DNA from: a virus
Reading direction: 5' to 3' (one strand)
DNA: 64,000 nucleotides
IMG/VR virus record: IMGVR_UViG_3300025362_000004
Location: 32,001-96,000 of that record
In this document: one piece after another, positions 1 to 64,000 of the stretch
Layout: every line of letters begins with the position of its first letter
Numbering within the stretch: the first letter of the stretch is position 1
Program-made: the position numbers and the translations under genes
Notes under the pieces: generated by a model
Database searches by the model: none
Told to the model about the DNA's origin: nothing
What the model saw: the letters and a program-made list of their open reading frames with translations, nothing else

Positions 1-665
1 TAATGTCGCATACAGATGAACCAGTAAGAACAATTTTTACTGCTATAAGAACTTGTTATAGTGAACATGACCAAGAATATTTAGCTTATGAGGAATGGTT
101 TAAATACTTATGGAAAGTCGCAGAAGGTTATCCAAATGATGCGGTTAGGTTATTATGTAAGGTAGCCGCTATGAAGCACTTAAGCGTTCTTGAACATGTA
201 TCTTTTACTTTTGGAATAAGAGGGGTATCACGTTCTTTATTGGCGCAATTAACTCGCCATAGAATAGGTTGAAGTTATAGTGTCCAAAGTCAAAGATATG
301 TAGATTTAGGAAGTGAATCAAAATCAAAAGGATTCAAATATTTTACTCCTGAGGCTATAAAAAATGATAAACCAGCAAATGGCATATTTAAACAAGCTAT
401 GCGCGATTTACAACGTTCATATGATATACTTAGAATGAATGGTATTAAACCTGAAGATGCGAGATATCTATTACCAAATGCAACAGAAACTAATTTAACG
501 GTAACTTGTAATTTCCGTGCATTTTTAGACTTCTACTCAAAACGAAGCACTAAAGCCGCACAATGAGAAATCAGAGAACTTGCTGAGGTCATGAAATCTC
601 GAATTATCGAAATCGAACCAGATTTAGAATTTGTAATTAATGAATATATAAATCAAGGAGAGTAG
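1..665 (+). CDS. thyX: Flavin-dependent thymidylate synthase (5'-truncated; TGA=Trp at 270 and 564)
   Basis: Motifs HLSVLEH, RHRIG(W)SYSVQSQRY, EDARYLLPNA, NFRAF and AQ(W)EIR lie in one frame if TGA is read as Trp; ends TAG 663-665. Confidence 0.95.
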
Positions 666-669
666 CCGC

Positions 670-864
670 ATGGAGACCATTGAAAAATATGTAATAATCG
701 AACAAACTTTTCATGGGATGCGGATAGTTTCTGAATCATATGATTCTGAAGAAATTATATTTGTTTTAACAACGTTTAAGCATAAAAATAAAAATGTTTA
801 TTACTTTCTATGAAAAGTTATAGAGTTACAAATTGAAGATGAAATTTGAACTAGAATGGAATAA
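670..864 (+). CDS. Small hypothetical protein (64 aa, TGA=Trp at 811 and 847)
   Basis: AGGAG RBS, ATG 670, open to TAA 862-864 only with TGA readthrough. Confidence 0.6.
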
Positions 865-1210
865 GAATTTTGAACCGATATTAATTAAACTTATATTGTA
901 TTAGTATTAGTTTTGGTTAGTCTTTTCAGAAGAAATAAAAATAGTATTTTGAGAGCCGTTGAGGCTCTTTTTTATTTGGAGCGGCTTCATGGCTTTCGTT
1001 GGGGTGTTGTAAAAAAATTGCACAAATTCCTACTATACCCCTACATGCAGTCTGCCCTATTTCTGGCGGTTTTTTGGGATTGACCACCCCCCCCATATAG
1101 ATATTTAATTATTTATGCTATATCCCTTGACATGGTTGTCTATCCGTGATATAATTGACATATAAAGAGTTAGAAAACATCAACCCTTTAAAAAGAGAGA
1201 GAGCCAAAAA

Positions 1211-1768
1211 ATGGAAGATTACAAACAAATCTATGACTTATCAAAAAGAGATATACAAGCACTATGTATCAAGGAAATTGAGAGAGTTCAATTTTTACCT
1301 AGCACGAAAACAAACAGAGCAACAATTAAAAGAATGTTTACTATTTATGATATGGTTAATAATGCAAGTGAAAACTTTATTGCTCAAAATGTTGAGGGCG
1401 TTCGTGGAAATTTTGAAATAAGAGATTTCGAAATGTTTAATATTGGTTCAATGCTAGAGTGTTTAGTAGAACATTATACAACAGGAAAAGACCATTGTTC
1501 AAAATCATTTTTTGACCAAAATGACTTAGAAAACGGCTTCATGCCTTACGAAATAAAAACGAGTTTGGATAATGCAAGGTGTACTGTAAACACTAAAGCC
1601 CAAACTGTAAAGTTTATAAATAATAAAGGTTCATATATAATTAAAAAAAGCGCATATGAAACTATCAAAAAAGACAGTAAAAGCAAGTTATACGAGAATA
1701 TGGACTACTCGCAATTTGAAGGTGTAAGACTTAATCACTCGTTAAGTGTAAAGTTAGGGCTTATCTAA
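1211..1768 (+). CDS. Hypothetical protein, possible PD-(D/E)xK nuclease fold
   Basis: Own promoter (TTGACA 1127 ... TATAAT); ND-x7-EIK motif; family call is tentative. Confidence 0.6.
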   Translation: MEDYKQIYDLSKRDIQALCIKEIERVQFLPSTKTNRATIKRMFTIYDMVNNASENFIAQNVEGVRGNFEIRDFEMFNIGSMLECLVEHYTTGKDHCSKSFFDQNDLENGFMPYEIKTSLDNARCTVNTKAQTVKFINNKGSYIIKKSAYETIKKDSKSKLYENMDYSQFEGVRLNHSLSVKLGLI

Positions 1769-1804
1769 AAGCCCTAACACCCTAACGGGGGAAAGCGAGA
1801 TATT

Positions 1805-1975
1805 ATGAAAAAATTATATAGTTTAATAAATAAGATAACAAAAAACGATATATATTATGCAGTTCAAGATTATGACGGTATCATTAGAGTAATGGGGACA
1901 AGCAAGACCATAGTAAAGTATATGAATAAGAATAAGTTATGGAATAAGGTAAGCTATAGTGTAGTGATATTATAA
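1805..1975 (+). CDS. Small hypothetical protein (56 aa)
   Basis: ATG to TAA ORF downstream of the previous gene. Confidence 0.5.
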   Translation: MKKLYSLINKITKNDIYYAVQDYDGIIRVMGTSKTIVKYMNKNKLWNKVSYSVVIL

Positions 1976-2087
1976 TCACACTACATATACAGAAAGGAGT
2001 TGATGCCATTATGGTGTTATGAGTGACAGTCACACGTGAGTAAATACGCCAAGATAATAGGTGGTAGCGTGTGACAGTGTATTATGC

Positions 2088-2180
2088 ACACAGTGCCGTG
2101 TGTGTCGGTATGTGGGGTGTGTGTATCCACAGTACCATGTGTGTCGGTATATACCCACAGTGCCGTGTGTGTCGGTGTCG
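2088..2180. repeat. Three imperfect direct repeats CACAGTRCCRTGTGTGTCGGT
   Basis: Read directly from the sequence. Confidence 0.85.
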
Positions 2181-2211
2181 GTGGTAGACAACCAAATTTT
2201 TTTGTCTGTCT

Positions 2212-2347
2212 ATGTAAGCGCTTACATATAGGGTGATGTAAGCGCTTACATATAGGGTGATGTAAGCGCTTACATATAGGGTGATGTAAGCGCTTACATA
2301 TAGGGTGATGTAAGCGCTTACATATAGGGTGATGTAAGCGCTTACAT
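2212..2347. repeat. Tandem 24-bp repeat x6, each holding the perfect palindrome TGTAAGCGCTTACA (cre/LacI-family operator-like)
   Basis: Palindromes start at 2213, 2237, 2261, 2285, 2309 and 2333; fits the CcpA cre consensus TGWNANCGNTNWCA. Confidence 0.9.
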
Positions 2348-2439
2348 AGGTTGGTTGTCTGAGGCAGACAACCTAAAAAACTTGTAAAGTTTCTCAAAAT
2401 ATGATATAATTGGGTAAAGATAAAAAGGGGGTTCCAAAA

Positions 2440-2775
2440 ATGTGTGTAAAAGATATAGTAAAAAATAAAGGTGCAACTTTAACAAAAACATTAAGAAAGT
2501 CAATATTAAAAACGGGTTATATGGTTAGTATTAAAGGTTATGAAATACAAGTAGACGCAAGTGATTTTACAAAATTGAGTAACGAAATTTTTAAAACACA
2601 ACAACTTTCAAAATTTCATAAAAATTCTTATATTGGAATTTGGATTGAAGATGAAATTGCTTATATTGATTTAAGTGTTAATATTAAAGATTTAAAAGAA
2701 GCAACTAGCTTCGGAACAGAAAATGAGCAACTTGCAATTTATGGAATTAAAAATAGTGAATTACTTTATATTTAA
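2440..2775 (+). CDS. Early phage protein, possible SAM-lyase-like fold
   Basis: First cassette gene; GIW...YIDLS...A..FG...EQLAIY pattern; family call weak. Confidence 0.55.
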   Translation: MCVKDIVKNKGATLTKTLRKSILKTGYMVSIKGYEIQVDASDFTKLSNEIFKTQQLSKFHKNSYIGIWIEDEIAYIDLSVNIKDLKEATSFGTENEQLAIYGIKNSELLYI

Positions 2776-2893
2776 GGGCTGAAAAGTCCTTTTTATTTAA
2801 GGTAAGAGGCTGTCTGAGACAGACAACCTAAAAAACTTGTAAAGTTTCTCAAAATATGATATAATTGGGTAAAGATAAAAAGGGGGTTTCAAA

Positions 2894-3163
2894 ATGTTAG
2901 GACTAAATACGCCATTAACAGAGGAACAAAAAAACGAGGTTGAATATCAAACACACTTAGTATGTTTAAATTTAGTAAACACACAACGCAACTATTTAAT
3001 AATGCAAGCAAATGAGGAGTATTTCAACGTAATAGACGACTACGATTTCAAATTTGTAATACGCAATGATTTCAAATACTATGACGATATCAAATGGAAA
3101 TATGTAAACTTTAACAAAGTTAAAGCCTACATCGTAGAAACATTAACAGAGTTAAGAGCCTGA
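2894..3163 (+). CDS. Hypothetical early protein (ends in TGA inside the terminator hairpin)
   Basis: Cassette promoter, RBS and terminator. Confidence 0.8.
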   Translation: MLGLNTPLTEEQKNEVEYQTHLVCLNLVNTQRNYLIMQANEEYFNVIDDYDFKFVIRNDFKYYDDIKWKYVNFNKVKAYIVETLTELRA

Positions 3164-3259
3164 AAAAGGGCTCTTTTTTTATTAACGCAAGTGGGTTGTC
3201 TACCATAGACAACCTAAAAAACTTGCATTATTTCGGTGTATATGATATAATATAAGTAT

Positions 3260-3390
3260 AGAGATAAGGTAGTCAATACCTCATCTCTCCACCAAAACTT
3301 TATTAGGCAAACCCACACTAACACGTGGAACCGTTGAATAAGTAAACTCTCTCTAAAAAACCCTATTGTGGCGATAGGGTTTAGAGAATA
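3260..3390 (+). ncRNA. Putative small ncRNA cassette
   Basis: Cassette promoter but no RBS or ORF; hairpins at both ends. Confidence 0.5.
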
Positions 3391-3482
3391 TGCGCAAGGG
3401 GTTGTCTGCGGTAGACAACCTTTTTAATTTGACTTATTTCTTTATATATGGTATAATTACTATATAAGAAAGAGGTAATAAA

Positions 3483-3770
3483 ATGAAAAAAATAATAGTA
3501 TTAGTTGACGATAAAGAGAACTGTATTTTAGCGACGTTAGATTTAGAAAAGAGAAAAGTTGATGTAACACCAGTTAAAAGATTTAAAGAATTATCATTTT
3601 TAGGACAAGCAAGATTTCAAAATAAATTAGAAAGAGCACTTTTAGAAACAACCAGACTCAACGACGAAGAAAAAGAAAACGCAATCTCTAATTTAGTTTA
3701 TAAAAGATTTCTTGACGAGTCTCCAGAATTAGAAGAAATAATGGAATTAGTCGAATTAATGAAAGACTAA
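3483..3770 (+). CDS. Hypothetical early protein
   Basis: Cassette promoter, GAGG RBS and terminator. Confidence 0.85.
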   Translation: MKKIIVLVDDKENCILATLDLEKRKVDVTPVKRFKELSFLGQARFQNKLERALLETTRLNDEEKENAISNLVYKRFLDESPELEEIMELVELMKD

Positions 3771-3907
3771 TTAATCGAAAAAAGAAAGTAGTCCTCCTCC
3801 TCTACTTTCTTCTTTATTGTAAGTATTAGGTTGTCTACGGTAGACAACCTAAAAAACTTGCTATTATTGAGTTTATATGTTATAATATATATAAGAGGTG
3901 AGAGATT

Positions 3908-4147
3908 ATGTTAGTATTACAAAGAAAGCATTATATTATGAGTGAGATTTTAAACGGTGGGAATACCTTAAAAGTTATACCAAAAAATGGGCTTGACAAT
4001 TACAGAGTAGGTCAAACAGTTAGAGTTTTTCATGAAATTAACTCGCAGAAATACCGAGAAGGAAAAATCACAAAAGTAAGACAACACGCATTTGAGTTTG
4101 GTTTTAGTGTTGGAACAACTGAATTGCCGAGAGTTATTATTTTATAA
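3908..4147 (+). CDS. Hypothetical early protein
   Basis: Cassette promoter and RBS. Confidence 0.8.
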   Translation: MLVLQRKHYIMSEILNGGNTLKVIPKNGLDNYRVGQTVRVFHEINSQKYREGKITKVRQHAFEFGFSVGTTELPRVIIL

Positions 4148-4320
4148 ATTAAGACTTATAAGAGAAACAAATAGATAGGTCTGTGTTGAAGAAAAGGAAA
4201 CTTTGAAAAATCCTTTTCTTCTTTTATAATTCATGGTAGGTTGTCTGCCGTAGACAACCGAAAAGATTTGACATCATATCTAAATTATGATATAATATAA
4301 GTATAAAAGGGGTGAATTAA

Positions 4321-4575
4321 ATGGAATTTAAAACAGAGTTAAAAGTAAATATTCATTTTGAAAACAGAACAGTTTTTACAGATGAGGTAGTAAGGGATAG
4401 TATCACAGGCGAAGTTATCGCTGAATTAGTAAATGATATTGATATGGGAACTGCTACTACAGTAGAAAATGATATACTAAAAGATGGTTCTTGTATTTTA
4501 TCAGTAACAAAAGAAACAAGTGGCTTCAATGCTGAAACTGGGTTTTACGACTTAGATTTAACAATTGAAATGTAG
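4321..4575 (+). CDS. Acidic hypothetical early protein
   Basis: Cassette promoter and RBS. Confidence 0.85.
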   Translation: MEFKTELKVNIHFENRTVFTDEVVRDSITGEVIAELVNDIDMGTATTVENDILKDGSCILSVTKETSGFNAETGFYDLDLTIEM

Positions 4576-4742
4576 TTAAGGCTTATAGAATCTAAAATAG
4601 ATAGGCTTGTTTGGAAGAAAAGGAAACTTTGAAAACTCCTTTTCTTCCTTTATAAAATGATAGAGGTTGTCTGCAGTAGACAACCTTATTCGTTTGACTT
4701 AAAATAATATATATGGTATAATATATGTAAGAGGTGAGATGT

Positions 4743-5225
4743 ATGAAAAAGAAATTATATTTTGATATGGACGGTATTTTAGCCGATTTTGACAATGAGC
4801 CAAACGCTTTAACACGTTTTAAAAAAGAAAAAGGCTTTTTCGCAACACTACAACCAATAGAAGAAAATATTAAGGCTGTAAAAAAACTTATCGCAGAGGG
4901 TAAAAAAGTTTATATATTAAGTGTAAGTCCTAACAGACAAGCCGACACTGACAAAAAATCTTGGCTTAAGAAATATCTACCAGAAGTAAAAGAAAAGAAT
5001 ATATATATTATAAGGACAGGAACGCCAAAGAATAAAGCCGTAAAAGTAAAGAGAGCAATATTGTTTGACGATTACCGATTAAATGTTAGAAAATGGATTG
5101 ACGCTGGTGGCTACCTTGCTATAAAAATAACACAAAGAACAGATAAAAAACTCAAAGCCGAATATCAAGCAAGAACTTTAGAACAAAGTATTTCAAGATT
5201 AAAAATGTTTGGGGTGATACAATGA
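4743..5225 (+). CDS. HAD-family 5'(3')-deoxyribonucleotidase (NT5C-like)
   Basis: YFDMDGILADF, ILS, K..WL and LFDD motifs. Confidence 0.85.
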   Translation: MKKKLYFDMDGILADFDNEPNALTRFKKEKGFFATLQPIEENIKAVKKLIAEGKKVYILSVSPNRQADTDKKSWLKKYLPEVKEKNIYIIRTGTPKNKAVKVKRAILFDDYRLNVRKWIDAGGYLAIKITQRTDKKLKAEYQARTLEQSISRLKMFGVIQ

Positions 5226-5380
5226 AAACTATTTATATTGTGTCATGGGAAAGAAAACATGATATATTAAATGACGAAGAAATGGAAAAAATATTAAATG
5301 GTGGAGTAATAATAAAAGACGGTATAAGATATGTTTCTTTGTGGGGTTATATTGATATAAATATAGAGATTGAAAAATAA
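5222..5380 (+). CDS. Small hypothetical protein (ATGA overlap with the upstream gene)
   Basis: GGGGTGA RBS, ATG 5222, TAA 5378-5380. Confidence 0.65.
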   Translation: MKTIYIVSWERKHDILNDEEMEKILNGGVIIKDGIRYVSLWGYIDINIEIEK

Positions 5381-5520
5381 TCTCTTTTTCTTTCTTTTGA
5401 GTAGGTTGTCTGCGGTAGACAACCTAATTTATTTGACATTGTTTTCTTTCTATGGTATAATATATACATAAGATAAAGAAAGATATTACTAAACTTTATC
5501 AAAAAAAGGGGTAACATATT

Positions 5521-5781
5521 ATGGCTAAAGTAACAAAAAAAGTAACAGAGTTGAGCGATAAAGCGAAAGAAATTTTAGTGGTTTTGCAAGGTGCTGACAA
5601 GGGTTTGACACTACAAGAAATCACAAGCAAGGGCGTTGTAAAGCCTAATGGCTCACACTTAAAAGCACTTGAAAACAGAAATCTTGTTACAAGCGTTGAT
5701 GTTGAAATTATCGTGCCAACTACAAGAACAGTAAAATCTTATTCTGTTGTTGTGGCTGAAGAAGAAACACCAGCCGAGTAA
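5521..5781 (+). CDS. Winged-helix-like protein (paralog family A)
   Basis: LSDKAKEIL..L....LTLQEI...L.ALENRNLV...SY.V pattern. Confidence 0.7.
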   Translation: MAKVTKKVTELSDKAKEILVVLQGADKGLTLQEITSKGVVKPNGSHLKALENRNLVTSVDVEIIVPTTRTVKSYSVVVAEEETPAE

Positions 5782-5900
5782 AAAACTAAAGCGAGAAATC
5801 GCTTTTTTTTCTATTCGCAAGTGGTTGTCTGCGGTAGACAACCTAAATGACTTGACTTATTTTAGTATCTATGGTATAATATATATAAGAGGTGATAAAT

Positions 5901-6224
5901 ATGTTATTTAATAATGAGTATTATAATATTCTAAAAAGAGAAGAAAGAGAAATGAAACAAGAGGCTTTAATCGAAAGGTCAAAAGAATTTACTAAAATGG
6001 TTTTAAAAACCGAAGAAGCAATATTACATTTTAACTTTAGTAAAAAATTAAAAACTAAAATTAGTATAATAACTTATGTGTGGTTAGGTCTTGCTACTTT
6101 TAGAAAAGAGTTTAAAGAATATTTTTATAGAGAGTACAAAGAAATGGAAATTGATATAGTTAGTATAGAATATGACAAATCTGAATTCTGTCACGATTTC
6201 ATTCTCAAATTGAAAAAGAGATAA
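5901..6224 (+). CDS. Hypothetical early protein
   Basis: Cassette promoter and RBS. Confidence 0.8.
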   Translation: MLFNNEYYNILKREEREMKQEALIERSKEFTKMVLKTEEAILHFNFSKKLKTKISIITYVWLGLATFRKEFKEYFYREYKEMEIDIVSIEYDKSEFCHDFILKLKKR

Positions 6225-6324
6225 TCTCTCTTTTTTTATTGTAGTTAGGTTGTCTGCGGTAGACAACCTAAGTGACTTGACTTATTTTAGTATCTATGGT
6301 ATAATATATATAAGAGGTGAGAAT

Positions 6325-6786
6325 ATGAAAAACTTAATCAAAGTATTAAATGAAATTACAAACGAAAAAATTATTGTTTCGGCTCGTGGTGGTAGCCCCA
6401 TCATAAACACAAATCAGCGTAGCGTTATAAAGCAAAGAATAGAAAAAGCATTTTTAACAGACTTGCAAGAAATTTTTGCTGAAACCGATTTAGTCCATAT
6501 TATTGGTAGGGCTGAAAAAGGTATAATGTTAGCCATAGAGCATAATGATTTAGTAGATAATGCAAAAACTGAAGGCGAAATTGCTTTAGAATTTAATATC
6601 AAAGTAAGCAATTTAGATTTTGACACAGACACAGAAATTAGACTACACACAAAAGAACAAGCTAACAAAGAAATAGAAAAACAAGAAAAAGCACTTGCAA
6701 AGAAAAGAAAAATTGCAAGAGATAAAAAAGATAGAGCAGATAGAAAAAAAATAAAAGAACAAAAATTAGCCAAGTTAAACGGCTAG
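6325..6786 (+). CDS. Hypothetical protein with basic coiled-coil tail (paralog family B)
   Basis: EIALEFNIKVSNLDFD core shared with the ORFs at 13012 and 24521. Confidence 0.85.
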   Translation: MKNLIKVLNEITNEKIIVSARGGSPIINTNQRSVIKQRIEKAFLTDLQEIFAETDLVHIIGRAEKGIMLAIEHNDLVDNAKTEGEIALEFNIKVSNLDFDTDTEIRLHTKEQANKEIEKQEKALAKKRKIARDKKDRADRKKIKEQKLAKLNG

Positions 6787-6884
6787 TTTTTCTTTGACTT
6801 TCTAGAGGTTGTCTGCAGTAGACAACCTTCAATTTTTGACATTCTACTTAGTTTATGGTATAATATATATAAGAGGTGATAGAT

Positions 6885-7379
6885 ATGAAATTTAATGATG
6901 TAGTTGTAAAAATGGGCGAGTTAGTAAGTGGTTTTTTATCTGCTGTAAGTCCTGCGATATCTGTATCATTTGACAATTTTTCAAGTTTTGACCCTGAAGA
7001 AAATGTTATATATATAGGTCTATTGCCTATGACTGAAGAAAATCCCTATGACGATTTTCATAAAGGCTATTACAGAGCAAGTGGCTTTGATTATGAAAGT
7101 TATGGTATATCATTTGAAACTTTTACAATATTGCACGAGTTAGGACATATGGAAAGCAACCCAACAGAAAAAGAATACCAAGAATATTATAGATTAACAA
7201 ATATAATAAATAATTCAAATATGGAATTATCTACAAAAGCAAATAAATACTTTGCATTAGATTTAGAATATAAAGCAAATCAATGGGCTTTCAACTTCTT
7301 AAAAGATAATTTAGATATTGTTAGAGTGTTTGATAAAGCATTCAACCTCCTAAAAAGCGAATTACTCAATTGCGAGTAA
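6885..7379 (+). CDS. HExxH zinc-metallopeptidase-like protein (ImmA/IrrE-like)
   Basis: TILHELGH and E..AN.WA motifs. Confidence 0.7.
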   Translation: MKFNDVVVKMGELVSGFLSAVSPAISVSFDNFSSFDPEENVIYIGLLPMTEENPYDDFHKGYYRASGFDYESYGISFETFTILHELGHMESNPTEKEYQEYYRLTNIINNSNMELSTKANKYFALDLEYKANQWAFNFLKDNLDIVRVFDKAFNLLKSELLNCE

Positions 7380-7478
7380 TTTCTTTTTCTTCTGGGTTGG
7401 TTGTCTACGGCAGACAACCGCATTCGTTTGACTTAAGGCATTATATATGGTATAATATTTATATAAGAGGTGATAAAT

Positions 7479-8180
7479 ATGTTTTGTTCAAATACAACTA
7501 CAAGCGATTATATATTTTTAATAGTAACTCACGAGTGCGATAGGAATTGTGCTTTCTGCGTAGATAAGGACAGAGGAAAACAAGAATATATTACAATGGA
7601 AAATGCGGCGAAAGCAGTCCAATATTGTTTAGATAATGATATTAAAACGATTACTATATTAGGTGGCGAACCCACACTACACCCATTTATTGCATCAATA
7701 TGTTCTATGATAAGATATTATGGTATAAATATTGTAATGACTACAAATTACAGTAAACCTTCAGTTGTTGCTTACCTAGATAAATTTGTAAGTAGTTTTA
7801 ATATATCTTATTATGACCAAAAACACTTACCAAAGCAAAAAGATTTTAATGCCGACCTTACATTATCAAAGTTATTGTTTAAAGGTGGTATCGACACAAG
7901 AGAAAAACTAGACAACTTTATTGATAAACATCAAAATGATTTCAATGACTTAAAGTTCTCTACACTAACAGATATAAATAAGTTTACCCACGACCACAAA
8001 GACTTACTATTCTTAGACCAACTACCAATAGATAAAAAGGTAACTATTATGGGCGAAATTCAAGGTCATTATTATAGAGGTTATTTAATTAAGAGATTTG
8101 ATTTGAAAGCGACTGAAAATTATTATTGTCAAAGGTCAATGAAAATGCATACCAACGGGGAATTAAAAAGAGAGTGGTAA
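7479..8180 (+). CDS. Radical SAM protein
   Basis: CDRNCAFC (CX3CX2C), GGEPTL and TTN motifs. Confidence 0.92.
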   Translation: MFCSNTTTSDYIFLIVTHECDRNCAFCVDKDRGKQEYITMENAAKAVQYCLDNDIKTITILGGEPTLHPFIASICSMIRYYGINIVMTTNYSKPSVVAYLDKFVSSFNISYYDQKHLPKQKDFNADLTLSKLLFKGGIDTREKLDNFIDKHQNDFNDLKFSTLTDINKFTHDHKDLLFLDQLPIDKKVTIMGEIQGHYYRGYLIKRFDLKATENYYCQRSMKMHTNGELKREW

Positions 8181-8289
8181 CACTCTTTTATTTTAAATTG
8201 AGAAGGTTGTCTACGGCAGACAACCGCATTTGTTTGACTTAATAATAAATATATGGTATAATTAAGTAAAGAAAAAGGGGTATTAAGAA

Positions 8290-8853
8290 ATGGAATATTA
8301 CGGTAGAAATGATTTAAAGAGGGCTATCAAGAGATTTGAGAATGTCAAAAAGATAGCATTAAAATTAAAAGAGTTAGACATTCGTATAGGTCAACCGTTT
8401 AGGGTTAAACAGTTAGGCAATACGATTACTCATTCTGGGACTTTGTTTATGCAACTTGTAAACTCTGGAGTTCTAAAGGTTGTTGAAGTAAGGAAAGAGG
8501 TTTGCCCTTATATCAATAGAGGCGTTGAAACTGTTACAAGTTATAAGCGCATAACAGATGGCTGTATCATTAGCGCTGAAATGTATCACGATATGAATTG
8601 GCGCGGTAGAGATAAATATATTGGATGCCAAAAATCTTTTAAACCTGCTATGAGTAAATACAATGTATATGCAATTCAAGAGAATTGGCGTGGCATTCTT
8701 GTTAAAGAAATCAAAGAATTACAAGGTGCAGTTACGAACATTATTGCAAGAGAAACCAAATGGTTCGTAAACTCAGTTCAAGAATTAACTACTTTCTTTA
8801 AAAACGACGAATGGTCATTAAGAAGAGAAATAAGAAGAATTGAAAACTGCTAA
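8290..8853 (+). CDS. Hypothetical protein, possible winged helix with long wing
   Basis: QLVNSGVLKVVE...YNVY pattern. Confidence 0.75.
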   Translation: MEYYGRNDLKRAIKRFENVKKIALKLKELDIRIGQPFRVKQLGNTITHSGTLFMQLVNSGVLKVVEVRKEVCPYINRGVETVTSYKRITDGCIISAEMYHDMNWRGRDKYIGCQKSFKPAMSKYNVYAIQENWRGILVKEIKELQGAVTNIIARETKWFVNSVQELTTFFKNDEWSLRREIRRIENC

Positions 8854-8954
8854 AAGACCGCAAGGTCTTTTTTCCCGTGTAAGGTAGGTTGTCTGCCGTA
8901 GACAACCTAAAATATTTGACAAACTTAACTCTATATGGTATAATATATGTATAA

Positions 8955-9272
8955 GGTTGAGATAGAAACTCGTAAAAACGAAACATTGTTTAAACTCAAT
9001 TTGTAGTAGGAACCTTATAAAATGTGCTTATGTTAGCGAACCAGCGACTAACTAAAATTGCAAGTGTGAATGTGGAACTTGCAGGTATCCATTGCCTACA
9101 GCTATGGCGTAATTAGAAATTTTAACGACAAAAAAACCGTATACCTTGTTTGTGGTGCTTGTAACGATAACGAAAGTAACCGCCAAAGTCCTGTGGTAAA
9201 GGCAAAATAGGTTGAGAAATGTGGACTTTCTCATTAAATAAAGACTAATGCATAACTATTAGCCTATTTTTT
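8955..9272 (+). ncRNA. Putative ~310-nt structured ncRNA cassette
   Basis: Cassette promoter and terminator, no RBS-led ORF, several hairpins. Confidence 0.55.
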
Positions 9273-9371
9273 TTACGCAAGGAGTGGTTGTCTGCCACAG
9301 ACAACCGAATAATTTGACAATGTAAGCGTTTTATGATATAATATAGGTAGTTAAGAAAGGACTTGACAAAA

Positions 9372-10130
9372 ATGAGCGAAAAAGAAAAAATCTTAATTTT
9401 AGATACAGAGGTCAACGGGAAATTTGTTTATGATATTGGTTTTATTATCGCTGAGGAAAGCGAAAAGGGTTTTTATCACGCCGTAGAAAAGCATCAATTT
9501 TTAGTAGAACAGATATATTATAATCATAGATTATTTACTACTGATTATTACGCAAAGAAACGGAAAACTTATACAAAACTAATGAAAGGTAGAAATGCAA
9601 TATCTAAAAAGTTTGGTTATATAACACAAATAATCGCACACACCATCAAAAAACATGATATTAAAAAAGTTTATGCTTATAATAGTAATTATGATAAAAC
9701 AAGGTTTGCATTTACAAGTAATGATTTCAAAGTTATAAATCCGTTTGATAAAATAGAATGGCACGATATAATGGCTATCTCTAATCACTTTATACATTTA
9801 AGTGAAAAATATATCAATTTCGCTATTGAGAATGAGTATATCAATTCAAGTGGTTTTATTGAAACAACAGCCGAAACAACTTATCAATTTGTAGATAGCA
9901 ATATTGATTTTAAAGAGGAACACACCTCACTTGCTGACTGTGAAATAGAAATGGAAATATTAAACTATTGCATAGCAAAGGGATACAATAAAGAACAAGT
10001 TTACAAAACAAAAAATATCCCAAGTGATAAATTGCAAGTATTAACAGTAATTCACGAAAGCACCGAACATAAATTTGGTTATGTAAAAAGAAAAAATAGT
10101 TATTTAAAAAATCAAATTACTCTCACATAG
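9372..10130 (+). CDS. DEDDh 3'-5' exonuclease
   Basis: ILDTE, AYNSNYD and HTSLADC motifs. Confidence 0.88.
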   Translation: MSEKEKILILDTEVNGKFVYDIGFIIAEESEKGFYHAVEKHQFLVEQIYYNHRLFTTDYYAKKRKTYTKLMKGRNAISKKFGYITQIIAHTIKKHDIKKVYAYNSNYDKTRFAFTSNDFKVINPFDKIEWHDIMAISNHFIHLSEKYINFAIENEYINSSGFIETTAETTYQFVDSNIDFKEEHTSLADCEIEMEILNYCIAKGYNKEQVYKTKNIPSDKLQVLTVIHESTEHKFGYVKRKNSYLKNQITLT

Positions 10131-10240
10131 AGAGTTTTTTGCTTTTAATTTAATTAGGTTGTCTGCGGTAGACAACCGCATAAGTTTGACAAGTTTCTTT
10201 GTATATGGTATAATATAAGTATAGAAAAGGGGTAATAAAT

Positions 10241-10669
10241 ATGTTAAATGTAAATGTAGTAGACACTTACAGCGCGAGGGCGCTTGTCCGTGATTTTAGA
10301 ACTATCTATAGCAAGGTAGGGACATCAATTTTTAGGTCTAAAGAGGTTGGCGAACATTATCGCGCTGAATTAGAAAAGTTAAAAAGATACGGTCTTTGTA
10401 GAGTTGTAGAAACAAGACATCAACAAGTAGTAGATACAAGCCGTTGTTACAGAAACGATATGACTTTGGTAAATACAAGAAACCAAGATACAGTCGATGA
10501 AATTGAAAACGCCGTAGAGGGCGAAACTTACAAAGCCGTAAAAGGTAGAGTAATTAAAGGCGAGTTTTATACATACCAATTAACTTGTAATAGTATTAGT
10601 GACTTAATTGATGAAATCGAAAACCAATTATTCAAAGCCGGAAAAGATTTAAGAATGCATTTTTGTTAA
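10241..10669 (+). CDS. Hypothetical protein, related to the 8290 ORF
   Basis: LEKLKRYGLCRVVE...YTYQL pattern. Confidence 0.8.
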   Translation: MLNVNVVDTYSARALVRDFRTIYSKVGTSIFRSKEVGEHYRAELEKLKRYGLCRVVETRHQQVVDTSRCYRNDMTLVNTRNQDTVDEIENAVEGETYKAVKGRVIKGEFYTYQLTCNSISDLIDEIENQLFKAGKDLRMHFC

Positions 10670-10794
10670 AAGACCGAAAGGTCTTTTTTTGTTTTTGAGG
10701 TGGTTGTCTGCCGTAGACAACCTATTCAGAAGAAAATAAATTGACAAATGTTCGGCGATATGGTATAATCAGTATATAGAAAAGGGGTATTATT

Positions 10795-11085
10795 ATGAAA
10801 AAAATAAAAAAAGCATTAGACTTAATAGAAAATGAATTCTCAAAAATAATTGCAAAAATTACGGAAGATCTTGGGGTTGTAGTTTACTATTATGGCAAAT
10901 TAGAATTTCATCATGGGGTAGAATTTATCCAAAAAATTGAGTTTACAAGAAGTGACGAAGAATTCCTTTTTTACTTGACAGCAAATATAAAAGATATGAA
11001 ATTTAAAGCCGATATAAATAATATATTTCATCATAATTCATTTGAATTTGAAACTGTAAAGAGAATTGTAAAAGACTTTAACTAG
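10795..11085 (+). CDS. Hypothetical early protein
   Basis: Cassette promoter and RBS. Confidence 0.8.
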   Translation: MKKIKKALDLIENEFSKIIAKITEDLGVVVYYYGKLEFHHGVEFIQKIEFTRSDEEFLFYLTANIKDMKFKADINNIFHHNSFEFETVKRIVKDFN

Positions 11086-11188
11086 TCTTTTTTAAAAATT
11101 AAAGTGGTTGTCTGCCGTAGACAACCGCATTTGTTTGACTTAAAACGTTATGTATGATATAATATAAGTATAGAAAAGGGGTATCAAA

Positions 11189-11578
11189 ATGAAAAAAATG
11201 TTATTATTATTAGTAGTATTAGTTATTGGGTTCGGTTTTGTAGGTTGCGACCAAGCGAGTGTGGCCGCCGATAATATCAGCACAGGTGCAGACAATTTTG
11301 AAGTTCTTAGAAAAGTAGTTTTCTATAATGGGATTACAGACGAGTATATGTATGCAATTGAAGGCTATTGTTCTATCAAGCAAGACAACATTGATAATCA
11401 ATTAGAAGTAACTTGTAAAACGGGCGAAGACGCCTATGTAAAACACTATTTATATTTGAGTGATAATATCACATACATGGTTATTCAGTTAGAGACTGTC
11501 AATGTAGACACCTATCATTATAGGTTTATTTTAAGACCGAATGTTTTAATTCCTGATATTGAAGTCGATTTACCGTAG
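11189..11578 (+). CDS. Conserved phage lipoprotein
   Basis: Lipobox FVGC; ADNFEV.R.VVFYNGITD.Y..IEGYCSI motif. Confidence 0.85.
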   Translation: MKKMLLLLVVLVIGFGFVGCDQASVAADNISTGADNFEVLRKVVFYNGITDEYMYAIEGYCSIKQDNIDNQLEVTCKTGEDAYVKHYLYLSDNITYMVIQLETVNVDTYHYRFILRPNVLIPDIEVDLP

Positions 11579-11696
11579 TTAAATTAAGACCTTCGGGTCT
11601 TTTTTTTGTGAGTTGAATGGTTGTCTGCCGTAGACAACCGCATTTATTTGACTTAAAGCGTTGTGTATGGTATAATATATGTATGAGGTGATAGGT

Positions 11697-12110
11697 GTGG
11701 AAAAGTTAATATTTGAAGATAAAATGAGTGGTATTAGAGTTAATTTAAGTAAAGAATTAAGAGAAGAAATGAACGAGATAACAATGGGCTTAGATTATAT
11801 GACACCGAAAGACGTCCCTGATTTTGTTTTGTACGGTATTTGGTGGAGTTTTAAAGGTATGTTTTTAGAGATACTTTTTGAGAAAGACAGTACTAACGTA
11901 AAACTTAGAAAATCTGGTAAAACTGAAGAAATTTTAGTTAGTGAGTATTATTCTAAAAGTCTCTTTGACAGTTTAGTTGGTATGCTAGATAACGACGACC
12001 AAATAAAAGTTTGGCTATATACAAATCGCAAAGACATTTGGGAACAATTAGTTGATAAATTCGGTAGCGAAAAAAATGTGTTTGACGAATATATTAGATT
12101 TAACCATTAG
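11697..12110 (+). CDS. Hypothetical early protein
   Basis: Cassette promoter, GAGGTG RBS, GTG start. Confidence 0.75.
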   Translation: MEKLIFEDKMSGIRVNLSKELREEMNEITMGLDYMTPKDVPDFVLYGIWWSFKGMFLEILFEKDSTNVKLRKSGKTEEILVSEYYSKSLFDSLVGMLDNDDQIKVWLYTNRKDIWEQLVDKFGSEKNVFDEYIRFNH

Positions 12111-12222
12111 GTTAAATCTTTTTTATTTTAAGGTGGTTGTCTGCCGTAGACAACCTAAAATAATTGACAATTTAAAATATATATGATATAATATGTATAT
12201 AGAATTAAAAAGGAGAAATAAT

Positions 12223-12615
12223 ATGAAAAAGATTTATGCGTTCGGTTTCACCTACGATGATTTTGCGGACGGTGGTTTTAGTCCTAATTTTATTAGTTTT
12301 AGTAAAGAAGAATGTTTTAATAAATTAAAAAAAGAAAATAATGACTATGCAGTTGTGTCCTATGATTTTGAAAAAGATTTTGATTATGACGAAATTGAAA
12401 TAATTGCTATTGTTAGAGATGGCCAATTTACTATTTTAACAGATTTAGAAGAATTAAAAGAAAAAGCATTTCAGTTGGGTAAAAATTTAATATCAACTAT
12501 GAACATTATTAACGAACCAAATGAAGAACAATATACTTTCATAGATAATGAGTTTAAAAAAATGGGTTTACCAAATTTTGCTTCATTCCAAGTTTTTGAA
12601 AGGCTTTTTACATAA
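12223..12615 (+). CDS. Hypothetical early protein
   Basis: Cassette promoter and AGGAG RBS. Confidence 0.85.
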   Translation: MKKIYAFGFTYDDFADGGFSPNFISFSKEECFNKLKKENNDYAVVSYDFEKDFDYDEIEIIAIVRDGQFTILTDLEELKEKAFQLGKNLISTMNIINEPNEEQYTFIDNEFKKMGLPNFASFQVFERLFT

Positions 12616-12785
12616 GCCTTTTTTTTATAAATTGTATGGTTGTCTGCCGTAGACAACCAATTAGTTGAATGTTTAGGTTGTCTGCCAAAAATGAACGAAT
12701 AAAGGAATGAGTTTACTTTTCGTTCACTGTTCAGGAGAAAAATAAATATACGCCGACCGTTATTTACCATACCAAGAAAACCCCA

Positions 12786-12897
12786 TTCATTATTCACTAT
12801 TCATTATACGCAAGAACACCGTGCCGTTCATTATTCATTATTAACACGCAAGAAGCAGCAGGCCTATGTTCATTATTCATTATTAAACACGCAAGAG
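12786..12897. repeat. Three TTCATTATTCA...ACGCAAGA direct repeats (iteron-like)
   Basis: Read directly; AT-rich flanks. Confidence 0.75.
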
Positions 12898-13011
12898 TGA
12901 ACTAAAAATTATTTTATTTTTTATTTCTAAATACACTTGACAAAGTTGCCGAAATATGGTATAATATATATAAGAGATAAGGAAAATATTTTATCTCAAA
13001 AAGGGGTAATA

Positions 13012-13410
13012 ATGAAAAATTTAGAAAAGTTGTTTAATGAATTAAGAGTAAGTGAAATTCAAGTTTCCAAGCGTAAAGGTGCAAAAGTAATCAGTCAGAA
13101 ACAGTTGTCCACTATTAAACAGTCAATCATGAACGCAATATTGAATGATATCAAAGAGGTATTAAGTGAATCTGAGTTCGTGGGTATTAACGAAAACGGC
13201 ATTGTAATTGAAATAATGAACGACCAAGTTGACTCATTATCATTTGAAATGAATCCTAAAATTAAAGGTTTAGAGTTCGACGCTTACTATTCAGTATTGG
13301 ACTTCAATATGGAACAAGAAGCCAAACGTGAACGTGCGGCTCAACGAAAGAAAGATGCCAAAGCGAAATTCACTAATGCGCAAGCACAAAGGAAAACTAC
13401 TGCAAAGTAG
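13012..13410 (+). CDS. Hypothetical protein (paralog family B)
   Basis: SFEMNPKIKGLEFDA core and basic tail. Confidence 0.85.
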   Translation: MKNLEKLFNELRVSEIQVSKRKGAKVISQKQLSTIKQSIMNAILNDIKEVLSESEFVGINENGIVIEIMNDQVDSLSFEMNPKIKGLEFDAYYSVLDFNMEQEAKRERAAQRKKDAKAKFTNAQAQRKTTAK

Positions 13411-13969
13411 TTTTTTTTTGCAACATTATGAGTCAATAATGAATGTTCATTTTTATTATTATATGATTAATAATGAATAAAAATCACCTATTTTAGCCCA
13501 TTTTAGTGCATTTTATGCGTATTTTACGCCATTTTACATCATTTTAGTACAAAAATGAACAATAATCGTTCATTATTAATGATTATTGTTATTAAATAAA
13601 CGTGAATATAATGTGGTAATGTTTACTTAGTTTTATCCTCGTTGCCAAAACGTGACAACGTGAGACTATCGATACTCGATGGATCAGGTGTACCGTACGA
13701 ACCGCCGCATAGTCTACATATATTCACGCAAGAACACGCAAGGTTTTTGGAATTGTAGATTTGACTTTTTATGTAGTCTGTGATATACTTATAGTATAAA
13801 GAGTAAGAGATAAAGTGAGAAAAGGTTCTATCTAACTTGGTAACTACCATAAAGTAATGGAAATATAAACTTGACTTTATATCTAATCTATGATATACTA
13901 TATATGTAATAGAGTAGAGATACTTTATATACACTTGGTAGGCAAACCCTACCCGAAAGGAGAATTACA

Positions 13970-14215
13970 ATGGCTAAAGGTAAATTGACTGAAGGAACTG
14001 CGAACGCGTTAGAGGCATTAAAGGGCTTAGGCGGAAAAGCAACTTTCGCAGATGTTAAAGCAACTGGTGCTAAAGTAGGTACTTCTAACTTCACTGCATT
14101 GGTAAATGCTGGGTTAGTAACTGCTGAAAAAGTAACCAAAGTTAAGACTGTTGAGTACGAAGTTAACGAGTACACAGTAGTTGAAGTTGAAGCAACTGAA
14201 GAAGTTGCTGAGTAA
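13970..14215 (+). CDS. Winged-helix-like protein (paralog family A)
   Basis: LTEGTANALEALK...FTALVNAGLV...NEY; strongly biased codon usage. Confidence 0.8.
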   Translation: MAKGKLTEGTANALEALKGLGGKATFADVKATGAKVGTSNFTALVNAGLVTAEKVTKVKTVEYEVNEYTVVEVEATEEVAE

Positions 14216-14265
14216 TACCCCACCTGAATAAATAGAGTTGGGGAGTGCCGAACTCCCCGTTACAT

Positions 14266-14342
14266 GCTCCCATAGACAAAACGGTAAAGTCACTAGGCTT
14301 TCAACCTAGAATTTGCGGGTTCAAACCCCGTTGGGAACACCA
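14266..14342 (+). tRNA. tRNA-Glu(TTC)
   Basis: Cloverleaf, loop CTTTCAA, CCA end. Confidence 0.9.
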
Positions 14343-14346
14343 AATG

Positions 14347-14405
14347 GCCAATATGCGAATGGTCGCAACCAATTCGCCGCAGGGCTAAACCCTGCTAGGT
14401 CTCCA
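14347..14405 (+). ncRNA. D-armless tRNA-Cys-like RNA
   Basis: GGC start, GCA in hairpin loop, T-like arm, U73-CCA end. Confidence 0.4.
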
Positions 14406-14485
14406 AAACGAGCGAAAGTCGTCCAGCCAAGGGCGTAACTCTTCTTGAGCTTCTCTAGAGTATAAAGAAAGAAAGGCTCACCCAT

Positions 14486-14567
14486 GGGGTTGTAAGGGTT
14501 CGACAGTATTGTAAACCAACAAACGGAGCAATGCTGGACAGGGGTTCAACTCCCCTCAATTCCACCA
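14486..14567 (+). ncRNA. Mini-tmRNA: tRNA-like domain only, no tag reading frame
   Basis: GGGG..TTCGAC 5' end, 9-bp P2 hairpin, GAC.GGGGTTCAACTCCCC T arm, G3-U70, TCCACCA end. Confidence 0.8.
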
Positions 14568-14624
14568 ATAACTGGAATATAGATTTGACTTTATTAGTAA
14601 TCTATGATATAATTATAATATAAG

Positions 14625-15525
14625 AAAAAGAAAAAAATAATTTTAGTCGCCTGAGCACTAACAGGTTCCATAATCTTAGGAATAATTAACCCGTATGAGT
14701 AGGAATAAAATATCAGCGATAGACCATTGGGAAAGATACGGATAGTTCGCGCCGTTCTAAAGACTAAATTATAATTTTCTCTATTGCACTGAGTGTTAGG
14801 TTCCCCCTAAGCCTAGCCCCGAGTGGAGCAGAGAAATACTGCATAGTCAGAGTAACGCCTGTATAAATCTCGCGTTTGAAAAAAGGGAATGGAGAGTAAC
14901 AGCCCTAGAAAAGACTTTCCGCGTTCGGGCTTGTGTTACTAATTTTATGGAGCCTTGCTACCCAGCAAAATCAAAAAAAATAGCGATAGGTTGTGAGCTT
15001 AATGAGGTTGAAAGAATACCAAACCAAACTCTCCTATATGTCGCATAGCTCAATTGGATAGAGCAACTTTAAATAAGAGACAGGGTTTGATTCCCCAAAC
15101 GGCACCGTGGCAGTAGATGGAGCTGACTGGATAAAACTACCGAGTGTGAGGACGCACTATAAACACAGTCACCTGACCAGTTTGAAATCTGGTGTATCAA
15201 AATTTATTGCGTGGTCTTAGGAAAGGCGCCCCAATAGGGGAGAAGTTGGTTCGATTCCATCCGCAACGGGGTAGCTCCCCATGTCCTGCAGGACTATAGT
15301 CTTTTAGTGTTTTATATACTCTTAATAAATCACTGTGTATGGGTTCCACCAGAAAACCTAGGCCTAAGAGTTCGGCCTTCAGAATTGAATCGGAGGAGCG
15401 GCAACCTCGGCGCAGAAAACCGCCCTTAATTTATAAGAATCTGCATTATCGTTTATATAAGACGACTGGGCGTCTATAAAAATTCCCTATACTTTAAAAG
15501 CTATCCTTTATTGGATAGCTTTTTT
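14625..15525 (+). ncRNA. Non-coding transcript with several structured elements and a degenerate tRNA (15040-15106)
   Basis: Promoter at ~14585, no ORF of 60 aa or more, terminator 15497-15525. Confidence 0.45.
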
Positions 15526-15659
15526 CTATAACATTCCCTCCCAATAATGAATATTCATTTTTAATATTCAATAATAAAAATAAACAAAAATATGCCTCTA
15601 AAAGCGAAAATAAAAAATTTTCGTATTTAGCCACGCAAATTATCGATTATCGATAAACC

Positions 15660-16040
15660 AATAAAAAAGAAGACAACACTTTGGTTTCCACACCATACAT
15701 GTTATCTTCTCTTTTGCCACTTTTCGCTGGCAACGCTGGATACGTATCTCGAGCTCGTTCATCCTAGTTAAACGTCGTTGGTAAACAAGTCTTGGGTTAG
15801 TCTCGACGGCATGATGTTTTCGCGCACATGCTTTACTACACCTCACATTTTATAGAGCTAGAGGTTTCCTACCGCTTTTATGGTACGTTTAAAGCTGGTT
15901 AAATTCCGTGTCCTTTACGAGACAAGTCGTCGCTACTTATTGAGCAATAGTCAAATCTCTTTTGCCGACTAAACAAGGCAGATTATTCCCTTTGTATAAA
16001 GAAAAATACTCAAGTAATTACTCTCTTTCTTTATCTTTAT
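15660..16040 (-). ncRNA. Putative ~380-nt ncRNA
   Basis: Minus-strand promoter (~16045-16080), GC-richer structured body, terminator with T-run at ~15660. Confidence 0.45.
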
Positions 16041-16469
16041 AACTAATTATATCATAGATTAAGTAAAAAGTCAAATCTAAAAAAATAAAATATTTTTGTG
16101 GCTCTATTATCGACTATCGATAGTGCTATGACTAACTAAAAATTCATCGATATTATAATGATAGGTTAATTTTTCTCTATATTCTGGCTTCCCTAAAGCA
16201 ACAAAATCGCAATCCCGAACTCCAACCACAATTCACAATTTCCTCTCTCTGAGGGTAATTGATGCGGCGATACGGTCAATCGTTTCTATTACTCCTGAAT
16301 AACAACTCACCTAGTCTCTTAAGTCTGAGTTTACTTACTCTCAAGTGCTTTCTTAATGCGTTTAAATTCCTCTGTATTCCTTATCCATTCCCAGCTATCC
16401 TTACCAGTATCCACATTTAACAAACTTATTACTCCTTCACCAAGCCACTCTAAATCATTCAGTAATCTG

Positions 16470-16757
16470 TTATTTTCCATCATTTTTCTCCAACTCGTTT
16501 ACTTTCTCTTCGAATACTTCAATCACAAAACATATCGCAAGGTTAAATATATCAGTTGCAACGTTTTCTAGATTATCTTGAACCATAATAATACGCTCAA
16601 TTTGTTCCTTAGCTTCTTTGCATTCAGGAGAATCTATTCCCTTAAACATTGTCACAAGTTTATAATGTTCTATTGCTATTAATTTTGCTTCCTCTAATTC
16701 ATTTAATATAAGAATATAAGCTTTTGCTCGTTTTCTTTCAATTCTACTTTTTCCCAT
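16470..16757 (-). CDS. Hypothetical protein
   Basis: ORF with RBS. Confidence 0.75.
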   Translation of the reverse strand: MGKSRIERKRAKAYILILNELEEAKLIAIEHYKLVTMFKGIDSPECKEAKEQIERIIMVQDNLENVATDIFNLAICFVIEVFEEKVNELEKNDGK

Positions 16758-17260
16758 TTATTTCAATTTCCTTTCGTTAATTTTTATAATGCTTCGTTTA
16801 CTTTTGCTATTTCGTATCTAAGTGGTTATGCTTCGCCAGAGCTATCCATAGTCAGAAAAAGTGCGCCCGAAGATTGATTTAGACACGCCCAAGGGAATGA
16901 GCTCGGAGAGCGATTTTCCTTGTCCCCCTTGGGGGGTTGGGGGCAACTAACCTAAGAGCCTCGGTGCGGCTACTTCAACTTAATATAGAGCGGGAGTGGA
17001 AATGAGATTACATACCCCACCCCTACCCCTCCCAAGGGAGGGGATTCAAGACGTCAGGCCTTCGGCCTTCGTCATATCAGGAGAATAAATAAATTTCGGC
17101 TTAATTCCTTTTATGATAGGTTTAGGTCGGTGAAACAAATTATATTAAGATATAGTCCTACGGACGTTATCGAAGACTTAGCAGTCTTCTATTAATATTA
17201 TAACATAATCTTAAAACTTTTACAAATTTGCCACTATTTTTTTCATATTTTTCTTGTAGG

Positions 17261-18148
17261 TCACTCTTTATCCTCAATAATCTCCCATAATTTTATATAA
17301 TTCCAAGTAATTTGTAACTCTTTTTCAATATCATTTAATTCAACGTTTTTAAAAGCCTTCGTTGTATCTATTACATCAAGTCTTTTTAGCATGGCAATAG
17401 AATTTAGCTTCGGATTATTAGTATATCTGATACCAATAGGATTGCCATTATACTTACCTGCGGTTTTACGCTCTCCACGAAGGAAACCATAAAAGTTACC
17501 ACTATCAACTTCTAACTCTTGTGCGGCTTTGTAGGCTGTAAGATAAGTTCCTATTATTTGTTTACTATTCATATTATATACTTCCACTCCATTAGTAAAT
17601 TCAAGAGTTTGCATACGCCTACTTAAATGATTTTCTATATTTACTTTACTAAAATCTTTAACGAAAGCGAAAGTAAAACCATTTGCAATAAAATGACCAT
17701 CTTTTCTATGACATATATTTGAAATACTCGTTGGGGCGATATCCAACTTTTTACCCATAGCTGTTACACTATCTTCTTGAGAAATTATTTCAAATGTCCA
17801 AGCGTGTATTTGGTATACAGGCTTAGAATTTTTCTTGCTCAAACCACCCATACTTCGACCACCATTTGCTATATTATAACCTTTTGGTATCTTAGTGTCA
17901 AAATTAGAAATATAAAATATTTCCTTATCATCTAATTCGCTGTTCGGAATGTCGCCTTCGACTTCCTCAATTTTAAACTTATCAAAGCCATATTTTACCA
18001 TTGCAGATAAGATTGCTGAGTTATGCGAAATACTAGCAGATTTATGCCCGTATTTATAATTATTCCAACGATTTCCAATTGCTTGAGTTGTAAGCCCAAT
18101 ATAAATCTTATCATTTACTGAATTTGTTATTTTGTATATAAAACCCAT
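17261..18148 (-). CDS. GIY-YIG homing endonuclease with NUMOD1-like repeats
   Basis: FIYKITN...YIG...E......GYN motifs. Confidence 0.9.
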   Translation of the reverse strand: MGFIYKITNSVNDKIYIGLTTQAIGNRWNNYKYGHKSASISHNSAILSAMVKYGFDKFKIEEVEGDIPNSELDDKEIFYISNFDTKIPKGYNIANGGRSMGGLSKKNSKPVYQIHAWTFEIISQEDSVTAMGKKLDIAPTSISNICHRKDGHFIANGFTFAFVKDFSKVNIENHLSRRMQTLEFTNGVEVYNMNSKQIIGTYLTAYKAAQELEVDSGNFYGFLRGERKTAGKYNGNPIGIRYTNNPKLNSIAMLKRLDVIDTTKAFKNVELNDIEKELQITWNYIKLWEIIEDKE

Positions 18149-18308
18149 TAAATCACCTCTTTTATCTTTATAATATAATTATACCATAAAGTGCATTTAA
18201 TGTCAAATTTAGAAAATTTTTAATGGAATAAATTTTAATCTATTCAGCCGCGAGCGGTGTAACCAGAGTATATATTTTTGATACACCGCGTGCGGCGATT
18301 TAGGCTTA

Positions 18309-18557
18309 TTAAGCGACCTTTATATCTTCTTCTCTACGAACAAAATATCCAGTTTTTAATCCAAAGGTAACAATCCCTTGATAGAAAGCAGTTAAATAAT
18401 TTAACATACCTAAATAACCACCACTTGCAATCACTTCTTTGTCTAACAATATTTGTAATTGAATTTCTGTGGTAAAATTAATTTCTATATCAATGTTTAC
18501 TTCTCGTATTTTGTTTATAATTCCGTTTATTTGATTAATTGCTTGTTGTAATTCCAT
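18309..18557 (-). CDS. Hypothetical protein
   Basis: ORF in the minus-strand operon. Confidence 0.7.
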   Translation of the reverse strand: MELQQAINQINGIINKIREVNIDIEINFTTEIQLQILLDKEVIASGGYLGMLNYLTAFYQGIVTFGLKTGYFVRREEDIKVA

Positions 18558-18738
18558 GCGGCGACCTACCCTCTATAATACTTATCTATGACGATAAATA
18601 AATTCACTAAATTAACTCCAAATACCAAACCATAAAAAAATGCAGATATGGCAAAACCTGAAATTATAGCCGATATACCTAATGTTAAGGTGAAGATTAT
18701 AAGAAGAATAGTTATTTCTAATAATGCATATTTACTCA

Positions 18739-19023
18739 TTATTCCACCAAACTAACTCTGATATAATCTACATCTTCATCATCAGATATTCTATCTATTA
18801 CATAATTGTCTTGAAAACCTAATTCATACAAGATAGTAGCCATACATTTTTCTTGTATAAGAACTTCAACTAAACTCCAAGTTCTTTCTTCAGAATCTTT
18901 TATCATACTAGCAACATATAAAGGATTATATATTTCATGCATTTTCTTTATAATGTCGGCTTCTGTTGCTTCAAAATCCTTTTCATAATAAATTCTTTTT
19001 GAATATTCTACTTTAAATTTCAT
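18739..19023 (-). CDS. Hypothetical protein
   Basis: GGAGG RBS before MKFK. Confidence 0.75.
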   Translation of the reverse strand: MKFKVEYSKRIYYEKDFEATEADIIKKMHEIYNPLYVASMIKDSEERTWSLVEVLIQEKCMATILYELGFQDNYVIDRISDDEDVDYIRVSLVE

Positions 19024-19071
19024 TGCATTCCTCCAATATCTGTCTTGTTTTTCTATTTTCATAATTATCTC

Positions 19072-19437
19072 CTATAATCCCATTACTATTGAAATTAAAT
19101 CATTTCTAATATCTTCTGTTAAACCAATATTTTCACCCTTAATTGAGGCTATTATCAATTTTTTTACAAAATCATTCATTCTTGGTTCAATAGATTTTCT
19201 ACCATCTAAAAATTCTTGTATTTTATCTACTTCTTTATTCCAATTTTGGATAGCACGCTTAGGTGCTTTAATTTCTTTGTCTCTATCATAAATATCATCT
19301 GCAGATGCTTGTATTATTCCACATTTAGGACATTTATACATATAGTTTGTCTGGCCTGGATAGCCATGTCCATTACCTCTTCCCATATCTTTTGCTACTA
19401 ATTGCGGCTCTGCGCCACATATTGCACAATTTTTCAT
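19072..19437 (-). CDS. Lar-like restriction-alleviation zinc-finger protein
   Basis: CAICG...CPKCG...AIQNWN pattern. Confidence 0.65.
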   Translation of the reverse strand: MKNCAICGAEPQLVAKDMGRGNGHGYPGQTNYMYKCPKCGIIQASADDIYDRDKEIKAPKRAIQNWNKEVDKIQEFLDGRKSIEPRMNDFVKKLIIASIKGENIGLTEDIRNDLISIVMGL

Positions 19438-19530
19438 AGTTTCCTTCCTTTTCTTTTCGTTATAATGAAAACACTGTTTCAAGTGTCCAAGATAAAACAT
19501 TCTCTGGAGTATATATTTTAAGTGTTAACA

Positions 19531-19713
19531 TTAGTATTCCCTCTGTAATTCCGATTTTAATTCTTTAATTTTTTGTTTAGTTTCAGCAATTCTGCGCTTA
19601 AGAAAAGATATTACTTCTACTTCTTTATAACAAGTAAAGAATAATCTATTTTTAAACATTTCTAAGTCTTGCTCTAATTCTTTAATTTTTCTTTTTTTAT
19701 TAAATTTATTCAT
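19531..19713 (-). CDS. Small coiled-coil protein
   Basis: Promoter and RBS. Confidence 0.7.
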   Translation of the reverse strand: MNKFNKKRKIKELEQDLEMFKNRLFFTCYKEVEVISFLKRRIAETKQKIKELKSELQREY

Positions 19714-19881
19714 TTTATTTCTCCATGTTCTTATATCTTATACTATAATTATAACATAGACTATTAAAAAAATCAAATCTAAAATTCCATTTCAGTAGAA
19801 AAGAAAAGATTTAATTCTTGATACACCGCGTGCGGCGACTTAAGCCTAATTCATATATTTGGAATATCGTTACGCAATACT

Positions 19882-20145
19882 TTATATTCGATATTCCCAT
19901 GAGATTTTGTATCCTTGAACTCTACAAAAATCTACTTCGCTATAAACTGGCTTTACATAATAACCTTTATGAGTTAAAAAATCTCTTAAAGAAGGATGCA
20001 TTTGTCGATACTGTCCTGTTGTATAAATAATTTTATATTCACCTTTTTCAGCGGCTTTTATAATTCCATTCTCTATCTTTGTAATCTGTTCATGTAATTC
20101 ATTATAGCAATCCGCTATCTCTAATGCTTCTTTTGCTCTAATCAT
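19882..20145 (-). CDS. Hypothetical protein
   Basis: MIRAKEA...GY...YKISW pattern, common in phages. Confidence 0.75.
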   Translation of the reverse strand: MIRAKEALEIADCYNELHEQITKIENGIIKAAEKGEYKIIYTTGQYRQMHPSLRDFLTHKGYYVKPVYSEVDFCRVQGYKISWEYRI

Positions 20146-20572
20146 TTTCTTTCTCCTCTTTTTCGTATGTTGCTCTTTCTTCATCAACCCATTTATGCCA
20201 ATGATTTCCACAGCACCATTCATCTAACATATAAATCGTTACACGTGCAGCCCAAGCATTCATTCCGATAATCATCCATTCTTCGAACGTAGGTTCTGTT
20301 TTCTTCATAGTTATAGTCGGTTCTTCTTTTTGTCTTTTCCAAAATCTTAACATTCTATACATTGTCCTATCCATACGTAAAAGACGCATAATCATTTCCC
20401 ACTCATTAGCTCTATCTATAACTTGTGAGATAATACTAAATAACGTGGAATCTGTTGGTTCTCCTTCGTATGTTCCATAATATTTTTTATAATGTTCTTT
20501 TGTTCTACCGTCTTTTAAAGCAAAAATCCAAAGAACATCTCTTTTGTCTAATTTGTTTATAGTTTCGTTCAT
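20138..20572 (-). CDS. Hypothetical protein
   Basis: AAGGAG RBS. Confidence 0.75.
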   Translation of the reverse strand: MNETINKLDKRDVLWIFALKDGRTKEHYKKYYGTYEGEPTDSTLFSIISQVIDRANEWEMIMRLLRMDRTMYRMLRFWKRQKEEPTITMKKTEPTFEEWMIIGMNAWAARVTIYMLDEWCCGNHWHKWVDEERATYEKEEKEND

Positions 20573-20756
20573 TTTTTTCTCCTTATTTTTCATAATCTAT
20601 ATAGACTTTTATTGGTTTTGTTTTTGGTCTCGCCCTATGAGCCTTTTTAATTTCACAGATAGCCGCATAAAGTGCCCAAAAGAAATATATCCATACAAAT
20701 GCTGGGTGAATAATCACACCAAGTAAAATCGGCAAGGGATATAATATTCTCTTCAT

Positions 20757-21014
20757 TTAATACATCTCTTGAATAAAATAACTTATATCCTCAATCTTTG
20801 TAACTCCAGAGGTTCTATCTTCATAATTTGTATAGATTTCACTTTTTTCAAAATCCATTTCAAGATACAAATCGTAATCTTCATTTATTAAACATTCGAC
20901 TGCATTTTCAGCTTGTTCTTTAGTATCATATATAATATTGATACAGAACGGAAACGTTCTATCATCTATACAATCGCGTGTTCCGTATATTACAAATCCT
21001 TTACAGTTATCCAT
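20757..21014 (-). CDS. Hypothetical protein
   Basis: GAGGAG RBS. Confidence 0.7.
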   Translation of the reverse strand: MDNCKGFVIYGTRDCIDDRTFPFCINIIYDTKEQAENAVECLINEDYDLYLEMDFEKSEIYTNYEDRTSGVTKIEDISYFIQEMY

Positions 21015-21015
21015 A

Positions 21016-21249
21016 TTAACACTCCTCACTTAAATCACTAAGGTCTAGTAATTCAACATTATCATTCATAGAATAGAAGTCTTGCAAAGCCCAAAGACAA
21101 ATCTCTGCATCTTCTAAATCGCTAAATTTTGCTATAATTTCATCATTCACGCAAACTAACTTATTAAAAGGTTTATTCACAATATCCACCATATCTATCC
21201 CAAGAGCTTGTTTTATAATTTTTAATCGCGTCAAATAGTCTATTAACAT
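21016..21249 (-). CDS. Hypothetical protein
   Basis: ORF in operon. Confidence 0.65.
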   Translation of the reverse strand: MLIDYLTRLKIIKQALGIDMVDIVNKPFNKLVCVNDEIIAKFSDLEDAEICLWALQDFYSMNDNVELLDLSDLSEEC

Positions 21250-21598
21250 CCTCTACTCTTTCAATAGAATAAATATCCTCAATTGAAAACTCTTTTTCGA
21301 GACTCCAAGAAGCAAAAACATAAAATCTTTTATCATATAATTTAACTCTACCATCAGAATAAACTTCATATTTATGATTATTATAATAGTATTCAAAAAA
21401 ATCTCTACCAACTTCAAAAAGAGGGAGTGCTTTTTTAACTTCTTTTACACATTTCTTAATATTTTCTTCTAAATCATTTGCTGTTTTTAAAGTATCAAAG
21501 ACTGATACCTTTTCTTTTCTACTTAAATCTTTTAACACTCTAAAAAAAGTTGCTCTATCATCAAGTAATTTCTTATAGCCTCTACTCATTTTTCCCAT
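21173..21598 (-). CDS. Hypothetical protein
   Basis: AGGAG RBS. Confidence 0.75.
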   Translation of the reverse strand: MGKMSRGYKKLLDDRATFFRVLKDLSRKEKVSVFDTLKTANDLEENIKKCVKEVKKALPLFEVGRDFFEYYYNNHKYEVYSDGRVKLYDKRFYVFASWSLEKEFSIEDIYSIERVEDVNRLFDAIKNYKTSSWDRYGGYCE

Positions 21599-21619
21599 TG
21601 TTCTCTCCTTTATTTTTCA

Positions 21620-22000
21620 TTAGTTAAATCTCCTCCAGTATATTCTTAATCCTTTTCCAAGATAACTCCAATCAACTTTAAGTTCCTCTTCAGTTAAATA
21701 ACGAACTATTTCACCATATGCTCCGTCATCAGTATTCGACCTGTCATCATACATTATATCGCGAATGTGTTCGTCCCAATTTGCATAATCTTCATCAGAC
21801 CAATAATATTCTTCATCTCGGTCTAAACCAAAAGTATTGTCAAAACTATCAGCCTCTTCCATAGCAACTTCTATCATTCCTGAATGGATTACTCTAACTA
21901 ATTCATTTTTTCCAAGTTCTTTTTCTAATCTTTCAATTATATTATCTGCTAATTTAGTTTCATCTTCTTGTTCTTGTTTATATTTTTCCATAATTACCAA
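21620..22000 (-). CDS. Highly acidic hypothetical protein
   Basis: Promoter-proximal ORF. Confidence 0.75.
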   Translation of the reverse strand: MVIMEKYKQEQEDETKLADNIIERLEKELGKNELVRVIHSGMIEVAMEEADSFDNTFGLDRDEEYYWSDEDYANWDEHIRDIMYDDRSNTDDGAYGEIVRYLTEEELKVDWSYLGKGLRIYWRRFN

Positions 22001-22280
22001 CTTCTAAATATATTTTTTTATCTTTATAAGTAATTATATCACAGATTAGTAAAAAAGTCAAATCTAATATTCCAATATATTAAAAAGACATATTATATAT
22101 GTCTTATTATATTTTTGTAATTACAACAACTATACCTTCACAGTATAATTTAACCTTTTCAAATCCCATATCAAAAAGTTTATTAACTTCTGGACTTACG
22201 TGACTAACTTCTTCACTTAGTATTTCTTTGGTTTCTCTTACAAACTCTCTAATTCTATATTTTGGCATTATAAACTCCTC

Positions 22281-22472
22281 TTATACTTCAAAAATTACAA
22301 CATCAGATTCTTTATAGGGAACTTCTATCACTATTTCAAAACTTGAATCGCATTCTTCATTATAACAAAGACACTCTTGATGATAACAAACTTTACCACC
22401 ATCAAGATATGTATCGTTTTGCATTACTTCATAATTTTCACTCCCACAAACGGGACACTTAAATCTACTCAT
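22281..22472 (-). CDS. Small zinc-ribbon protein
   Basis: CPVCG...CLC...C. Confidence 0.7.
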   Translation of the reverse strand: MSRFKCPVCGSENYEVMQNDTYLDGGKVCYHQECLCYNEECDSSFEIVIEVPYKESDVVIFEV

Positions 22473-22473
22473 A

Positions 22474-22824
22474 TTACCCACTCCCAACTGCAAGTTTAAC
22501 AGTAAGAATACTATTAGACAAGCGATACTCATATACTTCACCAGCAATTTTCTTGCCATTAACTTCTAAATTCCACATTTCCCAATCCCTATCCATCATA
22601 GTAAATTCTTCTTTTGTGATTTTAGCACTCGCACCTCTACAAGAAAATGTTTTCTTACTTTTCGGTCCGCCATTCCATGGAATCATTCTACCATGGCTAT
22701 CCCAATAAAAACTTAATCTTATGTGCAAATCAGTTCCTTCAACTAATACTGATTCTCTAACATTTGTTTTATCAAAACGCGTTGTAACTGACTTGCCTAT
22801 TGTTTCATCTACTTTAAATTCCAT
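22474..22824 (-). CDS. Hypothetical protein
   Basis: Promoter and RBS. Confidence 0.8.
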   Translation of the reverse strand: MEFKVDETIGKSVTTRFDKTNVRESVLVEGTDLHIRLSFYWDSHGRMIPWNGGPKSKKTFSCRGASAKITKEEFTMMDRDWEMWNLEVNGKKIAGEVYEYRLSNSILTVKLAVGSG

Positions 22825-22945
22825 ATTTTAATCCCTTTTTCTTATCCTTATAATATAATTATACCATAGGTTAAATAAAAAATCAAATCTAATATTCCAA
22901 TAAAAAAGGAAATGCGTAAACATTTCCTACTTAATTTTATTTTTA

Positions 22946-23587
22946 CTAAAACTTTGGATAAAACTCATGTAATCTTACTTGTGCATTACGTGTTTTATAT
23001 GTATATAAACCACAATTGAAATCTACTGCTTTTGCTACTTCGCCGCAGCGGTCTACTAACACAACAGCCTCACGACAACTTATCATACGAGATTCTAAAT
23101 GGAACTCATAACCCATACTGCAGTCATCACGGACATACAATCTTTCTGGCGCACATACTTCAGTAATACGTTCTAACATAAAGTCAGCCCAGCCCCAAAG
23201 TCCATTATCAATATTTAAAGAGTATCTAAATGTTTCTCTTGCTTCACTAAATTTTAATCCAGTAATTCTTGCGAAGGCGTCGCGATATTTCATCATATCA
23301 TTGTTAACTCCGAAAGAACCAGTTCTTGCGTCGTGGTTATACAAGTTATGACTTACAATTACTTTTTGTCCAACTTCGAAGGTTGGTTGGAAAATATCTT
23401 CGAACATATCCATTGACCAATACCAACGACTCCCTTGTAATGTGATACCATCTTCACAAACTCTTGTTACTTTAAGATACTTCCCTTTTGATTCTACCAT
23501 ATCCCAATTCACACGGTAACGATAACACTTGCAAACGTTTAAATTTCTTTTAATTCTTACATAATCTCCTGCTTTTAATCTACTCAT
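22946..23587 (-). CDS. Protein with two tandem SH3/KOW-like repeats
   Basis: GD.V.....M....G....IT...W.WS..MFE unit occurs twice. Confidence 0.8.
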   Translation of the reverse strand: MSRLKAGDYVRIKRNLNVCKCYRYRVNWDMVESKGKYLKVTRVCEDGITLQGSRWYWSMDMFEDIFQPTFEVGQKVIVSHNLYNHDARTGSFGVNNDMMKYRDAFARITGLKFSEARETFRYSLNIDNGLWGWADFMLERITEVCAPERLYVRDDCSMGYEFHLESRMISCREAVVLVDRCGEVAKAVDFNCGLYTYKTRNAQVRLHEFYPKF

Positions 23588-23829
23588 TTACTTCTCCTTT
23601 TATTTTTTTATTTTCTAATTCTACTGTCTCTACTGTTTCTACTTGCTCTTTTATTTGTTTTAATATATTTCTTCTACCTAAGGTTTGTTTAGCAAGTCTA
23701 ATTATTTCTTCTAATTCTTTATCACTATATAACCCGTAGTAAATAGTTTTATTCATATTTAAACCTACTTTCCTTACCTTATAATATAATTATATCATAA
23801 ACTAAACTAAAATTCAAATCTATATTCCA

Positions 23830-24024
23830 TTATTCATGTAATAATGTAAAAATAACTAAGAAAATTATCATTAGTATTGCAAATGCAATTGTTAAAACTA
23901 TTGGTAACCACCAAACCCACACCAATACGAATAAATTAACAAAAATAAATATGAACATTCCAGTTGTTGCAGAACTGAAAAACATTGTCGCTAATAGCGA
24001 TATTAATGCAAATAATTCTCTCAT
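23830..24024 (-). CDS. Small membrane protein
   Basis: Two hydrophobic helices. Confidence 0.7.
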   Translation of the reverse strand: MRELFALISLLATMFFSSATTGMFIFIFVNLFVLVWVWWLPIVLTIAFAILMIIFLVIFTLLHE

Positions 24025-24025
24025 A

Positions 24026-24283
24026 TTAATCTCCTAACATTGCGATTAACATTACAATAAAACCAAAAATAAATACTATTAATGGGACTATCGCAAAGAA
24101 AATCATTGCACTAAGAAATGTTAATGCCACTGGTATCCATAGCGGCGCAGTTACCCACCACCAAGACCAAGCAATAACTCCTACTAATTTTAGTATTAGG
24201 AATACTATAAATGTAGTGCCACACAATCCCATTCCACTTCTGCTATAAACAATTGTTTCTTTAAACTCTGTTTTATTCTCCAT
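24026..24283 (-). CDS. Membrane protein (LKL.GVI.WSWWWV.APLW family)
   Basis: Motif common in phage membrane proteins. Confidence 0.85.
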   Translation of the reverse strand: MENKTEFKETIVYSRSGMGLCGTTFIVFLILKLVGVIAWSWWWVTAPLWIPVALTFLSAMIFFAIVPLIVFIFGFIVMLIAMLGD

Positions 24284-24521
24284 CTTCTTCTCCTCGTAGC
24301 GAGTCCAAATTTCTTCTTGCTACTTTTACTCTAATCTTATCAACCATTTGGTCAATGATTTGATGTTGATATTTCTTTGGATAGCCTGTATATGTTTTAG
24401 TCACATAATGCAAGCAATCAATATAAATATCCCAATACTGTTCTTCACACATTTTTACACCATATTGAACTAAATCTAACTGTTCAATAAATTGTTTATC
24501 ATACTCATTCAACGGTATCAT
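24273..24521 (-). CDS. Hypothetical protein
   Basis: Translationally coupled ORF. Confidence 0.75.
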   Translation of the reverse strand: MIPLNEYDKQFIEQLDLVQYGVKMCEEQYWDIYIDCLHYVTKTYTGYPKKYQHQIIDQMVDKIRVKVARRNLDSLRGEEDGE

Positions 24522-25039
24522 TATTCTTCATCATCTTCTTTTTCTTCTGCTTCTTGTTCTTTTTGAAGATAGCGTTCTATTTTCTTCTCTTTAACTCTTT
24601 TCTTCTCTGCTCTAGCTTCTGCATCTCGTTTAATTTTTCTATCACGTTCTGCGGCTTTAGAGCGAGCTTTTTCTTCATCTTGCTCTTTCTTAAAAGCATA
24701 TTCTCTTTGTTGCTCTGACGCATCATAATCAAGATTTTTAATCTTTAATCCAATTTCTAATGAAATCATACCATTACATAAATCATCTTCATCTTTAGTT
24801 ATAACTTGTCTTTCAACTTTTTCATTATGGATTTCTAAAATCGGTCCATCCTTTGTAATGTAGACTTCAACACCCATTTCTTCTCCCAGTTCCTTTAAAC
24901 CTTCAAATAAGGCTTCAACTAATAAAGCCTTTTCTTGATTTCTTTCGGTTTGTTGAACTGATAAAACTCCTCGACTGGTTCCGACGGCTAAGTCTTTGTC
25001 TTTGAGTTCTTGCACTTTTGTAATAAATGCTTCAAACAT
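24521..25039 (-). CDS. Hypothetical protein (paralog family B)
   Basis: ISLEIGLKIKNLDYDA core and charged tail. Confidence 0.85.
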   Translation of the reverse strand: MFEAFITKVQELKDKDLAVGTSRGVLSVQQTERNQEKALLVEALFEGLKELGEEMGVEVYITKDGPILEIHNEKVERQVITKDEDDLCNGMISLEIGLKIKNLDYDASEQQREYAFKKEQDEEKARSKAAERDRKIKRDAEARAEKKRVKEKKIERYLQKEQEAEEKEDDEE

Positions 25040-25204
25040 CTTATCAATCTCCTTTTAAAGTATATCTTTCACCTTATATAATAATTATATCATAGATTAA
25101 GTAAAATTGCAAATCTAAATTTAAGAAATATTTCAATTTGGAATTTTTTTTGTTGAAAAAAGGACATTATTATCAATGTCCTTTTTTTGATAAAATCTTA
25201 ATAA

Positions 25205-25477
25205 TTACTCTGCGTCTTCACTATAAAGAGCGCCTGCTTCAGTTAGAGTATACACATTTCTTTTAGATTTGTGGTTGCATGTTGGACATACGAACTCTGT
25301 CATTTCTGCACTAATTAATTGACGTCTTTTTAGTTGAGTCATGTTCGCACTAGCGACTGCTTCTTCTAAACCTTCGTTTAATTCAGCAAGTGTAACTCCA
25401 CCCTCAACGTTTCTCATAGCATTTAATGCATCCCATGATTTTTCAGTTAAGTTAGTTAATTTAGCTTCTGTTGGCAT
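25205..25477 (-). CDS. Winged-helix-like protein with CPTC in the wing (paralog family A)
   Basis: LTEKSWDAL...VTLAEL...QLKRRQLI...VYTLT. Confidence 0.8.
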   Translation of the reverse strand: MPTEAKLTNLTEKSWDALNAMRNVEGGVTLAELNEGLEEAVASANMTQLKRRQLISAEMTEFVCPTCNHKSKRNVYTLTEAGALYSEDAE

Positions 25478-25601
25478 TTGTAGTTCCTCCTTTTTCTTTG
25501 TCGATAAAATAGTTTATTTTTATTTTATCTTTATATCTATATTATATCATAACTTTAACAAAAGTCAATTTTAAGATATAATAAAATAACCATTTTTTAG
25601 A

Positions 25602-25934
25602 CTATCCGCAGATGAAATATACGCCATCACCAAGTATAGAATTTATAAGATATAATCGACCACGTATTTCATAAAGTTCTACTAAAAATTCCTTAGTTTC
25701 TACATAATCTATTTCATCAAAGTCTCTTTTAATAAGCATAGCATTTATTCTATTTTCAGTTTTTCTAATATATTCACTCACATCTTCGATTGCTAAACTT
25801 ATATCTTCTAACTCTGTATCTTGGTTATAGGCAATACTATAATTTTCAAGTATATATTGAACTGTGTCTGTATTCCTTGACATAGAAAATATTGTTTCAC
25901 CTGTTTTTGTTTTAAACGTTAAATATGCACTCAT
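25602..25934 (-). CDS. Hypothetical protein
   Basis: Promoter and RBS. Confidence 0.8.
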   Translation of the reverse strand: MSAYLTFKTKTGETIFSMSRNTDTVQYILENYSIAYNQDTELEDISLAIEDVSEYIRKTENRINAMLIKRDFDEIDYVETKEFLVELYEIRGRLYLINSILGDGVYFICG

Positions 25935-26156
25935 TTTTCATCACTCCTTTTACTTTTATACTTTATTATATCATAATCTAAATAAAATTACAAATCTGGT
26001 TGTGTTATTTCAGAAGAAAAAGAAAAGTTTAGTTACACCGAGCGGCGACTTGGCTTCAATAAAGGCTTTAACTCTCCTAAAAATTTGGAGTATAGACTTG
26101 ATTTATTTTATAGGTTATGATATAATTATATTATAAAGATAAGAAAAGGAGTTACT

Positions 26157-26534
26157 ATGAATTATTTTCACGTCGATAAAACAGATAATAAATGGGGTCC
26201 AAGATGTAACTGCCTTGGATATGCTTTGAACACTAAAGAATGGGTTTGTTTTGACCGTTTTAATCAAAGTTGCTATGAAGAATTAGTTTCTGATTTAGAA
26301 GCAGATTTTGAATGGACTCGTATATCTAAAAAAGACATGATTTTAGGCAAAGATTATGTAGCATTAAGATTTGCTGGAAATGACTATCATTTTATGTGGC
26401 GTGGTAAAAAAGGACACTGGAGACATAAGATGGGTAGACAACCAGTTGAAGCAATTTCACAAAAAGAAGTATTTAGTAGGTATTGGTATGGAGATTATTT
26501 TGGAACTATCTTCTTATTTGAAGTAAAAAGATAA
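26157..26534 (+). CDS. Hypothetical protein, possible papain-like fold
   Basis: NCLGYAL...DYHF...WRHKMG motif. Confidence 0.7.
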   Translation: MNYFHVDKTDNKWGPRCNCLGYALNTKEWVCFDRFNQSCYEELVSDLEADFEWTRISKKDMILGKDYVALRFAGNDYHFMWRGKKGHWRHKMGRQPVEAISQKEVFSRYWYGDYFGTIFLFEVKR

Positions 26535-26770
26535 AGCGCCGAGGAGTGACAGGCGGGTATAAAAGGTCAAAGTTGGGTAGGGTTATTGATGTGCTGGCAT
26601 AGTAAAGGGGATATAGCAGTATTTTATGTTTAAATCCGAATCGTTGTCGAACAAATCATAAACCAAACGGAGAGTAGAAATACTCTCCACATTTTTATAG
26701 TGATTTAGATTTGATTTTTTTATTAGATTATGTTATAATTATATTATAAGAGATAGAAAAGGAGTTAAAA

Positions 26771-27487
26771 ATGAGAGATTATTCAACATACTTCAATTTA
26801 ATGAGTGCTAACTTAAAAGAGAAAGCCGACTTTATAATCAAAGAGTTAGATAACGAACGCTATGATATAGTTTATGACTTTGGTTGTGCTAATGGCGATT
26901 TAACAAGATTATTAGCAGAGCAATTTCCTAATATTAAGTTTATTGGTATTGAGGTAAATGAAGAAGTTCGTAAAATAAATCAAAAAGAAAACATTTTTAA
27001 CAATATATATTACAACAGGAATATGAGTGAATTTACAAAAAATACTATGGTAATTTTTTCAAGTGTATTACATGAAATATTTAGTTTTATGGAAGAAAAT
27101 GAGATTATAAAATTACTTAATCAATGTAGACAAGCAAAATCTATTTTAATTAGAGATATGCTTTTTACTGATACTGAACTAATTAACTCATATGAAACAA
27201 ATGAACATGAAAACTATGTAAATCAATTTTTTAATGGATTAAAGCAAACAAATCAAACTTTTGCTCATTTCTTGATGAAAGTTAGATATAAAATTAATTG
27301 GTTTGAAGAATTAAAAGAAGATTATTTTGCAACAGATTGGGATTTAATACTTGATATGTTTAAAAATGATTATACCATCAAAGAACATAATTATTATATA
27401 AATGAATATCTTGCAAAGGAAATTCCTGATTTAGAAAAATATACAAAAACGACACATATAAAATTATTGTTGAGGAGGAAAGATTAA
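26771..27487 (+). CDS. Class I SAM-dependent methyltransferase
   Basis: DFGCANG, GIE and SSVLHE motifs. Confidence 0.85.
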   Translation: MRDYSTYFNLMSANLKEKADFIIKELDNERYDIVYDFGCANGDLTRLLAEQFPNIKFIGIEVNEEVRKINQKENIFNNIYYNRNMSEFTKNTMVIFSSVLHEIFSFMEENEIIKLLNQCRQAKSILIRDMLFTDTELINSYETNEHENYVNQFFNGLKQTNQTFAHFLMKVRYKINWFEELKEDYFATDWDLILDMFKNDYTIKEHNYYINEYLAKEIPDLEKYTKTTHIKLLLRRKD

Positions 27488-27707
27488 TGGCTATAGTTAA
27501 TTCAAAAGGTAAAATAAAAGCATTACCAGTTCTTTCAGTAGAACAAAAAAATAGAGTTTTAGAAGTTAGAGGCAAATGCTGGGACAAGCCTGTATCAATG
27601 TGGAAGAAAATGCACTTTGATAAGAGTAAAATATCTTTTGTAGGCAAGAGATAAAAAACTACTAATGTAGATTTGATTTTTATATCAGTTTATGATATAA
27701 TTATATT

Positions 27708-28613
27708 ATAAAGATAAGAAATAAATATTTTTATCTTCGGTTGAGATACCCTACGGCACAGGTCGTTAAAAGAGGCGTGTTATCCGCCATACGGCACAGG
27801 TCGTTAAAAGGAACTAAGGCGAGCCATACCCGCGTGTGGTGTAACTCCACCAAATATGGTTTCTCCATGGTAATCGCCGCCTTATGAAAATGATATTTAA
27901 GTAATAAAGATACGGGTTTATACATTCTCCCAGCGATAAAAAATGTTTTGCGTTAAACTCTTATACAGAAAAGGGTGGGCTTAAAGGCGGGTCAGCATAA
28001 TGGTCTGGGCGTGTGGCGTCAGTAAAAATCCATGTGGCAGTTGTGGCTATGTCAATAGAAAATGTCATAAGTAGTAATACTTTCATTCGAAAGACGTAAA
28101 AATTATAGTGTTACGCAAAATTAGTAGAGAACACTTAAAATAAACGATACTGACATGATTATATGTTAAATAACACAGTTCAACAGGTTAGATTCAAACC
28201 GTCGCTGAGAGTAAGAGTCGTGTCTAAGGAAGCACTCTACCTCGCTTGAAGATTAAACACTAGCGAGTAAGAAATAAGAAAAGCGCTTTGGCGAAAATCC
28301 AAATGAGTCAACATAGAGGTGTTGGCCTAGAGCAAACTAGGTAGGGAAAACAACGCTGAGAGTTAGAGTTGCGTGTATTGATTAACCACTTTACTTTAAA
28401 CACTCTACCGTAAGGTCTGGAAGCTGTTACCTTATGAGCAACTATATTAAAAACAGCGTATTATTTAATTGCCTGTCGAGGAAAAGTAATATTAAACTAT
28501 ATGAGAATGACGACACGAATAAAATCCTTTCCAAAGGACTGCCCGCGATAAAGTGAACGGCGCAACGGCATGCGAAAGAAGACATCAAGGTTGGAAACTT
28601 GGTGTTTTTTTTT
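27708..28613 (+). ncRNA. Large (~900 nt) putative structured ncRNA
   Basis: Promoter at ~27672, terminator 28582-28613, no credible ORF, internal repeats. Confidence 0.65.
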
Positions 28614-28709
28614 ATGAGTTTTTGGAATATAAGATTTGCTTTTTTTTTAAATCTATGATATAATAAAGTATAAAGATAAAAATATACTATTTTTGTGAGG
28701 TGTTGAAAT

Positions 28710-29093
28710 ATGAATAAACGATATACATTATTCCTTGCTATGGCGGGGACATATGACCCAAACTTAATAACAAGCAATTTAGTGCCTGTGGAATATGATT
28801 TCACAAAAATAAAACGGTCTTATCGTAAAGTGAAAAAAATATTGAAATATAATAATGTTGTAATAGAAATTCACGATAGACTGTTAGGTTTTAAAATTCC
28901 ATATATTTTAGTAATACCTGCAAAAGGAGTAGATAATACTCTATGGTATATGGAAAGAGGTTGGGTAGAAATAGATAAAAAATATGCTTATTTTAATAAG
29001 CGAAAAGAATTGAAAAGAAAAGTACCAAGAGAACATATAATACAATTAGACAATAAAGAATTATTAAATGAATATTTAGAAGGGAATGATTAA
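28710..29093 (+). CDS. Hypothetical protein
   Basis: Promoter and RBS. Confidence 0.75.
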   Translation: MNKRYTLFLAMAGTYDPNLITSNLVPVEYDFTKIKRSYRKVKKILKYNNVVIEIHDRLLGFKIPYILVIPAKGVDNTLWYMERGWVEIDKKYAYFNKRKELKRKVPREHIIQLDNKELLNEYLEGND

Positions 29094-29095
29094 AA

Positions 29096-29362
29096 TTGGC
29101 AACTAAATTCAAAGAACTAATGAAATTAAAAGGTTATACACAAACACAACTAAGCAAAATTAGTGGTGTTGCTCAATCCAATTTGAGTATTTATTGTAAT
29201 CACAGAGAAACACTAGAGGTATCAACAATGGTTACTCGAGCAAGATTGGCAGGCGCTTTTAGTATGACAGTAAAAGAATTTGAAGAATATTTAGATTTAG
29301 AACCTGCAACACTAATCGCATCAAATAAACAAACAGGCAACTTTACATTACACAAAAACTAA
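29096..29362 (+). CDS. XRE/Cro-family HTH protein
   Basis: GYTQTQLSKISGVAQSNLS. Confidence 0.85.
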   Translation: MATKFKELMKLKGYTQTQLSKISGVAQSNLSIYCNHRETLEVSTMVTRARLAGAFSMTVKEFEEYLDLEPATLIASNKQTGNFTLHKN

Positions 29363-29374
29363 GAGGTGAAATAA

Positions 29375-29650
29375 ATGCCATTAACAACTACAAAGATTTT
29401 TGATTATCTCAACAAAAATGAATTAGCACACCAAGTACACATAAGAAACGATGAGATAATTTTTTATCATTGGAATAGGAATATGACAGATTTAATTAAA
29501 TCTGTTGTTTTGCACAATGACAAAATAGAACAAGTATATTATTCAAGGAACATAATTCCCATGTTATATACTTTTATGAATAGTGGAATAGTAAATGATT
29601 TTACTGGAGCAGAGAAGTATGTTAGGGATAAAAGAATTTATGCAAGATAA
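29375..29650 (+). CDS. Hypothetical protein
   Basis: GAGGTG RBS. Confidence 0.75.
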   Translation: MPLTTTKIFDYLNKNELAHQVHIRNDEIIFYHWNRNMTDLIKSVVLHNDKIEQVYYSRNIIPMLYTFMNSGIVNDFTGAEKYVRDKRIYAR

Positions 29651-30083
29651 AGAACAACTTGTGTGTGCTATAAAATATTTATTAGATGTTGGACTACCTG
29701 AGAAATTAGTAGTTCTTGTTACTCAAGCAAAACAACCATACGTTAATAAAATTAAAAATGGTAAATTACATAGAAATACAAAAATAGAAGAAGGTTTTAA
29801 ACTAAATTCTGAGCAACAAAATAAATATGAAATCGTTAAAAAGATATTATTTATGCCTGAATTACCTACATCAGGTATAGGAGAGCAAGATGTTATTTAT
29901 ATGCAATTATTAAAGTTTTTTATGATACCGAAAGACAAAATAATTGAACTTTATAATAATTTAGCAAAAGTTAAAGTTAGTAGGTTATTATTAAAAAAGA
30001 AAATTGACTTAGGAAACTTTGATTCAGAATTAATTGGAGTAGATAAAAAAGAATATCTGGAATTAATGATAGAATTTCTGTAG
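29640..30083 (+). CDS. Hypothetical protein, possible N-terminal HTH
   Basis: Coupled ORF; QPYVNKIKNGK. Confidence 0.7.
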   Translation: MQDKEQLVCAIKYLLDVGLPEKLVVLVTQAKQPYVNKIKNGKLHRNTKIEEGFKLNSEQQNKYEIVKKILFMPELPTSGIGEQDVIYMQLLKFFMIPKDKIIELYNNLAKVKVSRLLLKKKIDLGNFDSELIGVDKKEYLELMIEFL

Positions 30084-30348
30084 TGTAGATTTGATTTTTT
30101 TGTGAGTTTATGATATACTATATATAGAAAGATAGAAAAGACTATCTTATTAAAAGAGGTGAAATGCATGAAAAAAGTAATACGATTATTTAGTTATAAT
30201 ATTAGAACAGTTGGGCAAAACCCTAGTTTTTCAGCGCACCTTGATTATATGAGACAAATTTCTGTGAGTAGATACTAACACGACCATAATAGGTCTATTA
30301 GTCCACAGAGATGTGGACTTTTTTTATTAAAGAGAAGGAGAGGATAAT

Positions 30349-31113
30349 ATGAATAAATATTTTGTATTTGGTGATTCACACGGGCATTATGAAGCACTAA
30401 TTTCAAGCCTCGAAGCCGCAGGTTTCGATATAGATAACCCTAATCACATGATAATTGGTTGTGGAGATTACTTTGACAGAGGAGATAGAAACGCACAGAT
30501 ATATAATTTTCTTACTTCTGAAAAACTGATTGGAAGGGTATATCTTGTATATGGCAACCATGACGCAATGCTAAAAGATTTCTTAAGCAAACAAAATGAT
30601 GGCGTATTTAATGCGACATATAATGGCTTAAATAAAACTATTGGAAATTTTGCACAAGTAAGTTGTAATTCAAATATGTTGATGTATGATGGCGATTTTT
30701 ATATTAGTAAAATTAAACAAAATTATCCAAATCTAATGAAGTTCTTACAATCAATGGAAGATAGTTTTACATTAGATGAATACATATTTACTCACGCGGG
30801 ATTAAAGTATGAAAATATGTATGATACTTGGGCTAAACCAATTTGGGTAGTAGACCATTGGGCTAATACACCAACATTTGTAAATGAGTTTAAATCAGTT
30901 GGTAATTATTTAACTGAAGGAAAGAAATTTGTATTTGGACATTGGCATGCTAGAAGATTAAGAAGTGATTTCGGATTAGAACCAAGTAACGAGACATTTA
31001 AGTATAAAAACTTTATTGGATTAGATGCTTGCACTAACGCAAGTGGTTTCGTAAATGTTTTAGTAATTGAAAGCGATAATTTACCTCAAGTTAATAAAAA
31101 TTTGGAATATTAG
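30349..31113 (+). CDS. Calcineurin-like metallophosphoesterase
   Basis: GDSHG, GDYFDRG, GNHD, THAG and GHW motifs. Confidence 0.93.
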   Translation: MNKYFVFGDSHGHYEALISSLEAAGFDIDNPNHMIIGCGDYFDRGDRNAQIYNFLTSEKLIGRVYLVYGNHDAMLKDFLSKQNDGVFNATYNGLNKTIGNFAQVSCNSNMLMYDGDFYISKIKQNYPNLMKFLQSMEDSFTLDEYIFTHAGLKYENMYDTWAKPIWVVDHWANTPTFVNEFKSVGNYLTEGKKFVFGHWHARRLRSDFGLEPSNETFKYKNFIGLDACTNASGFVNVLVIESDNLPQVNKNLEY

Positions 31114-31315
31114 ATTTGAAATTTTAGTTAGATTATGGTATAATAAAGTATAAAAATAAAGATATAAATATAGATATATGGGAAATGAACTCCCAGTCGT
31201 GCACAGACAAACTGTTCAAGGTACGTAGTCGTTCGGACCGCCAAAAGGTAAGTGAGACAAAGGTGTAGTGGGAGCTACCGATTGGATACCTAGAAACTAA
31301 AGTTCAATCGTATAT

Positions 31316-31394
31316 TGGGATGTGGGCTAATTTGGTAAGCCACCTGCTTTGGGAGCAGGGCATCGTGAGAGTTCAAGTCTCTTCATCCCAACCA
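31316..31394 (+). tRNA. tRNA-Pro(TGG)
   Basis: Cloverleaf, loop TTTGGGA, CCA. Confidence 0.9.
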
Positions 31395-31395
31395 T

Positions 31396-31471
31396 GGTGA
31401 TATAGTAGAGTGGTTTAGAATGTCGGTTTGTCGAACCGAAGAACGGGGTTCAATTCCCCGTATCACCGCCA
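31396..31471 (+). tRNA. tRNA-Asp(GTC)
   Basis: Cloverleaf, loop TTGTCGA. Confidence 0.9.
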
Positions 31472-31484
31472 AAAAAATGAATAT

Positions 31485-31573
31485 GTTGTCTGTGGTGGAA
31501 TGGTAAACACGCTAGGTTGTGGCCCTAGTGCCGATAATTCGGTTTGCGAGTTCAAATCTCGTCAGTCAACCCA
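31485..31573 (+). tRNA. tRNA-His(GTG) with long variable arm
   Basis: G-1:C73, loop TTGTGGC, extra stem GCCGA/TCGGT. Confidence 0.85.
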
Positions 31574-31574
31574 T

Positions 31575-31652
31575 TCGAGTGTAGCTTATGTTTGGAAAAG
31601 CACCCACCTTATAAGTGGGAGAGCGTGGGTTCAAACCCCACCACTCGGACCA
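31575..31652 (+). tRNA. tRNA-Ile(TAT)
   Basis: Loop CTTATAA. Confidence 0.88.
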
Positions 31653-31656
31653 ATTT

Positions 31657-31730
31657 GGGGATATAGTATAATGGGATTACGGGTGGTTTGCAACCACTTA
31701 ATCGGGGTTCAACTCCCCGTATCTCCACCA
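31657..31730 (+). tRNA. tRNA-Ala(TGC)
   Basis: G3-U70, loop TTTGCAA. Confidence 0.92.
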
Positions 31731-31738
31731 AATGAAAT

Positions 31739-31813
31739 GGATTAGTAGCTCAGTGGTAGAGCAAGCGGCTGTTAACCGCTAGGTCGTAGGTTCAAGTCCT
31801 ACTTAGTCCGCCA
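31739..31813 (+). tRNA. tRNA-Asn(GTT)
   Basis: Loop CTGTTAA. Confidence 0.92.
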
Positions 31814-31814
31814 T

Positions 31815-31891
31815 GCCGATTTAGTGTTAATGGCTTAACATAAATGCCTTGTAAGCATAAGATATGGGTTCAACTCCTGTAATCGGCACCA
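31815..31891 (+). tRNA. tRNA-Thr(TGT)
   Basis: Loop CTTGTAA. Confidence 0.88.
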
Positions 31892-31892
31892 T

Positions 31893-31966
31893 AGTCCTAT
31901 GGTATAAAGGGAACACACCTGTTTTACAAGCAGGAATTCACGGTTCAAGTCCGTGTGGGACTACCA
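31893..31966 (+). tRNA. tRNA-Val(TAC)
   Basis: Loop TTTACAA. Confidence 0.88.
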
Positions 31967-32042
31967 AAAAAAAAAATAACCTAAAACAAAGAGTTTGAAG
32001 TTTAGATAGCCAGAATACTGTGTCTAAATTTGAGTTTGATAT

Positions 32043-32116
32043 GCACGTGTAGTTTAATGGTAGAACCTCTGCCTTCCAAGCAGACTATGACAGTTCAATT
32101 CTGTTCACGTGCTCCA
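32043..32116 (+). tRNA. tRNA-Gly(TCC)
   Basis: Loop CTTCCAA, U73. Confidence 0.92.
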
Positions 32117-32117
32117 T

Positions 32118-32193
32118 GATTGGGAAGCTCATTAGGTAGAGCGACGGACTGTTACTCCGCTGGTTAAGGGTTCAAATCCCTTCTCAATCGCCA
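32118..32193 (+). tRNA. tRNA-Asn(GTT)
   Basis: Loop CTGTTAC. Confidence 0.8.
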
Positions 32194-32276
32194 ATAAAAA
32201 TAACAGGATACGACTGAACACAGGCTTGATACAAGACAGTTAATCCTTATGGGTAATCAAGATAAACCCATTATAT

Positions 32277-32351
32277 TCCTCAGTAGCAAAATGGCTTTGC
32301 AGGCGGCTTTTAACCGTCGAGATGCAGGTTCAAATCCTGTCTGAGGAACCA
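32277..32351 (+). tRNA. tRNA-Lys(TTT)
   Basis: Loop CTTTTAA. Confidence 0.85.
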
Positions 32352-32354
32352 TAT

Positions 32355-32428
32355 CCTAGGGAGAATCGGATATTCAAGCAGGTCTCATAAGCCAGCCCTC
32401 GTAAGTTCAACTCTTGCCCCTAGAACCA
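32355..32428 (+). tRNA. Atypical tRNA-Met(CAT)
   Basis: Loop CTCATAA; weak D and anticodon stems. Confidence 0.55.
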
Positions 32429-32585
32429 AACAAATAAAGGAATACAATATATGCCGTCCTGCAAGACGATAAAAGGCATGCCGAGTAGCTTAACAGAAGT
32501 CTGGAATTTCGAAATAAGGATGAAAATAGAGCGCCCCTGTTTGAAGGGGAATGGTAGTGTTGAGAATACACTTTCGGTTATAAAT

Positions 32586-32660
32586 GGGATTATAGTGTTA
32601 ATGGGAGCACATCTGTGTTGCACGCAGATAGTCAGGGTTCAACCCCCTGTAGTTCTACCA
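32586..32660 (+). tRNA. tRNA-Ala(TGC)
   Basis: G3-U70, loop GTTGCAC. Confidence 0.8.
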
Positions 32661-32663
32661 AAT

Positions 32664-32739
32664 AGGAGTGTGGCCAAATGGCTAAGGCATGGGACTTTGA
32701 CTCCCAGAATGGCGGGTTCAATTCCCCCCTCTCCCACCA
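32664..32739 (+). tRNA. tRNA-Gln(TTG)
   Basis: Loop CTTTGAC. Confidence 0.85.
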
Positions 32740-32742
32740 AAT

Positions 32743-32818
32743 GCAAGCGTAGCATAATGGATAGTGCAACATCCTTCTAAGGTGTCCCGTGTGGGTTCAA
32801 CTCCCGCCGCTTGTGCCA
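32743..32818 (+). tRNA. tRNA-Arg(TCT)
   Basis: Loop CTTCTAA. Confidence 0.9.
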
Positions 32819-32819
32819 T

Positions 32820-32893
32820 GTGAGTATAGTTTAGTGGTAAAATAGGTGGTTTCCAACCATCGGTCGAGGGTTCAATCCCCTCTACTCACACCA
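32820..32893 (+). tRNA. tRNA-Gly(TCC)
   Basis: Loop TTTCCAA. Confidence 0.88.
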
Positions 32894-32897
32894 ATAT

Positions 32898-33144
32898 TTA
32901 ATTAAATGAATAGTTATTTAGACCGAAATTATATAAGTGCGCCGAATCGTAGTAGGCAACGAGTTTAGCGACTCAAGCACTTGGTTGAGAAAAGGACTTG
33001 TCCCGTTTAACGAAAATGCCGATAGGATAAGATATAGTTTTAGGAAAAGAGTAGCTCTCAATACCGAAGCAAGAAAACTTTAGAAAGGGGTCGCGACCTA
33101 TCTAATGGAAACCTGTAGGTCTGAATAATTATTCATTTAATTAA
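32898..33144 (+). ncRNA. ~245-nt structured ncRNA closed by a 27-bp helix
   Basis: 32898-32924 pairs with 33118-33144, with two G-U wobbles. Confidence 0.7.
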
Positions 33145-33161
33145 AAGGAAGAGGAGATAAA

Positions 33162-33851
33162 ATGCGAATTATATCAAACAAAAGAGACTATTACGATGGT
33201 TGGGCGACATATGATAAAACATATAAAACTAAAGTATGGGTTCGGAGACCACAAGAAATTGAATATAGCAAATATAAATTAGAAACTTTTACAGAAAATA
33301 GAGTTTGGATTAATAGTAGAGCTTTTCATATTGGTTATCTAATTATCGCTGGTATAGTTTATCCATATATCGAATACGAAAGTCTATGTGATGAAATTTG
33401 GTATAAAGGTAAGTGGATAAAAGAAAATAACAAAGAAGATAAATTCTTCTATGACTATGAAACTCTTATGAGTGAACATGGAGATTTCCTAAAAAAACAT
33501 TGTTGGAATGATGCTAGAGATATTAAGAATTTCTTTGAACAAGACCAATTCGATATGACAGAAATGTGTTTAGAATTAGATGCACCAATCATTTTAATTG
33601 AATTTAAAAAGTTTCCTTGGAGACTTGCAGACACAACAAAAAGAGTTATTACAATAAATCCTAATCTAAAAGAAATTAGTTTAAGTAAGGTATTTAGTTC
33701 ACCACAAATGTATCAAATATTAGACAGATTTGTTAGTAATGTTATGGTAGGAGATAAAACTCCAACATCAAAACAAACAGATATTGAAAAAGTTGAAGCA
33801 CATGGCTTTGACAAGAAAATTTCCTTTAGAAAGGGGAAACAAAAAAAATGA
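33162..33851 (+). CDS. Conserved phage hypothetical protein (MRIIS..RDYYD...AHGFDKK.SFR)
   Basis: RBS; ends in TGA as an ATGA overlap. Confidence 0.85.
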   Translation: MRIISNKRDYYDGWATYDKTYKTKVWVRRPQEIEYSKYKLETFTENRVWINSRAFHIGYLIIAGIVYPYIEYESLCDEIWYKGKWIKENNKEDKFFYDYETLMSEHGDFLKKHCWNDARDIKNFFEQDQFDMTEMCLELDAPIILIEFKKFPWRLADTTKRVITINPNLKEISLSKVFSSPQMYQILDRFVSNVMVGDKTPTSKQTDIEKVEAHGFDKKISFRKGKQKK

Positions 33852-34081
33852 AGTTAAGTGAAATTAAAAAAGGTATTCAAGAAAAGGTTAAAAATTGGGA
33901 AGACGAATTAATTGAAATAGTTAATTCTCATGCTAGAGAACTTGCTGAAGAAGGGTATAATTTTAGAGAAGACGATATTAGTGATGATTTCATGTGTGAT
34001 ATAGAGTGTCTAATCAATGAAAGAGTTGAAATTTATAATTTATGTTATAAGGAGAAAAATAATGAACTTAAAGAAAATTAA
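33848..34081 (+). CDS. Hypothetical protein
   Basis: Coupled ORF. Confidence 0.75.
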   Translation: MKLSEIKKGIQEKVKNWEDELIEIVNSHARELAEEGYNFREDDISDDFMCDIECLINERVEIYNLCYKEKNNELKEN

Positions 34082-34382
34082 AGAACTAGCAGATTACATG
34101 GAAGACAATCCCTATGAATTACCACAAGCACTGATGTATAATGAAATTACTTGTTATACAGATGAAGAAATTTCTGATGAAGTAATGGAATTACTATTAG
34201 ATTTCGGTGAAGAAATATTATTTGATTTTGAATATTCAACAGCAATTGCAGTTGGTTGTGTAATAGGTTCATGGTATAATACTTTTATGCAAGATAAAGT
34301 AGATATACTTAAAAGAGATAGAGATAAATTATACAAAGATTTAAGAGAGAATTATATTTTTAGTGATTGGGCTTTAGCCTAG
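34062..34382 (+). CDS. Hypothetical protein
   Basis: AAGGAG RBS. Confidence 0.75.
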   Translation: MNLKKIKELADYMEDNPYELPQALMYNEITCYTDEEISDEVMELLLDFGEEILFDFEYSTAIAVGCVIGSWYNTFMQDKVDILKRDRDKLYKDLRENYIFSDWALA

Positions 34383-34390
34383 TCATTAAT

Positions 34391-34464
34391 GTCTTGATAG
34401 TTTAAAGGTAGAACTTATCGTTGCCAACGATAGAGTGGGAGTTCAATTCTCCCTCTTGACACCA
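34391..34464 (+). tRNA. tRNA-Gly(GCC)
   Basis: Loop TTGCCAA. Confidence 0.82.
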
Positions 34465-34470
34465 ATATAT

Positions 34471-34560
34471 GGGGATGCTGGGCATTGGTGAGCCTAAGAG
34501 ACTGTAAATCTCCCGCATAAAAGTAAGACTGTGGCGGTTCAACCCCGTCCGTCCCCACCA
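34471..34560 (+). tRNA. tRNA-Tyr(GTA)
   Basis: Loop CTGTAAA, long variable region. Confidence 0.88.
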
Positions 34561-34652
34561 GAAGATAGTAAGATATTGAAAAGTATTTTATATATAAAAT
34601 TTTTATAGAGACGGAGTTTTGCATTTCATTCTAAAATGCAAGACAACTCTAT

Positions 34653-34731
34653 GGTCTTGTAGCTCAGTTTTAGGTAGAGCACGCGGTTGAAGCCCGCGGT
34701 GTCGAGGGTTCAAGTCCCTCTGAGACCACCA
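34653..34731 (+). tRNA. tRNA-Phe(GAA)
   Basis: Loop TTGAAGC. Confidence 0.92.
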
Positions 34732-34884
34732 TTAAAGAAACATAGCTTTAGTTACGCCGCGTGCGGCGATTTGGACTAAAAATATTCCAATAAAAATGAA
34801 CTATGAAAGTTGACTTTTTTCGGATTTTGTGATATAATAAATTATAAAGATAAAAAAGTAGAACTTTTTTTGAGAGGTGTTGTT

Positions 34885-35643
34885 ATGTCAATAGGTATTT
34901 ATAAATACGAAAATAAAATCAATGGAAATATTTATATTGGTCAGTCAATTAATATAGAAGGAAGGCACAGTAAGCATTTATATCGAGCTATTAGAGGCAA
35001 AGAAACAAACAGTGAATATAATACAAGTTTATCTAAAGCGATTAGAAAATATAATATAGAAAATTTTGATTTTTCAATAATTGATGAATGTAAAATTGAA
35101 GAATTAGATAAAAGAGAGATTTACTGGATTAAATATTATGATAGCTATAATAATGGTTATAATCAAACACTTGGTGGTCAAAGTGGTAATAATTATAAGT
35201 TTGACAAAGAAGTTATTATTAAAGTGAAAGAACTGTTAAAAAATACAACATTGTTATATGATACAATAAATGAATTAACTGGTGTTTCTAAAACTACTAT
35301 ATCAGAAATTAATACTGGAAAATATCATATTGATGAAGGTCAAGAATATCCTCTTAGGGTAACGACTAAAGAAGAAAATTATTGCTCTAAATGCGGAAAA
35401 CCAATAAGTAAAAGAAATGAAAATAATTTATGTAGGATTTGTTATAGTGAAACTACTAGAAGAGTAGAACGACCTACACCAATAGACCTCGCTAAAATGG
35501 TTGTTGAAAAAGGTTTTAGTAGCGTTGGTAGGAATTATGGAGTGTCTCATACCAGTATAAAGAGATGGTGTAAAACATATAAAATTCCGTATATAAAGAA
35601 AGAATTAAAAGTATGGTATCAAAATCAAATAGGCTCTGAGTAG
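34885..35643 (+). CDS. GIY-YIG homing endonuclease with zinc ribbon and HTH
   Basis: GIYK...YIGQS...E..WI...GYN; CSKC...CRIC. Confidence 0.92.
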   Translation: MSIGIYKYENKINGNIYIGQSINIEGRHSKHLYRAIRGKETNSEYNTSLSKAIRKYNIENFDFSIIDECKIEELDKREIYWIKYYDSYNNGYNQTLGGQSGNNYKFDKEVIIKVKELLKNTTLLYDTINELTGVSKTTISEINTGKYHIDEGQEYPLRVTTKEENYCSKCGKPISKRNENNLCRICYSETTRRVERPTPIDLAKMVVEKGFSSVGRNYGVSHTSIKRWCKTYKIPYIKKELKVWYQNQIGSE

Positions 35644-35667
35644 GGCCAATCGCCGCAAGGCGTAAAT

Positions 35668-35747
35668 GCCAGTGTAGCTCAATTAGGTAGAGCGGCCGCC
35701 CGATTAGCGGTGACACAGTAAGAGTTCGATTCTCTTCTCTGGTACCA
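35668..35747 (+). tRNA. Atypical tRNA-Ile(GAT)-like
   Basis: Loop CCGATTA lacks U33 and purine 37. Confidence 0.6.
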
Positions 35748-35750
35748 AAT

Positions 35751-35830
35751 GCCATTAAATTAGGTCTGGGAAAACTATTGTCCTCTAAGGGTAATAGAAG
35801 TGGAAGGTTCGAATCCTTCCGTTGGCACCA
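35751..35830 (+). tRNA. Degenerate tRNA-like RNA with CTA anticodon
   Basis: Stem CTATTGTC/GGTAATAG, loop CTCTAAG, perfect T arm, CCA. Confidence 0.5.
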
Positions 35831-35833
35831 AAT

Positions 35834-35908
35834 GCAACTATAGTATAACGGATAATACAACATCCTTCTAAGGTGTCCGATGGGGTTCAAATCCCTCTAG
35901 TTGTGCCA
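35834..35908 (+). tRNA. tRNA-Arg(TCT)
   Basis: Loop CTTCTAA. Confidence 0.88.
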
Positions 35909-35932
35909 TAAAAAAACAAAGGAAGTGATTAT

Positions 35933-36448
35933 ATGTCAAGATTAGATGAAGCGTTTAAATTCATGAAAACAAAACACGGAATACAAGAAAGAGCGACTGG
36001 TGGCTATTACTTTGAGCATCCAAGACGCGTGGCTTCGTATGTCCTAATGTATAAAGATAGTTATAGAATAGAAGATATTGTTATAATTGCTTTATTACAC
36101 GACGTAATCGAAGATACTAACGCAACATATGAGCAAGTCAAAAATGCTTTTGGAGAAATGATTGCTGATACTGTAATGGAATTAACAAGTAATCCTTTAG
36201 ATGTTAAAGAACAAGGAAAGAAAGAGTATTTAGCAGACAAAATGGTTAATATGAGTTCTTATGCGCTTGTAGTTAAATTATGCGATAGACTTGATAATGT
36301 AAGTGATTTGCATAAGATGAGCGATGGATTCAGAGAACGTTATACAAAAGAAACAAAATACATATTAGATAAGATTGATGAAGAAAGAGAAGTAATTACT
36401 ATCACGCATCACAGAATTATACACCAAATCCGATTAAAATTGGAATAA
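35933..36448 (+). CDS. HD-domain (p)ppGpp hydrolase-like protein (SAH/Mesh1 type)
   Basis: H..Q.R..G..YFEHP..VA, LLHDVIEDT and KLCDRLDN motifs. Confidence 0.88.
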   Translation: MSRLDEAFKFMKTKHGIQERATGGYYFEHPRRVASYVLMYKDSYRIEDIVIIALLHDVIEDTNATYEQVKNAFGEMIADTVMELTSNPLDVKEQGKKEYLADKMVNMSSYALVVKLCDRLDNVSDLHKMSDGFRERYTKETKYILDKIDEEREVITITHHRIIHQIRLKLE

Positions 36449-36449
36449 T

Positions 36450-36526
36450 GGGGATATAGGCCAATTGGAAGAGTCAATGCGCTTAAAACGCATAAAGTGC
36501 GGGTTCAACTCCCGCTATCCTTACCA
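36450..36526 (+). tRNA. tRNA-Leu(TAA), short variable loop
   Basis: Loop CTTAAAA. Confidence 0.85.
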
Positions 36527-36657
36527 AATTCTGGAATGTCAGATTTGCATATTTTTGTAATCTATGGTATAATTATAATATAAAGAAGTAAAGTGACTAT
36601 AACACTATAAAAGGCTCTTTTAATACATTTTGAGAGTAGAAATCAAAATAGGAACAT

Positions 36658-36734
36658 GCGTCTGTAGCCCAATGGAAGAGGCAAATGATTTAAGCTCATT
36701 ACAGGTGGGGGTTCGAATCCCCCGAGACGTACCA
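36658..36734 (+). tRNA. tRNA-Leu(TAA), short variable loop
   Basis: Loop TTTAAGC. Confidence 0.85.
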
Positions 36735-36737
36735 AAT

Positions 36738-36812
36738 GCGAGTATGGTATAATGGTATTACGACAGTCTCCAAAACTGCAAAATGTGGGTTCAAATCCTA
36801 CTACTCGTGCCA
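36738..36812 (+). tRNA. tRNA-Trp(CCA)
   Basis: Loop CTCCAAA, G73. Confidence 0.9.
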
Positions 36813-36815
36813 AAT

Positions 36816-36943
36816 ATGCGAATGACGAAACGGTAAACGTAACCCTATTGAATAGGGCGACTGGTTAATAAGATTAACGACAATACGTATAAAGTTAATT
36901 GAATGCCAGTTATCTGTAGGTTCAAATCCTGCTTCGCATACCA
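36816..36943 (+). tRNA. tRNA-like RNA (TGA anticodon) with ~55-nt variable arm
   Basis: Acceptor ATGCGAA/TTCGCAT, T arm, loop ATTGAAT, giant extra stem. Confidence 0.65.
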
Positions 36944-36946
36944 AAT

Positions 36947-37021
36947 GCACTTATAGTGAAATGGATATCACGAGTCGCCACGAACGATTTATTGCGGGTT
37001 CAAGTCCTGCTAGGTGTGCCA
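36947..37021 (+). tRNA. tRNA-Arg(ACG)
   Basis: Loop CCACGAA. Confidence 0.85.
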
Positions 37022-37022
37022 T

Positions 37023-37100
37023 GGGAGTGTGACGCAACTGGAAAGACGTGTTAGTCTTAGAAACTAAATTTTGGGGGTTCAAATCCCCCTACTCCCACCA
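37023..37100 (+). tRNA. tRNA-Leu(TAG), short variable loop
   Basis: Loop CTTAGAA. Confidence 0.88.
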
Positions 37101-37119
37101 AAAAAGAAAGAGGTAAATA

Positions 37120-37410
37120 ATGAAAGAAACACTTAATGAATATTGCAAAAGAGTGCATGATTGTATTGATGGAACCTGTGAGTTTTCAAAACCTTGCTGT
37201 CTTGAATTCTTTGAGAAATATAGAAATACAGATATTTCTATAATTAGAGAGGACATTCTTAGCAACACATCTGAAGAAGACACAAGTCCGATAGTGAGAA
37301 TTAGAATGAACAATCTATGGGACATATTAAAGAGAGAATTTGAAGTTCATCTTGATTTTACGAAAGAAAAAGTAGTAAAGAAATTCGAAGAATTTTTTGA
37401 GGGAGAATAA
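37120..37410 (+). CDS. Hypothetical protein
   Basis: GAGGT RBS. Confidence 0.75.
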   Translation: MKETLNEYCKRVHDCIDGTCEFSKPCCLEFFEKYRNTDISIIREDILSNTSEEDTSPIVRIRMNNLWDILKREFEVHLDFTKEKVVKKFEEFFEGE

Positions 37411-37499
37411 ATATGAAAATTAAATTATTTTTAATTAAACACATTCACAATTTTTTAACAGTATTTTATAGCGTTCTTAAATTGCTTTAAGACGCAAAT

Positions 37500-37583
37500 G
37501 AGTGAGTACCCAAGTGGTTTAAGGGGGTAGGTTGCAACCCTACTGCGAAAGCTTCGTTGGTTCAAATCCGACCTCATTCTCCA
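37500..37583 (+). tRNA. tRNA-Cys(GCA) with extended variable arm
   Basis: Loop TTGCAAC, U73. Confidence 0.88.
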
Positions 37584-37586
37584 AAT

Positions 37587-37663
37587 GGTCGCGTAGCTCA
37601 GTAGATAGTAGCACTTGACTTTTAATCAAGATGTCGCGGGTTTGAGTCCCGCCGCTTCCACCA
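37587..37663 (+). tRNA. tRNA-Lys(TTT)
   Basis: Loop CTTTTAA. Confidence 0.88.
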
Positions 37664-37759
37664 AATAATTAAATAAAGAAATAAAAGAAGGTACGATTGT
37701 GAGGTTAGACACCAACGTTAAATTGTAGAACATGTTGTTCATCGAGAGCCTTCGAACAT

Positions 37760-37836
37760 TGGCGCGTAGCTTAGTCGGTTAAAGCCCCGAGCTCATAACT
37801 CGGTGACCAGGGGTTCAACTCCCCTCGGGCCTACCA
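37760..37836 (+). tRNA. tRNA-Met/Ile2(CAT)
   Basis: Loop CTCATAA. Confidence 0.85.
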
Positions 37837-38061
37837 CATGACCCTTATTGATACAAGTGTATCCAAGCGTTTTGAAAATGCTTGCACTAAGAGTATGTAA
37901 ATAATAATATAGAGTTATTTATAGAGGGGAGACAATACTCCCGAGGGTGCTAATCTATAACAAAAAATCATACTACCACATTCGAAACCAGTATGGTATC
38001 TTTCTAGATAAGATATTAGGTGTGGCGTTAACGGGGATTCAACGATAAAGTCCCTACCAAT

Positions 38062-38148
38062 GGAAGATAAATTGCACTGGCGTGTAACCTTGATTTGAAA
38101 CCAAGTGGTTCCGAAAGGGATGGGGATCGATACCTCTATCTTCCGCCA
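38062..38148 (+). tRNA. tRNA-Ser(TGA)
   Basis: Loop TTTGAAA, long variable arm, G73. Confidence 0.85.
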
Positions 38149-38316
38149 AAAAAAACTATGCTTGAATCGCCGCACGCGGTGTCCTCAATCATATATAAAG
38201 TGTTGTCGAGACACATACATGCGACCCTTCCTCGACGTGTTGAGGAGTATCTTGTTCATAAAGAGATACTTACAGCAAGACATGAGAATGTCGATAAAAA
38301 ATTAAAGTCGCACCAA

Positions 38317-38393
38317 CGCTCAGAGGTCCTAATGGTTAGGACGCTCGCCTCATAAGCGAGAGGTAGTGGGTTCAATTCCCGCCTGAGCGACCA
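38317..38393 (+). tRNA. tRNA-Met(CAT)
   Basis: Loop CTCATAA. Confidence 0.88.
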
Positions 38394-38395
38394 AC

Positions 38396-38470
38396 GGATT
38401 CATAGTTCAATGGAAGAATGGTCGGTTCTTACCCGATAAGATTAGGGTTCAAATCCCTATGAATCCACCA
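38396..38470 (+). tRNA. tRNA-Lys(CTT)
   Basis: Loop TTCTTAC. Confidence 0.8.
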
Positions 38471-38492
38471 AAAAAGTTTTCGGAGGTGTAAT

Positions 38493-38819
38493 ATGGAACA
38501 TAACAGAGCATATCATCGATACCAAACAGAAGTAAAAAAAAATAGACTAATAAAAATAAACAAGCACGTTGGTTTTAATTTCGTTAATGGTCATTTTCGC
38601 AAGGGGAAACTTCATTGTAGTTGCCCAATGTGTGCAACAAAAACAAATACAAAACATGGGACATATGATGGCGGACATAAACCATCAGAATTAAAAAGAC
38701 TTTACGATATTAGTGAAGTAGTTCTTGAAGAATATAATGAAGCGTTTATAGCGTTAGCTGAGTTCGATGAATTTATGGAAGACGAGTGCGGCGATTCATA
38801 CTTAAAAACAGTAAAATAA
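38493..38819 (+). CDS. Hypothetical protein (KLHCSCPMC family)
   Basis: GGAGG RBS; zinc-binding motif. Confidence 0.8.
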   Translation: MEHNRAYHRYQTEVKKNRLIKINKHVGFNFVNGHFRKGKLHCSCPMCATKTNTKHGTYDGGHKPSELKRLYDISEVVLEEYNEAFIALAEFDEFMEDECGDSYLKTVK

Positions 38820-38941
38820 TTAAATATGCTGAAGTTAAAGAGTAAGATACGACCGCAAACTATATCTTACTTATGGAGAGCTCCTCCCTTTAATAGAGTC
38901 TTTTGCGGGAACTCGAGCGTGAAGCTTAGGCATTAACATAT

Positions 38942-39028
38942 AGAGAGTAATCCATGATGGTGATTGGGTCCGCCTGCTAAGCGGCACGACGTGAAAGCGT
39001 TACGGTTCAAATCCGTTACTCTCTGCCA
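38942..39028 (+). tRNA. tRNA-Ser(GCT)
   Basis: Loop CTGCTAA, long variable arm. Confidence 0.88.
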
Positions 39029-39035
39029 AAAGAAA

Positions 39036-39344
39036 ATGACATATAAGGAAAATAGATTGGCCGCGACTGCACTGCAGAGTGGCGCGACGATTACTATTCA
39101 AGGCTTTGGTAATTCAATGACACCTATTTTATCTTCTGGACAAAAAGTGCTAGTGGCACCTATTACAGAAGAAATAAAATTAAAGAAAAGGGACATTGTT
39201 TTATGTAAAGTTAGAGGTAATTATTATTTGCATTTAATAAGTGCAAGAAAAGGAAATCAATTCCAAATTAGTAATAATCATAAGCACGTGAATGGTTGGA
39301 TTACTATTAAGAACATATTTGGAGTAGTAACAGAAAGATTATAA
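39036..39344 (+). CDS. S24/S26 peptidase-like protein
   Basis: GNSMTPIL..G...DIVLCKV.G..YLH motif. Confidence 0.75.
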   Translation: MTYKENRLAATALQSGATITIQGFGNSMTPILSSGQKVLVAPITEEIKLKKRDIVLCKVRGNYYLHLISARKGNQFQISNNHKHVNGWITIKNIFGVVTERL

Positions 39345-39378
39345 TTCTTGATACACCGCGTGCGGCGATTCAAGCAAT

Positions 39379-39453
39379 GGGCGCGTAATTCAGCGGGAGA
39401 AATTCTGTTTTACAAGCAGAAAGTCGTAGGTTCAATCCCTACCGTGCCCACCA
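39379..39453 (+). tRNA. tRNA-Val(TAC)
   Basis: Loop TTTACAA. Confidence 0.9.
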
Positions 39454-39473
39454 TTAAAAAATCGGAGGTTAAT

Positions 39474-39725
39474 ATGATACATAAAAATATTGAGAACCAA
39501 AGAAGAATGAAAAAACAATGCAATAGTAAAGGACAAGAATATAATCCATTCTGTGCATGGTATAATGAAGATTTAGGTCGTTATACTAGAGACGATAAAT
39601 ATCGCATGAGAATAAAACGGTTTTTAAAAAAAGCGAGTAATAAAAAAATTAGAAACTATAAAGGAGAATTAAGCGAAGGCTGTAATCATAGAAAATTATT
39701 TGATTACTGGTGGGAGTTATTCTAG
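39474..39725 (+). CDS. Basic hypothetical protein (KK.SN..IR...G..RK.FD.WW family)
   Basis: GGAGG RBS; paralog at 45253. Confidence 0.8.
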   Translation: MIHKNIENQRRMKKQCNSKGQEYNPFCAWYNEDLGRYTRDDKYRMRIKRFLKKASNKKIRNYKGELSEGCNHRKLFDYWWELF

Positions 39726-39743
39726 ACCAGAAAGGAAAACAAC

Positions 39744-40397
39744 ATGATTACAAGATTAAAAGAAATAACAAAAGTATATACAGACCCTCATTTCGGGCAT
39801 GATAGATTAAGAATTTTGGCTAGACCAGAGTTTGAAAGTCTTGAACAAATGCACGAAACAATGATAAAGGAATATAATTCAGTAGTTAAAAATACTGATG
39901 TAGTTCTTTGGCTTGGAGACCTTGGATTTAGAGATGCAGTAAAAGAAATTTTACCACAACTTAAAGGTTATAAAATCCTTATTTTAGGTAACCACGATAA
40001 CTATTCAAAAACATTCTACGCAGAGTATTTTGATGAAGTTTATGACCACCCATTATACTACAATAGAAGAATAGTATTCTCTCATATTCCTATAATGGTA
40101 AGCCCAGGCATACTAAACGTGCATGGACATACACATAACATCGTATTAAAAAGTGACCAACATTATAACATATGCGGCGAAATTGTAGGATGGAAGCCAA
40201 TCAACATTAAGAAAATTGTTTTAATGATAGGTAAAATTCCTACTGAAAATATTCACTTTTTACAAGAGTGGTATGCAGAAATTCAAGTTCCTAATATGAC
40301 TTATGATAGCAACGATGATTTAGTGTTGCGTGAAGATGGAACTATTGATGCAGAAAAAACACTAATGGCAAAATATAAGAAAAGAGCAAGCAACTAA
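39744..40397 (+). CDS. Calcineurin-like phosphoesterase
   Basis: TDPHFGH, LGD, GNHD, SHIP and HGHTH motifs. Confidence 0.9.
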   Translation: MITRLKEITKVYTDPHFGHDRLRILARPEFESLEQMHETMIKEYNSVVKNTDVVLWLGDLGFRDAVKEILPQLKGYKILILGNHDNYSKTFYAEYFDEVYDHPLYYNRRIVFSHIPIMVSPGILNVHGHTHNIVLKSDQHYNICGEIVGWKPINIKKIVLMIGKIPTENIHFLQEWYAEIQVPNMTYDSNDDLVLREDGTIDAEKTLMAKYKKRASN

Positions 40398-40478
40398 AAT
40401 TTGATTTTTATTATAATTTGTGTTATAATTATAGTATATAAGAAATAAGAGCCTTTAAATAGGCAAGGAGAGTGTATT

Positions 40479-40673
40479 ATGGCAGATTTATTAAAACAAT
40501 CAAAACAGTATCGTGTTAATAGCGAGGCTGAAGTTGCAGACTTAATCGACTTAGCAAAAGATGAAAGTCAAGGAACTATTGAATTTAGTAGAAAACATAA
40601 AACCAAGAAGTCAAAAGGTGAAATAGTTGACGAATGGTGAGTTGTTGAAATAACTGAAAAGTTCGTAGAATAG
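40479..40673 (+). CDS. Small conserved phage protein (TGA=Trp at 40638)
   Basis: Promoter, AGGAG RBS; reads KKSKGEIVDEW(W)VVEITEKFVE then TAG TAG. Confidence 0.75.
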
Positions 40674-40756
40674 TAGAATTATAGATTTGAAATATATTGT
40701 AGTTTATGATATAATATATTATAAAGGTAAGAAATATATTTAAAAAGGAGACCTCA

Positions 40757-40951
40757 ATGAAGAAATCATTAAAAGTATTTGAAGTTCATATAAAGTTTAA
40801 ATATATGACAAATGATATAGGTACTGAAGTCGTGACAAAAGATGTCGTAGAGGTTGAATTCGCACAAACAAAACAAAAATTATTAAAAATGTTAAAGAAA
40901 AAATTTAGATATTCAACAATTTTAGAATTAGAAATTATAGAACTAATATAG
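40757..40951 (+). CDS. Hypothetical protein
   Basis: Promoter and RBS. Confidence 0.75.
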   Translation: MKKSLKVFEVHIKFKYMTNDIGTEVVTKDVVEVEFAQTKQKLLKMLKKKFRYSTILELEIIELI

Positions 40952-41078
40952 ATTTTAACTCCTGAGTATGAGTATAAACTATAGGGCGCCCGCAAGGGAT
41001 AATTGTGAGATAATAATAACCTCTGCCCCCGTTATCGGCTCACTCGACGTTGTAGGTTTTCGTTAAACCTTCTTAAAT

Positions 41079-41154
41079 GTCGGCGTGGTGAAGCGGTCAA
41101 CACATTGCCCTTTCAAGGCAACATGCACGGGTTCAAGTCCCGTCGTCGATACCA
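41079..41154 (+). tRNA. tRNA-Glu(TTC)
   Basis: Loop CTTTCAA. Confidence 0.9.
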
Positions 41155-41263
41155 AAAAGAAACTAAATGACTACTAGATAAATACTAGTTTTGAGCGGAA
41201 GCAAGAAGAATATAAATGTGCCTTAGACGTTAAGTGGGCTGTATTAAAGTCATTTACATATAT

Positions 41264-41340
41264 GCCGACTTAGCTCAGATGGCTAGAGCGCGTCACTTGT
41301 AATGACGATGTCGAGGGTTCAATTCCTTTAGTCGATACCA
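41264..41340 (+). tRNA. tRNA-Thr(TGT)
   Basis: Loop CTTGTAA. Confidence 0.88.
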
Positions 41341-41343
41341 AAT

Positions 41344-41418
41344 GCTCCTATGATGAAATCGGTATCATAATTGCCTTGTAAGCAATATTTCGGGGTTCAA
41401 ATCCTCGTGGGAGCACCA
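41344..41418 (+). tRNA. tRNA-Thr(TGT)
   Basis: Loop CTTGTAA. Confidence 0.85.
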
Positions 41419-41555
41419 TTAAAAAGAATAACTTTAGTTACGCCGCGTGCGGCGACTCAAGCATAGAATAAATATACCAAAATGGTTGCACAGATTTGAC
41501 TTCTTTATAAGATTGTGATATAATAAATTATAAAGATAAAAAAGAGGTGTTTATT

Positions 41556-42230
41556 ATGTTAGGTTTTATTTATATAATTAAAAATAATATAAACGATAAG
41601 GTTTATATCGGTAAGACTTATCTTGCTGTCGAAAAAAGATTTGAAGACCATAAAAAAGATTGTTTTAGAGAACGTAATTCTGAAAGACCAATTTACAAAG
41701 CAATGAAAAAGTATGGTTTAGAAAATTTTTCAATATCAAAAATCGGAGAATATGAAGAAGGACTACTAGAAGAAAAAGAAATAGATTTCATAAAAAAATA
41801 TAATTCTTATATTGGCTTCGACAATTCCCAAGGTTATAACGCAACACTAGGTGGAGACGGAAGAAGATATCTCAACTTATCTGAAGAAGAAGTTATAGCA
41901 AAATATAAAGAGTTAAAATTTGTTAATAAAACCGCAGATTATTTTAATTGTTCTTATGACTCAATAAGAATAATACTGGACAACAATAATGTAGAAATTA
42001 AAAAATATACTGAAATTGGTTTAGGTGGTCAATTCAAGAAAGAAAAAGTTACAATGATGGACAATAAAGGAAAATTTCTTTATTTTGATTCAGTAATTGA
42101 TGCCGCAAAATATTTAGTAGATAATGAGATTGCTAAATGTAAAGTTAATTCTGCTAGAGTTAGCATAGGAAGAGCAATATCAGGTTTAAGAAAAACATAT
42201 CTAGGTTTTCATTGGTCAAAAGGCCAATAA
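41556..42230 (+). CDS. GIY-YIG homing endonuclease
   Basis: FIYIIKN...YIGKT...E...I...GYNATLGG. Confidence 0.9.
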   Translation: MLGFIYIIKNNINDKVYIGKTYLAVEKRFEDHKKDCFRERNSERPIYKAMKKYGLENFSISKIGEYEEGLLEEKEIDFIKKYNSYIGFDNSQGYNATLGGDGRRYLNLSEEEVIAKYKELKFVNKTADYFNCSYDSIRIILDNNNVEIKKYTEIGLGGQFKKEKVTMMDNKGKFLYFDSVIDAAKYLVDNEIAKCKVNSARVSIGRAISGLRKTYLGFHWSKGQ

Positions 42231-42233
42231 TAC

Positions 42234-42312
42234 AGTGGAGTAGAGCAGTGGTCAGCTCGTCAGGTTCATACCCTGGAGGTCGCGTTTGGTTCGAATCCCG
42301 CCTCCACAACCA
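42234..42312 (+). tRNA. tRNA-Met(CAT), initiator-like
   Basis: 1:72 mismatch, loop TTCATAC. Confidence 0.8.
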
Positions 42313-42328
42313 AAGAAAATAAAACATT

Positions 42329-42378
42329 AGAGCCTATACTTACTTCAAATACATTCAGCGTAGATTAGTTAGGCCTCT
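42329..42378 (+). ncRNA. Y-RNA-like unit 1 (5' leader of the TerD-domain gene)
   Basis: AGAGCCTATACTTACTTCAAAT ... AGTTAGGC bulged stem. Confidence 0.7.
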
Positions 42379-42399
42379 AAAAAAAAGGAGATGTTTTAA

Positions 42400-44364
42400 A
42401 TGAAAGAAAAGATTTTAATAAGACGTAATTATTTTTTAGGTAATACAAGTTATGAAGATAGCAATTACCGTAGATATTACGCAGCACAATTACTAAACAA
42501 GTTTGGTATCCTAGTTGATAGACCAAGCATGGTAACACGTAGACACGTGGAATTGACTAGTGAATTGTTTGGAGTTAATATTCCAAAGAGTTTTTATAGT
42601 AATCCACAAGATATGAGATATTTCACTTGTAGTGAATTACTTGTTGAACAAGTAATTTCATATTTTAACATTGAGTTTGTTACAGGCGTAAGTTCTGACG
42701 ATGAAAGTTCTTTTGATAGAATAGAAATCTTTAGAAAAGCCCTACCAAATTATAGAGAAGGCGATGAAGTTGTTTTTAGAAACTTTAGAATCCTTACTGA
42801 TAATGAAGCAAGTCCAATATTAGAAGAAGTTTATAGTAACTTAGCAAGTTATACAAGAAAATGGAATGAAACTGAAAATGAAGAATTTGTTTGGTTATTC
42901 AATAACCATGTCGCGAATGACACAAGAATAAAAAGCAAGGACAATGCTATTGCAATGTTCAACGCTTATCCATGCCGTTTATTTGGTCATTCATTAGACC
43001 AAAAAGATGTTGTAAAATTAAGCGTTGAAATGATTGGTAGAGAAGAAAAACACTTTTCTTATACTCCTGAACAAAAGCAAAAACTTGGCTATGCTTTAGA
43101 ATCTTGCTATAGTGTTCCATTGACAAATAAACAAGCAAAATACTTTAATACTATTTCTAGAAAATTAGGATATAAAAGCAATGAAACAAACGACCGTAGT
43201 CCATATAAAATGGCAACAGAGTATATGAATAAGGGTAGAGTTGTTGATGCTGCAAGAATTTTTGCAAGAAATGGTTCTTTGCTTGAAAGAAACTTAATAT
43301 GGTTACTTTCAAGAGCTGATATGCAAGAAGCACAAGAAATCATGAAGTTCGTTAAAATCAAGAATCCAATTGTTGGTATTCAATTCTTCAATGGCTTAAT
43401 TGCTCAAGGAGAAAACAATGGGAGTAGAACCTTCAAATTCTACAAAAATAGATTGATTAGACAACACATTGAAACAGACGTAGAAGCAAGATACAGAAAA
43501 TCTGTTCTATCTTTAGGTATGAAAAAATACTTAAAGAAAGTAATGAATGAAAAAATTGATGAATATTACAAGAATTTACCAAGTCTTGGAAAAGTATATG
43601 TTGATGATGAATTTGAAAATATTGGTTTACCAATGAATACAAGTGCATCTGGAACAGGAATTGATGTATTACCAGTAGGTAGTAGATTAATGATTACTGA
43701 AGATTACATCAGAACATTCTGTTATTGGAACGGACCAAGAGATATTGATACAAGTGTAATTTTCATACATAGAGATGGTCATCAAGCTACATTCTATTGG
43801 GGAAATTATTACGCAAAACCATTTGGACGTAGCGCACTATATTCTGGCGATGACAGAAGTAAAAACGGTGCAGAATATGGAGACTTTAAAATTAGTGAAC
43901 TTAAAGCATTAGGTTATACACACGCTATTTATACACTAAATGGTTATAGTGATAATCTTGACGTTGGGGAAATTTATTGTGGTTATCAAAATAAAAAAGA
44001 CCTACACACACAAGCTTGGGATGCTAAGAATATTCAAATGAAAATTAAAGTTCATGGAGATAGTAGAAGTTATGCTGGATTCGCTATTGATTTTGAGACA
44101 AGAGAAATCATTGTTTTAAATCAAATGGTAGACAGTAAAAATCGTGTCGTTAATCCCGAAACATTAAAATCATTTGAACCATATTTAAAATCTAATTTCT
44201 TAGATACATTTAATGTTGCTAGAATCGCAAGATTAAGAGGAGAAGTTGTAACAGACCCATCTAAAGCAGATTATGTATTTAGTAGAGATTATTTTGAAAA
44301 TATAAAAGGTCAAAAAGTTATCAGACCATCTGATATCGAAAAGATTGTTAAGTTATTAAATTAA
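42400..44364 (+). CDS. Large alpha-helical protein with C-terminal TerD-like domain (Ro/TROVE-like candidate)
   Basis: RTFCYW..PRDIDTS...YSGD.....GAEYGDF TerD-like motifs; helical N-terminus with RNGSLLERNLIWLLSR. Confidence 0.7.
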   Translation: MKEKILIRRNYFLGNTSYEDSNYRRYYAAQLLNKFGILVDRPSMVTRRHVELTSELFGVNIPKSFYSNPQDMRYFTCSELLVEQVISYFNIEFVTGVSSDDESSFDRIEIFRKALPNYREGDEVVFRNFRILTDNEASPILEEVYSNLASYTRKWNETENEEFVWLFNNHVANDTRIKSKDNAIAMFNAYPCRLFGHSLDQKDVVKLSVEMIGREEKHFSYTPEQKQKLGYALESCYSVPLTNKQAKYFNTISRKLGYKSNETNDRSPYKMATEYMNKGRVVDAARIFARNGSLLERNLIWLLSRADMQEAQEIMKFVKIKNPIVGIQFFNGLIAQGENNGSRTFKFYKNRLIRQHIETDVEARYRKSVLSLGMKKYLKKVMNEKIDEYYKNLPSLGKVYVDDEFENIGLPMNTSASGTGIDVLPVGSRLMITEDYIRTFCYWNGPRDIDTSVIFIHRDGHQATFYWGNYYAKPFGRSALYSGDDRSKNGAEYGDFKISELKALGYTHAIYTLNGYSDNLDVGEIYCGYQNKKDLHTQAWDAKNIQMKIKVHGDSRSYAGFAIDFETREIIVLNQMVDSKNRVVNPETLKSFEPYLKSNFLDTFNVARIARLRGEVVTDPSKADYVFSRDYFENIKGQKVIRPSDIEKIVKLLN

Positions 44365-44372
44365 AATTATAT

Positions 44373-44737
44373 AGAGCCGATGCTTACTTCAAATTTCACA
44401 GGCCTTTAAAGCCTGTACCATACAATTCTAGCTCGGCCTTATAGTAAAAATAATAAAATAGAACCAATGCTTACTTCAAATTTAATCTAATCCGCTGATG
44501 AGGTTCGAATCCTCCTAGTCGTCTAATGGTAAGACCGCGGACTCTAAAAGACAGCTTGGTCATAATTAAAAAATAAATAGAACCGAAACTTACTTCAAAT
44601 GGATATTACAGGTTCGATTCCTGTATTAGGTCCCGAAAGGGTTGCCTGATATATAAAATAGTTCGGTCAAAAATAAAAATAAATAAATTAGAGCCTAAGC
44701 TTACTTCTAAAACAATTCGATGTTAATTAGCTAGGCC
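44373..44737 (+). ncRNA. Four tandem Y-RNA-like units (44373-44438, 44460-44561, 44579-44668, 44690-44737)
   Basis: Conserved AGARCCNANRCTTACTTC 5' arm and complementary AGYTNGGYC 3' arm with compensatory changes; variable inserts, two with tRNA T arms. Confidence 0.8.
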
Positions 44738-44837
44738 ATCTTAAAAAGAAGACTTCAGTTACGCCGCGTGCGGCGACCTAAGCCTTGAATAAAAAGTCGC
44801 GGCGACTTGGCTTTAATAAAAGCCTAAAACCGCATTT

Positions 44838-44913
44838 GGTCCTAAAGTGTTAATGGTGTGCATGGTAGCTTGTCAAGCTATAGGGGCGGGATCGAAACCC
44901 GCTAGGACCGCCA
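44838..44913 (+). tRNA. tRNA-Asp(GTC)
   Basis: Loop TTGTCAA. Confidence 0.88.
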
Positions 44914-44987
44914 ATAAAATATGTAATTTGAAAATATAGAGTGTCATATAAATCCTCTAGTTTTATGAATTATAAGAGAGGTGTAAT

Positions 44988-45185
44988 ATGAACGGTATAG
45001 TAAAATGGTTTAATGCTGAAAAGGGTTATGGATTTATTACTGATGAAGATGGAAATGATGTGTTCGCACATTTTAGTCAAATTCAAATTGATGGATACAG
45101 AACTTTAGAAGCAGAACAAGCAGTAACATTCGACGTAGCTGAAGGTCAACGTGGCCCACAAGCAGAAAACATTGAATTAGTATAA
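44988..45185 (+). CDS. cspA: Cold-shock protein
   Basis: [22 protein letters not shown] and GPQA motifs. Confidence 0.95.
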
Positions 45186-45252
45186 TCTAAAAAGAGGTGT
45201 AGTAAATGAGGAAATTAAGTATCTTCTAAGGTTTTAATTAGAGGTGAAAGAA

Positions 45253-45495
45253 ATGATTAATGGACACAAAGAAACACAAAAAAGATTAAAAAAGGAATAT
45301 AATAATTATTGGAAAAGCCAAGTTTCTTATAGAAAAGATGGCGATTATTATGTTGAATGCGGTAGTAATTATCCTAAAAGGACTAAAAAAAGTTTAAAAA
45401 AGTTTAGTAATAGACGTATTAGACAATGTAAAAGAGATTTAGATGACGGTAATTATTATCGAAAAGTAGTAGATATGTGGTGGATTATATATTAG
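45253..45495 (+). CDS. Basic hypothetical protein, paralog of the 39474 ORF
   Basis: KKFSNRRIR...GNYYRKVVDMWW. Confidence 0.8.
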   Translation: MINGHKETQKRLKKEYNNYWKSQVSYRKDGDYYVECGSNYPKRTKKSLKKFSNRRIRQCKRDLDDGNYYRKVVDMWWIIY

Positions 45496-45507
45496 TTCAC
45501 TACCCAT

Positions 45508-45584
45508 TGGAGTGTAGCTCAGAAGGATAGAGCGCACGCCTGATAAGCGTGAGGTCGAGGGTTCAATTCCCTCTTCTCCAACCA
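45508..45584 (+). tRNA. tRNA-Ile(GAT)
   Basis: Loop CTGATAA. Confidence 0.9.
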
Positions 45585-45587
45585 AAC

Positions 45588-45979
45588 GGGGCTGTTTATG
45601 GATTCGACAGGGTAAAAACGGATACGATTAGCATAGGTTCGATGGAACTAAAACACACGATAAAACAATCGGAAACTTATTTAACACAGTTATTTCTTGG
45701 GTAAAGGGTTTATTCTCTCCAAGAGTAGCACTTTCAGTCTAAGAAGAGACAGAACGAATTTATAACTATTACCTATAAGTTATAATTTCGCCAGAATATA
45801 GGATACGACTACTGACTAATACAAAGTGGTAAGAGATAAATTGTATTGAACGATTCGTAATAAAGTTTGTATGTAGTAAAAAGCGAAAAGTTCTAAAACC
45901 CTCTAAAAACATACTAACTATGTAGAATATGGTATCACGAATATCGTGGACAGGGGTTCAAATCCCCTCAGCTCCACCA
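45588..45979 (+). ncRNA. ssrA: tmRNA; predicted tag (A)GNLFNTVISWVKGLFSPRVALSV (45671-45742)
   Basis: GGGGCTG..GGATTCGAC 5' end; GAC.GGGGTTCAAATCCCCTCAGCTCCACCA 3' end. Confidence 0.95.
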
Positions 45980-45997
45980 AAAAAGGAAAGAAGGAAT

Positions 45998-46372
45998 ATG
46001 ATAATGATAAGAAAATTAATTTTAGGTAATACAGGCTCTGGAAAAACTACAGAATTATGCAAGATAGCCGCAAAAGGTTTGCTTGATGGTGAAAATATAC
46101 TTTTTATAAAAGATGGTGAAAGTAAAGACTTCTTAGTTAATAGAGTATTACATTTCGTTGCGCCTGCTTTAGGTTTTAGTTCTAAATTACAAATAAAAGG
46201 CACAGTTTTATTCATAAATAAAAATGAACTAAATGGTATTAGAGGAATGGCTTTTGATACTATATTATTTGATAATTATGAACGACAAGACATATTTAAT
46301 ATCCCTGCAAAAATAGGAATATTTACTCAACAAATGAATAATACAGAATACGCAACAACAGTAATATTATAA
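45998..46372 (+). CDS. Small P-loop NTPase-like protein
   Basis: GNTGSGKT Walker A and ILFD. Confidence 0.7.
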   Translation: MIMIRKLILGNTGSGKTTELCKIAAKGLLDGENILFIKDGESKDFLVNRVLHFVAPALGFSSKLQIKGTVLFINKNELNGIRGMAFDTILFDNYERQDIFNIPAKIGIFTQQMNNTEYATTVIL

Positions 46373-46383
46373 AGGAGAGCATT

Positions 46384-46584
46384 ATGGCAAAGATATTTTT
46401 TAAACAACCAAAAGCAAAGAAGATTAGAGGCGGATATATAAAACCAAAAGGTTTGACTTATAGCCGCGAACCATTTATCAAAAAAGTATTTGGGGAAGTG
46501 CGAGAATTCGCAAATCGTCAAGAATACAAAGCTTTCTATAGACGTAACAGAAGAAATAGAAAACTAGGGATTGAAATAGTATAA
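46384..46584 (+). CDS. Small basic protein
   Basis: AGGAG RBS. Confidence 0.75.
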   Translation: MAKIFFKQPKAKKIRGGYIKPKGLTYSREPFIKKVFGEVREFANRQEYKAFYRRNRRNRKLGIEIV

Positions 46585-46955
46585 TGATACTAAGAGATGT
46601 TTTAGATGAAGCAAAAGAGGGAGATTATTTCGTATTAGACGCAGAATTGCCAGGCGATATTATCAACCAATTAGATGAAATTGAGTTAGATTACAATGAA
46701 AAATACACTTGTTGCTCAGGCGATAAAGATAAAGTATTTGATTATTGTGGCGACGAAGACCTATTAGAAGAAGAAGTTACTGGTTATAATAAAAGTGGTA
46801 ACAGAATTTATATCACAATAGGAGAGTTTGGTTCATACGAAATCTATGAACATTATTTAGAAATCGTAGCAACAAAAGTTATGAATTACGAGCAATGGCT
46901 TGATGATTATAAAGACGCATTTAAAGAATTAGAAGATTTACAGAAATACAGATAA
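46584..46955 (+). CDS. Acidic hypothetical protein
   Basis: Coupled ORF. Confidence 0.75.
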   Translation: MILRDVLDEAKEGDYFVLDAELPGDIINQLDEIELDYNEKYTCCSGDKDKVFDYCGDEDLLEEEVTGYNKSGNRIYITIGEFGSYEIYEHYLEIVATKVMNYEQWLDDYKDAFKELEDLQKYR

Positions 46956-47247
46956 AGAAATTGACCTAACGCACTAAGGTGAGGAAAGTCCGAACTACTA
47001 TATCGCTTAACGCCGTATCTCTAATAAAGTATGGCAGGTATGGAACAGAGACGAGTAAATTTATTTGGCTTATTATTATATTATTTTACACCGAGTATAA
47101 CGGGTAGAATATTATACATGTGATTGTTACGACGTAAGCAAATAAATGGATATGAAACGGCTGTATCTGGCGAGGTAGCAAGTCAAACTATGGTAGACGC
47201 AAATAGGTAGATGTTAGGATAAAACAGAATTCGGCTTACTAATTTTT
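46955..47247 (+). ncRNA. rnpB: RNase P RNA (compact)
   Basis: GAGGAAAGTCCGAAC (46981), ACAGAGACGA, GAAACGGC, AGCAAG, AGATG and AACAGAATTCGGCTTA conserved regions. Confidence 0.92.
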
Positions 47248-47279
47248 TTACTTCTGAAATAAAATACAAAGGAGAATAT

Positions 47280-47474
47280 ATGTTAGCAATATTTTTAGTA
47301 ATGGCGCCTTTATTGGCATCAGCATTAACAATTTTAGCAATAACAATTGGAGCGGCGATATTGTTTTATATAATGTATCATACATTCCATGGAGATTTAC
47401 CATTTATAATGAAAACCGTAATAGTAATTTTACTAATAATTGGTTTTACATTATTAGGAATAGCAATTTTATAG
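47280..47474 (+). CDS. Small two-helix membrane protein
   Basis: AGGAG RBS; hydrophobic. Confidence 0.75.
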   Translation: MLAIFLVMAPLLASALTILAITIGAAILFYIMYHTFHGDLPFIMKTVIVILLIIGFTLLGIAIL

Positions 47475-47539
47475 GGTTGAGGTTAGAACCGCCGCAGAAA
47501 CTATCCCTTTCAAAAAAAAGTTTTAACAGCGGCACCAAT

Positions 47540-47614
47540 GAAAATATAGTGTAATGGTTAGCACACTGAGTTCCGAACTCAGGAGTAGGGGTTCAATTCC
47601 CCTTAGTTTCACCA
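47540..47614 (+). tRNA. tRNA-Arg(CCG)
   Basis: Loop TTCCGAA. Confidence 0.78.
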
Positions 47615-47616
47615 AT

Positions 47617-47709
47617 GGGACGGTGTATGGGCTACAAGAGGTCACGAGTCAACAATGTAAACTGATTGGCTTAACGTCGGAGCGGGTTCAATTCCCCTTC
47701 GTTCCACCA
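47617..47709 (+). ncRNA. Atypical tRNA-like RNA: Ala-type acceptor, elongated arm with GTA loop
   Basis: GGG/TCC-ACCA with G3-U70; T loop; no canonical D arm. Confidence 0.5.
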
Positions 47710-47714
47710 AATAA

Positions 47715-47924
47715 TATGAAGAGAGCGTACGACATAATTGCGTCAGGGTCTTCTCGAAGGTTCAATTCCTTCCTTCATAACCATATTACGAAGAGCGAGT
47801 GCGACATAATTGCGCCAGAGCTAATTGGAGGTTAAATCCCTCTCTTCGTAACCATGCTGAGGAGAGTGTGCGACATAATTGCGCCAGAGTCTAATTGAGG
47901 GTACGATGCCCTCCCTCATCACCA
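47715..47924 (+). ncRNA. Three tandem D-armless tRNA mimics (47715-47783, 47787-47854, 47856-47924)
   Basis: Each has a 7-bp acceptor stem, invariant CGACATAATTGCG hairpin, T-like arm and ACCA end. Confidence 0.8.
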
Positions 47925-48051
47925 AAAAATCTATAAGCGAGGTATAAAAATGGAAAATCGGAATATAAACCTAGTTTTAAATCAAGAGAGAACCAAGAAC
48001 TAGACATGGAAGTTTACTTCCATGTAAAATAAATGGAAGAGGTGCAATAAA

Positions 48052-48567
48052 ATGAGCAAATTTAAAAAAATACCATTATCAAAACAAACAAAACCATACC
48101 ACTCACGGACATATGGTCAATTAATTGAAGAAGATATGTTTTTCATCCTTGGCGAAAGACTAAAAATGTCTAATAATCCTTGTATATTGTTTATAGGAAC
48201 AGATAGTCAAACATTCTCACAAACAAAGGTTATTAGTGTTATTGCTGTCCATGAAATTGGACACGGCGGTTTCTGGTTCCATACAGTAGACTGGACAGAT
48301 GCATATAGAAAAGCTAGAATTGCAGAAAAAATTGCTGAAGAAACAGTTCGTTCAATCGAATTAGCTAAGAAAGTTATTAAGTTTGTTGAAGATAATAAAT
48401 TAGACGTAAGTATTAAAATCCATGCAGATGTTGGGCGTGGTAAACATAGTAAAACAAAAGAAATGATTAACTGGGTAGTTGCAATGATTGAAGCCGAAGG
48501 ATTTGAAGCGGAAATCAAACCAAACTCTTGGGCTGCATCAAGTATCGCAGATAGAATTTCAAAATAA
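48052..48567 (+). CDS. RNase H-like YkuK (DUF458) family protein
   Basis: IGTDSQ, E...SI..A, IHADVG and AASSIADR motifs. Confidence 0.88.
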   Translation: MSKFKKIPLSKQTKPYHSRTYGQLIEEDMFFILGERLKMSNNPCILFIGTDSQTFSQTKVISVIAVHEIGHGGFWFHTVDWTDAYRKARIAEKIAEETVRSIELAKKVIKFVEDNKLDVSIKIHADVGRGKHSKTKEMINWVVAMIEAEGFEAEIKPNSWAASSIADRISK

Positions 48568-48801
48568 AATTAAATAATGAATAAAATCTAGTAATGTAGA
48601 TTTTATTTTTTTTCTAATCTATGGTATAATATATATATAAGATAAACTTATAGAGGTGATTATTATTCCAAGAAAATGGACAAATAGCAAGGGAAACTCT
48701 ATATTTGTTGATAAAAGCAAAGATAGAAGATTAGACAAGTTAAGAAGAGAATTAAAAGAAAAAGAAAGACAGGAAAAGGAAGCTAAGAAACGGAGATAAA
48801 T

Positions 48802-49284
48802 ATGAAACGAAAAGTAATATTTTTAGATGTAGACGGAGTATTGAATAGCGAAAAATTTTTTATAGCAAGAAAACCAGGCTTAAATAAAGATAGCAATTAT
48901 CCTTATAGCCACTTAGATAATGATGCAGTTGGAAGATTTGCATATTTTGTTGCAGAACTTAAAAATAATTTTGAAGTTAAAATAGTTATTTCTTCGTCTT
49001 GGAGAGTAATGAATTATGATGAAATCAGACAAGTTCTTGCTAAAAACTTTATTGCGAGATATGATGAATTTACAAGAACAGAGTATAGTGATGGAGATAG
49101 AGGACAAGAAATTTTAAACTATTGTGCTTTTTATGGTATTGATGTATCTGAAATAATTGTTATTGATGATGATGATTTCGATATTAAAGATTATATCCCC
49201 GCAGAGAACTTCATTCATACCTCTTGGAAAAACGGATTAACCTACAAATTAGTTTCAGATTTCCTAAATAAATTAGCAGTGTAG
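48802..49284 (+). CDS. HAD phosphatase, RNA-repair-associated type
   Basis: FLDVDGVLN, IVISSSWR, RGQEI and IDDD motifs. Confidence 0.88.
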   Translation: MKRKVIFLDVDGVLNSEKFFIARKPGLNKDSNYPYSHLDNDAVGRFAYFVAELKNNFEVKIVISSSWRVMNYDEIRQVLAKNFIARYDEFTRTEYSDGDRGQEILNYCAFYGIDVSEIIVIDDDDFDIKDYIPAENFIHTSWKNGLTYKLVSDFLNKLAV

Positions 49285-49384
49285 ATTTGATTTTCTTTAT
49301 GGTTTATGATATAATTATATTATAACTAAGTGAGATATATAATATTATTTAGTTATCGGTCTTTGAAAAACAAATGAGAAATTA

Positions 49385-50266
49385 TCACTCATTTCATATG
49401 AAATTAATGGTGGCCTCAAAGCTGTTCGCGGCTTAAAGGTGGGTATCAACACGAACTCCAAAGGTTCGTTCGTAGTCCAAAAGACAAGGGGATATCGCTG
49501 TTATCATTAGTTGTTGTAAATTAATACCATCGGTGGTCATTTAGTAAAGTGAGAGTAGCGTCTCAAACTATACTATGGGAAAATGATTTTACTGCTGTTG
49601 ACGGGGAGAAATGCCTCTATAACACGGGTGGTAGTTGAACGTAGAAACCAGTAGAATTTTTAAATAATTAAGCAAATGCTAAATTTGTAGGTAATCAATC
49701 CTACCTATTACACGCCTTGTGCAATATAGAGACCTTGCTAGTCAATATATGTAATAGTCGCATAATGAATAAGTTGTATATGTATTGGACTTCCTAATCA
49801 GAAGACCCTAACGTAAGTTAGTACACTAAAACCCTAACTCTTGCTTGGAGTAAGTGGCGTATAAATGAGGTTGAAATACCTTTCGAGCCTGTTGAGGCAA
49901 ATTTATACGGCGAAACATATATAATTTAATTAGTGCATCGAGAAGCGACTCAGTATCTGGGGCCCGCGACCCTCCCAGGGCGTGGATGAGACCCAAGCGT
50001 AGATATGAAAACCGTTGAAACGGGTAAAACCGTGTATAATGAGTCAAGCCAATTCGAGTAAAAGCATAAAAACGGAAAAAAATACAGATACTTTCTTAAA
50101 GTGAAAGTTGACTTGTTTAAGACAGGTAAAATAGATTAAAGCCTACGTACTTGTGAGTAATCAATCTCACTATCCTTCGGGATATGTAATGAACCAACAC
50201 AGTTAATGAATAAACTTATTGGTAAGATAATAAATCCAATCCGTTAATTTTATATGAAATGAGTGA
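49385..50266 (+). ncRNA. Large structured ncRNA, domain 1 (~880 nt)
   Basis: 26-bp closing helix 49385-49410/50241-50266 with two G-U pairs; no ORF; promoter at ~49287. Confidence 0.75.
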
Positions 50267-50278
50267 ATAACACGAGGC

Positions 50279-51170
50279 AGTTTAGTGTCTCTAAAGGGAA
50301 AAGGTGGGTAACCATCTGGAAGGTATTTGACAAATATCGCTATGTAATATAGCCCGTCTAAACAAAAGTAGTCAAGTGAGAGTATTAAAAATGTAGCTCA
50401 CTCTTCAAGATAGTAACGAATTGTTGGAGAATAGATACTGTTATTATGTTAAAAGGAGTCAACGGCAAGTGCTTAGATTCTGTGGTTATCTCGTGGTGGG
50501 ATAATCGGCATATCCAAAAATAATAGAATTGAAAGAAAACTACAAGGGTAATAAGTATGAGGTTAGCAACTAAATGCAGTTACCCATTAAGTAAAGTAAA
50601 AATGGAGCTTTATTTAAAGTGAAAGTACCGCGAGGAAATCACAACGGAGATATTGAATATTTTGTGTCCCAAAAGGAAACGAAGTTCAGGTTGAAGTATA
50701 TCTTCTGTCAAAACAAACAATACATATGGGGGTTCGAGTCCCTCCCTAGCCTCCAATAAAAATTATATGGCTGGGTAGCTTAATGGGTAAAGCAGTTGTC
50801 TAAGAAACAATACATTTGTATAAGCGAAATCTTCAAAGATTTAAGATGAAAATGCCTTAATTCCACAGAGTAATACTTAATGTGGAGCAGTAAAACTCGC
50901 AAGGTAATACTGTTTGATAAGGAAATGCACGGCGTCTCTAGCGAGACTTAGTGAGTCGCAAGCTCACACGGTAATGGAATTGTCGATTAATCTTAAATGA
51001 CAGGGTGCTAAGCATCATCCTTCCAGAGATGGTAAAACAAAGCAGGCATGCTTCTAAACAGACCCGAGTCTGTGGATAAGTTAATTAACACGTGCAGATA
51101 AGCATCGCGTGGTACGATTAACTAAAGTAGGAGTATTAAAGATATAATCTCAGTCTTTAAAAACTAAACT
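50279..51170 (+). ncRNA. Large structured ncRNA, domain 2 (~890 nt, GOLLD-like candidate) with embedded permuted tRNA
   Basis: AGTTTAGT/ACTAAACT closing helix; terminator 51171-51195; no ORF. Confidence 0.7.
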
Positions 51171-51298
51171 AGCACTTCCGAGTGCTCTTTTTTTATGGAA
51201 TAAAAGTAAATACATAAATTAAAAATTGACTTTTGGTTTAAATTATGTTATAATTAAGTATAAAAAGATAGATATATATTTAATATTAGGAGAGTAAA

Positions 51299-51703
51299 AT
51301 GAATAGTACTGAAGCACACATAAAATATAACGATTTAATAACTAAATTAAAATTAACTTTACCTTATGGAAATTTTAATGATTTAAGCATTTCAGATTAC
51401 TTTAAAAATCGCAAGACTGGACCAAAGCGTTGGTTATATAATCGTCATCACATCTGTGAAATAGATATAAGCGGTTCAAGAATTATGCAATCAGGATATG
51501 CTAACTCAGAATCAATAATTGTAGATACAGATACTCATTGTGTATTACACTACTTAATTATTTTAAGTGGCAGGACTAGACCAGATTGGGGTATGCGATT
51601 ACAATTCGATAACATACATGAATGGGAAGAATCAATAAGAAGAGGTTGCAGAAAATATAATATACCATTTGATTATGAATGGCAAAAAAGTATAAGGAGT
51701 TAA
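51299..51703 (+). CDS. HNH-like protein
   Basis: RHHI.E....N.......H...H pattern. Confidence 0.55.
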   Translation: MNSTEAHIKYNDLITKLKLTLPYGNFNDLSISDYFKNRKTGPKRWLYNRHHICEIDISGSRIMQSGYANSESIIVDTDTHCVLHYLIILSGRTRPDWGMRLQFDNIHEWEESIRRGCRKYNIPFDYEWQKSIRS

Positions 51704-51706
51704 ATT

Positions 51707-51988
51707 ATGGGATTATTTAAAAAAAGAAAAGTACAAGCTGGATATACACGAGAAAAACCAACTCATGTAAAAGCACCACCAAAGAAAGAAGTTGAAGTGC
51801 GTGACTTTTATATAGAAGGTTTAAGCAAAGAGGAAATAATTGGCTTAATAAAAACGTCAAGAATACTACAAACTACTTGCTGGAATAATACAGGTGGACC
51901 AGCATACAAACATTACGAAACATTCTATCAGATAGATTACCGATATATTAGAGACTTGGTAAATATGATGGTGGAAGAAGATGAATAA
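51707..51988 (+). CDS. Hypothetical protein
   Basis: AGGAG RBS. Confidence 0.75.
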   Translation: MGLFKKRKVQAGYTREKPTHVKAPPKKEVEVRDFYIEGLSKEEIIGLIKTSRILQTTCWNNTGGPAYKHYETFYQIDYRYIRDLVNMMVEEDE

Positions 51989-52370
51989 AATAATTGAATG
52001 TTCAAGTAGAGGCGACAAAAGATTCAGTTCATTATACGCAAAGATGCCAGATGGATTTTCAATAGAACATCACTATCAAGTTAATATAAAAGGATATAAT
52101 ACTATTGCTGATGGAAAAAATAAAATTGGAAAATTATTTAGTTTTAAAAAGCAACTACGTAAATTTAAAGCACTTTGGATAGAATACTTAAGAGTTAATC
52201 CAGAGCTTTTTAAGTATCTTATTCAGAAGAGAAAAGAAGGGTACGACTTTAATGACTCATATGGTAAGCCCGGTGCGGCGAACCAAGCTACAACACTAAT
52301 GGAAATAATAGATGAATGGATAAGCGGAGAAGATTTTACAAGTTACGCAGACGACTATATTGAAGATTAA
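51981..52370 (+). CDS. NADAR-like protein
   Basis: ECSSRGDKRFSSLYA...SIE..YQ...KG...LW..YL..NP motif. Confidence 0.6.
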   Translation: MNKIIECSSRGDKRFSSLYAKMPDGFSIEHHYQVNIKGYNTIADGKNKIGKLFSFKKQLRKFKALWIEYLRVNPELFKYLIQKRKEGYDFNDSYGKPGAANQATTLMEIIDEWISGEDFTSYADDYIED

Positions 52371-52381
52371 AGGAGAATAGT

Positions 52382-52915
52382 ATGAGAAAACAAATGGTAT
52401 TAAATTTATTCGGTGGGCCTGGGACAGGCAAATCAACAGGAGCGGCTTATATATTTAGCAAATTAAAAATTGATGGATATGACGTAGAATTAGTTACGGA
52501 GTTTGCTAAAGATAAAGTATACGAAGATACAAAAGAAGTATGGAATAATCAACTTTATATATTCGGTAAACAGAGTTTTAGATTATCGAGAATAGAGGGA
52601 AAAGTAGATTTGATTATAACTGATGCACCGATATTGCTTTCAGTTTATTACAATCAAGGCAAGTTAAGTTGGCACTTCGATGAAATGGTAGAAGAATTTC
52701 ATAATGACTTTGATAATATAAATATATTTTTAAAAAGAGTTAAAGAATATAATCCTAAAGGAAGATTCCAGACAGAAAAGCAAGCAATACAGATTGATGA
52801 TGACGTAAAACAAATGCTAAGAGATTTAAACGAATCATATATATGTTATCCTGCTGATGAAGGCGGCTATCAAAGAATATATGAAAAAATCAAATTTGTA
52901 TTAGACAACCTATAA
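52382..52915 (+). CDS. P-loop nucleotide kinase/NadR-like ATPase
   Basis: NLFGGPGTGKST, EFAK, ITD and GR.Q motifs. Confidence 0.88.
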   Translation: MRKQMVLNLFGGPGTGKSTGAAYIFSKLKIDGYDVELVTEFAKDKVYEDTKEVWNNQLYIFGKQSFRLSRIEGKVDLIITDAPILLSVYYNQGKLSWHFDEMVEEFHNDFDNINIFLKRVKEYNPKGRFQTEKQAIQIDDDVKQMLRDLNESYICYPADEGGYQRIYEKIKFVLDNL

Positions 52916-53040
52916 ATGGTTGTTTTTTTATTCCATAGGCATATCAGAAAAGAATTGATTTTTTTATGAAATCGTGTTATACTATATATAAGAAGTTGGA
53001 ATATAGAGTTCCAATTAATAAATAAAAGAGGTGGAATAAT

Positions 53041-54927
53041 ATGGCAATACTTAATATTACCTATGGTTTATTTGGTGGAATTAATAATGTTGGGAACCCA
53101 GCATCATATGAAAGTACAACAGATTTACCAGTAACGCTACTAGACCCTACTAAGGAAGGATATACCTTTGTAGACTGGTATGATAATGGAGATTTTATCG
53201 GAGACCCTATAACAGAGATTCCGTTAGGAACAACATCAGACGAAGCAGTTTATGCTGAGTTTACAATTAATTCTTATGCATTACAATTTACAGACCATGA
53301 TGATACCGTTCTTCAAACGGCAGATTATGAATTTGGAGCTGACACAAGTGGAGTGACAGCACCAGTAGCTCCTACAAGAACTGGATATGTATTTAGCGCA
53401 TGGGATATATCAATTCCAGAAACAATGCCTGCGGCAGTAGTAACAATCCAAGCGATATATACAGCAGAACAACATGTATTAAGCTTTGAAAGCAATGGTG
53501 GTTCAGCAGTAACATCACTTACACAAGACACAGGTTCAGCAGTGGTTCAACCAGCTAACCCAACTAAAGAAGGATATGTATTCGATGATTGGTACAATGA
53601 AGTTGGATTATCAACAGCTTATGTATTTGATACAATGCCAGCAGTAGATACAGAAATCTATGCAGGTTGGACAGTAGTTCAATATACAATTACTTTTGAT
53701 AGTAATGGCGGTACAGTTGTAGCACCAATTACACAAGATTTTGGTACAGTAGTTACTGAACCTGCAGACCCAACTAAAGCAAACCTAAACTTTAGAGTAT
53801 GGTCTTCAGATGCAGAGTTGACTCAAGAATATATTTTTGATACAATGCCTGCAGAAGACATCACCGTATATGGATATTGGTATGCCGTTTTAACTTATGA
53901 TTCAAATGGTGGTAGTGCAGTAGCTCAAGAAAATGTTGGCGAAGGCAATACACCAGTAGAGCCTGATGCACCGATATTCGCAGGATATACATTTAATGGG
54001 TGGTATATAGATGATAATACATTCTTAGTGCCAGTTGATTTTGAAACTCCACTTACAGCAGATGAAGTATTTTATGCTGAATGGGTAGCAGTTCTTTATT
54101 CAGCACAATATTTAGATTGGGACGGGGCAGTTCTTCAAACAGCTAACTATGAATTCGGAGCAGATACAAGCGGAGTAACACCTCCAGCTGAACCAACTAG
54201 AACAGGTTGGACATTTACAGCTTGGGATTCAGTAGCACCAGCGACAATGCCAGTTGACGGAATAACTATTACAGCTACTTATACAATAGATGTAATCACA
54301 ATGACATTCGATACAGGTGTAGGTTCAGTAGTAGCACCGTATGTTCAAGACTATGGGACACCTGTAGTAGAACCTACAACTTCTGAAACTGGTTATACAT
54401 TTGATGGCTGGTTCGAAGAAGCAGAGTTTACAACTCCTTACGTATTTACAACAATGCCTGCGGCGAATTTAACAATTTATGCTAAACTTACAGAGTTGGT
54501 ATTTAATATTACTTACGTAAATGTATTAGGAATAGCACACACTAACCCTGCAACATACGAGTCAGATACGCCTGTCACATTCACAGACCCAACAACAACA
54601 ACAGGATATACTTTTAAAGGTTGGTATAATGCAATTAGACAAGGAACAGAAGTCTTAGGAACTACAACAGAAACTATTGGTAGTTTCACAGTATATGCTC
54701 AATGGGTTATGGTAAATAATCAAATTGCAATACCACAAGTTAATGCAGATGACACAGATTTAAGAATACCTACTTCTGCTATCAGAATATCTGGTACAGC
54801 AAAAACACCAACAGGATATGCAATGTGGGTTGAAACAGATAGTTATAAAAACTATACGTTCCCTACTAAATATGTTACATTGGCAGAAGCAGTAGCGGCT
54901 AGAGATGCTTTCTTAGCACTATTATAA
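53041..54927 (+). CDS. InlB B-repeat (Listeria-Bacteroides repeat) protein
   Basis: About eight FDSNGG...PT(K/R)EGY.F.GW...YA.W repeats. Confidence 0.92.
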   Translation: MAILNITYGLFGGINNVGNPASYESTTDLPVTLLDPTKEGYTFVDWYDNGDFIGDPITEIPLGTTSDEAVYAEFTINSYALQFTDHDDTVLQTADYEFGADTSGVTAPVAPTRTGYVFSAWDISIPETMPAAVVTIQAIYTAEQHVLSFESNGGSAVTSLTQDTGSAVVQPANPTKEGYVFDDWYNEVGLSTAYVFDTMPAVDTEIYAGWTVVQYTITFDSNGGTVVAPITQDFGTVVTEPADPTKANLNFRVWSSDAELTQEYIFDTMPAEDITVYGYWYAVLTYDSNGGSAVAQENVGEGNTPVEPDAPIFAGYTFNGWYIDDNTFLVPVDFETPLTADEVFYAEWVAVLYSAQYLDWDGAVLQTANYEFGADTSGVTPPAEPTRTGWTFTAWDSVAPATMPVDGITITATYTIDVITMTFDTGVGSVVAPYVQDYGTPVVEPTTSETGYTFDGWFEEAEFTTPYVFTTMPAANLTIYAKLTELVFNITYVNVLGIAHTNPATYESDTPVTFTDPTTTTGYTFKGWYNAIRQGTEVLGTTTETIGSFTVYAQWVMVNNQIAIPQVNADDTDLRIPTSAIRISGTAKTPTGYAMWVETDSYKNYTFPTKYVTLAEAVAARDAFLALL

Positions 54928-55113
54928 TATAGATTGTGCGACTTTTGAATAAAAAGTCGCATTTTTTATTATTGACTTTTTTCCAATTTTGTGATATAAT
55001 AAATTATAAAGATGTAAAGGTAAAGTTATTGGGAAATAACTACACAAAATTAAGAGCCTAGAACAGGTAGTCTGATTGCCACTTTAAATCAAAAAACTTA
55101 AAGGTGGTTTAAA

Positions 55114-55587
55114 ATGAAAAATTTAAAAAGAAAACTTATTGCGACATTCACAGTAATGATGTTTGCCTTACTGGCAACAATTGGAACAACTTATGCTTAC
55201 TGGAATTACTTTGTACATACAGAGTCTAGTATTACAGTAGAAGTTGGAGTAGCCGACAGAATAGTCGTAGCAATTAACACAACAGGTGCAGGTGCTTTAG
55301 TCCCAGCAGGACAATCTACAGGTGCTGAAGTTGAATCTATTGTATTGACTTATGATGTTTCAGTTACACAAGGTGCAGTTGACAGTGGTATTACAACATT
55401 ATCTGTAACAACAGCAAATGAATCAACAGCATTAGTTAACATCTCTGTTAGCGCGCCAACAACTTTAACAGTGGCTAATCAAACAGTTACGGTTACAGTT
55501 ACATTAGATTCCCCAGCAGACCAAGCGGCTTATGATGCTTTAATTGCAGCTGGGATTACATTCGACTTAGTTTTTACTATAGCGTAA
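55114..55587 (+). CDS. Secreted protein with SipW-type (TasA-like) signal peptide
   Basis: Basic N-terminus, hydrophobic helix, GTTYAYW. Confidence 0.75.
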   Translation: MKNLKRKLIATFTVMMFALLATIGTTYAYWNYFVHTESSITVEVGVADRIVVAINTTGAGALVPAGQSTGAEVESIVLTYDVSVTQGAVDSGITTLSVTTANESTALVNISVSAPTTLTVANQTVTVTVTLDSPADQAAYDALIAAGITFDLVFTIA

Positions 55588-55595
55588 GTCAGAAT

Positions 55596-55865
55596 ATGGC
55601 GAAAAGAATAGCAATCATTTGGCTTGTTATTGGAATGTTATTCCTAATGGGGATAAATCAAACTTACGCATATTCTTGGAATATATTACAAGAAACAAAA
55701 GCTAGTCAAATAACAGTTGGAGCATGGGATTATGCGCCTCAATGGAATTCTACAACAACTTACTTAAGGGGAGATATCGTAGAATATAATGGAATTAAAT
55801 ATGAGGCTAAAAAAACTAGTACAAACCAATTACCAACGAACAATAAATATTGGAGAACAGTTTAA
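55596..55865 (+). CDS. Secreted protein with carbohydrate-binding (CBM5/12-like) module
   Basis: TYAYSW signal; WNSTTTY.RGDIVEYNG..YEA.......P....W. Confidence 0.75.
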   Translation: MAKRIAIIWLVIGMLFLMGINQTYAYSWNILQETKASQITVGAWDYAPQWNSTTTYLRGDIVEYNGIKYEAKKTSTNQLPTNNKYWRTV

Positions 55866-55967
55866 TACGAACGCGGTTACCTTCGGGATAGCCGCATTTT
55901 GTTATTTAGATTTGATTATTTTTATAATCTATGTTATAATATAAGTATAAGAAAGGAGAATTATAAA

Positions 55968-56267
55968 ATGAAAAAATGGATTTTAGATACTTTATTTGCT
56001 TTAACACATATCCAACATTGGGTTAGGAATCATTCAACAAGTAAAGAGTTAGACAAGTGGTTTAACAAGGAAATAGAAAAAGGAACAAAGTTTAAAAGAG
56101 TTTATATATACGATACTTTAGATGAATACTGTGCGGAATTTGCTGGAATAGACTTATGGATAAAAAATATACCTTATGCTTGTTTTGTTATTAATGGTTT
56201 TATGCCAAAAAGAAGAACAGTCAATAAACTACAAAGGTTATTAATGGAGAGTTCATTAGATGTATAA
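55968..56267 (+). CDS. Hypothetical protein
   Basis: Promoter and AGGAG RBS. Confidence 0.75.
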   Translation: MKKWILDTLFALTHIQHWVRNHSTSKELDKWFNKEIEKGTKFKRVYIYDTLDEYCAEFAGIDLWIKNIPYACFVINGFMPKRRTVNKLQRLLMESSLDV

Positions 56268-56643
56268 AAATGTATTTACATATGAACCACATAAATACAC
56301 ATTAGCATTTATAGACTTAAACGGAACTATCTCGGGTGACCTTATGAAACAAATTAAATACCGCCAACCAAAAGTTATAGAAAAAATGCATAATTTTATT
56401 TCTTCTGTAGAACTTTCTATAGGCGATAACTTTACTATAGATGATTATGTATTTATAATTTCTCGTAAACACTACCGTAATAAAACAAATCTAATATTAA
56501 CAGAAAAGGCTCTTGAGGATTTAACTTTTAATCATATGAAAACAACTCTTGAAAATTTTCCAGAATTAAAACCATTATTAGATAAATTCAATATTGAAAT
56601 TTATGAAACTTCGGAATGGGGAGTTTGGGATAAACGTGACTAA
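56260..56643 (+). CDS. Hypothetical protein
   Basis: Coupled ORF. Confidence 0.75.
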   Translation: MYKNVFTYEPHKYTLAFIDLNGTISGDLMKQIKYRQPKVIEKMHNFISSVELSIGDNFTIDDYVFIISRKHYRNKTNLILTEKALEDLTFNHMKTTLENFPELKPLLDKFNIEIYETSEWGVWDKRD

Positions 56644-56867
56644 AATATCACATAAATATTCTTTTTTTATTCCAAAGTTGACAATTTTTTAAAATCGTAG
56701 TATAATATTAATGTAAAGATAAGAAATGCGGCGAAATTTAAACAAAAGAGCGAATATTTTATATTTCGGCAAAACACGTAAATTTCCGTCGTACCCCCGA
56801 ACTGGCAGTACCAGTTTTGGTATGGGTCAAATAGGGCGGCGCCGCAGATTTAGTCTTTATTTTTATT

Positions 56868-56945
56868 GGGAGTATAGTGTCAACTGGACAGCACGTCGGC
56901 CTTCAAACCCGTACAGCCCCAGTTCAATTCTGGGTACTCCTGCCA
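56868..56945 (+). tRNA. tRNA-Trp(TCA), UGA-decoding
   Basis: Acceptor GGGAGTA/TACTCCT, G73, loop CTTCAAA (anticodon 56903-56905), short variable loop. Confidence 0.85.
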
Positions 56946-56978
56946 ATATTACTGTCAAAGCGACGAGGGCGATACAAC

Positions 56979-57488
56979 ATGGATATTTGATTAATAATAG
57001 GAACAATAACTGGGCTTTTAGTAGGTATTACAGGGCTTTTAACATACTTTGAACATAGACGAGATGCAAAAGAGAATAAAAGAAAAAAAGCTACAATTGA
57101 AAAACAAGAGGAATTTAAAAAAGAAATAATAAATGAAGTAACTCATAGAACTGCTGAAGAAAGAGAAAGTTGTTTAGAAGAGAAATTGATCGATTATCTT
57201 GATAAAAAAACATACACTGAAAGACATGAAGAAGTTATTAAAGAAATACATAAATTATCAGGACAATTAACCAAACACTACTCAGAATCAATAGAAACAG
57301 AAAGACAAAGATTGGCTTCTGAAATAATTAATTTTGCAGAAGATATAAAAAATAAATTGCCAAAATCTTCAGTCGCATATGAACATATACATATATGTTA
57401 TAAACGATATAAAGATATTGGTGGAAATCATTATATAGATAAAGTGTTTGAATATATACAAAATAGCATGGGTGAAGATGATGTTTAA
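56979..57488 (+). CDS. Holin-like membrane protein (TGA=Trp at codon 4)
   Basis: MDI(W)LIIGTITGLLVGITGLLTYF TM helix in frame with the tracked 57186 ORF; Y..Y...GGN motif typical of lysis-cassette proteins. Confidence 0.7.
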
Positions 57489-57882
57489 AATTATTAGTTT
57501 TATCTGACAATTACCACAGAACTTAATAGGATTATTTTTATACTTGGTATTTGGAACTGCGAAACGCTATAAATATAAAGGAAAATATGTAGCTCATGCT
57601 AAAACAAACAAATGAGGTGCAATAAGTTTAGGAATGTTTATTATTTTCTTTGCTGATTACGGCGATGGAGAATATTATACAAATACAATAAATCATGAAT
57701 ATGGACATACAAAGCAATCAAAAATGTTAGGTCCATTTTATTTGTTAATAGTTGGATTACCTTCAATAATTTGAGCTAGTTGTTTTAAAGGGTATAGGGT
57801 GTCTACGGGCGCAAGCTACTACTGATTTTATACAGAGCATTGAGCTGATAAATTAGGTGGAGTTTCCCGCTGTAAAAAATAA
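57481..57882 (+). CDS. Membrane-associated HExxH protein (five TGA=Trp codons)
   Basis: (W)QLPQNLIG, (W)GAISLG, HEYGHTKQS, GLPS and YY(W)FYTEH(W)ADKLGG; TGA at 57505, 57613, 57772, 57823, 57841. Confidence 0.88.
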
Positions 57883-57968
57883 CAATACGAAAAGCAAGTT
57901 TATGAAATTTGCTTTTTTTTATAATTTATGGTATAATATATATATAAGATATGGAAATGGAGGTATTT

Positions 57969-58544
57969 ATGTTAGTTTTATTTAAAAATATGAAACAAGA
58001 TAATATACTCGTTTTCGATGCCGAATATAATGAAGGAGACTTAATTCAATTTGCTGGGATATTATTTCGGAAAATAGAAGAAGATATTTTTCAAGTTCAT
58101 AAATCAATTAATTTCTATGTAAAGTTAGATGGAACAAAAATTAATTATTTTATAGAACGATTTACTGGTATTACAGACGAGTATTTAGAAGAAGAAGGGA
58201 TTAACCTTTCAGAAGCAAAAGAAAAAATAGATGAGTTATTAAGAGAATCTAATAACACATTAATAGTTAGCCACGGATTATATAACGATAGATTAACTTT
58301 AGAGAATAATGGTATCGATTTTTATGAAATGGAAGAATGCGTTACAGGACTATGTACATATAATATGTCCAAAAGAATATTAAAAAGAGATAATCATTTA
58401 AAATTAGAAGATGTTGCAAGTGAAGCGGGGATCTTCCTTTCACGCAAGCATAATGCTTTTGATGACACCTGGGCAACGGTTGCGGTTTTTAGCCTATTGT
58501 GTAAACTTGATGCGGAGGAAACAGATGAAAAAAGTATTTTATAA
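57969..58544 (+). CDS. DEDDh 3'-5' exonuclease (DnaQ-like)
   Basis: VFDAE, TGIT, SHG..ND and HNAFDD motifs. Confidence 0.88.
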   Translation: MLVLFKNMKQDNILVFDAEYNEGDLIQFAGILFRKIEEDIFQVHKSINFYVKLDGTKINYFIERFTGITDEYLEEEGINLSEAKEKIDELLRESNNTLIVSHGLYNDRLTLENNGIDFYEMEECVTGLCTYNMSKRILKRDNHLKLEDVASEAGIFLSRKHNAFDDTWATVAVFSLLCKLDAEETDEKSIL

Positions 58545-58974
58545 TTATGATAAGATGGATTTAGAACGAAGAAAATCCTATAAAAAGGTAGTTTTCAATT
58601 TGAATGTTCCGAACTTTTATGGAATGGAATTTTTTCAAGAGATTGATAAAAAGATAATAGAGTTTATAAATGAACTAGATAAAAATGAGCCAACAGTAAT
58701 CCAAATAGTTGGTGATTTTAGTTTGGTTAAAAATGAAGAGCCAGCAGATATTGAGGATTTTTTAACTTCAATCGTGGCTCTATTTATTTCTGCCATTCAT
58801 ATTAAAACGGAAAAATCAGATAGGGAGCATAGATTGGCAGTACCTCAAAAGTTAGCCAATATAAATCTGCCCTATACTTCAAAATTAAAAATAATAAATT
58901 ATAAATTAAGACTTCCGATCTTTACGATAGAAATCTTAAATGAAAAGCAAGAAATTTTGCTAAAAATATTTTAG
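58525..58974 (+). CDS. Hypothetical protein
   Basis: GGAGG RBS. Confidence 0.75.
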   Translation: MKKVFYNYDKMDLERRKSYKKVVFNLNVPNFYGMEFFQEIDKKIIEFINELDKNEPTVIQIVGDFSLVKNEEPADIEDFLTSIVALFISAIHIKTEKSDREHRLAVPQKLANINLPYTSKLKIINYKLRLPIFTIEILNEKQEILLKIF

Positions 58975-58982
58975 GTGATATA

Positions 58983-59474
58983 ATGAAAATATTATTATTA
59001 ACAACTGTTGAGCCAACTCAAGCGGCTATAGACTATAGAGAATTAACTGATGTAATAGATATTAAAAATATTAGTTTAATTTCAATACCATTTTTTGCTG
59101 AGATTGATTCAATGAATAATGGGAGATTATATCTTCCTACTTTATTTGCAATGTATAAAGCAATGACAGATAAACCAACTCAAAAAAAGATATTTGATAA
59201 AAGGCATACATTGATTATTGGGAACTCATATAAGAGTGAGAAGTTTGATATGATTATATCTTTAGGTGATTCTTCAGAAGATACCTATACAAAAATGATA
59301 AGAGATTCACAAGAATATAAAGAGTTTAATTTATTAGTAGAAGCAGAAAAATTATACGACTGGCAAGATGCAGAGTTAAACTTTCCTACAATAAGACACG
59401 TCATACTATTTTTAGAAGGAGTTATAAAAGATGGAACAATTCAACGAAAAGCAAAAACTAGCAATACAATGTAA
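58983..59474 (+). CDS. Hypothetical protein
   Basis: AGGTG RBS. Confidence 0.75.
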   Translation: MKILLLTTVEPTQAAIDYRELTDVIDIKNISLISIPFFAEIDSMNNGRLYLPTLFAMYKAMTDKPTQKKIFDKRHTLIIGNSYKSEKFDMIISLGDSSEDTYTKMIRDSQEYKEFNLLVEAEKLYDWQDAELNFPTIRHVILFLEGVIKDGTIQRKAKTSNTM

Positions 59475-60699
59475 TGAAACAGAAATAGTTATTATCGCGC
59501 CTGCGGGAAGTGGTAAGACTACAACACTTGTTGGCGCAATTACAAGATATAAAAATGAAAATCCTGATTCAAAAGTAGTGGCTATTACATTCACCCGTAA
59601 AGCCGCAGAGGATTTATCAAATAAATTAATGGAATATACTAATATAAGAACGTCAACTATTCATAGTTGGGCTTATACAGAATTAGATATATTATCAAAA
59701 AGAGTTTCAAAAGAGTTTCCTCAAAATACTTTTAAAGTAAAATTGTTAGAGGAAGATAGAATTAAAGAAATACTTAATAGTATCATTAAAAATAGAGGTT
59801 ATAAATACTTAAATATGTATCAATTATATAGTTATGTTATGGGTAATTATAATATTGAGGTTAATGATAAACTAAAAAGAGTATTTCAGTCAGTAAAAGA
59901 TAGTTATGTAGCGTATAAAGAAGATAATGGTTTATATGATTTCACAGATTTACCACAATACTTACTTGATAAGTTAAATGACTACGGGTTAAACATTGAA
60001 AAAATAGATGCATTATTTGTTGATGAGTTTCAAGACGTAGATGAAACACAATTAGAATTATTTAATCGTGTTCCTGCGCAAAAGAAGTTTTATATTGGAG
60101 ACCCACAGCAAGCAATTTATATTTTTAGAGGTGCTACTCCAGATGTTTTAGATAAGTTAGATGATTTTAAAACACACGATTTGAATATAAATTACAGAAG
60201 TTATCAAGAGATTGTAGACTTCGCAAGCAGTGTTCAAGATAAAGCAATGATTCAAGGAGTAAATTTCACTATTGAAAAAGAATCATCAAGAAGTAATATT
60301 GAATGTATTAAAGGATATGGTGGAAATGTTTATACTCTTAATGCTTCTGGAGATGCATATAAAGTAAATGAGTATATAAGAGTAAAAGGCATTGATGTCA
60401 TACGTGGATTTATTATGAGAAATTCAATGATATTGTGTAGAAAAAATAAAGAAGTAAGAGCAATAAAGAATTTAGGTTATGATAATGTTTCAACAATACA
60501 TCAAGCAAAAGGGTTAGAATACGAAAGTGTTATTATAACAAGTTTCGAACTAGCACCTGGTAATATGGAAGAAATAAATATTGCATATGTCGGAATGACA
60601 AGGGCTGAAGATTATCTATTAGCGGCTGACTACAACGCATTTATATATCTATTACCAAAAATTATGCCAGATTATAAAAAAGCAAATAGTTTATTTTAG
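59431..60699 (+). CDS. UvrD/Rep-family SF1 helicase
   Basis: APAGSGKT, ITFT, VDEFQD, GDPQQAIYIFRG, NYRS, TIHQAKGLE and YVGMTRA motifs. Confidence 0.95.
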   Translation: MEQFNEKQKLAIQCNETEIVIIAPAGSGKTTTLVGAITRYKNENPDSKVVAITFTRKAAEDLSNKLMEYTNIRTSTIHSWAYTELDILSKRVSKEFPQNTFKVKLLEEDRIKEILNSIIKNRGYKYLNMYQLYSYVMGNYNIEVNDKLKRVFQSVKDSYVAYKEDNGLYDFTDLPQYLLDKLNDYGLNIEKIDALFVDEFQDVDETQLELFNRVPAQKKFYIGDPQQAIYIFRGATPDVLDKLDDFKTHDLNINYRSYQEIVDFASSVQDKAMIQGVNFTIEKESSRSNIECIKGYGGNVYTLNASGDAYKVNEYIRVKGIDVIRGFIMRNSMILCRKNKEVRAIKNLGYDNVSTIHQAKGLEYESVIITSFELAPGNMEEINIAYVGMTRAEDYLLAADYNAFIYLLPKIMPDYKKANSLF

Positions 60700-60712
60700 A
60701 AGGAGAAAGAAA

Positions 60713-61801
60713 ATGAAGATAAGTAAAGAAGAATTTAGAACAACTTACTGGAATATGCCTGCCATGAAATACTATGAAGGAGATTTATCAAAACAAAAAG
60801 CATTAGATATGATAGATAATAACAATAATAATTGTGTTGCTATGGTTAAGTGGGATGGCGAATGGAATATGTCTATTATTGATGAAGATGAAACATTAAT
60901 GAGAGGTCGTAATAAAACTGTTAGCGGCGACTATAAGAATCGCGCAGATTGGTTACCACATATAACTAAACAACTACAATCTATTTTTCCTTCTGGAACA
61001 GTTTTCTTAGGAGAGGTATCATTTAATGACATAACTAAAACGTCTAAAGACGTTGGAACAATAATGAGATGTAATGTTAGTAAAGCATTAGAGCGACAAC
61101 AAAGAGGCCCATTATCATTCCATATTTTTGATTGTCTATGTTATGATTATGAAGACCTTCGGAAAAAAACATTTGAAGAAAGAATCCAAGTGGTCTACGA
61201 TAACTATAAGCAAGTAATAGATTATATTTATCCCGTTGCTATTGTAAAAGAAAATTTTATGGATTTTGCAGAAAAAGTTTGGGCTAAAGGTGGAGAAGGA
61301 GTTCTTGTTATTAAAAGGAACGAACCTTATAGAGCTGGCTCAAGAAAAGCTTGGTCAAGTCTAAAATTGAAAAAGAAACTTGGAGAAATTAAAGTAAAAG
61401 TAATAGACCTTATTGAACCAAATAGAGACCACGAGGGAACTAGTGGAGAAGCTTGGCAATACTGGTTAATACAAAAGAACATTAATTTCGGTGAAGTTGG
61501 TAGAGCTATTTGGATAGATGAAGAATTTTGTAAAACACGCAAAATGATTAAAGACCCATTCCATAGAACTTTACCTGTAACTAAGCCATACTGGAATAAA
61601 TGGAAAAATGGTGTTTTAGTTGAACATGAAGGAAATAGAATTAGAGTAGCGTCTGGATTAGACGATGCAACTAGAGAATGGCTAGCAACGCCTGAAGCGG
61701 CTGAATTGCTAGAGAAAGAAGAATTATTCGTAAATATAACTGGCATGGAAATTACTGACGACAGTATCAGACATCCAGTATTTTTAGGAGTTATAAAATA
61801 A
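60713..61801 (+). CDS. ATP-dependent DNA ligase
   Basis: KWDGE, GE, FD, EGVLV, KLK and RHPVF motifs. Confidence 0.9.
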   Translation: MKISKEEFRTTYWNMPAMKYYEGDLSKQKALDMIDNNNNNCVAMVKWDGEWNMSIIDEDETLMRGRNKTVSGDYKNRADWLPHITKQLQSIFPSGTVFLGEVSFNDITKTSKDVGTIMRCNVSKALERQQRGPLSFHIFDCLCYDYEDLRKKTFEERIQVVYDNYKQVIDYIYPVAIVKENFMDFAEKVWAKGGEGVLVIKRNEPYRAGSRKAWSSLKLKKKLGEIKVKVIDLIEPNRDHEGTSGEAWQYWLIQKNINFGEVGRAIWIDEEFCKTRKMIKDPFHRTLPVTKPYWNKWKNGVLVEHEGNRIRVASGLDDATREWLATPEAAELLEKEELFVNITGMEITDDSIRHPVFLGVIK

Positions 61802-61815
61802 ATACGAGGTGTATA

Positions 61816-62856
61816 ATGCAAGTTAAAAAAAGAAATGGAGAACTTGAAGATTTTAATTTAATGAAAATCGCCAAGGCAGTATATAGAGCAAGGCTTGATG
61901 CGGGTTATGAAAAAGACTTAGAGCGTTGCGTTGATGAAGCAAAAATAATCATGAAAGATATTGTTAATGGTAAAACTTTAGATATTGAAACAATTCAAGA
62001 TGAGATAGAAAAGTATTTTATTAAAAATGATGATATAGAAGTATTTAAACTTTTCACTTTCTATCGTGAAAAAAGACGACAAGACAGAGCTAATCCATGA
62101 GCCAATAATGACGAGCGTCAAGATTTAATACTTCAAAAATATTTACTTCCAACAGAAACTAAAAAGGAATTTTTAGATAGAATATCACTTGGGAGAACAG
62201 ACCTTCTTAAGATTTTTAGAAATCGAGAGGGTATTTGAGGTGGAAGAAACCTTTTTGCGATAGGTAGAGACGGTAATATTACTGGTTCTAATTGTTATGT
62301 TGCTGAAAATCCAACAGATAGTTTAGAGGATATTTATAGAGTAGCTTTTGATATTGCTAAAACTTATAGTTATGGTGGTGGACAAGGTATGAACTTATCT
62401 AATCTTAGACCTAAGGGCGCTAAAGTAAATAATAGTAGTAATACGACACCTGGTGTCATGACTTTTGCAGAGTTATATTCATTTATTACTTTACACACAC
62501 AACAAGAAAGTAGACGTGGAGCACTAATGCTTATGTTAAATATTGACCACCCAGATATAATTGATTTTATTACTTCTAAGCTAGACTTATCTAAAATTAC
62601 AGGTGCTAATATTAGCCTTGCGATTACGGATGATTTTATGGAAGCATATAATAATAATAAAGATTGAAATTTAACTTTTGAAACGCCTTATGAGATGATA
62701 GTAAAAACTGTAAATGCAAGAGATTTAATGCATTTAATTAGTTACTCAGCTCATACAATGGGAGACCCAGGATTCATTTACATTGATAATGTTAATAATT
62801 ATCATTTATTAAGTGAATATGATGAAGTAGAATTTACAGCTACAAACCCGTGTGGT
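61816..62856 (+). CDS. nrdJ: Class II (B12-dependent) ribonucleotide reductase, exon 1, with ATP cone (TGA=Trp at 62098, 62236, 62665)
   Basis: VKKRNG ATP cone, SNCYV, GGGQG, RRGALM, HPDI, ANIS, DPG and ATNPCG motifs. Confidence 0.88.
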
Positions 62857-63183
62857 GAACTGCTTGCCTCACATTAAACATCGAGCAATATCGGTGAAGG
62901 CTTAACTGCTAATACCGAGATAAGTTACACTTTAATAGGTGTAACCATCGTAACGCATAGATAATGAAACTTTTGATACACCGCGTGCGGCGATCCGGAC
63001 TGGTTCAAAAGAATATAATTTATCCACGAGTGCTCGATATATAATCCCCTACGGATTATATAAAAATATATGCTGACCTACCAGATGAATAAATCTGGAA
63101 AGCCGCGTCTAATTGTCATACGACAGTGGTTGAACGAAAGTTCTAGAAGTAGAGAATAAAAAGTCTTTACGATAACAATAAAG
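62857..63183 (+). mobile_element. Group I intron (327 nt, no endonuclease ORF) in the RNR active-site codons
   Basis: Splicing restores NPCG|EQPL; exon ends in U, intron ends in G; P1 GCCTCAC, P10 TGCTT/GAGCA, P7 GCATA/TATGC. Confidence 0.9.
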
Positions 63184-64000
63184 GAGCAACCTTTAATGGC
63201 AAATGGTTCATGCAACCTCGGAAGTATTAACTTAAATGCTTTTGTAAGAAAAAATTTTACTGAAGAGGCGTATTTTGATTCTGGAAGATTTATTGAAGTA
63301 GTTAAATCTATGATTAGTGGATTAGATGAATTATTAGATATAATGGGTGAAAGACATGCATTGGCATCTCAAAGAGAACATGTTATAGAATGGCGTGAAG
63401 TTGGATTAGGAGTTATGGGACTTGCTGATTTAGCTTTAAGTATGGGATTAGGATATGGAACATCTGAATTTATTAAAGTTCTTGATGTGATTATGTCTAC
63501 AATGGCTAATGCGGCGGCGCAAGCGTCGGTTGAATTAGCGGTAGAAAAAGGAACATTCCCGAAATATGATTATGAAAAGATTTCTAGTTCAAGGTTCTTT
63601 AATGAAGTCTATTCAGAAGAAACAAAAAATATGATACAAGAGTATGGTTTAAGAAATAGTAGATTACTAAGTATTGCACCAACTGGTAGTATATCAAATA
63701 TTATTGGAGTTAGTGGCGGCGTTGAGCCTTATTTTATGCTTGGCTATCAAAGAACTATTAAGTCTATGTTCGAGGATGAAAAGACAATTTGAATTTACGA
63801 AAAAACTCCGTTAAAAATGATGAAGTATTTCAAACTTGAAAATCATTATGATTTACCTGATTGGGCTAAAATAACTTCACAGAATATTAATGTTAATTCA
63901 AGATTAAAAGTTCAAGAGACTATTCAAAAATATGTTGATACAGCAATTTCTTCAACATTTAATTTACCTAATGATGCTACAACTGGAGATGTCGAAGGTA
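63184..64000 (+). CDS. nrdJ: Class II ribonucleotide reductase, exon 2 (runs off the window; TGA=Trp at 63790)
   Basis: EQPL...SCNLGSINL, GLGVMGLAD, GLRNS..LSIAPTGSIS and QKYVDTAISSTFNLP motifs. Confidence 0.9.

What the first reader, a model, noticed from the sequence alone, without database searches (positions are those of the whole stretch)
2353..12658. Integron-like array of 20 self-contained cassettes delimited by a 21-bp palindrome
Seen: 21 copies of GGTTGTCT-N5-AGACAACC (spacer usually RCNGY, giving a near 10-1-10 dyad). Each unit runs palindrome, -35 and extended -10, RBS, usually one gene or ncRNA, then a terminator. Neighbouring promoter blocks are near-identical (2353-2432 vs 2808-2887; 5823-5895 vs 6248-6320). 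The full palindrome was not seen elsewhere in the window. Established: T4-type PeSL elements shuffle ORFans by recombination between repeated promoter/stem-loop units. Inference: a modular anti-host gene library with its own recombination or master-regulator site.
Basis: partly seen in the sequence, partly recalled or inferred. Interest (0 to 1): 0.82.

Follow-up and report, generated by a model that had tools for sequence, protein, structure and literature searches.

The report
Phage early-gene array with shared operator
An uncultured salt-lake phage carries twenty small early genes in a row, each with its own strong promoter preceded by the same 21-base palindrome, which most likely is a shared control site while the repeated promoter blocks let the genes be swapped between related phages.

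Summary
GGTTGTCT-N5-AGACAACC occurs 21 times (20 exact, 1 with one mismatch) in window 2353-12658 and nowhere else in the 123.6-kb phage genome. None is expected by chance.

Twenty copies sit upstream of near-consensus sigma-A promoters with an extended -10. The promoter-side arm lies exactly 8 nt from the -35 in 18 of 20 copies here and in 22 of 22 copies in five related metagenome contigs. The linker sequence and the 4-6 nt spacer vary.

Nineteen of 21 copies have a separate intrinsic terminator just upstream, so the palindrome is not the main terminator.

No tyrosine, serine or HUH recombinase was found in the genome, so it is not an integron.

Relatives keep the arms unchanged but carry different cassettes in a different order. 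One sample carries a precise loss of cassette 9, with the crossover inside the shared promoter block.

Best reading: T4 PeSL-like promoter-terminator blocks that shuffle ORFan cassettes by homologous recombination, plus an invariant operator for coordinated control of the early promoters, probably shut-off. The binding protein is unidentified. A dimeric winged-helix protein encoded in the array (cassette 8) is a candidate.

Verdict: new variant of a known kind, moderate interest.

The parts
2353..2807 (+). Unit 1. Palindrome 2353-2373; promoter TTGTAA-17-TGATATAAT (2382-2410); gene c1 2440-2775 (111 aa); terminator 2774-2791.
   Evidence: c1 matches phrog_17808
2808..3193 (+). Unit 2. Palindrome with one mismatch, 2808-2828 (GGCTGTCT...); promoter block matches unit 1 at 78 of 80 positions; gene c2 2894-3163 (89 aa); terminator 3154-3175.
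3194..3399 (+). Unit 3. Palindrome 3194-3214; promoter TTGCAT-17-TGATATAAT; no ORF. A structured RNA of about 141 nt is a candidate (3252-3392).
   Evidence: RNA fold z-score -5.3; no Rfam match
3400..3828 (+). Unit 4. Palindrome 3400-3420; promoter 3429-3457; gene c4 3483-3770 (95 aa).
3829..4238 (+). Unit 5. Palindrome 3829-3849; promoter TTGCTA-17-TGTTATAAT; gene c5 3908-4147 (79 aa).
4239..4664 (+). Unit 6. Palindrome 4239-4259; promoter 4268-4296; gene c6 4321-4575 (84 aa).
   Evidence: 36% aa homologue in L015
4665..5403 (+). Unit 7, bicistronic. Palindrome 4665-4685; promoter 4694-4722; c7a 4743-5225 (160 aa, NT5C-type 5'-deoxynucleotidase); c7b 5222-5380 (52 aa).
   Evidence: Pfam NT5C E 3.8e-13; phrog_2643
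5404..5822 (+). Unit 8. Palindrome 5404-5424; promoter 5433-5461; 5' leader of about 55 nt; c8 5521-5781 (86 aa). c8 is a winged-helix-like protein predicted to form a homodimer, and is the candidate palindrome binder.
5823..6247 (+). Unit 9. Palindrome 5823-5843; promoter 5852-5880; c9 5901-6224 (107 aa). This unit is missing from a contig of run X3.
   Evidence: joint 5847->6273 in X3
6248..6806 (+). Unit 10. Palindrome 6248-6268; promoter 6277-6305; c10 6325-6786 (153 aa). Paralogues lie at 13012-13410 and about 24698-25006 (minus strand).
6807..7398 (+). Unit 11. Palindrome 6807-6827; promoter 6836-6864; c11 6885-7379 (164 aa, weak metalloprotease-like).
   Evidence: Pfam Peptidase_M78 16.9 bits, below the cut-off; phrog_87 E 7.3e-6
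7399..8204 (+). Unit 12. Palindrome 7399-7419; promoter 7428-7456; c12 7479-8180 (233 aa, radical SAM).
   Evidence: Pfam Radical_SAM E 2.3e-12
8205..8886 (+). Unit 13. Palindrome 8205-8225; promoter 8234-8262; c13 8290-8853 (187 aa).
8887..9285 (+). Unit 14. Palindrome 8887-8907; promoter 8916-8944; no ORF of 50 aa or more and none with a Shine-Dalgarno site. Nature of the product unknown.
   Evidence: RNA fold z-score -0.06; no Rfam match
9286..10156 (+). Unit 15. Palindrome 9286-9306; linker of 7 nt; promoter 9314-9342; c15 9372-10130 (252 aa, exonuclease-like).
   Evidence: phrog_20187 E 1.4e-24 and phrog_192 weak; linker
10157..10701 (+). Unit 16. Palindrome 10157-10177; promoter 10186-10214; c16 10241-10669 (142 aa).
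10702..11105 (+). Unit 17. Palindrome 10702-10722; linker of 18 nt, one helical turn more than the usual 8; promoter 10741-10769; c17 10795-11085 (96 aa).
11106..11618 (+). Unit 18. Palindrome 11106-11126; promoter 11135-11163; c18 11189-11578 (129 aa, Phage_VG64 family). My reading of the sequence suggests a lipoprotein signal (LVIGFGFVGC).
   Evidence: Pfam PF25682 E 5.5e-48; phrog_478
11619..12134 (+). Unit 19. Palindrome 11619-11639; promoter 11648-11676; c19 11697-12110 (137 aa, GTG start).
12135..12637 (+). Unit 20. Palindrome 12135-12155; promoter 12164-12192; c20 12223-12615 (130 aa); terminator 12598-12622.
   Evidence: 69% aa homologue in L012
12638..12686 (+). Terminal palindrome 12638-12658 with no promoter, followed by a truncated copy GGTTGTCTGCC at 12676-12686.
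1127..1155 (+). Consensus promoter outside the array. It carries a single left arm GGTTGTCT (1134-1141) in the spacer between -35 and -10, upstream of gene 1211-1768 (185 aa, no family).
2186..2348 (+). Left border. Lone right arm at 2186-2193, then 5.7 perfect copies of a 24-bp unit that holds the 16-bp palindrome ATGTAAGCGCTTACAT (2212-2348).
13970..14215 (+). Paralogue of c8 (81 aa) outside the array. Two tandem consensus promoters without the palindrome (13761, 13871) lie upstream.

Best explanation
The region is the hyperplastic early-gene region of an uncultured phage of about 123 kb that appears to be virulent. Its DNA polymerase III alpha is 42-43% identical to that of SPbeta-type phages; otherwise it is remote from cultured phages.

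Twenty units run head to tail. Each unit consists of:
- the 21-bp dyad, spanning about -64 to -44 from the inferred transcription start;
- an 8-nt linker;
- a near-consensus sigma-A promoter with an extended -10;
- a Shine-Dalgarno site and a small gene;
- an intrinsic terminator.

Inferred mechanism. The dyad is a double-stranded DNA operator for one sequence-specific protein, probably dimeric, that acts on RNA polymerase at all 20 promoters together. I rate repression (shut-off of the early set) about 2:1 over activation. The binder is not identified. The best candidate is the c8 family of small winged-helix proteins, encoded in the array and, as a paralogue, just outside it.

Separately, the junction blocks of about 100 bp (terminator, dyad, promoter, ribosome-binding site) supply homology for general recombination. 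That recombination deletes, adds and permutes cassettes, as T4-type PeSLs do.

Shown here: the anatomy, the register to the -35, the invariance of the arms, the variation among relatives, one deletion variant, and the absence of the recombinase families searched. Inferred: protein binding, the sign of regulation, early timing, and the identity of the binder.
For: Register to the promoter.
- The promoter-side arm lies 8 nt from the -35 in 18 of 20 copies here. The others are 7 nt and 18 nt, the latter one helical turn more.
- It is 8 nt in 22 of 22 copies in five relatives, although the linker sequences differ widely.

Sequence constraint.
- Both arms are identical in 20 of 21 copies here and in 18 of 18 full dyads in relatives.
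- The 60 nt after the dyad have a median pairwise identity of only 55%.
- Homologous cassette proteins in relatives are 36-69% identical.
- The information content of the arms equals that of the -10 and -35.
- The single arm change, in copy 2, is not compensated on the other arm.

Not the terminator. 19 of 21 copies have their own hairpin plus T-run upstream.

A distinct promoter class. Of 31 strict consensus promoters in the genome, 16 carry the dyad, all of them in the array, and 15 do not. The dyad is therefore not needed for promoter activity.

Hint of repression. The only left arm outside the array and its border lies inside the -35/-10 spacer of another consensus promoter.

Precedent. 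SPbeta has the repeated element SPBRE in ten promoter regions, bound by the master repressor MrpR (PMC10516654, passages read).

Shuffling.
- Contig L009 holds c11-like, c8-like and c10-like genes in that order, then three cassettes not found in this genome; the order here is c8, c9, c10, c11.
- L015 holds c1-like, c6-like and c7a-like genes with c2-c5 absent.
- L012 continues with another cassette where the array ends here.
- Run X3 has a 3871-bp contig joining 5847 to 6273, losing cassette 9. The crossover lies within 48 shared nt downstream of the one mismatch that follows the dyad.

Candidate binder c8.
- Family members give weak hits to winged-helix families. PadR is hit by 6 of 59 members; HTH_20, HTH_5, HTH_IclR, LexA_DNA_bind and HxlR by 1-2 each.
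- The AlphaFold2 model has pLDDT 81.5.
- Nearly all of the top 50 VIA-align rows are winged-helix domains. The best Z is 6.4 (rmsd 2.1, 56 aligned), a middling value.
- The homodimer model scores 0.62 against a best of 3 controls of 0.00. That mark was reached by 20 of 30 solved homodimers and 1 of 23 solved single chains. Runs agree in at least 95% of contacts and the partner's pLDDT is at least 79. I used my own alignment, so these counts hold only roughly.
- Some relatives are tandem fusions of two copies.
Against: - No binding protein is shown. c8 is one of several possible DNA binders; a Cro/C1-type HTH protein at 29096-29362 is another.
- In relatives the spacer between the arms is 4 nt (1 copy), 5 nt (10 copies) or 6 nt (7 copies), and 3-4 copies lack the left arm. 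A rigid dimer would tolerate this poorly, whereas a hairpin would tolerate it well.
- The promoters are already near-consensus, so no regulator is needed for activity. A site centred near -54 does not overlap the core promoter, so simple occlusion cannot explain repression.
- No RNA data exist, so early timing is inferred only from promoter type and standard-code genes.
- No SPbeta MrpR homologue was found by tblastn, and the dyad is unlike the SPBRE-like motif I derived from SPbeta.
- Near-identical strains in four other samples keep the same cassette order apart from the cassette 9 variant. Shuffling is therefore seen only over longer divergence.
- The relatives are short contigs of 1-3.5 kb.
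Confidence: 0.45

Rival explanations
1. Same site and same kind of binding protein, but it acts as an activator or recruiter. A dimer centred near -54 would contact the RNA polymerase alpha C-terminal domain and boost or time the 20 promoters. From memory, the Ogr/Delta activators act this way at the dyad centred near -55 of P2/P4 late promoters.
For: - The centre near -54 and the strict helical register, including the copy with a 10-nt longer linker, fit a protein that touches RNA polymerase from upstream.
- 4 of 20 promoters have a weak -35: TTGTAA twice, TTGCAT and TTGCTA.
- Copies with only the right arm keep the 8-nt register.
Against: - 16 of 20 promoters have TTGAC at the -35, and all 20 have a 17-nt spacer and TGNTATAAT. 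Fifteen equally good promoters work without the dyad.
- A lone arm inside a promoter spacer fits repression better.
Confidence: 0.2
2. The dyad works as a nucleic-acid hairpin and not as a protein operator. This would make it the 'SL' of a PeSL. It could be a second attenuator or insulator hairpin in read-through RNA, or a cruciform that responds to supercoiling; the phage encodes gyrase A and B. On this view its sequence stays uniform because recombination copies the blocks.
For: - Spacer lengths of 4, 5 and 6 nt occur with unchanged arms.
- The hairpins are stable: DNA -5.8 to -8.9 kcal/mol with z-scores -3.8 to -6.2 in the 4 copies folded, and RNA -10.3 to -15.7 kcal/mol in all 21.
- The consensus scan of the 21 dyads terminator-like on the + strand, because T-rich linkers follow them.
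- PeSLs have a stem-loop just upstream of the early promoter (PMC2839356, passages read).
- Gyrase genes are present.
Against: - 19 of 21 units already have a canonical terminator.
- Many linkers are A-rich and not T-rich.
- No compensatory change is seen in 39 full dyads, and the one arm change is uncompensated.
- A fixed 8-nt distance to the -35 has no role for an RNA hairpin.
- Right-arm-only copies at promoters cannot fold.
- The flanks diverge to 55% identity while the arms stay identical. Copying alone would homogenise the flanks too.
Confidence: 0.15
3. The dyad is the core site of a site-specific or structure-specific recombination system, so the array would be a phage analogue of an integron. 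Cassettes would be cut and joined at the dyad by an unrecognised phage enzyme or a host enzyme.
For: - An 8-5-8 dyad resembles the layout of recombinase core sites (comparison from memory).
- Cassette boundaries in relatives coincide with the blocks.
- Four broken copies end at or in the spacer: window 12676 (left arm plus GCC only); L010:933, L015:316 and L015:489 (spacer-like bases plus right arm only).
- In RB49 one PeSL crossover mapped to the loop (PMC2839356).
Against: - No Phage_integrase, Resolvase, Recombinase or Y1_Tnp domain was found at E <= 1 in six frames of a genome rated 100% complete.
- The one mapped event crossed over in the promoter part, downstream of the dyad.
- Every cassette has its own promoter, unlike integron cassettes.
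- The 8-nt register to the -35 has no use for recombination.
- Contig divergence points in other samples are scattered through genes and not focused on dyads (table 7; only 24 of 187 loose ends were shown).
Confidence: 0.1

Closest known systems
PeSLs (promoter-early stem-loops) of T4-type phages RB49, phi1, PST and nt-1 (PMC2839356, passages read; PMC4122927, abstract read)
   Same: - Composite repeated intergenic motif: a stem-loop, an A/T-rich stretch and a host-type early promoter.
- Concentrated in a region of small ORFan genes.
- Insertions, deletions and replacements between relatives are bounded by the motifs.
- No dedicated recombinase; homologous recombination between neighbouring motifs.
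   Different: - The phage lineage is unrelated and the promoter type points to a Gram-positive host.
- The conserved stem-loop here is not the terminator. A separate, non-conserved terminator precedes it in 19 of 21 units.
- The arms are invariant, also across relatives, and are locked 8 nt from the -35. This points to a protein site.
- Mini-circles were not tested.
SPBRE operators bound by the master repressor MrpR (YopR) of Bacillus phage SPbeta (PMC10516654, passages read)
   Same: - A short repeated element in about ten promoter regions of one large phage, bound by one regulator that controls them together.
- This phage's DNA polymerase III alpha is nearest to that of SPbeta-type phages, at 42-43% identity.
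   Different: - The sequences are unrelated: the motif I derived from seven SPbeta upstream regions is A/T-rich.
- Its position relative to the promoter varies in SPbeta.
- No MrpR, integrase, AimR or YonO homologue was found here.
- SPbeta is temperate, whereas no integrase was found here.
- There are 21 sites in one 10-kb tandem array and not dispersed sites.
Multi-site phage and plasmid operator networks, all cited from memory and not read here: mycobacteriophage L5 stoperators (gp71), phiC31 conserved inverted repeats, and KorB OB palindromes of plasmid RK2
   Same: Many copies of one short site spread over intergenic regions give one protein control of many transcription units. Some RK2 OB sites lie just upstream of the -35.
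   Different: - L5 sites are asymmetric and act by blocking elongation.
- The phiC31 and L5 systems belong to temperate phages.
- No ParB/KorB-like protein was found here. The weak ParB_N hit lies in a GIY-YIG/HTH endonuclease.
Integron (IntI, attI, attC cassettes), from memory
   Same: A tandem array of single-gene cassettes separated by a palindromic element.
   Different: - No integrase was found.
- Each cassette has its own promoter and terminator.
- The site is a 21-bp perfect dyad and not a 57-141-bp imperfect attC.
Host-takeover or pre-early gene clusters of virulent phages (SPO1 terminal-repeat module, T5 pre-early region), from memory
   Same: - Many small genes under strong host-type early promoters.
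- A 5'-deoxynucleotidase is among them (c7a; T5 has dmp).
   Different: - No sign that this region is a terminal repeat: contigs run through the right border and depth is the same inside and outside.
- As far as I recall, a shared dyad upstream of every promoter is not described for those modules.

Membership tests
Integron | An IntI-type tyrosine recombinase encoded next to the array | tested here: not met
   PF00589 gave no match at E <= 1 in six frames of the whole 123.6-kb genome. Resolvase, large-serine Recombinase and Y1_Tnp also gave none.
Integron | attC sites: imperfect 57-141-bp palindromes with R/L boxes and extrahelical bases (definition from memory) | tested here: not met
   The site is a 21-bp dyad with perfect 8-bp arms.
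Integron | Promoterless cassettes expressed from a common Pc promoter | tested here: not met
   20 of 20 cassettes have their own sigma-A promoter. 19 of 21 junctions have a terminator.
PeSL (T4-type promoter-early stem-loop) | Repeated composite motif of a host sigma-70/sigma-A consensus early promoter, an A/T-rich upstream stretch and an adjacent stem-loop | tested here: met
   Consensus of 18 blocks; promoters; hairpin energies.
PeSL (T4-type promoter-early stem-loop) | The stem-loop acts as a terminator or attenuator | not testable with these tools
   A separate terminator is present in 19 of 21 units. 7 of the 21 dyads look terminator-like on the + strand in a consensus scan.
PeSL (T4-type promoter-early stem-loop) | Located in hyperplastic regions rich in ORFans, with indels and replacements between relatives bounded by the motifs | tested here: met
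   12 of 19 proteins have no family hit. Content and order differ in 5 related contigs. Cassette 9 loss in run X3.
PeSL (T4-type promoter-early stem-loop) | Mini-circles formed by exchange between neighbouring motifs | not testable with these tools
   Only assembled contigs were available.
PeSL (T4-type promoter-early stem-loop) | Belongs to a T4-like myovirus | tested here: not met
   The nearest cultured relatives by DNA polymerase III alpha are SPbeta-type phages at 42-43% identity. There is no DNA match to any phage record.
SPBRE/MrpR system of SPbeta | A MrpR (YopR) homologue is encoded | tested here: not met
   tblastn of 13 SPbeta proteins against the genome matched only the terminase YonF. 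This is a sequence-level test only; a remote fold relative is not excluded.
SPBRE/MrpR system of SPbeta | The SPBRE sequence motif | tested here: not met
   The motif I derived from seven SPbeta upstream regions is A/T-rich and unlike the dyad. The published logo was not seen because figures are not held.
SPBRE/MrpR system of SPbeta | One repeated element in many promoter regions under a single regulator | tested here: inconclusive
   The repeated element at 20 promoters is shown. The single regulator is inferred.
Winged-helix DNA-binding proteins (for c8) | Winged-helix fold | tested here: inconclusive
   - c8 itself has no Pfam hit.
- Family members give weak PadR/HTH hits in 6 or fewer of 59.
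- VIA-align best Z is 6.4, with nearly all top rows winged-helix.
- Foldseek found no match at E <= 0.001.
- ESM Atlas structure rows give TM 0.65-0.76 to HTH clusters.

The most novel reading that the evidence does not exclude
The invariant dyad is both an operator and the break-and-join point of a cassette-exchange system that needs no canonical integrase. This would be a phage analogue of an integron. A hairpin- or dyad-specific protein, perhaps the c8-type winged-helix dimer or an unrecognised nuclease, would target recombination to the arm/spacer boundary. That would explain the four copies broken at the spacer and the permuted cassette order in relatives.
Probability: 0.1. Interest if true: 0.85.

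Novelty: new variant of a known kind. Interest (0 to 1): 0.5.

Why it matters
PeSL-type promoter-terminator blocks have so far been described in T4-like phages of Gram-negative hosts. Here the same design appears in an unrelated phage whose promoters point to a Gram-positive host, with one extra feature: a perfectly conserved dyad locked to the promoter.

If the dyad is a shared operator, one protein switches about twenty early genes together. Any cassette that recombines into the array would then arrive already wired into that switch. This would link gene shuffling with regulation in a testable way.

The array is also a compact catalogue of 19 small early proteins, 12 of them without any family, that are candidates for host takeover or counter-defence.

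Tried and rejected
Collapsed long terminal repeat (SPO1/T5-like), rejected.
- Contigs from runs X3 and X5 run through the right border (7221-14935 and 9420-16782), and contig depth is alike inside and outside the array.
- These are contigs and not reads, so the test is weak.

Host regulon or prophage copies.
- The scan of genome contigs for the dyad gave 120 or more loci, each with a single site, in unrelated taxa.

Relatives in IMG/VR.
- The dyad scan gave 3 single-site loci.
- The right-arm-plus-promoter scan gave 5 loci with no dyad and no cassette homologue.
- The search for related loci with c15 and with the c8 alignment found no relative.

Cultured relatives.
- No megablast match for 2000-13000.
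- No tblastn match for a 416-aa late protein.

ParB/KorB-like binder, rejected. The weak ParB_N hit (E 0.015) lies in a GIY-YIG/HTH endonuclease.

Other genome-wide searches.
- Sigma factor: no Sigma70_r2.
- RecT and RecA: none.

Gene 1211-1768 (185 aa), downstream of the promoter that holds a half-site: no Pfam hit and no usable ESM Atlas hit.

c8.
- No solved-structure relative by sequence.
- The first AlphaFold2 model (4 sequences, pLDDT 77) gave no Foldseek match at E <= 0.001.

Rfam. Nothing for units 3 and 14 at E <= 0.1.

RNA expression. No RNA holder was listed among the sequencing runs.

Weak joints. The 2412->12552 joint in X4 and X5 has only 23 letters on one side and was not used. 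The other short-sided joints were also not used.

L014. Bases 2001-2580 are 100% identical to window 10827-11406, but bases 1-2000 encode bacterial metX/metW-like genes (my reading of the translations). I treated it as a probable chimeric contig and left it out of the counts. L011 is a single chance site with no similarity and was also left out.

Literature. A search for a described dyad upstream of phage early promoters found nothing relevant. This single search does not show that none is in print.

Supplements of the papers were not seen; the SPBRE logo and site list may be there.

Full report
**The observation.** The pattern GGTTGTCT-N5-AGACAACC has 20 exact copies in the window, all between 2353 and 12658; none appeared in 100 shuffles. 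Allowing mismatches adds one copy at 2808 with a single change, for 21 in all. The window is bases 32001-96000 of a single 123,582-bp contig whose ends overlap by about 150 bp. The full dyad occurs nowhere else in that genome. Lone arms are rare: one left arm at window 1134, one truncated copy at 12676, and right arms at 2186, 26436 and 52903.

**Anatomy of a unit.**
- Twenty of the 21 dyads are followed by a sigma-A-type promoter. All 20 have a 17-nt spacer and TGNTATAAT. Sixteen have TTGAC at the -35; four have TTGTAA (twice), TTGCAT or TTGCTA.
- The distance from the right arm to the -35 is 8 nt in 18 copies, 7 nt in one and 18 nt in one. With a start site about 7 nt past the -10 (my inference), the dyad spans about -64 to -44.
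- Nineteen of 21 dyads have a separate hairpin plus T-run upstream, with the T-run starting 10-24 nt before the dyad. The dyad is therefore an extra element between the previous terminator and the next promoter.
- Seventeen units hold one ORF with a Shine-Dalgarno site and one holds two. Two hold no ORF of 50 aa or more. Unit 3 would give a well-folded RNA of about 141 nt (z-score -5.3). Unit 14 would not (z-score -0.06). Neither matches Rfam.
- Coding sequence fills 73% of the array.

**What the cassettes encode.**
- Three of 19 proteins pass Pfam cut-offs: c7a is an NT5C 5'-deoxynucleotidase, c12 a radical SAM protein, and c18 belongs to Phage_VG64.
- PHROGs adds c1 (phrog_17808), c11 (a weak metalloprotease hit) and c15 (phrog_20187, with a weak exonuclease-subunit hit). 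It labels the c18 family a recombination directionality factor. I do not rely on that label, because c18 begins with what looks to me like a lipoprotein signal.
- Twelve of 19 have no hit in either library.
- Only c10 has paralogues, at 13012-13410 and near 24698-25006.

**The genome around it.**
- The phage encodes DNA polymerase III alpha, gyrase A and B, a DnaB-like helicase, RecJ and a UvrD-like helicase.
- It carries about 40 tRNAs, a tmRNA, a GOLLD RNA and a c-di-GMP-I riboswitch.
- Its polymerase is nearest to SPbeta-type Bacillus phages, at 42-43% identity. There is no DNA match to any phage record. Of 13 SPbeta proteins only the terminase matches.
- Six-frame HMM searches found no Phage_integrase, Resolvase, large-serine Recombinase, Y1 transposase, RecT or RecA. 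The record is rated 100% complete. I therefore treat the phage as probably virulent and without a dedicated site-specific recombinase.

**The dyad is tied to the promoter.**
- A metagenome scan for the dyad plus TTGAC returned seven short contigs. One is a chance site (L011). One is identical to the window over 580 bp but joined to bacterial-looking genes (L014). Both were set aside.
- In the other five, all 22 right arms lie exactly 8 nt from a -35, although the linker sequences differ.
- Their arms are unchanged in 18 of 18 full dyads. Their spacers are 5 nt (10 copies), 6 nt (7 copies) or 4 nt (1 copy). Four copies lack the left arm, one of them at a contig end.
- Within the window the 60 nt after the dyad have a median pairwise identity of 55%. 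Cassette homologues in relatives are 36-69% identical in protein. The arms are therefore under much stronger constraint than their surroundings, comparable to the -10 and -35.
- The genome has 31 strict consensus promoters. Sixteen carry the dyad, all in the array; 15 do not. The dyad marks a class of promoters and is not a requirement for promoter activity.
- The only left arm away from the array sits inside the -35/-10 spacer of another consensus promoter, at 1127.

**Reading of the dyad.**
- A fixed register to the -35 across about 40 diverged copies, the one copy shifted by a helical turn, the invariant sequence without compensatory change, and the separate terminators together point to a sequence-specific protein site that acts on RNA polymerase.
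- I favour shut-off over activation by about 2:1, for two reasons. The promoters are already near-consensus, and a half-site within a core promoter fits repression.
- The closest documented precedent in a related lineage is SPbeta. Its repeated element SPBRE lies in ten promoter regions and is bound by the master repressor MrpR (PMC10516654, passages read).
- The motif I derived from seven SPbeta upstream regions is unrelated in sequence and variable in position. No MrpR homologue was found here.
- The variable spacer and the right-arm-only copies are the main evidence against a rigid dimeric binder. They keep a hairpin reading alive.

**A candidate binder.**
- c8 (86 aa) lies in the array. 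A paralogue of 81 aa lies just outside it, behind two promoters that lack the dyad.
- A relative, L009, has a c8-like gene behind three tandem promoters, two of them without the dyad.
- A profile search found 113 representative clusters, some of them tandem fusions of two copies.
- Members give weak hits to winged-helix families; PadR is hit by 6 of 59.
- The deeper AlphaFold2 model has pLDDT 81.5. Nearly all of its top 50 structural neighbours are winged-helix domains, but the best Z of 6.4 is middling.
- The homodimer prediction scored 0.62 against a best of 3 controls of 0.00. That mark was reached by 20 of 30 solved homodimers and 1 of 23 solved single chains. Runs agree in at least 95% of contacts and pLDDT is at least 79. 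I used my own alignment, so the counts hold only roughly.
- This makes c8 a reasonable candidate and nothing more. A Cro/C1-type protein at 29096-29362 is another.

**Shuffling.**
- L009 carries c11-like, c8-like and c10-like genes in that order, then three cassettes absent from this genome. L015 carries c1-like, c6-like and c7a-like genes with nothing like c2-c5 between them. L012 has two unknown cassettes, a c20 homologue (69% identity), and then a further promoter and cassette where this array ends. L013 has a c10-like gene and unknown ones.
- One cassette in L010 is homologous to a gene in this phage's other early region, near 24113-24232.
- Laying assembled contigs of four other salt-lake runs on 1-17000 shows the same phage at 99% identity or more, with the same cassette order in long contigs. 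There is one exception. A 3871-bp contig in X3 joins 5847 to 6273, removing exactly cassette 9. The join lies within 48 nt shared by the flanking blocks, and the skipped part has lower summed depth (2.5 against about 7).
- The only mismatch between those two blocks lies just after the dyad. The crossover therefore took place in the promoter part, as expected for homologous exchange.
- This matches what was described for T4-type PeSLs (PMC2839356, passages read; PMC4122927, abstract read).
- Four broken dyads that end at or in the spacer are the only hint of events targeted to the dyad itself.

**Verdict.** The array is real and highly non-random. It is not an integron. It works like a PeSL region but is not a member by descent, and it adds an invariant promoter-locked dyad that is best read as a shared operator. 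I rate it a new variant of a known kind. Interest is moderate, because both components have precedents while their combination, and the unidentified binder, are open and testable.

Noticed in passing
genome 1-29000 (outside the window; loci L001, L002) and window 56868-56942: The late or structural genes appear to read TGA as a sense codon. With TGA read through, the longest frames rise from 418 aa at most to 1802, 897, 679 and 605 aa. Nothing similar happens in the array or the replication region. Under table 4 the portal becomes 513 aa and the terminase 599 aa, with 2 and 4 in-frame TGA codons. A tRNA that ARAGORN missed has the anticodon loop CUUCAAA, i.e. anticodon UCA. Recoding of late genes is a described phenomenon (bioRxiv 10.1101/2021.08.26.457843; search listing only).
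   Followed up: partly
window 3-272 and 399-566: thyX (Pfam Thy1) is split into two ORFs that match profile positions 4-79 and 117-171. An intervening element or a break is possible.
   Followed up: no
window 2212-2348: Directly upstream of the first unit lie 5.7 perfect tandem copies of a 24-bp unit holding the 16-bp palindrome ATGTAAGCGCTTACAT. This is a second, different binding-site-like array. Three copies of cacagtgccgtgtgtgtcggt-like repeats lie before it at 2090-2180.
   Followed up: no
window 12785-12886 and 13426-13590: Iteron-like TTCATTATTCATTATTAA repeats occur in direct and inverted orientation on both sides of gene 13012-13410 (a c10 paralogue). A 10-bp periodic ATTTTAGCCC tract lies at 13490-13547. 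This may be an origin or another control region.
   Followed up: no
window 13761, 14585, 16074(-), 22061(-), 41496: A second class of consensus promoters shares TAGATTTGACT ... AATCTRTGATATAAT. That gives a dyad AGATT/AATCT spanning the -35 and the spacer, which may be the operator of another regulator.
   Followed up: no
window 14486-14567 and 14640-15480: Beside tRNA-Glu (14266) there is a short tmRNA-like match of 65 bits. A G+C-richer, apparently non-coding stretch of about 800 nt follows, behind a consensus promoter at 14585, with no Rfam match. It could be a large structured RNA.
   Followed up: no
window 50645-51156, 55009-55083, 45588-45979: A GOLLD RNA (150.4 bits, at the gathering score), a c-di-GMP-I riboswitch and a full tmRNA are encoded by the phage, together with about 40 tRNAs.
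   Followed up: no
L014 1-2000: A metagenome contig joins bacterial metX/metW-like genes (G+C 0.41 for the whole contig) to phage cassette 17 at window 10827, with 100% identity over the phage part. It is probably an assembly chimera, but capture of cassettes by a bacterium is not excluded.
   Followed up: partly
genome 112886-113866 and 30097-31068: Two GIY-YIG endonuclease genes are present. One has HTH domains and lies just upstream of DNA polymerase III alpha. The other is readable only with TGA as sense.
   Followed up: no
window 3185, 3393, 5816, 9275, 12808, 12846, 12889, 13726, 13736: The motif (A)CGCAAG recurs just upstream of several dyads, here and in relatives, and in the right-border repeats. 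CGCAAG occurs 38 times on the + strand against 8 on the - strand. Its meaning is unknown, and strand composition bias may contribute.
   Followed up: no

Follow-up and report, generated by a model that had tools for sequence, protein, structure and literature searches.

Probable dual use of TGA and a candidate suppressor tRNA in a 123-kb tailed phage genome

Our results indicate that this phage probably reads TGA in two ways, as tryptophan in about 25 genes and as a stop in the genes that are free of internal TGA. The window, the 64,000-nucleotide stretch of DNA analysed here, belongs to a virus contig of 123,582 bp with a G+C content of 32%. It is probably part of the complete genome of a large tailed phage whose structural module is SPbeta-like, a genome either circularly permuted or terminally redundant. 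The runs in which this DNA is found carry the label salt lake metagenome.

Two codon regimes in one genome

The split in TGA use between genes is more than chance. Across the whole genome, 26 of the 140 ORF calls carry internal TGA (87 codons, against 47 TGG), and the other 114 contain 230 TGG codons and no internal TGA, an outcome with a probability of about 5e-28 given the pooled TGA share of 0.239. Out of frame, TGA is similarly dense in both sets, at 22.6 per kb in the 114 TGA-free ORFs and 20.0 per kb in the TGA-rich ones. This gene-by-gene count bears out the initial annotation, which had described TGA as avoided as a sense codon in most of the window: the 46 ORFs called in the span it gave (3161-33851) contain 75 TGG codons and lack internal TGA. 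The three long genes that it named as using TGG only do so (Table 1). Its label of InlB-type repeats for one of them agrees with the Flg_new match, and its ligase label (60713-61801) with a DNA_ligase_A_M match, but we found no support for the label 'TerD' given to the 654-aa protein, for which no Pfam family was obtained at E <= 0.001.

The TGA-free set comprises the early block, gyrase, helicases, primase, RecJ, the Pol III alpha subunit, the ligase and small genes of the tRNA region. In the early block the palindrome GGTTGTCTGCnGTAGACAACC occurs in 22 copies (2173-12638, at most 3 mismatches), each beside a near-consensus sigma-A-type promoter, and in most of these units it is followed by TTGAC(A/T)-17-TGnTATAAT. 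The motif TTGACA-16..18-TATAAT, with at most 1 mismatch, has 42 matches, dense in the early block, and none on the strand that encodes the structural module. We assign the labels 'early' and 'late' from promoter motifs and from what the genes do.

The recoded genes include a virion set (tape measure, portal, terminase and fibre proteins among them) and, outside the virion, ThyX, a split ribonucleotide reductase (RNR), thioredoxin, dUTPase, a RuvC-like resolvase, one GIY-YIG endonuclease and two small membrane proteins. Family matches run across the TGA codons, which indicates that the TGA-bearing frames are real genes: the tape measure matches phrog_4211 over residues 30-1314 (E 3e-46), the portal matches phrog_2739 over residues 32-513 (E 4e-54), and the same holds for matches to Thy1, Ribonuc_red_lgC, dUTPase_2 and Thioredoxin. 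In ThyX the TGA codons at 270-272 and 564-566 of the window lie within the Thy1 domain. The gap of roughly 330 nt that follows NPCGE between the two halves of the RNR looks like an intron. A split into early versus late genes is nevertheless too simple, because ThyX, RNR, thioredoxin, dUTPase and the resolvase are recoded, the dUTPase with its 3 TGA codons is located amid TGA-free replication genes, and ten genes of the structural module are TGA-free.

One observation would fit a contig misassembled from two phages, one with code 4 and one with the standard code: the largest TGA-rich block is contiguous, from genome position 120,440 across the contig ends to 32,665. We regard such an origin as extremely unlikely. 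G+C is even along the window (0.28-0.37, with a single RNA-rich 2-kb bin at 0.41), and the RNR, thioredoxin, dUTPase, resolvase and two membrane protein genes, all TGA-bearing, are scattered between TGA-free genes. The tRNA with anticodon UCA also sits in the TGA-free part of the genome. The contig ends overlap by 153 nt, so that the contig closes on itself with a 923-aa ORF in frame across the overlap, its CheckV completeness is given as 100, and the terminase is on record in four contigs, of which the longest has 123,692 bases.

Table 1. Features of the window that bear on the reading of TGA
Position	Strand	Feature	Basis
1..665	+	ThyX thymidylate synthase; begins 54 nt before the window	Thy1 domain
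2173..12658	+	Early block, promoter-dense; all genes without internal TGA	Motif search, ORF calls
2894..3163	+	Early ORF; TGA first stop at 3161-3163	ORF call
4734..5225	+	Early ORF; TGA stop at 5223-5225	ORF call
17261..18148	-	GIY-YIG endonuclease gene; TGA first stop, nine more codons before TAG	ORF call
31316..47614	+	tRNA array: 38 of 39 ARAGORN default tRNA calls, and tmRNA	ARAGORN
33162..33851	+	ORF; TGA stop at 33849-33851	ORF call
36738-36812	+	tRNA-Trp(CCA); A27.C43 mismatch in anticodon stem	ARAGORN
40479..40640	+	ORF with TGA first stop; read-through adds 10 codons	ORF call
42400..44364	+	654-aa protein; 6 TGG, 0 TGA	ORF call
53041..54927	+	628-aa protein, Flg_new (Listeria-Bacteroides) repeats; 16 TGG, 0 TGA	Family match
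56678..56706	+	Perfect promoter match, TTGACA-17-TATAAT, 160 nt upstream of tRNA(UCA)	Motif search
56713..56867	+	155-nt leader between promoter and tRNA(UCA); U-rich tract at end	Folding
56868..56945	+	tRNA, anticodon UCA (reads UGA); CCA encoded, discriminator G	Rfam tRNA model, ARAGORN relaxed
56979..57488	+	169-aa protein, N-terminal hydrophobic segment; TGA is codon 4; no family found	ORF call, family search
57481..57882	+	133-aa hydrophobic protein, HEYGH motif; 5 in-frame TGA (4 internal, 1 near end); no family found	ORF call, family search
59431..61801	+	UvrD-type helicase (1 TGG) and ATP-dependent DNA ligase (12 TGG); both 0 TGA	ORF calls, Pfam
61816..62877	+	Ribonucleotide reductase, first half: ATP-cone and barrel positions 1-216; 3 internal TGA	Family match
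63196..64000	+	Ribonucleotide reductase, second half: barrel positions 217-522; 2 internal TGA; continues to 64329 beyond the window	Family match

TGA as a stop and TGA as tryptophan

TGA is the first stop in six of the 114 TGA-free ORFs, five of them inside the window. These five include all four ORFs cited in the initial annotation (at 3161, 5223, 33849 and, on the minus strand, 17261), together with one that was absent from its list (40479..40640). Its statement that TGA behaves as a stop thus stands for the four ORFs, but TGA stops are rare rather than normal in this genome. The 114 ORFs hold seven TGA codons, all within the last 16 codons, which would have a chance of about 8e-8 under uniform placement. 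The TGA at 3161 lies in the loop of a hairpin, AGAGCC-TGAAAAA-GGCTCT, followed by seven T; this terminator-like hairpin lies at about 3152-3185, at the end of the ORF, and a code-4 reading carries the frame on to 3208, so that read-through would cross the terminator as had been proposed. The ATGA start/stop overlaps described earlier at 5223 and 33849 are present, each with a ribosome-binding site upstream: GGGGTG precedes the ATG at 5222, from which a frame of 52 codons runs to about 5380, and the ATG at 33848 is preceded by AGGGGAAA. We think it likely, on these sequence features, that TGA acts as a stop in the TGA-free genes.

[quoted passage not shown] Read-through past the six first stops would add 1 to 15 codons only and would probably be tolerated, relatives of the phage are often TGA-recoded, and the contig of one distant recoded relative was binned with a wall-less Bacillota MAG. 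Even so, we consider a uniform code 4 improbable. The recoded genes prefer TGA over TGG, yet all 230 tryptophan codons of 114 ORFs are TGG at this low G+C content, and so many independent recent imports are implausible. The C-terminal placement of all seven TGA codons, the terminator preceding the next stop after 3161 and the two ATGA overlaps with their ribosome-binding sites also argue against it. In addition, in-frame TGA occurs in 26 of 140 genes here, as against about 90% of genes in the phages of recoded hosts, and 26-71% in those on standard-code hosts, according to the sections of Borges et al. (10.1101/2021.08.26.457843) cited here.

The comparison with relatives indicates that TGA is tryptophan in the recoded genes, because relatives have TGG where the phage has TGA, and the reverse. 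Across 72 related loci, relatives without in-frame TGA show TGG at the TGA sites of this phage, and close relatives have TGA at its TGG site W310. Could TGA instead stand for glycine (code 25), selenocysteine or cysteine? ARAGORN labels the tRNA(UCA) 'SeC', a label due solely to its anticodon, and one terminase TGA site has Cys in 12 relatives. Another residue is hardly credible, since TGG is the commonest codon in 631 aligned cells at the TGA sites of the phage (TGG 230, TGA 82, Tyr 76, Phe 62), with Gly outside the ten commonest, and at two of the terminase's four TGA sites 118/119 and 119/119 homologues have W. As drawn by ARAGORN, the tRNA(UCA) also combines an acceptor stem of 7 pairs with a short variable region; SeC tRNAs, for their part, take a long-arm form.

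The putative suppressor tRNA and a proposed order of expression

The tRNA(UCA) is probably the agent of the second reading of TGA. It reaches 43.5 bits against the Rfam tRNA model, has the anticodon loop CUUCAAA and is missed by the default run of ARAGORN, relaxed thresholds being required to recover it. Its acceptor stem differs from the one in the phage tRNA-Trp(CCA) by a swapped 2-71 pair only, its G73 discriminator also resembles that tRNA, and the sequence spanning it is identical in contigs of four other runs. The anticodon stem has three Watson-Crick pairs only, with U27.U43 and C31.C39 mismatches. This candidate agent of the switch was absent from the initial annotation. The leader upstream has a predicted fold of -45 kcal/mol (z -4.33; none of 200 shuffles as good), and it matched no Rfam family, ribozyme families included, at E <= 5. 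Since neither a release-factor domain nor a class-Ib synthetase domain was found in six frames of the genome, the phage would bring only tRNA(s).

The suggestion that early genes are compatible with a standard-code host while a subset of genes needs the switch is supported: the early block and replication genes are TGA-free, the structural module is TGA-rich and the phage carries a tRNA(UCA). In the mechanism we propose, the host would use the standard code and possess RF2, and the TGA-free genes would be expressed at once by its RNA polymerase and ribosomes. The suppressor tRNA would be transcribed from its own consensus promoter, be charged by the host TrpRS and build up, and only then would the TGA-bearing genes yield full-length protein, in competition with RF2. 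The products of the few TGA-ended early genes might at that stage be lengthened by 1 to 15 residues; read-through at 3161 would take the ribosome to the end of the terminated transcript. Because the promoter of the suppressor is a consensus one like those of the early genes, the tRNA(UCA) would be made early, and any delay would come from its accumulation or from the leader. The tRNA(UCA) may not be the sole route to recoding, since none is detectable in a partly recoded relative, G010 (29 of 108 ORFs, 75 TGA).

A dual and suppressor-dependent pattern need not amount to a timer. TGG could have drifted to TGA under A+T pressure wherever translation takes place once the suppressor is present, and TGA been purged elsewhere, so that the pattern would passively record the order of expression and play no part in regulating lysis or assembly; we hold this joint proposal tentatively, as a possible account. 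The recoded genes are a mixture of virion, nucleotide metabolism, resolvase and one homing endonuclease genes, not a lysis cassette, TGA and TGG swap freely at the same tryptophan sites among close relatives, and the set of recoded genes varies among relatives, a helicase being recoded in G010 and not here. However, ten ORFs of the structural module, that of the probable major capsid protein included, have 12 TGG and no TGA, against a TGA share of 0.57 for the whole module. This suggests that selection acts on the use of TGA, though possibly for yield and not for timing. A passive footprint and a selected timer are both compatible with the data presented here.

Comparison with known recoding systems

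In code 4, used by the Mycoplasmatales and similar bacteria, TGA means tryptophan throughout and RF2 has been lost. The phage resembles this system in that a tRNA with the UCA anticodon, beside a tRNA-Trp(CCA), would read TGA as tryptophan, and in that genes with sense TGA favour it over TGG. In contrast to code 4, which covers the whole proteome of a cell, the reassignment here is partial and viral: sense TGA is confined to 26 of 140 ORFs, and TGA still ends six.

A tRNA-Trp with a four-pair 'unpinned' anticodon stem has been reported to promote UGA read-through (PMC13092985, Nucleic Acids Res 2026), in a paper that covers bacterial and eukaryotic CCA tRNAs and from whose main text, the part considered here, the word 'phage' is absent. 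A comparable 27.43 mismatch is present in the phage tRNA-Trp(CCA) and in both Trp-type tRNAs of a recoded relative, G004, whereas the cognate UCA tRNA of the phage is unpaired at both stem ends. The tRNA-Trp(CCA) of the recoded G010 has a fully paired anticodon stem, so for CCA tRNAs the link between stem mismatch and recoding is weak. The three-pair stem of the putative suppressor, common to a distant recoded relative, is possibly new, as may be its own promoter and structured leader. Theta (HDV-like) ribozymes, in the portion of PMC10879173 (Nat Commun 2024) used here, likewise adjoin phage suppressor tRNAs directly and process tRNA 3′ ends; the element described here differs in lying upstream, between promoter and tRNA, a comparison made through Rfam families only.

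Block-wise multiple codes are the subject of the Mgcod preprint (10.1101/2022.06.29.495998), as far as it is drawn on here, and partial TGA-to-Trp recoding in phages of standard-code hosts was described by Borges et al., with whose cited sections the remaining comparison is made. Their survey was of gut samples, unlike the salt lake runs of this phage; several nucleotide-metabolism genes are recoded here; no lysis cassette, on which their lysis-timer argument would bear, was identified in this phage; and our phage is without the RF1 and TrpRS genes that their two Jade phages have. In both cases structural genes have in-frame TGA and replication genes keep the standard code, the phage encodes a suppressor tRNA (a putative one here), G+C is low, and one terminase clade mixes recoded and unrecoded members. 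TGA stops are few in both as well (4 of 146 genes in their standard-code Agate relative, 6 of 114 TGA-free ORFs here), and the genome size is near that of their ~127-kb TGA-recoded Agate lineage. The phage is thus a clear example of the partial stop-codon recoding already described.

Two regimes of TGA usage

ORFs were called with a codon log-odds model in which TGA was treated as sense, and the TGA positions were then read; the 140 ORF calls correspond to 139 genes, one wrap-around gene being called in two pieces with one TGG counted twice. Genome-wide, internal in-frame TGA is confined to 26 of these ORFs, which contain 87 TGA against 47 TGG, whereas the remaining 114 contain 230 TGG and no internal TGA. 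The split is not accounted for by base composition, since out-of-frame TGA is similarly dense in TGA-bearing ORFs (20.0 per kb) and TGA-free ORFs (22.6 per kb), and at the pooled TGA share a series of 230 consecutive TGG codons would have a probability of about 5e-28. The seven TGA codons that do occur in the 114 TGA-free ORFs all fall among the final 16 codons, a placement with a chance probability of about 8e-8; in these genes TGA is placed where a stop would be. It is a rare stop, being the first one in only six of the 114, and the others end in TAA or TAG.

The initial annotation had read TGA as a stop at 3161, 5223 and 33849 on the plus strand and at 17261 on the minus strand, and as avoided as a sense codon over 3161-33851. 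All four stops are present, and the 46 ORFs called in that span contain 75 TGG and no internal TGA. The hairpin AGAGCC-TGAAAAA-GGCTCT, followed by a run of seven T, carries the TGA at 3161 in its loop, and the next in-frame TAA or TAG lies 3′ of the hairpin at 3206-3208, so that readthrough would indeed cross the terminator. The TGAs at 5223 and 33849 are each overlapped by an ATG with a purine-rich ribosome-binding site upstream, and on the minus strand a TAG is reached after nine further codons past the TGA at 17261. Three long genes singled out as TGG-only contain 6, 16 and 12 TGG and no TGA; the labels of the InlB-type repeat protein and the ligase hold, and the 'TerD' label of the 654-aa protein finds no support in Pfam. 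A uniform code 4, in a host without RF2, is made unlikely by the restriction of internal TGA to 26 of the 140 ORFs and by the terminal clustering of TGA elsewhere, with one TGA in a terminator loop. Pseudogenes or frameshifts as the origin of the in-frame TGAs are ruled out by the spread of 87 TGAs across 26 ORFs, by family matches that span the TGAs and by the presence of Trp in homologues.

When the terminase is aligned to 119 homologues, Trp occupies two of the four TGA sites in 118 and in 119 of the 119 sequences. A concern about this comparison is circularity, since the homologous proteins were possibly translated under code 4, and the codons were therefore read in the DNA of 72 related loci obtained by a search with the terminase alignment. 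Among these loci, relatives that lack in-frame TGA have TGG at this phage's terminase TGA sites, and W310 is TGG in this phage and TGA in close relatives; the terminase clade is a mixture of recoded and unrecoded members. When all genes near the terminase are considered, the TGA sites of this phage yield 631 aligned cells, of which 230 are TGG, 82 TGA, 76 Tyr and 62 Phe. Gly is outside the ten commonest partners of these sites, which argues against code 25 (TGA as Gly). In the dUTPase, two TGAs align with a Trp and a Phe, respectively, of a staphylococcal phage enzyme of solved structure. A search of viral_contigs with the portal as a single-sequence query returned no relative.

At the Trp310 column, which is otherwise invariant, two distant terminase relatives (loci L056 and L057 of viral_contigs) carry TAG, and their terminase genes contain four in-frame TAG each and no TGG. 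In these two loci TAG may be read as Trp rather than as Gln.

Genes on either side of the split

The TGA-bearing and TGA-free genes are listed in the table. The split is more than one of virion genes versus the rest, and a simple division into early and late genes is blurred by recoded nucleotide-metabolism genes and by TGA-free virion genes. Ten ORFs of the structural module, among them the YonB-type putative major capsid protein, contain 12 TGG and no TGA, compared with a module-wide TGA share of 0.57. A possible reason is avoidance, in highly abundant proteins, of a codon that would have to be read against a release factor.

The choice of code has consequences for annotation. Code 11 fragments about 25 genes, including those for the tape measure, portal, terminase, RNR and ThyX, and code 4 extends six early genes and yields spurious frames, so that the correct proteome is obtained only from a mixed reading.

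Two further observations concern individual genes. Only one of the five GIY-YIG genes, which adjoins the structural module, has in-frame TGA (five codons); in the other four TGA is absent. A break interrupts the ribonucleotide reductase gene directly 3′ of NPCGE and its frame resumes at QPL...GSCNLGSINL; the insert of roughly 330 nt has no ORF and no Rfam family at E <= 1, and is probably a group I intron.

Genes and RNA elements of the phage (window positions unless marked genome)
Feature	Position	Description
tRNA(UCA)	56868-56945	Rfam tRNA model; ARAGORN -ps (relaxed thresholds)
Promoter of tRNA(UCA)	56678-56706	perfect TTGACA-17-TATAAT match
tRNA(UCA) anticodon stem, this phage		27.43 U.U mismatch; 28-42 C-G; 29-41 G-C; 30-40 G-C; 31.39 C.C mismatch
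tRNA(UCA) anticodon stem, related phage G004		27.43 G.A mismatch; 28-42 G-C; 29-41 A-U; 30-40 G-C; 31.39 C.C mismatch
Tape measure		1802 aa, 8 TGA; family match spans TGAs
Portal		2 TGA; family match spans TGAs
Terminase-like protein		4 TGA; family match spans TGAs
Laminin_G_3 fibre protein		13 TGA
Ribonucleotide reductase, split in two		3 + 2 TGA
Break in ribonucleotide reductase gene	62861-63187	
Other TGA-bearing genes		further virion genes, one GIY-YIG endonuclease, ThyX, thioredoxin, dUTPase, RuvC-like resolvase, two small membrane proteins
TGA-free genes		GyrB, GyrA, AAA_24 ATPase, DnaB, primase, RecJ, Pol III alpha (1290 aa, 14 TGG)
Other TGA-free genes		UvrD helicase, ligase, DEDDh exonuclease, four GIY-YIG endonucleases, many small genes of 1,100-31,100
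GIY-YIG genes (five)	17261-18148, 34810-35643, 41547-42230; genome 30076-31068, 112865-113866	
c-di-GMP-I riboswitch aptamer	55009-55083	49.1 bits; promoter at 54972 upstream
Four-gene unit	55114-56643	downstream of riboswitch
GOLLD RNA (Rfam RF02032)	50645-51156	full-length match, 150.4 bits, at gathering score; in ORF-free stretch 49284-51299
tmRNA	45588-45979	full, 94.2 bits
tmRNA-like RNA	14486-14567	82 nt, 65.1 bits
ORF-free stretch	14343-16469	2.1 kb; G+C 0.41 in bin 14001-16000
Long-arm tRNA-Leu (relaxed ARAGORN)	36855-36943, 47617-47709	
Weak 'tRNA-Pyl(cta)' (relaxed ARAGORN)	35751-35830	not counted

A predicted suppressor tRNA and its surroundings

At default settings ARAGORN finds 39 tRNAs and a tmRNA, with Trp represented as CCA only. 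The Rfam tRNA model adds one tRNA at 56868-56942 (43.5 bits), whose anticodon loop CUUCAAA gives the anticodon UCA and which encodes CCA 3′ of the discriminator. Its acceptor stem (G1.U72, G5-C68, discriminator G) differs from that of the phage's tRNA-Trp(CCA) only in a swapped 2-71 pair and would, by the identity rules of tRNA-Trp, be compatible with charging by TrpRS. No release-factor or class-Ib synthetase domain was found in any frame of the genome. The phage thus supplies only the tRNA, and would therefore be a simple system for studying one tRNA in competition with host RF2.

The anticodon stem of tRNA(UCA) has three Watson-Crick pairs, and mismatches at 27.43 and C31.C39 leave a nine-base open loop. 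The three-pair stem is present in both tRNA(UCA) genes examined, those of this phage and of G004, a recoded related phage, and the first two pairs covary; the two phages are distant relatives, with terminases 29-39% identical. An exact 20-mer search for tRNA(UCA) homologues in viral_contigs gave no match, and the one match to a looser pattern, on an unrelated G+C-rich contig and without an Rfam match, was taken as chance. The three-pair stem may favour UGA decoding against RF2, and would also explain why suppressors go unseen by standard tRNA finders in most TGA-recoded phages.

Between the tRNA(UCA) gene and its promoter lies a 155-nt leader with a predicted folding energy of -45 kcal/mol (z -4.33, with none of 200 shuffled sequences folding as well), which ends in a U-rich tract and matches no Rfam family at E <= 5; this leader could gate the timing of the code change. 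Directly 3′ of the tRNA are two genes for hydrophobic proteins, one with TGA at codon 4 and the other with five TGA sites; neither protein belongs to a family in Pfam or PHROGs, and no lysis cassette was identified in the genome. Elsewhere, the palindrome GGTTGTCTGCnGTAGACAACC occurs in 22 copies in window 2173-12638, most units continuing with TTGAC(A/T), 17 bases and TGnTATAAT. Allowing at most one mismatch, there are 42 promoter matches genome-wide, dense in 2173-12638 and in a minus-strand block at 16,000-25,600, with further matches preceding the tRNA array, the c-di-GMP riboswitch and the suppressor tRNA; the structural module has none of the 42 on its coding strand. This motif distribution would fit transcription of the TGA-free genes by the host polymerase and of the virion genes in a different mode. 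That the switch rests on the unusual design of tRNA(UCA) together with a dedicated promoter-leader control unit is a tentative proposal, which we consider unlikely on balance. The broader view of the initial annotation, that early genes fit a standard code and a subset of genes needs the switch, is supported by the codon split, tRNA(UCA) and the promoter distribution, and its observation of TGA as a stop is confirmed.

Several other RNA elements were encountered in the window. The four-gene unit downstream of the c-di-GMP-I riboswitch ends 35 nt upstream of the suppressor tRNA's promoter. The long-arm tRNA-Leu genes predicted by relaxed ARAGORN fit exactly into gaps of the tRNA array, which may hold more tRNAs than the default 39; a weak 'tRNA-Pyl(cta)' from the same run has no Rfam tRNA match at E <= 1. 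A full-length match to GOLLD RNA was also seen. The tmRNA has an ARAGORN-predicted tag, SPEYRIRLLTNTKW, which we take to be unusual-looking, and one could speculate that it rescues ribosomes reading through TGA stops into transcript ends. A second, shorter RNA lacks the messenger part, its match to the tmRNA model being confined to the tRNA-like ends. It lies in a stretch without ORFs and with raised G+C, in which the other Rfam matches are weak and below gathering scores, and which may hold further RNA genes.

Relatives and comparison with known recoded phages

The phage is a single virus record of 123,582 bases (32% G+C), the window being bases 32001-96000, with CheckV completeness given as 100. 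Its two ends share 153 bases with a single difference, and a minus-strand frame of 923 codons crosses their junction, which marks the genome as circularly permuted or terminally redundant and leaves 123,429 unique bases. Through its portal and YonB-type putative capsid protein, the structural module is linked to large Bacillota siphoviruses, with relatives in phages of Bacillus, Enterococcus, Lactococcus and Clostridioides and in SPbeta-like phages. Terminase relatives have been binned with MAGs of Clostridia, Bacilli and other groups, bin membership being no proof of host, and a literature search on the genetic code of the wall-less Bacillota lineage found nothing usable. Part of window 55000-59000 is contained in 15 public runs, 14 of them labelled salt lake metagenome, and at least half of its sampled words are present in five; no RNA run was among those listed. 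DNA contigs from four of these runs are identical across tRNA(UCA). The record possibly stems from one of these runs, and they may all belong to one campaign; the recurrence is evidence of a reproducible sequence, not of wide spread.

Among related phages, G004 (127.8 kb) has internal TGA in 37 of 152 ORFs and carries tRNA(UCA). G010, the 115.7-kb contig of locus L080, has 75 internal TGA in 29 of 108 ORFs, a UvrD-type helicase included, and ARAGORN -ps run on its whole record detects a tRNA-Trp(CCA), fully paired in its stem, but no tRNA(UCA). The unrecoded G007 (133.8 kb) also has a paired tRNA-Trp(CCA) stem. The tRNA-Trp(CCA) of this phage and that of G004 both have a 27.43 mismatch. A rule that an unpinned tRNA-Trp(CCA) accompanies recoding would agree with these two phages, but is unsupported given the fully paired stem of the recoded G010. 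Six helicase loci of relatives contain no tRNA(UCA), and among five recoded or related contigs only G004 has tRNAs. A tail-region ORF of locus L001 (17556-18368) had no tblastn match in phage records.

Block-wise use of multiple codes in phages has been described in the Mgcod preprint (10.1101/2022.06.29.495998), as far as its available text goes. In the available text of their preprint (10.1101/2021.08.26.457843), Borges et al. describe TGA-recoded phages whose predicted hosts are standard-code Firmicutes and Bacteroidetes, with structural and lysis genes recoded and replication genes in the standard code, as well as a close standard-code relative with TGA stops in 4 of 146 genes. Suppressor tRNAs were found in only 35% of their TGA-recoded genomes, and odd structures were suggested to hide the rest; the shape of tRNA(UCA) offers a lead to such 'missing' suppressors of other recoded phages. 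Their survey, as described there, covers gut samples, whereas the present phage occurs in runs labelled salt lake metagenome. The likeness to their 'Agate' lineage, on the account given, is one of size (123.4 kb unique versus ~127 kb) and recoding pattern only. With TGA in conserved essential genes, TGA as Trp, a standard-code gene set and a suppressor tRNA predicted from sequence, this phage fits partial TGA-to-Trp recoding in every feature compared. The phenomenon itself has already been described; what may be new is that the suppressor has an anticodon stem of three pairs and a promoter-leader unit to itself.

What the first reader, a model, noticed from the sequence alone, without database searches (positions are those of the whole stretch)
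14486..14567. Tag-less 82-nt mini-tmRNA alongside a full tmRNA
Seen: all tmRNA tRNA-like-domain hallmarks are present (stemless D loop ending TTCGAC, P2 helix CAGTATTGT/GCAATGCTG, GAC linker, T arm, G3-U70, ACCA), but P2 is capped by a 15-nt loop in place of the pseudoknots and tag frame. Established: tag-less tmRNAs are known from jakobid mitochondria, and SmpB binds this domain. Inference: an SmpB sponge blocking host trans-translation, or a rescue RNA that frees ribosomes without degradation tagging.
Basis: partly seen in the sequence, partly recalled or inferred. Interest (0 to 1): 0.85.

Follow-up and report, generated by a model that had tools for sequence, protein, structure and literature searches.

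The report
Phage tag-less mini-tmRNA gene
This salt-lake phage carries a real 82-base gene for only the alanine-accepting, tRNA-like end of the bacterial ribosome-rescue RNA (tmRNA), a type already published from mycobacteriophage DS6A; unusually, the same phage also keeps a complete tmRNA with its own conserved tag.

Summary
Window 14486-14567 (+) matches Rfam tmRNA RF00023 end to end at 65.1 bits (cut-off 47, E 4e-23), with 302 internal model positions skipped.

It is not a new kind. A "TLD only" tmRNA is published for mycobacteriophage DS6A, and a similar molecule strongly inhibited tmRNA in E. coli (PMC4131195 and PMC11915505, passages). This scan has also reported the class many times on other DNA.

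A strict pattern found 57 such stretches in viral contigs. Of these, 51 have a 7-bp acceptor stem, and all 51 carry G3-U70. The helices covary strongly.

Specific to this phage:
- A complete tmRNA lies 31 kb away. Its 23-residue tag is conserved in a second phage.
- Both RNAs were together in none of the 56 other mini-bearing records.
- The mini is absent from five relatives.
- The phage has no SmpB, Pth, RF-1-domain protein or integrase.

Best reading, inferred: once charged, it competes with tmRNA for host SmpB and stalled ribosomes. Function is untested. No RNA data exist.

The parts
14486..14567 (+). TLD-only (tag-less) mini-tmRNA gene, 82 nt. Layout: acceptor 5' 14486-14492; D-region 14493-14503; P2 14504-14512 paired with 14528-14536; cap 14513-14527; GAC linker 14537-14539; T arm 14540-14556; acceptor 3' 14557-14563; ACCA 14564-14567.
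   Evidence: RF00023 65.1 bits, cut-off 47; fold; sequence; identical in contigs of 4 other runs.
13871..13899 (+). Promoter-like site (TTGACT, 17 nt, TG-TATACT). Candidate start of the unit: 81-aa ORF, tRNA-Glu, spacer, mini-tmRNA.
   Evidence: Consensus scan, 10 of 12 matches. The number of such sites in the region is no higher than in shuffles, so this is only a candidate.
14266..14342 (+). tRNA-Glu(UUC), 143 nt upstream on the same strand. Probably co-transcribed and co-processed with the mini-tmRNA.
   Evidence: ARAGORN; Rfam tRNA 61 bits. No +strand terminator lies between them.
14343..14485 (+). 143-nt G+C-richer spacer, the 5' leader of the mini-tmRNA. Its last base precedes G1, where RNase P would cut (inferred).
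   Evidence: Fold -42.7 kcal/mol, z -2.24, 5 of 200 shuffles as good. No Rfam family over its cut-off.
14585..14613 (+). Strong promoter-like site (TTGACT, 17 nt, TG-TATAAT) 18 nt after the CCA. It starts the next, separate ORF-free unit (about 14620-15526) and marks the 3' boundary of the mini-tmRNA unit.
   Evidence: 11 of 12 matches. Hairpin plus T-run at about 15499-15526 read from the sequence.
45588..45979 (+). Full-length standard tmRNA of the same phage, directly after tRNA-Ile (45508-45584).
   Evidence: RF00023 94.2 bits; ARAGORN; 72% identical over positions 12-392 to tmRNAs in two other viral contigs.
45671..45742 (+). Tag reading frame of the full tmRNA: GNLFNTVISWVKGLFSPRVALSV, then stop.
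   Evidence: The resume codon is placed by the Rfam alignment and translated. A homologous tag, GNLFTKAVSWVKSLFSRPTVALSV, is called at the same place in G062. ARAGORN's tag for the window lies at gene position 201 and is not conserved.

Best explanation
This is a genuine phage gene for a tmRNA reduced to its tRNA-like domain: acceptor stem with G3-U70, D-region, P2a helix with a small cap, T arm and encoded CCA. It has no pseudoknots, resume codon or tag frame.

Proposed mechanism (inferred):
1. It is transcribed with the upstream tRNA-Glu and cut out by the host tRNA-processing enzymes.
2. Host AlaRS charges it with alanine, and host SmpB binds it. The phage has no SmpB.
3. It then competes with full-length tmRNA for SmpB, EF-Tu and stalled ribosomes. 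Tag-directed proteolysis of stalled products falls during infection.

Shown here: identity, structure, class-wide covariation and the gene's stability in the natural population. Inferred from published work on similar RNAs: charging, SmpB binding and inhibition.
For: Identity:
- RF00023 65.1 bits, E 4e-23, full model span.

Class:
- 57 viral stretches match a strict TLD-only pattern.
- In 44 unique members plus the window, P2 pairs 2-6 are paired in 214 of 225 cells, against 73-101 when the partner is slid.
- T-stem pairs 1-2 are paired in 90 of 90 cells, against 28-33 when slid. Each position shows 4-6 pair types.
- G3-U70 is present in 45 of 45.
- 52 of 56 records searched hold a short hit over the Rfam cut-off.

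Same architecture as DS6A, including an A-rich cap with a CC...GG hairpin.

Published work:
- A similar TLD-only RNA strongly inhibits tmRNA in E. coli (PMC4131195, PMC11915505; passages).
- SmpB's globular domain binds the TLD (PMC3929946, passages).

This phage:
- It has no SmpB, so it must use the host's.
- No conserved protein neighbour exists across the class: at most 12 of 45 loci share one, and those belong to one phage clade.
- The stretch is unchanged in contigs of four runs; the runs that hold the region are dated 2010 to 2019.
Against: - No expression, charging or binding data exist for this RNA.
- The phage also keeps a full tmRNA with a conserved tag frame. An SmpB-titrating RNA should inhibit that too, unless the two are expressed at different times. 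Timing could not be determined.
- According to PMC4131195, inhibition did not need chargeability. Yet G3-U70 is invariant in the class, which points to a role that needs alanylation.
- The mini is absent from 5 of 5 relatives, two of them complete genomes. It is also absent from G062, which has the homologous full tmRNA. It is therefore dispensable in this lineage.
- Folding energy alone is unremarkable (z -1.44).
- The acceptor-stem counts are biased, because I kept only sequences with at least 6 of 7 acceptor pairs. The pattern also fixed the TTCGAC, GGAC, T-loop and CCACCA letters.
Confidence: 0.5

Rival explanations
1. Productive tag-less rescue. Ala-mini-tmRNA with SmpB enters stalled ribosomes and accepts the nascent chain. 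With no template, one or several alanines are added. A host factor (ArfB, or drop-off followed by Pth) then releases the chain. Ribosomes are freed without the host's degradation tag, or with an Ala tail.
For: - G3-U70 is kept in 45 of 45 aligned members, and in 51 of 51 pattern hits that have a 7-bp acceptor stem, while acceptor pairs 4-6 vary freely. The CCA is encoded.
- SmpB with a TLD fragment supports polyalanine synthesis without mRNA in vitro (Shimizu and Ueda 2006, as described in PMC3929946, passages).
- Peptidyl transfer to a TLD-only tmRNA occurs in vitro (PMC3895274, passage).
- CDS-less mitochondrial and plastid tmRNAs are conserved together with SmpB (PMC11915505, passage).
- Coexistence with a full tmRNA is easier to explain if the two RNAs do different jobs.
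Against: - The phage encodes no Pth, no RF-1-domain protein (ArfB or a release factor) and no SmpB. Release would depend wholly on the host.
- The only in vivo result in print for such an RNA is inhibition (PMC4131195).
- No Ala-tailed products are known for any phage.
Confidence: 0.25
2. Neutral passenger. It is a deletion derivative of a tmRNA gene carried along in a variable, accessory part of the genome, with no role in infection.
For: - Absent from 0 of 5 relatives' records and from G062.
- It lies among accessory units and near a GIY-YIG homing-endonuclease gene, 17261-18148 on the minus strand.
- Earlier scan notes report minis in the slot where sister phages keep a full gene (untested here).
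Against: - Every structural and identity element is intact.
- The class shows compensatory changes in three helices, which decaying remnants would not keep.
- The sequence is unchanged in four independent assemblies.
Confidence: 0.1
3. A decoy or titrator for something other than SmpB, for example a host defence or toxin that recognises tRNA or tmRNA acceptor/T-arm shapes, or a tRNA-processing enzyme. Alternatively, a DNA-level attachment site for integration into the host tmRNA gene.
For: - The phage is unusually rich in tRNA-like RNAs: 40 tRNAs, and scan notes describe tRNA mimics (unchecked).
- Other contigs from the same lake end with a tmRNA-like 3' end that differs from the mini's last 34-36 bases by 2-3 letters.
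Against: - No tyrosine or serine recombinase is found in the complete genome, so an attachment-site role is unlikely.
- The conserved parts are exactly those that define the tmRNA TLD (D-region TTCGAC, GAC linker, G3-U70), not a generic tRNA shape.
- No defence system that targets tmRNA was identified here.
Confidence: 0.07
4. It is the acceptor piece of a circularly permuted (two-piece) tmRNA gene whose coding piece starts just downstream.
For: - Rfam tmRNA_permuted RF04321 gives a weak hit at 14507-14654: 23.7 bits, E 0.0045.
- One of the 57 pattern hits (L057) did turn out to be part of a permuted gene with the tag ANDESYRIAA.
Against: - The score is half the cut-off of 47 and comes mostly from the T arm and CCA.
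- The mini's own 5' strand pairs 7 of 7 with G3-U70. By my reading, the candidate downstream 5' strand pairs only 5 of 7 and lacks G3-U70.
- The TTGAC aligned to the D-region there is the -35 box of a strong promoter-like site.
Confidence: 0.03

Closest known systems
'TLD only' (standard, no CDS) tmRNA of Mycobacterium phage DS6A (JN698994 28478-28560; PMC4131195 Table 2; PMC11915505; Mao et al. 2009 RNA Biol 6:355, not held, known only through those two papers)
   Same: - Phage-encoded and about 82-83 nt.
- 7-bp acceptor stem with G3-U70, stemless D-region, P2 helix, T arm.
- P2 closed by an A-rich cap with a small CC...GG hairpin.
- No pseudoknots and no tag frame.
   Different: - DS6A has GTCGAC rather than TTCGAC, a different T arm and no encoded CCA; it ends ACTA.
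- DS6A does not reach the Rfam cut-off, while this one scores 65 bits.
- The hosts differ: an actinobacterium for DS6A, an unknown host in a low-G+C salt-lake phage here.
- The papers I read do not mention a full tmRNA in DS6A, and I did not scan its whole genome. This phage has one.
CDS-less tmRNAs of jakobid and other mitochondria and of Mallomonadaceae plastids (PMC11915505, passages; Jacob et al. 2004, cited there)
   Same: tmRNA reduced to the tRNA-like domain, with no tag reading frame. The plastid forms are about 65 bp.
   Different: They are organellar, mostly permuted genes with their own Rfam model (RF02544). They are the only tmRNA of the compartment and co-occur with an imported SmpB. 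Here the RNA is an extra copy in a virus, beside a complete tmRNA.
Standard bacterial and phage tmRNA (Rfam RF00023), including this phage's own at 45588-45979
   Same: The TLD is homologous. The two RNAs of this phage have the same T-stem (AGGGG/CCCCT) and are identical at 30 of the last 34 positions (my count).
   Different: - 302 model positions are missing: PK1-PK4 and the mRNA-like region.
- Acceptor pairs 4 and 5 and the P2 sequence differ from the phage's full tmRNA, so it is not a recent in-genome deletion copy of it.
Synthetic TLD fragments used in trans-translation biochemistry and crystallography (PMC3929946; PMC3895274; passages)
   Same: The design is the same: 5' and 3' TLD strands joined by a short loop. 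Such RNAs bind SmpB, accept peptides and support template-free poly-Ala synthesis in vitro.
   Different: Those are laboratory constructs from Thermus and E. coli. This one is a natural gene with a 15-nt cap.

Membership tests
tmRNA tRNA-like domain (Rfam RF00023) | Covariance-model score over the curated cut-off, spanning both the 5' and 3' ends of the model | tested here: met
   65.1 bits against 47, model positions 1-374; 56.5 bits when scanned alone.
tmRNA tRNA-like domain (Rfam RF00023) | 7-bp acceptor stem with the G3-U70 alanine identity pair, discriminator A and CCA | tested here: met
   GGGGTTG pairs with CAATTCC, 7 of 7, with G3-U70 and also G4-U69; ACCA is encoded. Actual charging is not testable here.
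tmRNA tRNA-like domain (Rfam RF00023) | Stemless D-region ending TTCGAC, then P2 helix, GAC linker and T arm with GGTTCRANTCC; no anticodon arm | tested here: met
   Sequence and Rfam alignment. ARAGORN calls no tRNA there.
Functional full tmRNA (trans-translation template) | Resume codon, tag reading frame with stop, and pseudoknots | tested here: not met
   Only 15 nt lie between the P2 strands, and 302 model positions are skipped. It is therefore not a tagging tmRNA.
TLD-only / 'standard, no CDS' tmRNA (DS6A type) | Complete TLD in standard (unpermuted) order, with P2 closed by a short cap and nothing else | tested here: met
   The layout is the same as DS6A and as 44 unique viral examples.
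TLD-only / 'standard, no CDS' tmRNA (DS6A type) | Inhibits tmRNA function when expressed; binds SmpB | not testable with these tools
   Reported for a similar molecule (PMC4131195, PMC11915505; passages). No data exist for this RNA.
Permuted two-piece tmRNA (Rfam RF04321) | Score over the cut-off; acceptor 5' strand and coding piece downstream of the CCA | tested here: not met
   23.7 bits against 47. By my reading, the downstream candidate strand pairs 5 of 7 without G3-U70.
Mitochondrial CDS-less tmRNA (Rfam RF02544) | Match to the specialised model | not tested
   RF02544 appears in no scan. However, overlapping hits of one clan are collapsed to the best, so there is no separate score.

The most novel reading that the evidence does not exclude
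The phage runs a two-RNA takeover of ribosome rescue. The first RNA is a phage-lineage full tmRNA that attaches its own conserved 23-24-residue tag ending VALSV. The second is a chargeable tag-less TLD that is not a passive sponge. It acts on the ribosome, either as a template-free alanine or Ala-tail donor, or as a timed switch that shuts off host tagging.

This would happen in a phage that reads TGA as Trp in its late genes, so that stop-codon read-through should flood the cell with non-stop ribosomes.
Probability: 0.12. Interest if true: 0.75.

Novelty: new member of a known kind. Interest (0 to 1): 0.4.

Why it matters
Tag-less tmRNAs are listed in print as rarities. Nine 'standard, no CDS' sequences appear among 97,179 in the 2025 tmRNA database, and one of them is from a phage (PMC11915505, passages). 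Yet a single strict pattern finds 57 in viral contigs, and standard annotation misses them.

This case shows that a phage can keep both a tagging tmRNA and a tag-less one. That is hard to square with the simple 'SmpB sponge' idea. It makes the question of what such RNAs do on the ribosome directly testable, using two natural RNAs from one genome.

If they block or redirect trans-translation, they are a common and unrecognised way for phages to manipulate host protein quality control.

Tried and rejected
**Searches that led nowhere**

- Expression: the look-up of sequencing runs listed 21 runs, 20 of them holders, in 19 studies. No RNA holder was listed.
- Close relatives:
  - The two neighbour proteins gave no relative in viral contigs.
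  - INPHARED matched the 3.5-kb region only through tRNA-Glu, in 353 records.
  - The 82-nt query matched only 32 bases of the 3' end, in 4 records.
  - A subfamily pattern returned only L042.
  - ORFs of L009-L065 showed only weak scattered similarity to this genome.
It is not diagnostic.
- Conserved protein partner of the class: none. The largest neighbour cluster covers 12 of 45 loci, all from one clade, and Pfam gives nothing translation-related.
- Rfam E-value scan of 14560-17300: only RT-17 (25.2 bits) and Pistol (21.4 bits), both below their cut-offs.
- MAFFT alignment A1 misaligned the 5' acceptor strands. I therefore counted pairs on anchored positions in a script and did not use the count of structure pairs or a covariance model.

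**Readings rejected**

- Permuted-gene reading (see rival explanations).
- Attachment-site reading: no integrase in the genome.
- L057 as a second example of mini plus full tmRNA: it is a permuted tmRNA gene.
- ARAGORN's tag for the window's full tmRNA: rejected in favour of the frame shared with G062.

**Rows dropped**

Of the 57 pattern hits, 50 are unique. Six were left out of the pair counts because they had fewer than 6 acceptor pairs: L018, L030, L022, L033, L057 and L058. L058 is cut by the locus end.

**Not seen**

- Supplements were not consulted. Supplementary tables of PMC11915505 may list more phage CDS-less entries.
- Mao et al. 2009 is not held and is known here only through two citing papers.

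**Print searches for the class**

Only PMC4131195 and PMC11915505 mention a phage TLD-only tmRNA.

Full report
**What is there**

Window 14486-14567 (+) reads, in order:
- a 7-nt acceptor 5' strand
- an 11-nt stemless D-region ending TTCGA
- a 9-bp P2 helix (CAGTATTGT paired with GCAATGCTG, two G-U pairs) closed by the 15-nt cap AAACCAACAAACGGA
- a GAC linker
- a 5-bp T stem with a 7-nt loop
- the acceptor 3' strand
- ACCA

The acceptor pairs 7 of 7, with G3-U70 and also G4-U69. Rfam's tmRNA model RF00023 matches it from model position 1 to 374 at 65.1 bits (cut-off 47, E 4.2e-23 for the window). [quoted passage not shown] RNAfold gives the same three helices, though the energy is not unusual (z -1.44). 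ARAGORN does not report it.

**Where it sits**

The window is bases 32001-96000 of a 123,582-bp viral record that CheckV rates 100% complete. The phage has about 30% G+C. It carries:
- 40 tRNA genes, a full tmRNA, a GOLLD RNA and a c-di-GMP-I riboswitch
- gyrase, DnaB, RecJ, a UvrD-type helicase, a DNA ligase and GIY-YIG nucleases

Its left 31 kb gives long ORFs only if TGA is read as Trp. This agrees with an earlier scan note that calls it a code-switching phage.

The mini-tmRNA lies 143 nt downstream of a lone tRNA-Glu on the same strand. A promoter-like site at 13871-13899 and an 81-aa ORF precede them. A strong promoter-like site at 14585-14613 follows and starts a separate ORF-free unit of about 900 nt.

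The region is held by 20 public DNA runs labelled salt lake metagenome or metagenome and dated 2010 to 2019. In four of them, contigs cover the mini-tmRNA with no differing letter. The gene is therefore real and stable in nature.

**It belongs to a class**

A strict pattern (TTCGAC, 20-50 nt, GGAC, T arm, CCACCA) found 57 stretches in IMG/VR.
- 51 have a perfect 7-bp acceptor stem, and all 51 have G-T at 3:70. Neither property was required by the pattern.
- In 44 unique sequences plus the window, P2 pairs 2-6 are paired in 214 of 225 cells, against 73-101 with the partner slid by 1-2.
- T-stem pairs 1-2 are paired in 90 of 90 cells, against 28-33 when slid.
- Acceptor pairs 4-6 are paired in 135 of 135 cells, against 39-78 when slid. 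This last figure is biased by my filter of at least 6 acceptor pairs.
- Each variable position shows 4-6 pair types.
- 33 of 45 caps contain an A-rich run followed by CC, as the window does.
- RF00023 finds a short hit (73-100 nt) over its cut-off in 52 of the 56 records that could be searched.
- One pattern hit, L057, is really part of a permuted tmRNA gene.

**It is already known**

Hudson, Lau and Williams 2014 (PMC4131195, passages) list 'Mycobacterium phage DS6A (TLD only)'. [quoted passage not shown] 2009. Nawrocki, Petrov and Williams 2025 (PMC11915505, passages) repeat this. They count 9 'standard, no CDS' sequences among 97,179.

I fetched DS6A (JN698994 28478-28560). It has the same layout and a similar cap, but no encoded CCA, and it does not reach the Rfam cut-off.

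This scan has reported phage TLD-only tmRNAs on other DNA many times. I found no other paper on the class.

**What is particular here**

The same phage has a complete tmRNA at 45588-45979 (94.2 bits). The Rfam alignment puts its resume codon at 45671. The frame reads GNLFNTVISWVKGLFSPRVALSV, then stop.

Two other viral contigs (L204 in record G062, and L208) carry tmRNAs 72% identical to it over positions 12-392. In G062 (102 kb, 100% complete), ARAGORN calls the homologous tag GNLFTKAVSWVKSLFSRPTVALSV at the same place. The full tmRNA therefore looks functional, and ARAGORN's tag for the window is a miscall.

How the two RNAs of this phage compare (my count):
- They share the T stem and are identical at 30 of the last 34 positions.
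- They differ in acceptor pairs 4-5 and in P2, so the mini is not a fresh deletion copy of the resident full gene.

How often the pairing occurs:
- None of the 56 other mini-bearing records has a full-length hit over the cut-off. Most of those records are fragments; 8 are at least 90% complete.
- G062 has no mini. Its 74-nt weak hit is tRNA-Ala.
- Five relatives were found through the 599-aa protein at 51-52% identity. One complete genome has only a full tmRNA, one complete genome has neither, and three fragments have none.

The mini is therefore an accessory gene in this lineage, and the pairing of mini and full is rare in what I could examine.

**How it most likely works**

The phage has no SmpB, Pth, RF-1-domain protein or integrase. 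No protein neighbour is shared across the class. The RNA must therefore act through host factors.

Published biochemistry shows that SmpB binds the TLD, that a TLD-only RNA can accept a peptide, and that TLD plus SmpB supports template-free polyalanine synthesis (PMC3929946 and PMC3895274, passages).

My best reading (0.5) is competition with tmRNA for SmpB, EF-Tu and stalled ribosomes, which lowers tagging. The invariant G3-U70 argues that charging matters, so the RNA probably acts on the ribosome rather than as a passive sponge.

The main rival (0.25) is productive rescue without a tag, or with an Ala tail. Less likely are a neutral passenger (0.1), another kind of decoy or an attachment site (0.07), and the acceptor piece of a permuted gene (0.03; RF04321 gives only 23.7 bits). 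None of these could be tested functionally. No RNA run holds the stretch (reported under Tried and rejected).

**Verdict**

This is a genuine gene and a new member of a published but barely charted kind. Interest is moderate because of the co-resident, apparently functional full tmRNA in a TGA-recoding phage.

Noticed in passing
window 45588-45979 (tag frame 45671-45742); L209 6647-7040: ARAGORN's tag for the phage's full tmRNA (SPEYRIRLLTNTKW, at gene position 201) is probably wrong. The Rfam-aligned resume codon gives a 23-residue tag ending VALSV, and this tag is conserved in a second phage's tmRNA (72% nucleotide identity). It is a phage-lineage tmRNA with an unusually long, non-canonical tag.
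   Followed up: yes
window 14620-15526: An ORF-free unit of about 900 nt directly after the mini-tmRNA. It has its own strong promoter-like site and a hairpin plus T-run at its end, raised G+C and tRNA-shaped pieces. No Rfam family is over its cut-off (best: RT-17 25.2 bits, Pistol 21.4 bits). An earlier scan note also flagged it.
   Followed up: partly
L057 1143-1555 (minus strand): A permuted tmRNA gene (tag ANDESYRIAA). Its acceptor piece is preceded by a degenerate extra 5' TLD half, so the upstream part looks like a standard-order mini-tmRNA with a 5-of-7 acceptor stem. It resembles a tandem-duplication intermediate on the way to a permuted gene.
   Followed up: partly
genome 1-31000 (left of the window); window 56868-56942: Under code 4 (TGA = Trp) the left arm gives ORFs of up to 1802 aa, where code 11 gives fragments. 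Rfam finds a tRNA at 56868-56942 that ARAGORN misses; a scan note calls it tRNA-Trp(UCA). This fits a code-switching phage.
   Followed up: partly
window 14535-14570, contigs of runs X9 and X16: Other contigs from the same lake match only the last 34-36 bases of the mini-tmRNA, with 2-3 differences. Upstream they continue with sequence typical of a full tmRNA 3' region. They could be the host's tmRNA or another phage's.
   Followed up: no
window 16800-17100: A G+C-rich (0.45) stretch with long C-run and G-run complementary blocks, just upstream of a GIY-YIG homing-endonuclease gene (17261-18148, minus strand). It may be a structured RNA or a mobile-element end.
   Followed up: no
window 55009-55083 and 50645-51156: A c-di-GMP-I riboswitch (49.1 bits) directly upstream of a 157-aa ORF, and a GOLLD RNA scoring exactly at its cut-off (150.4 against 150), both in a phage.
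   Followed up: no
window 14343-14485: The 143-nt spacer between tRNA-Glu and the mini-tmRNA folds better than most shuffles (z -2.24) and has raised G+C. It may be a structured leader or a separate small RNA.
   Followed up: partly
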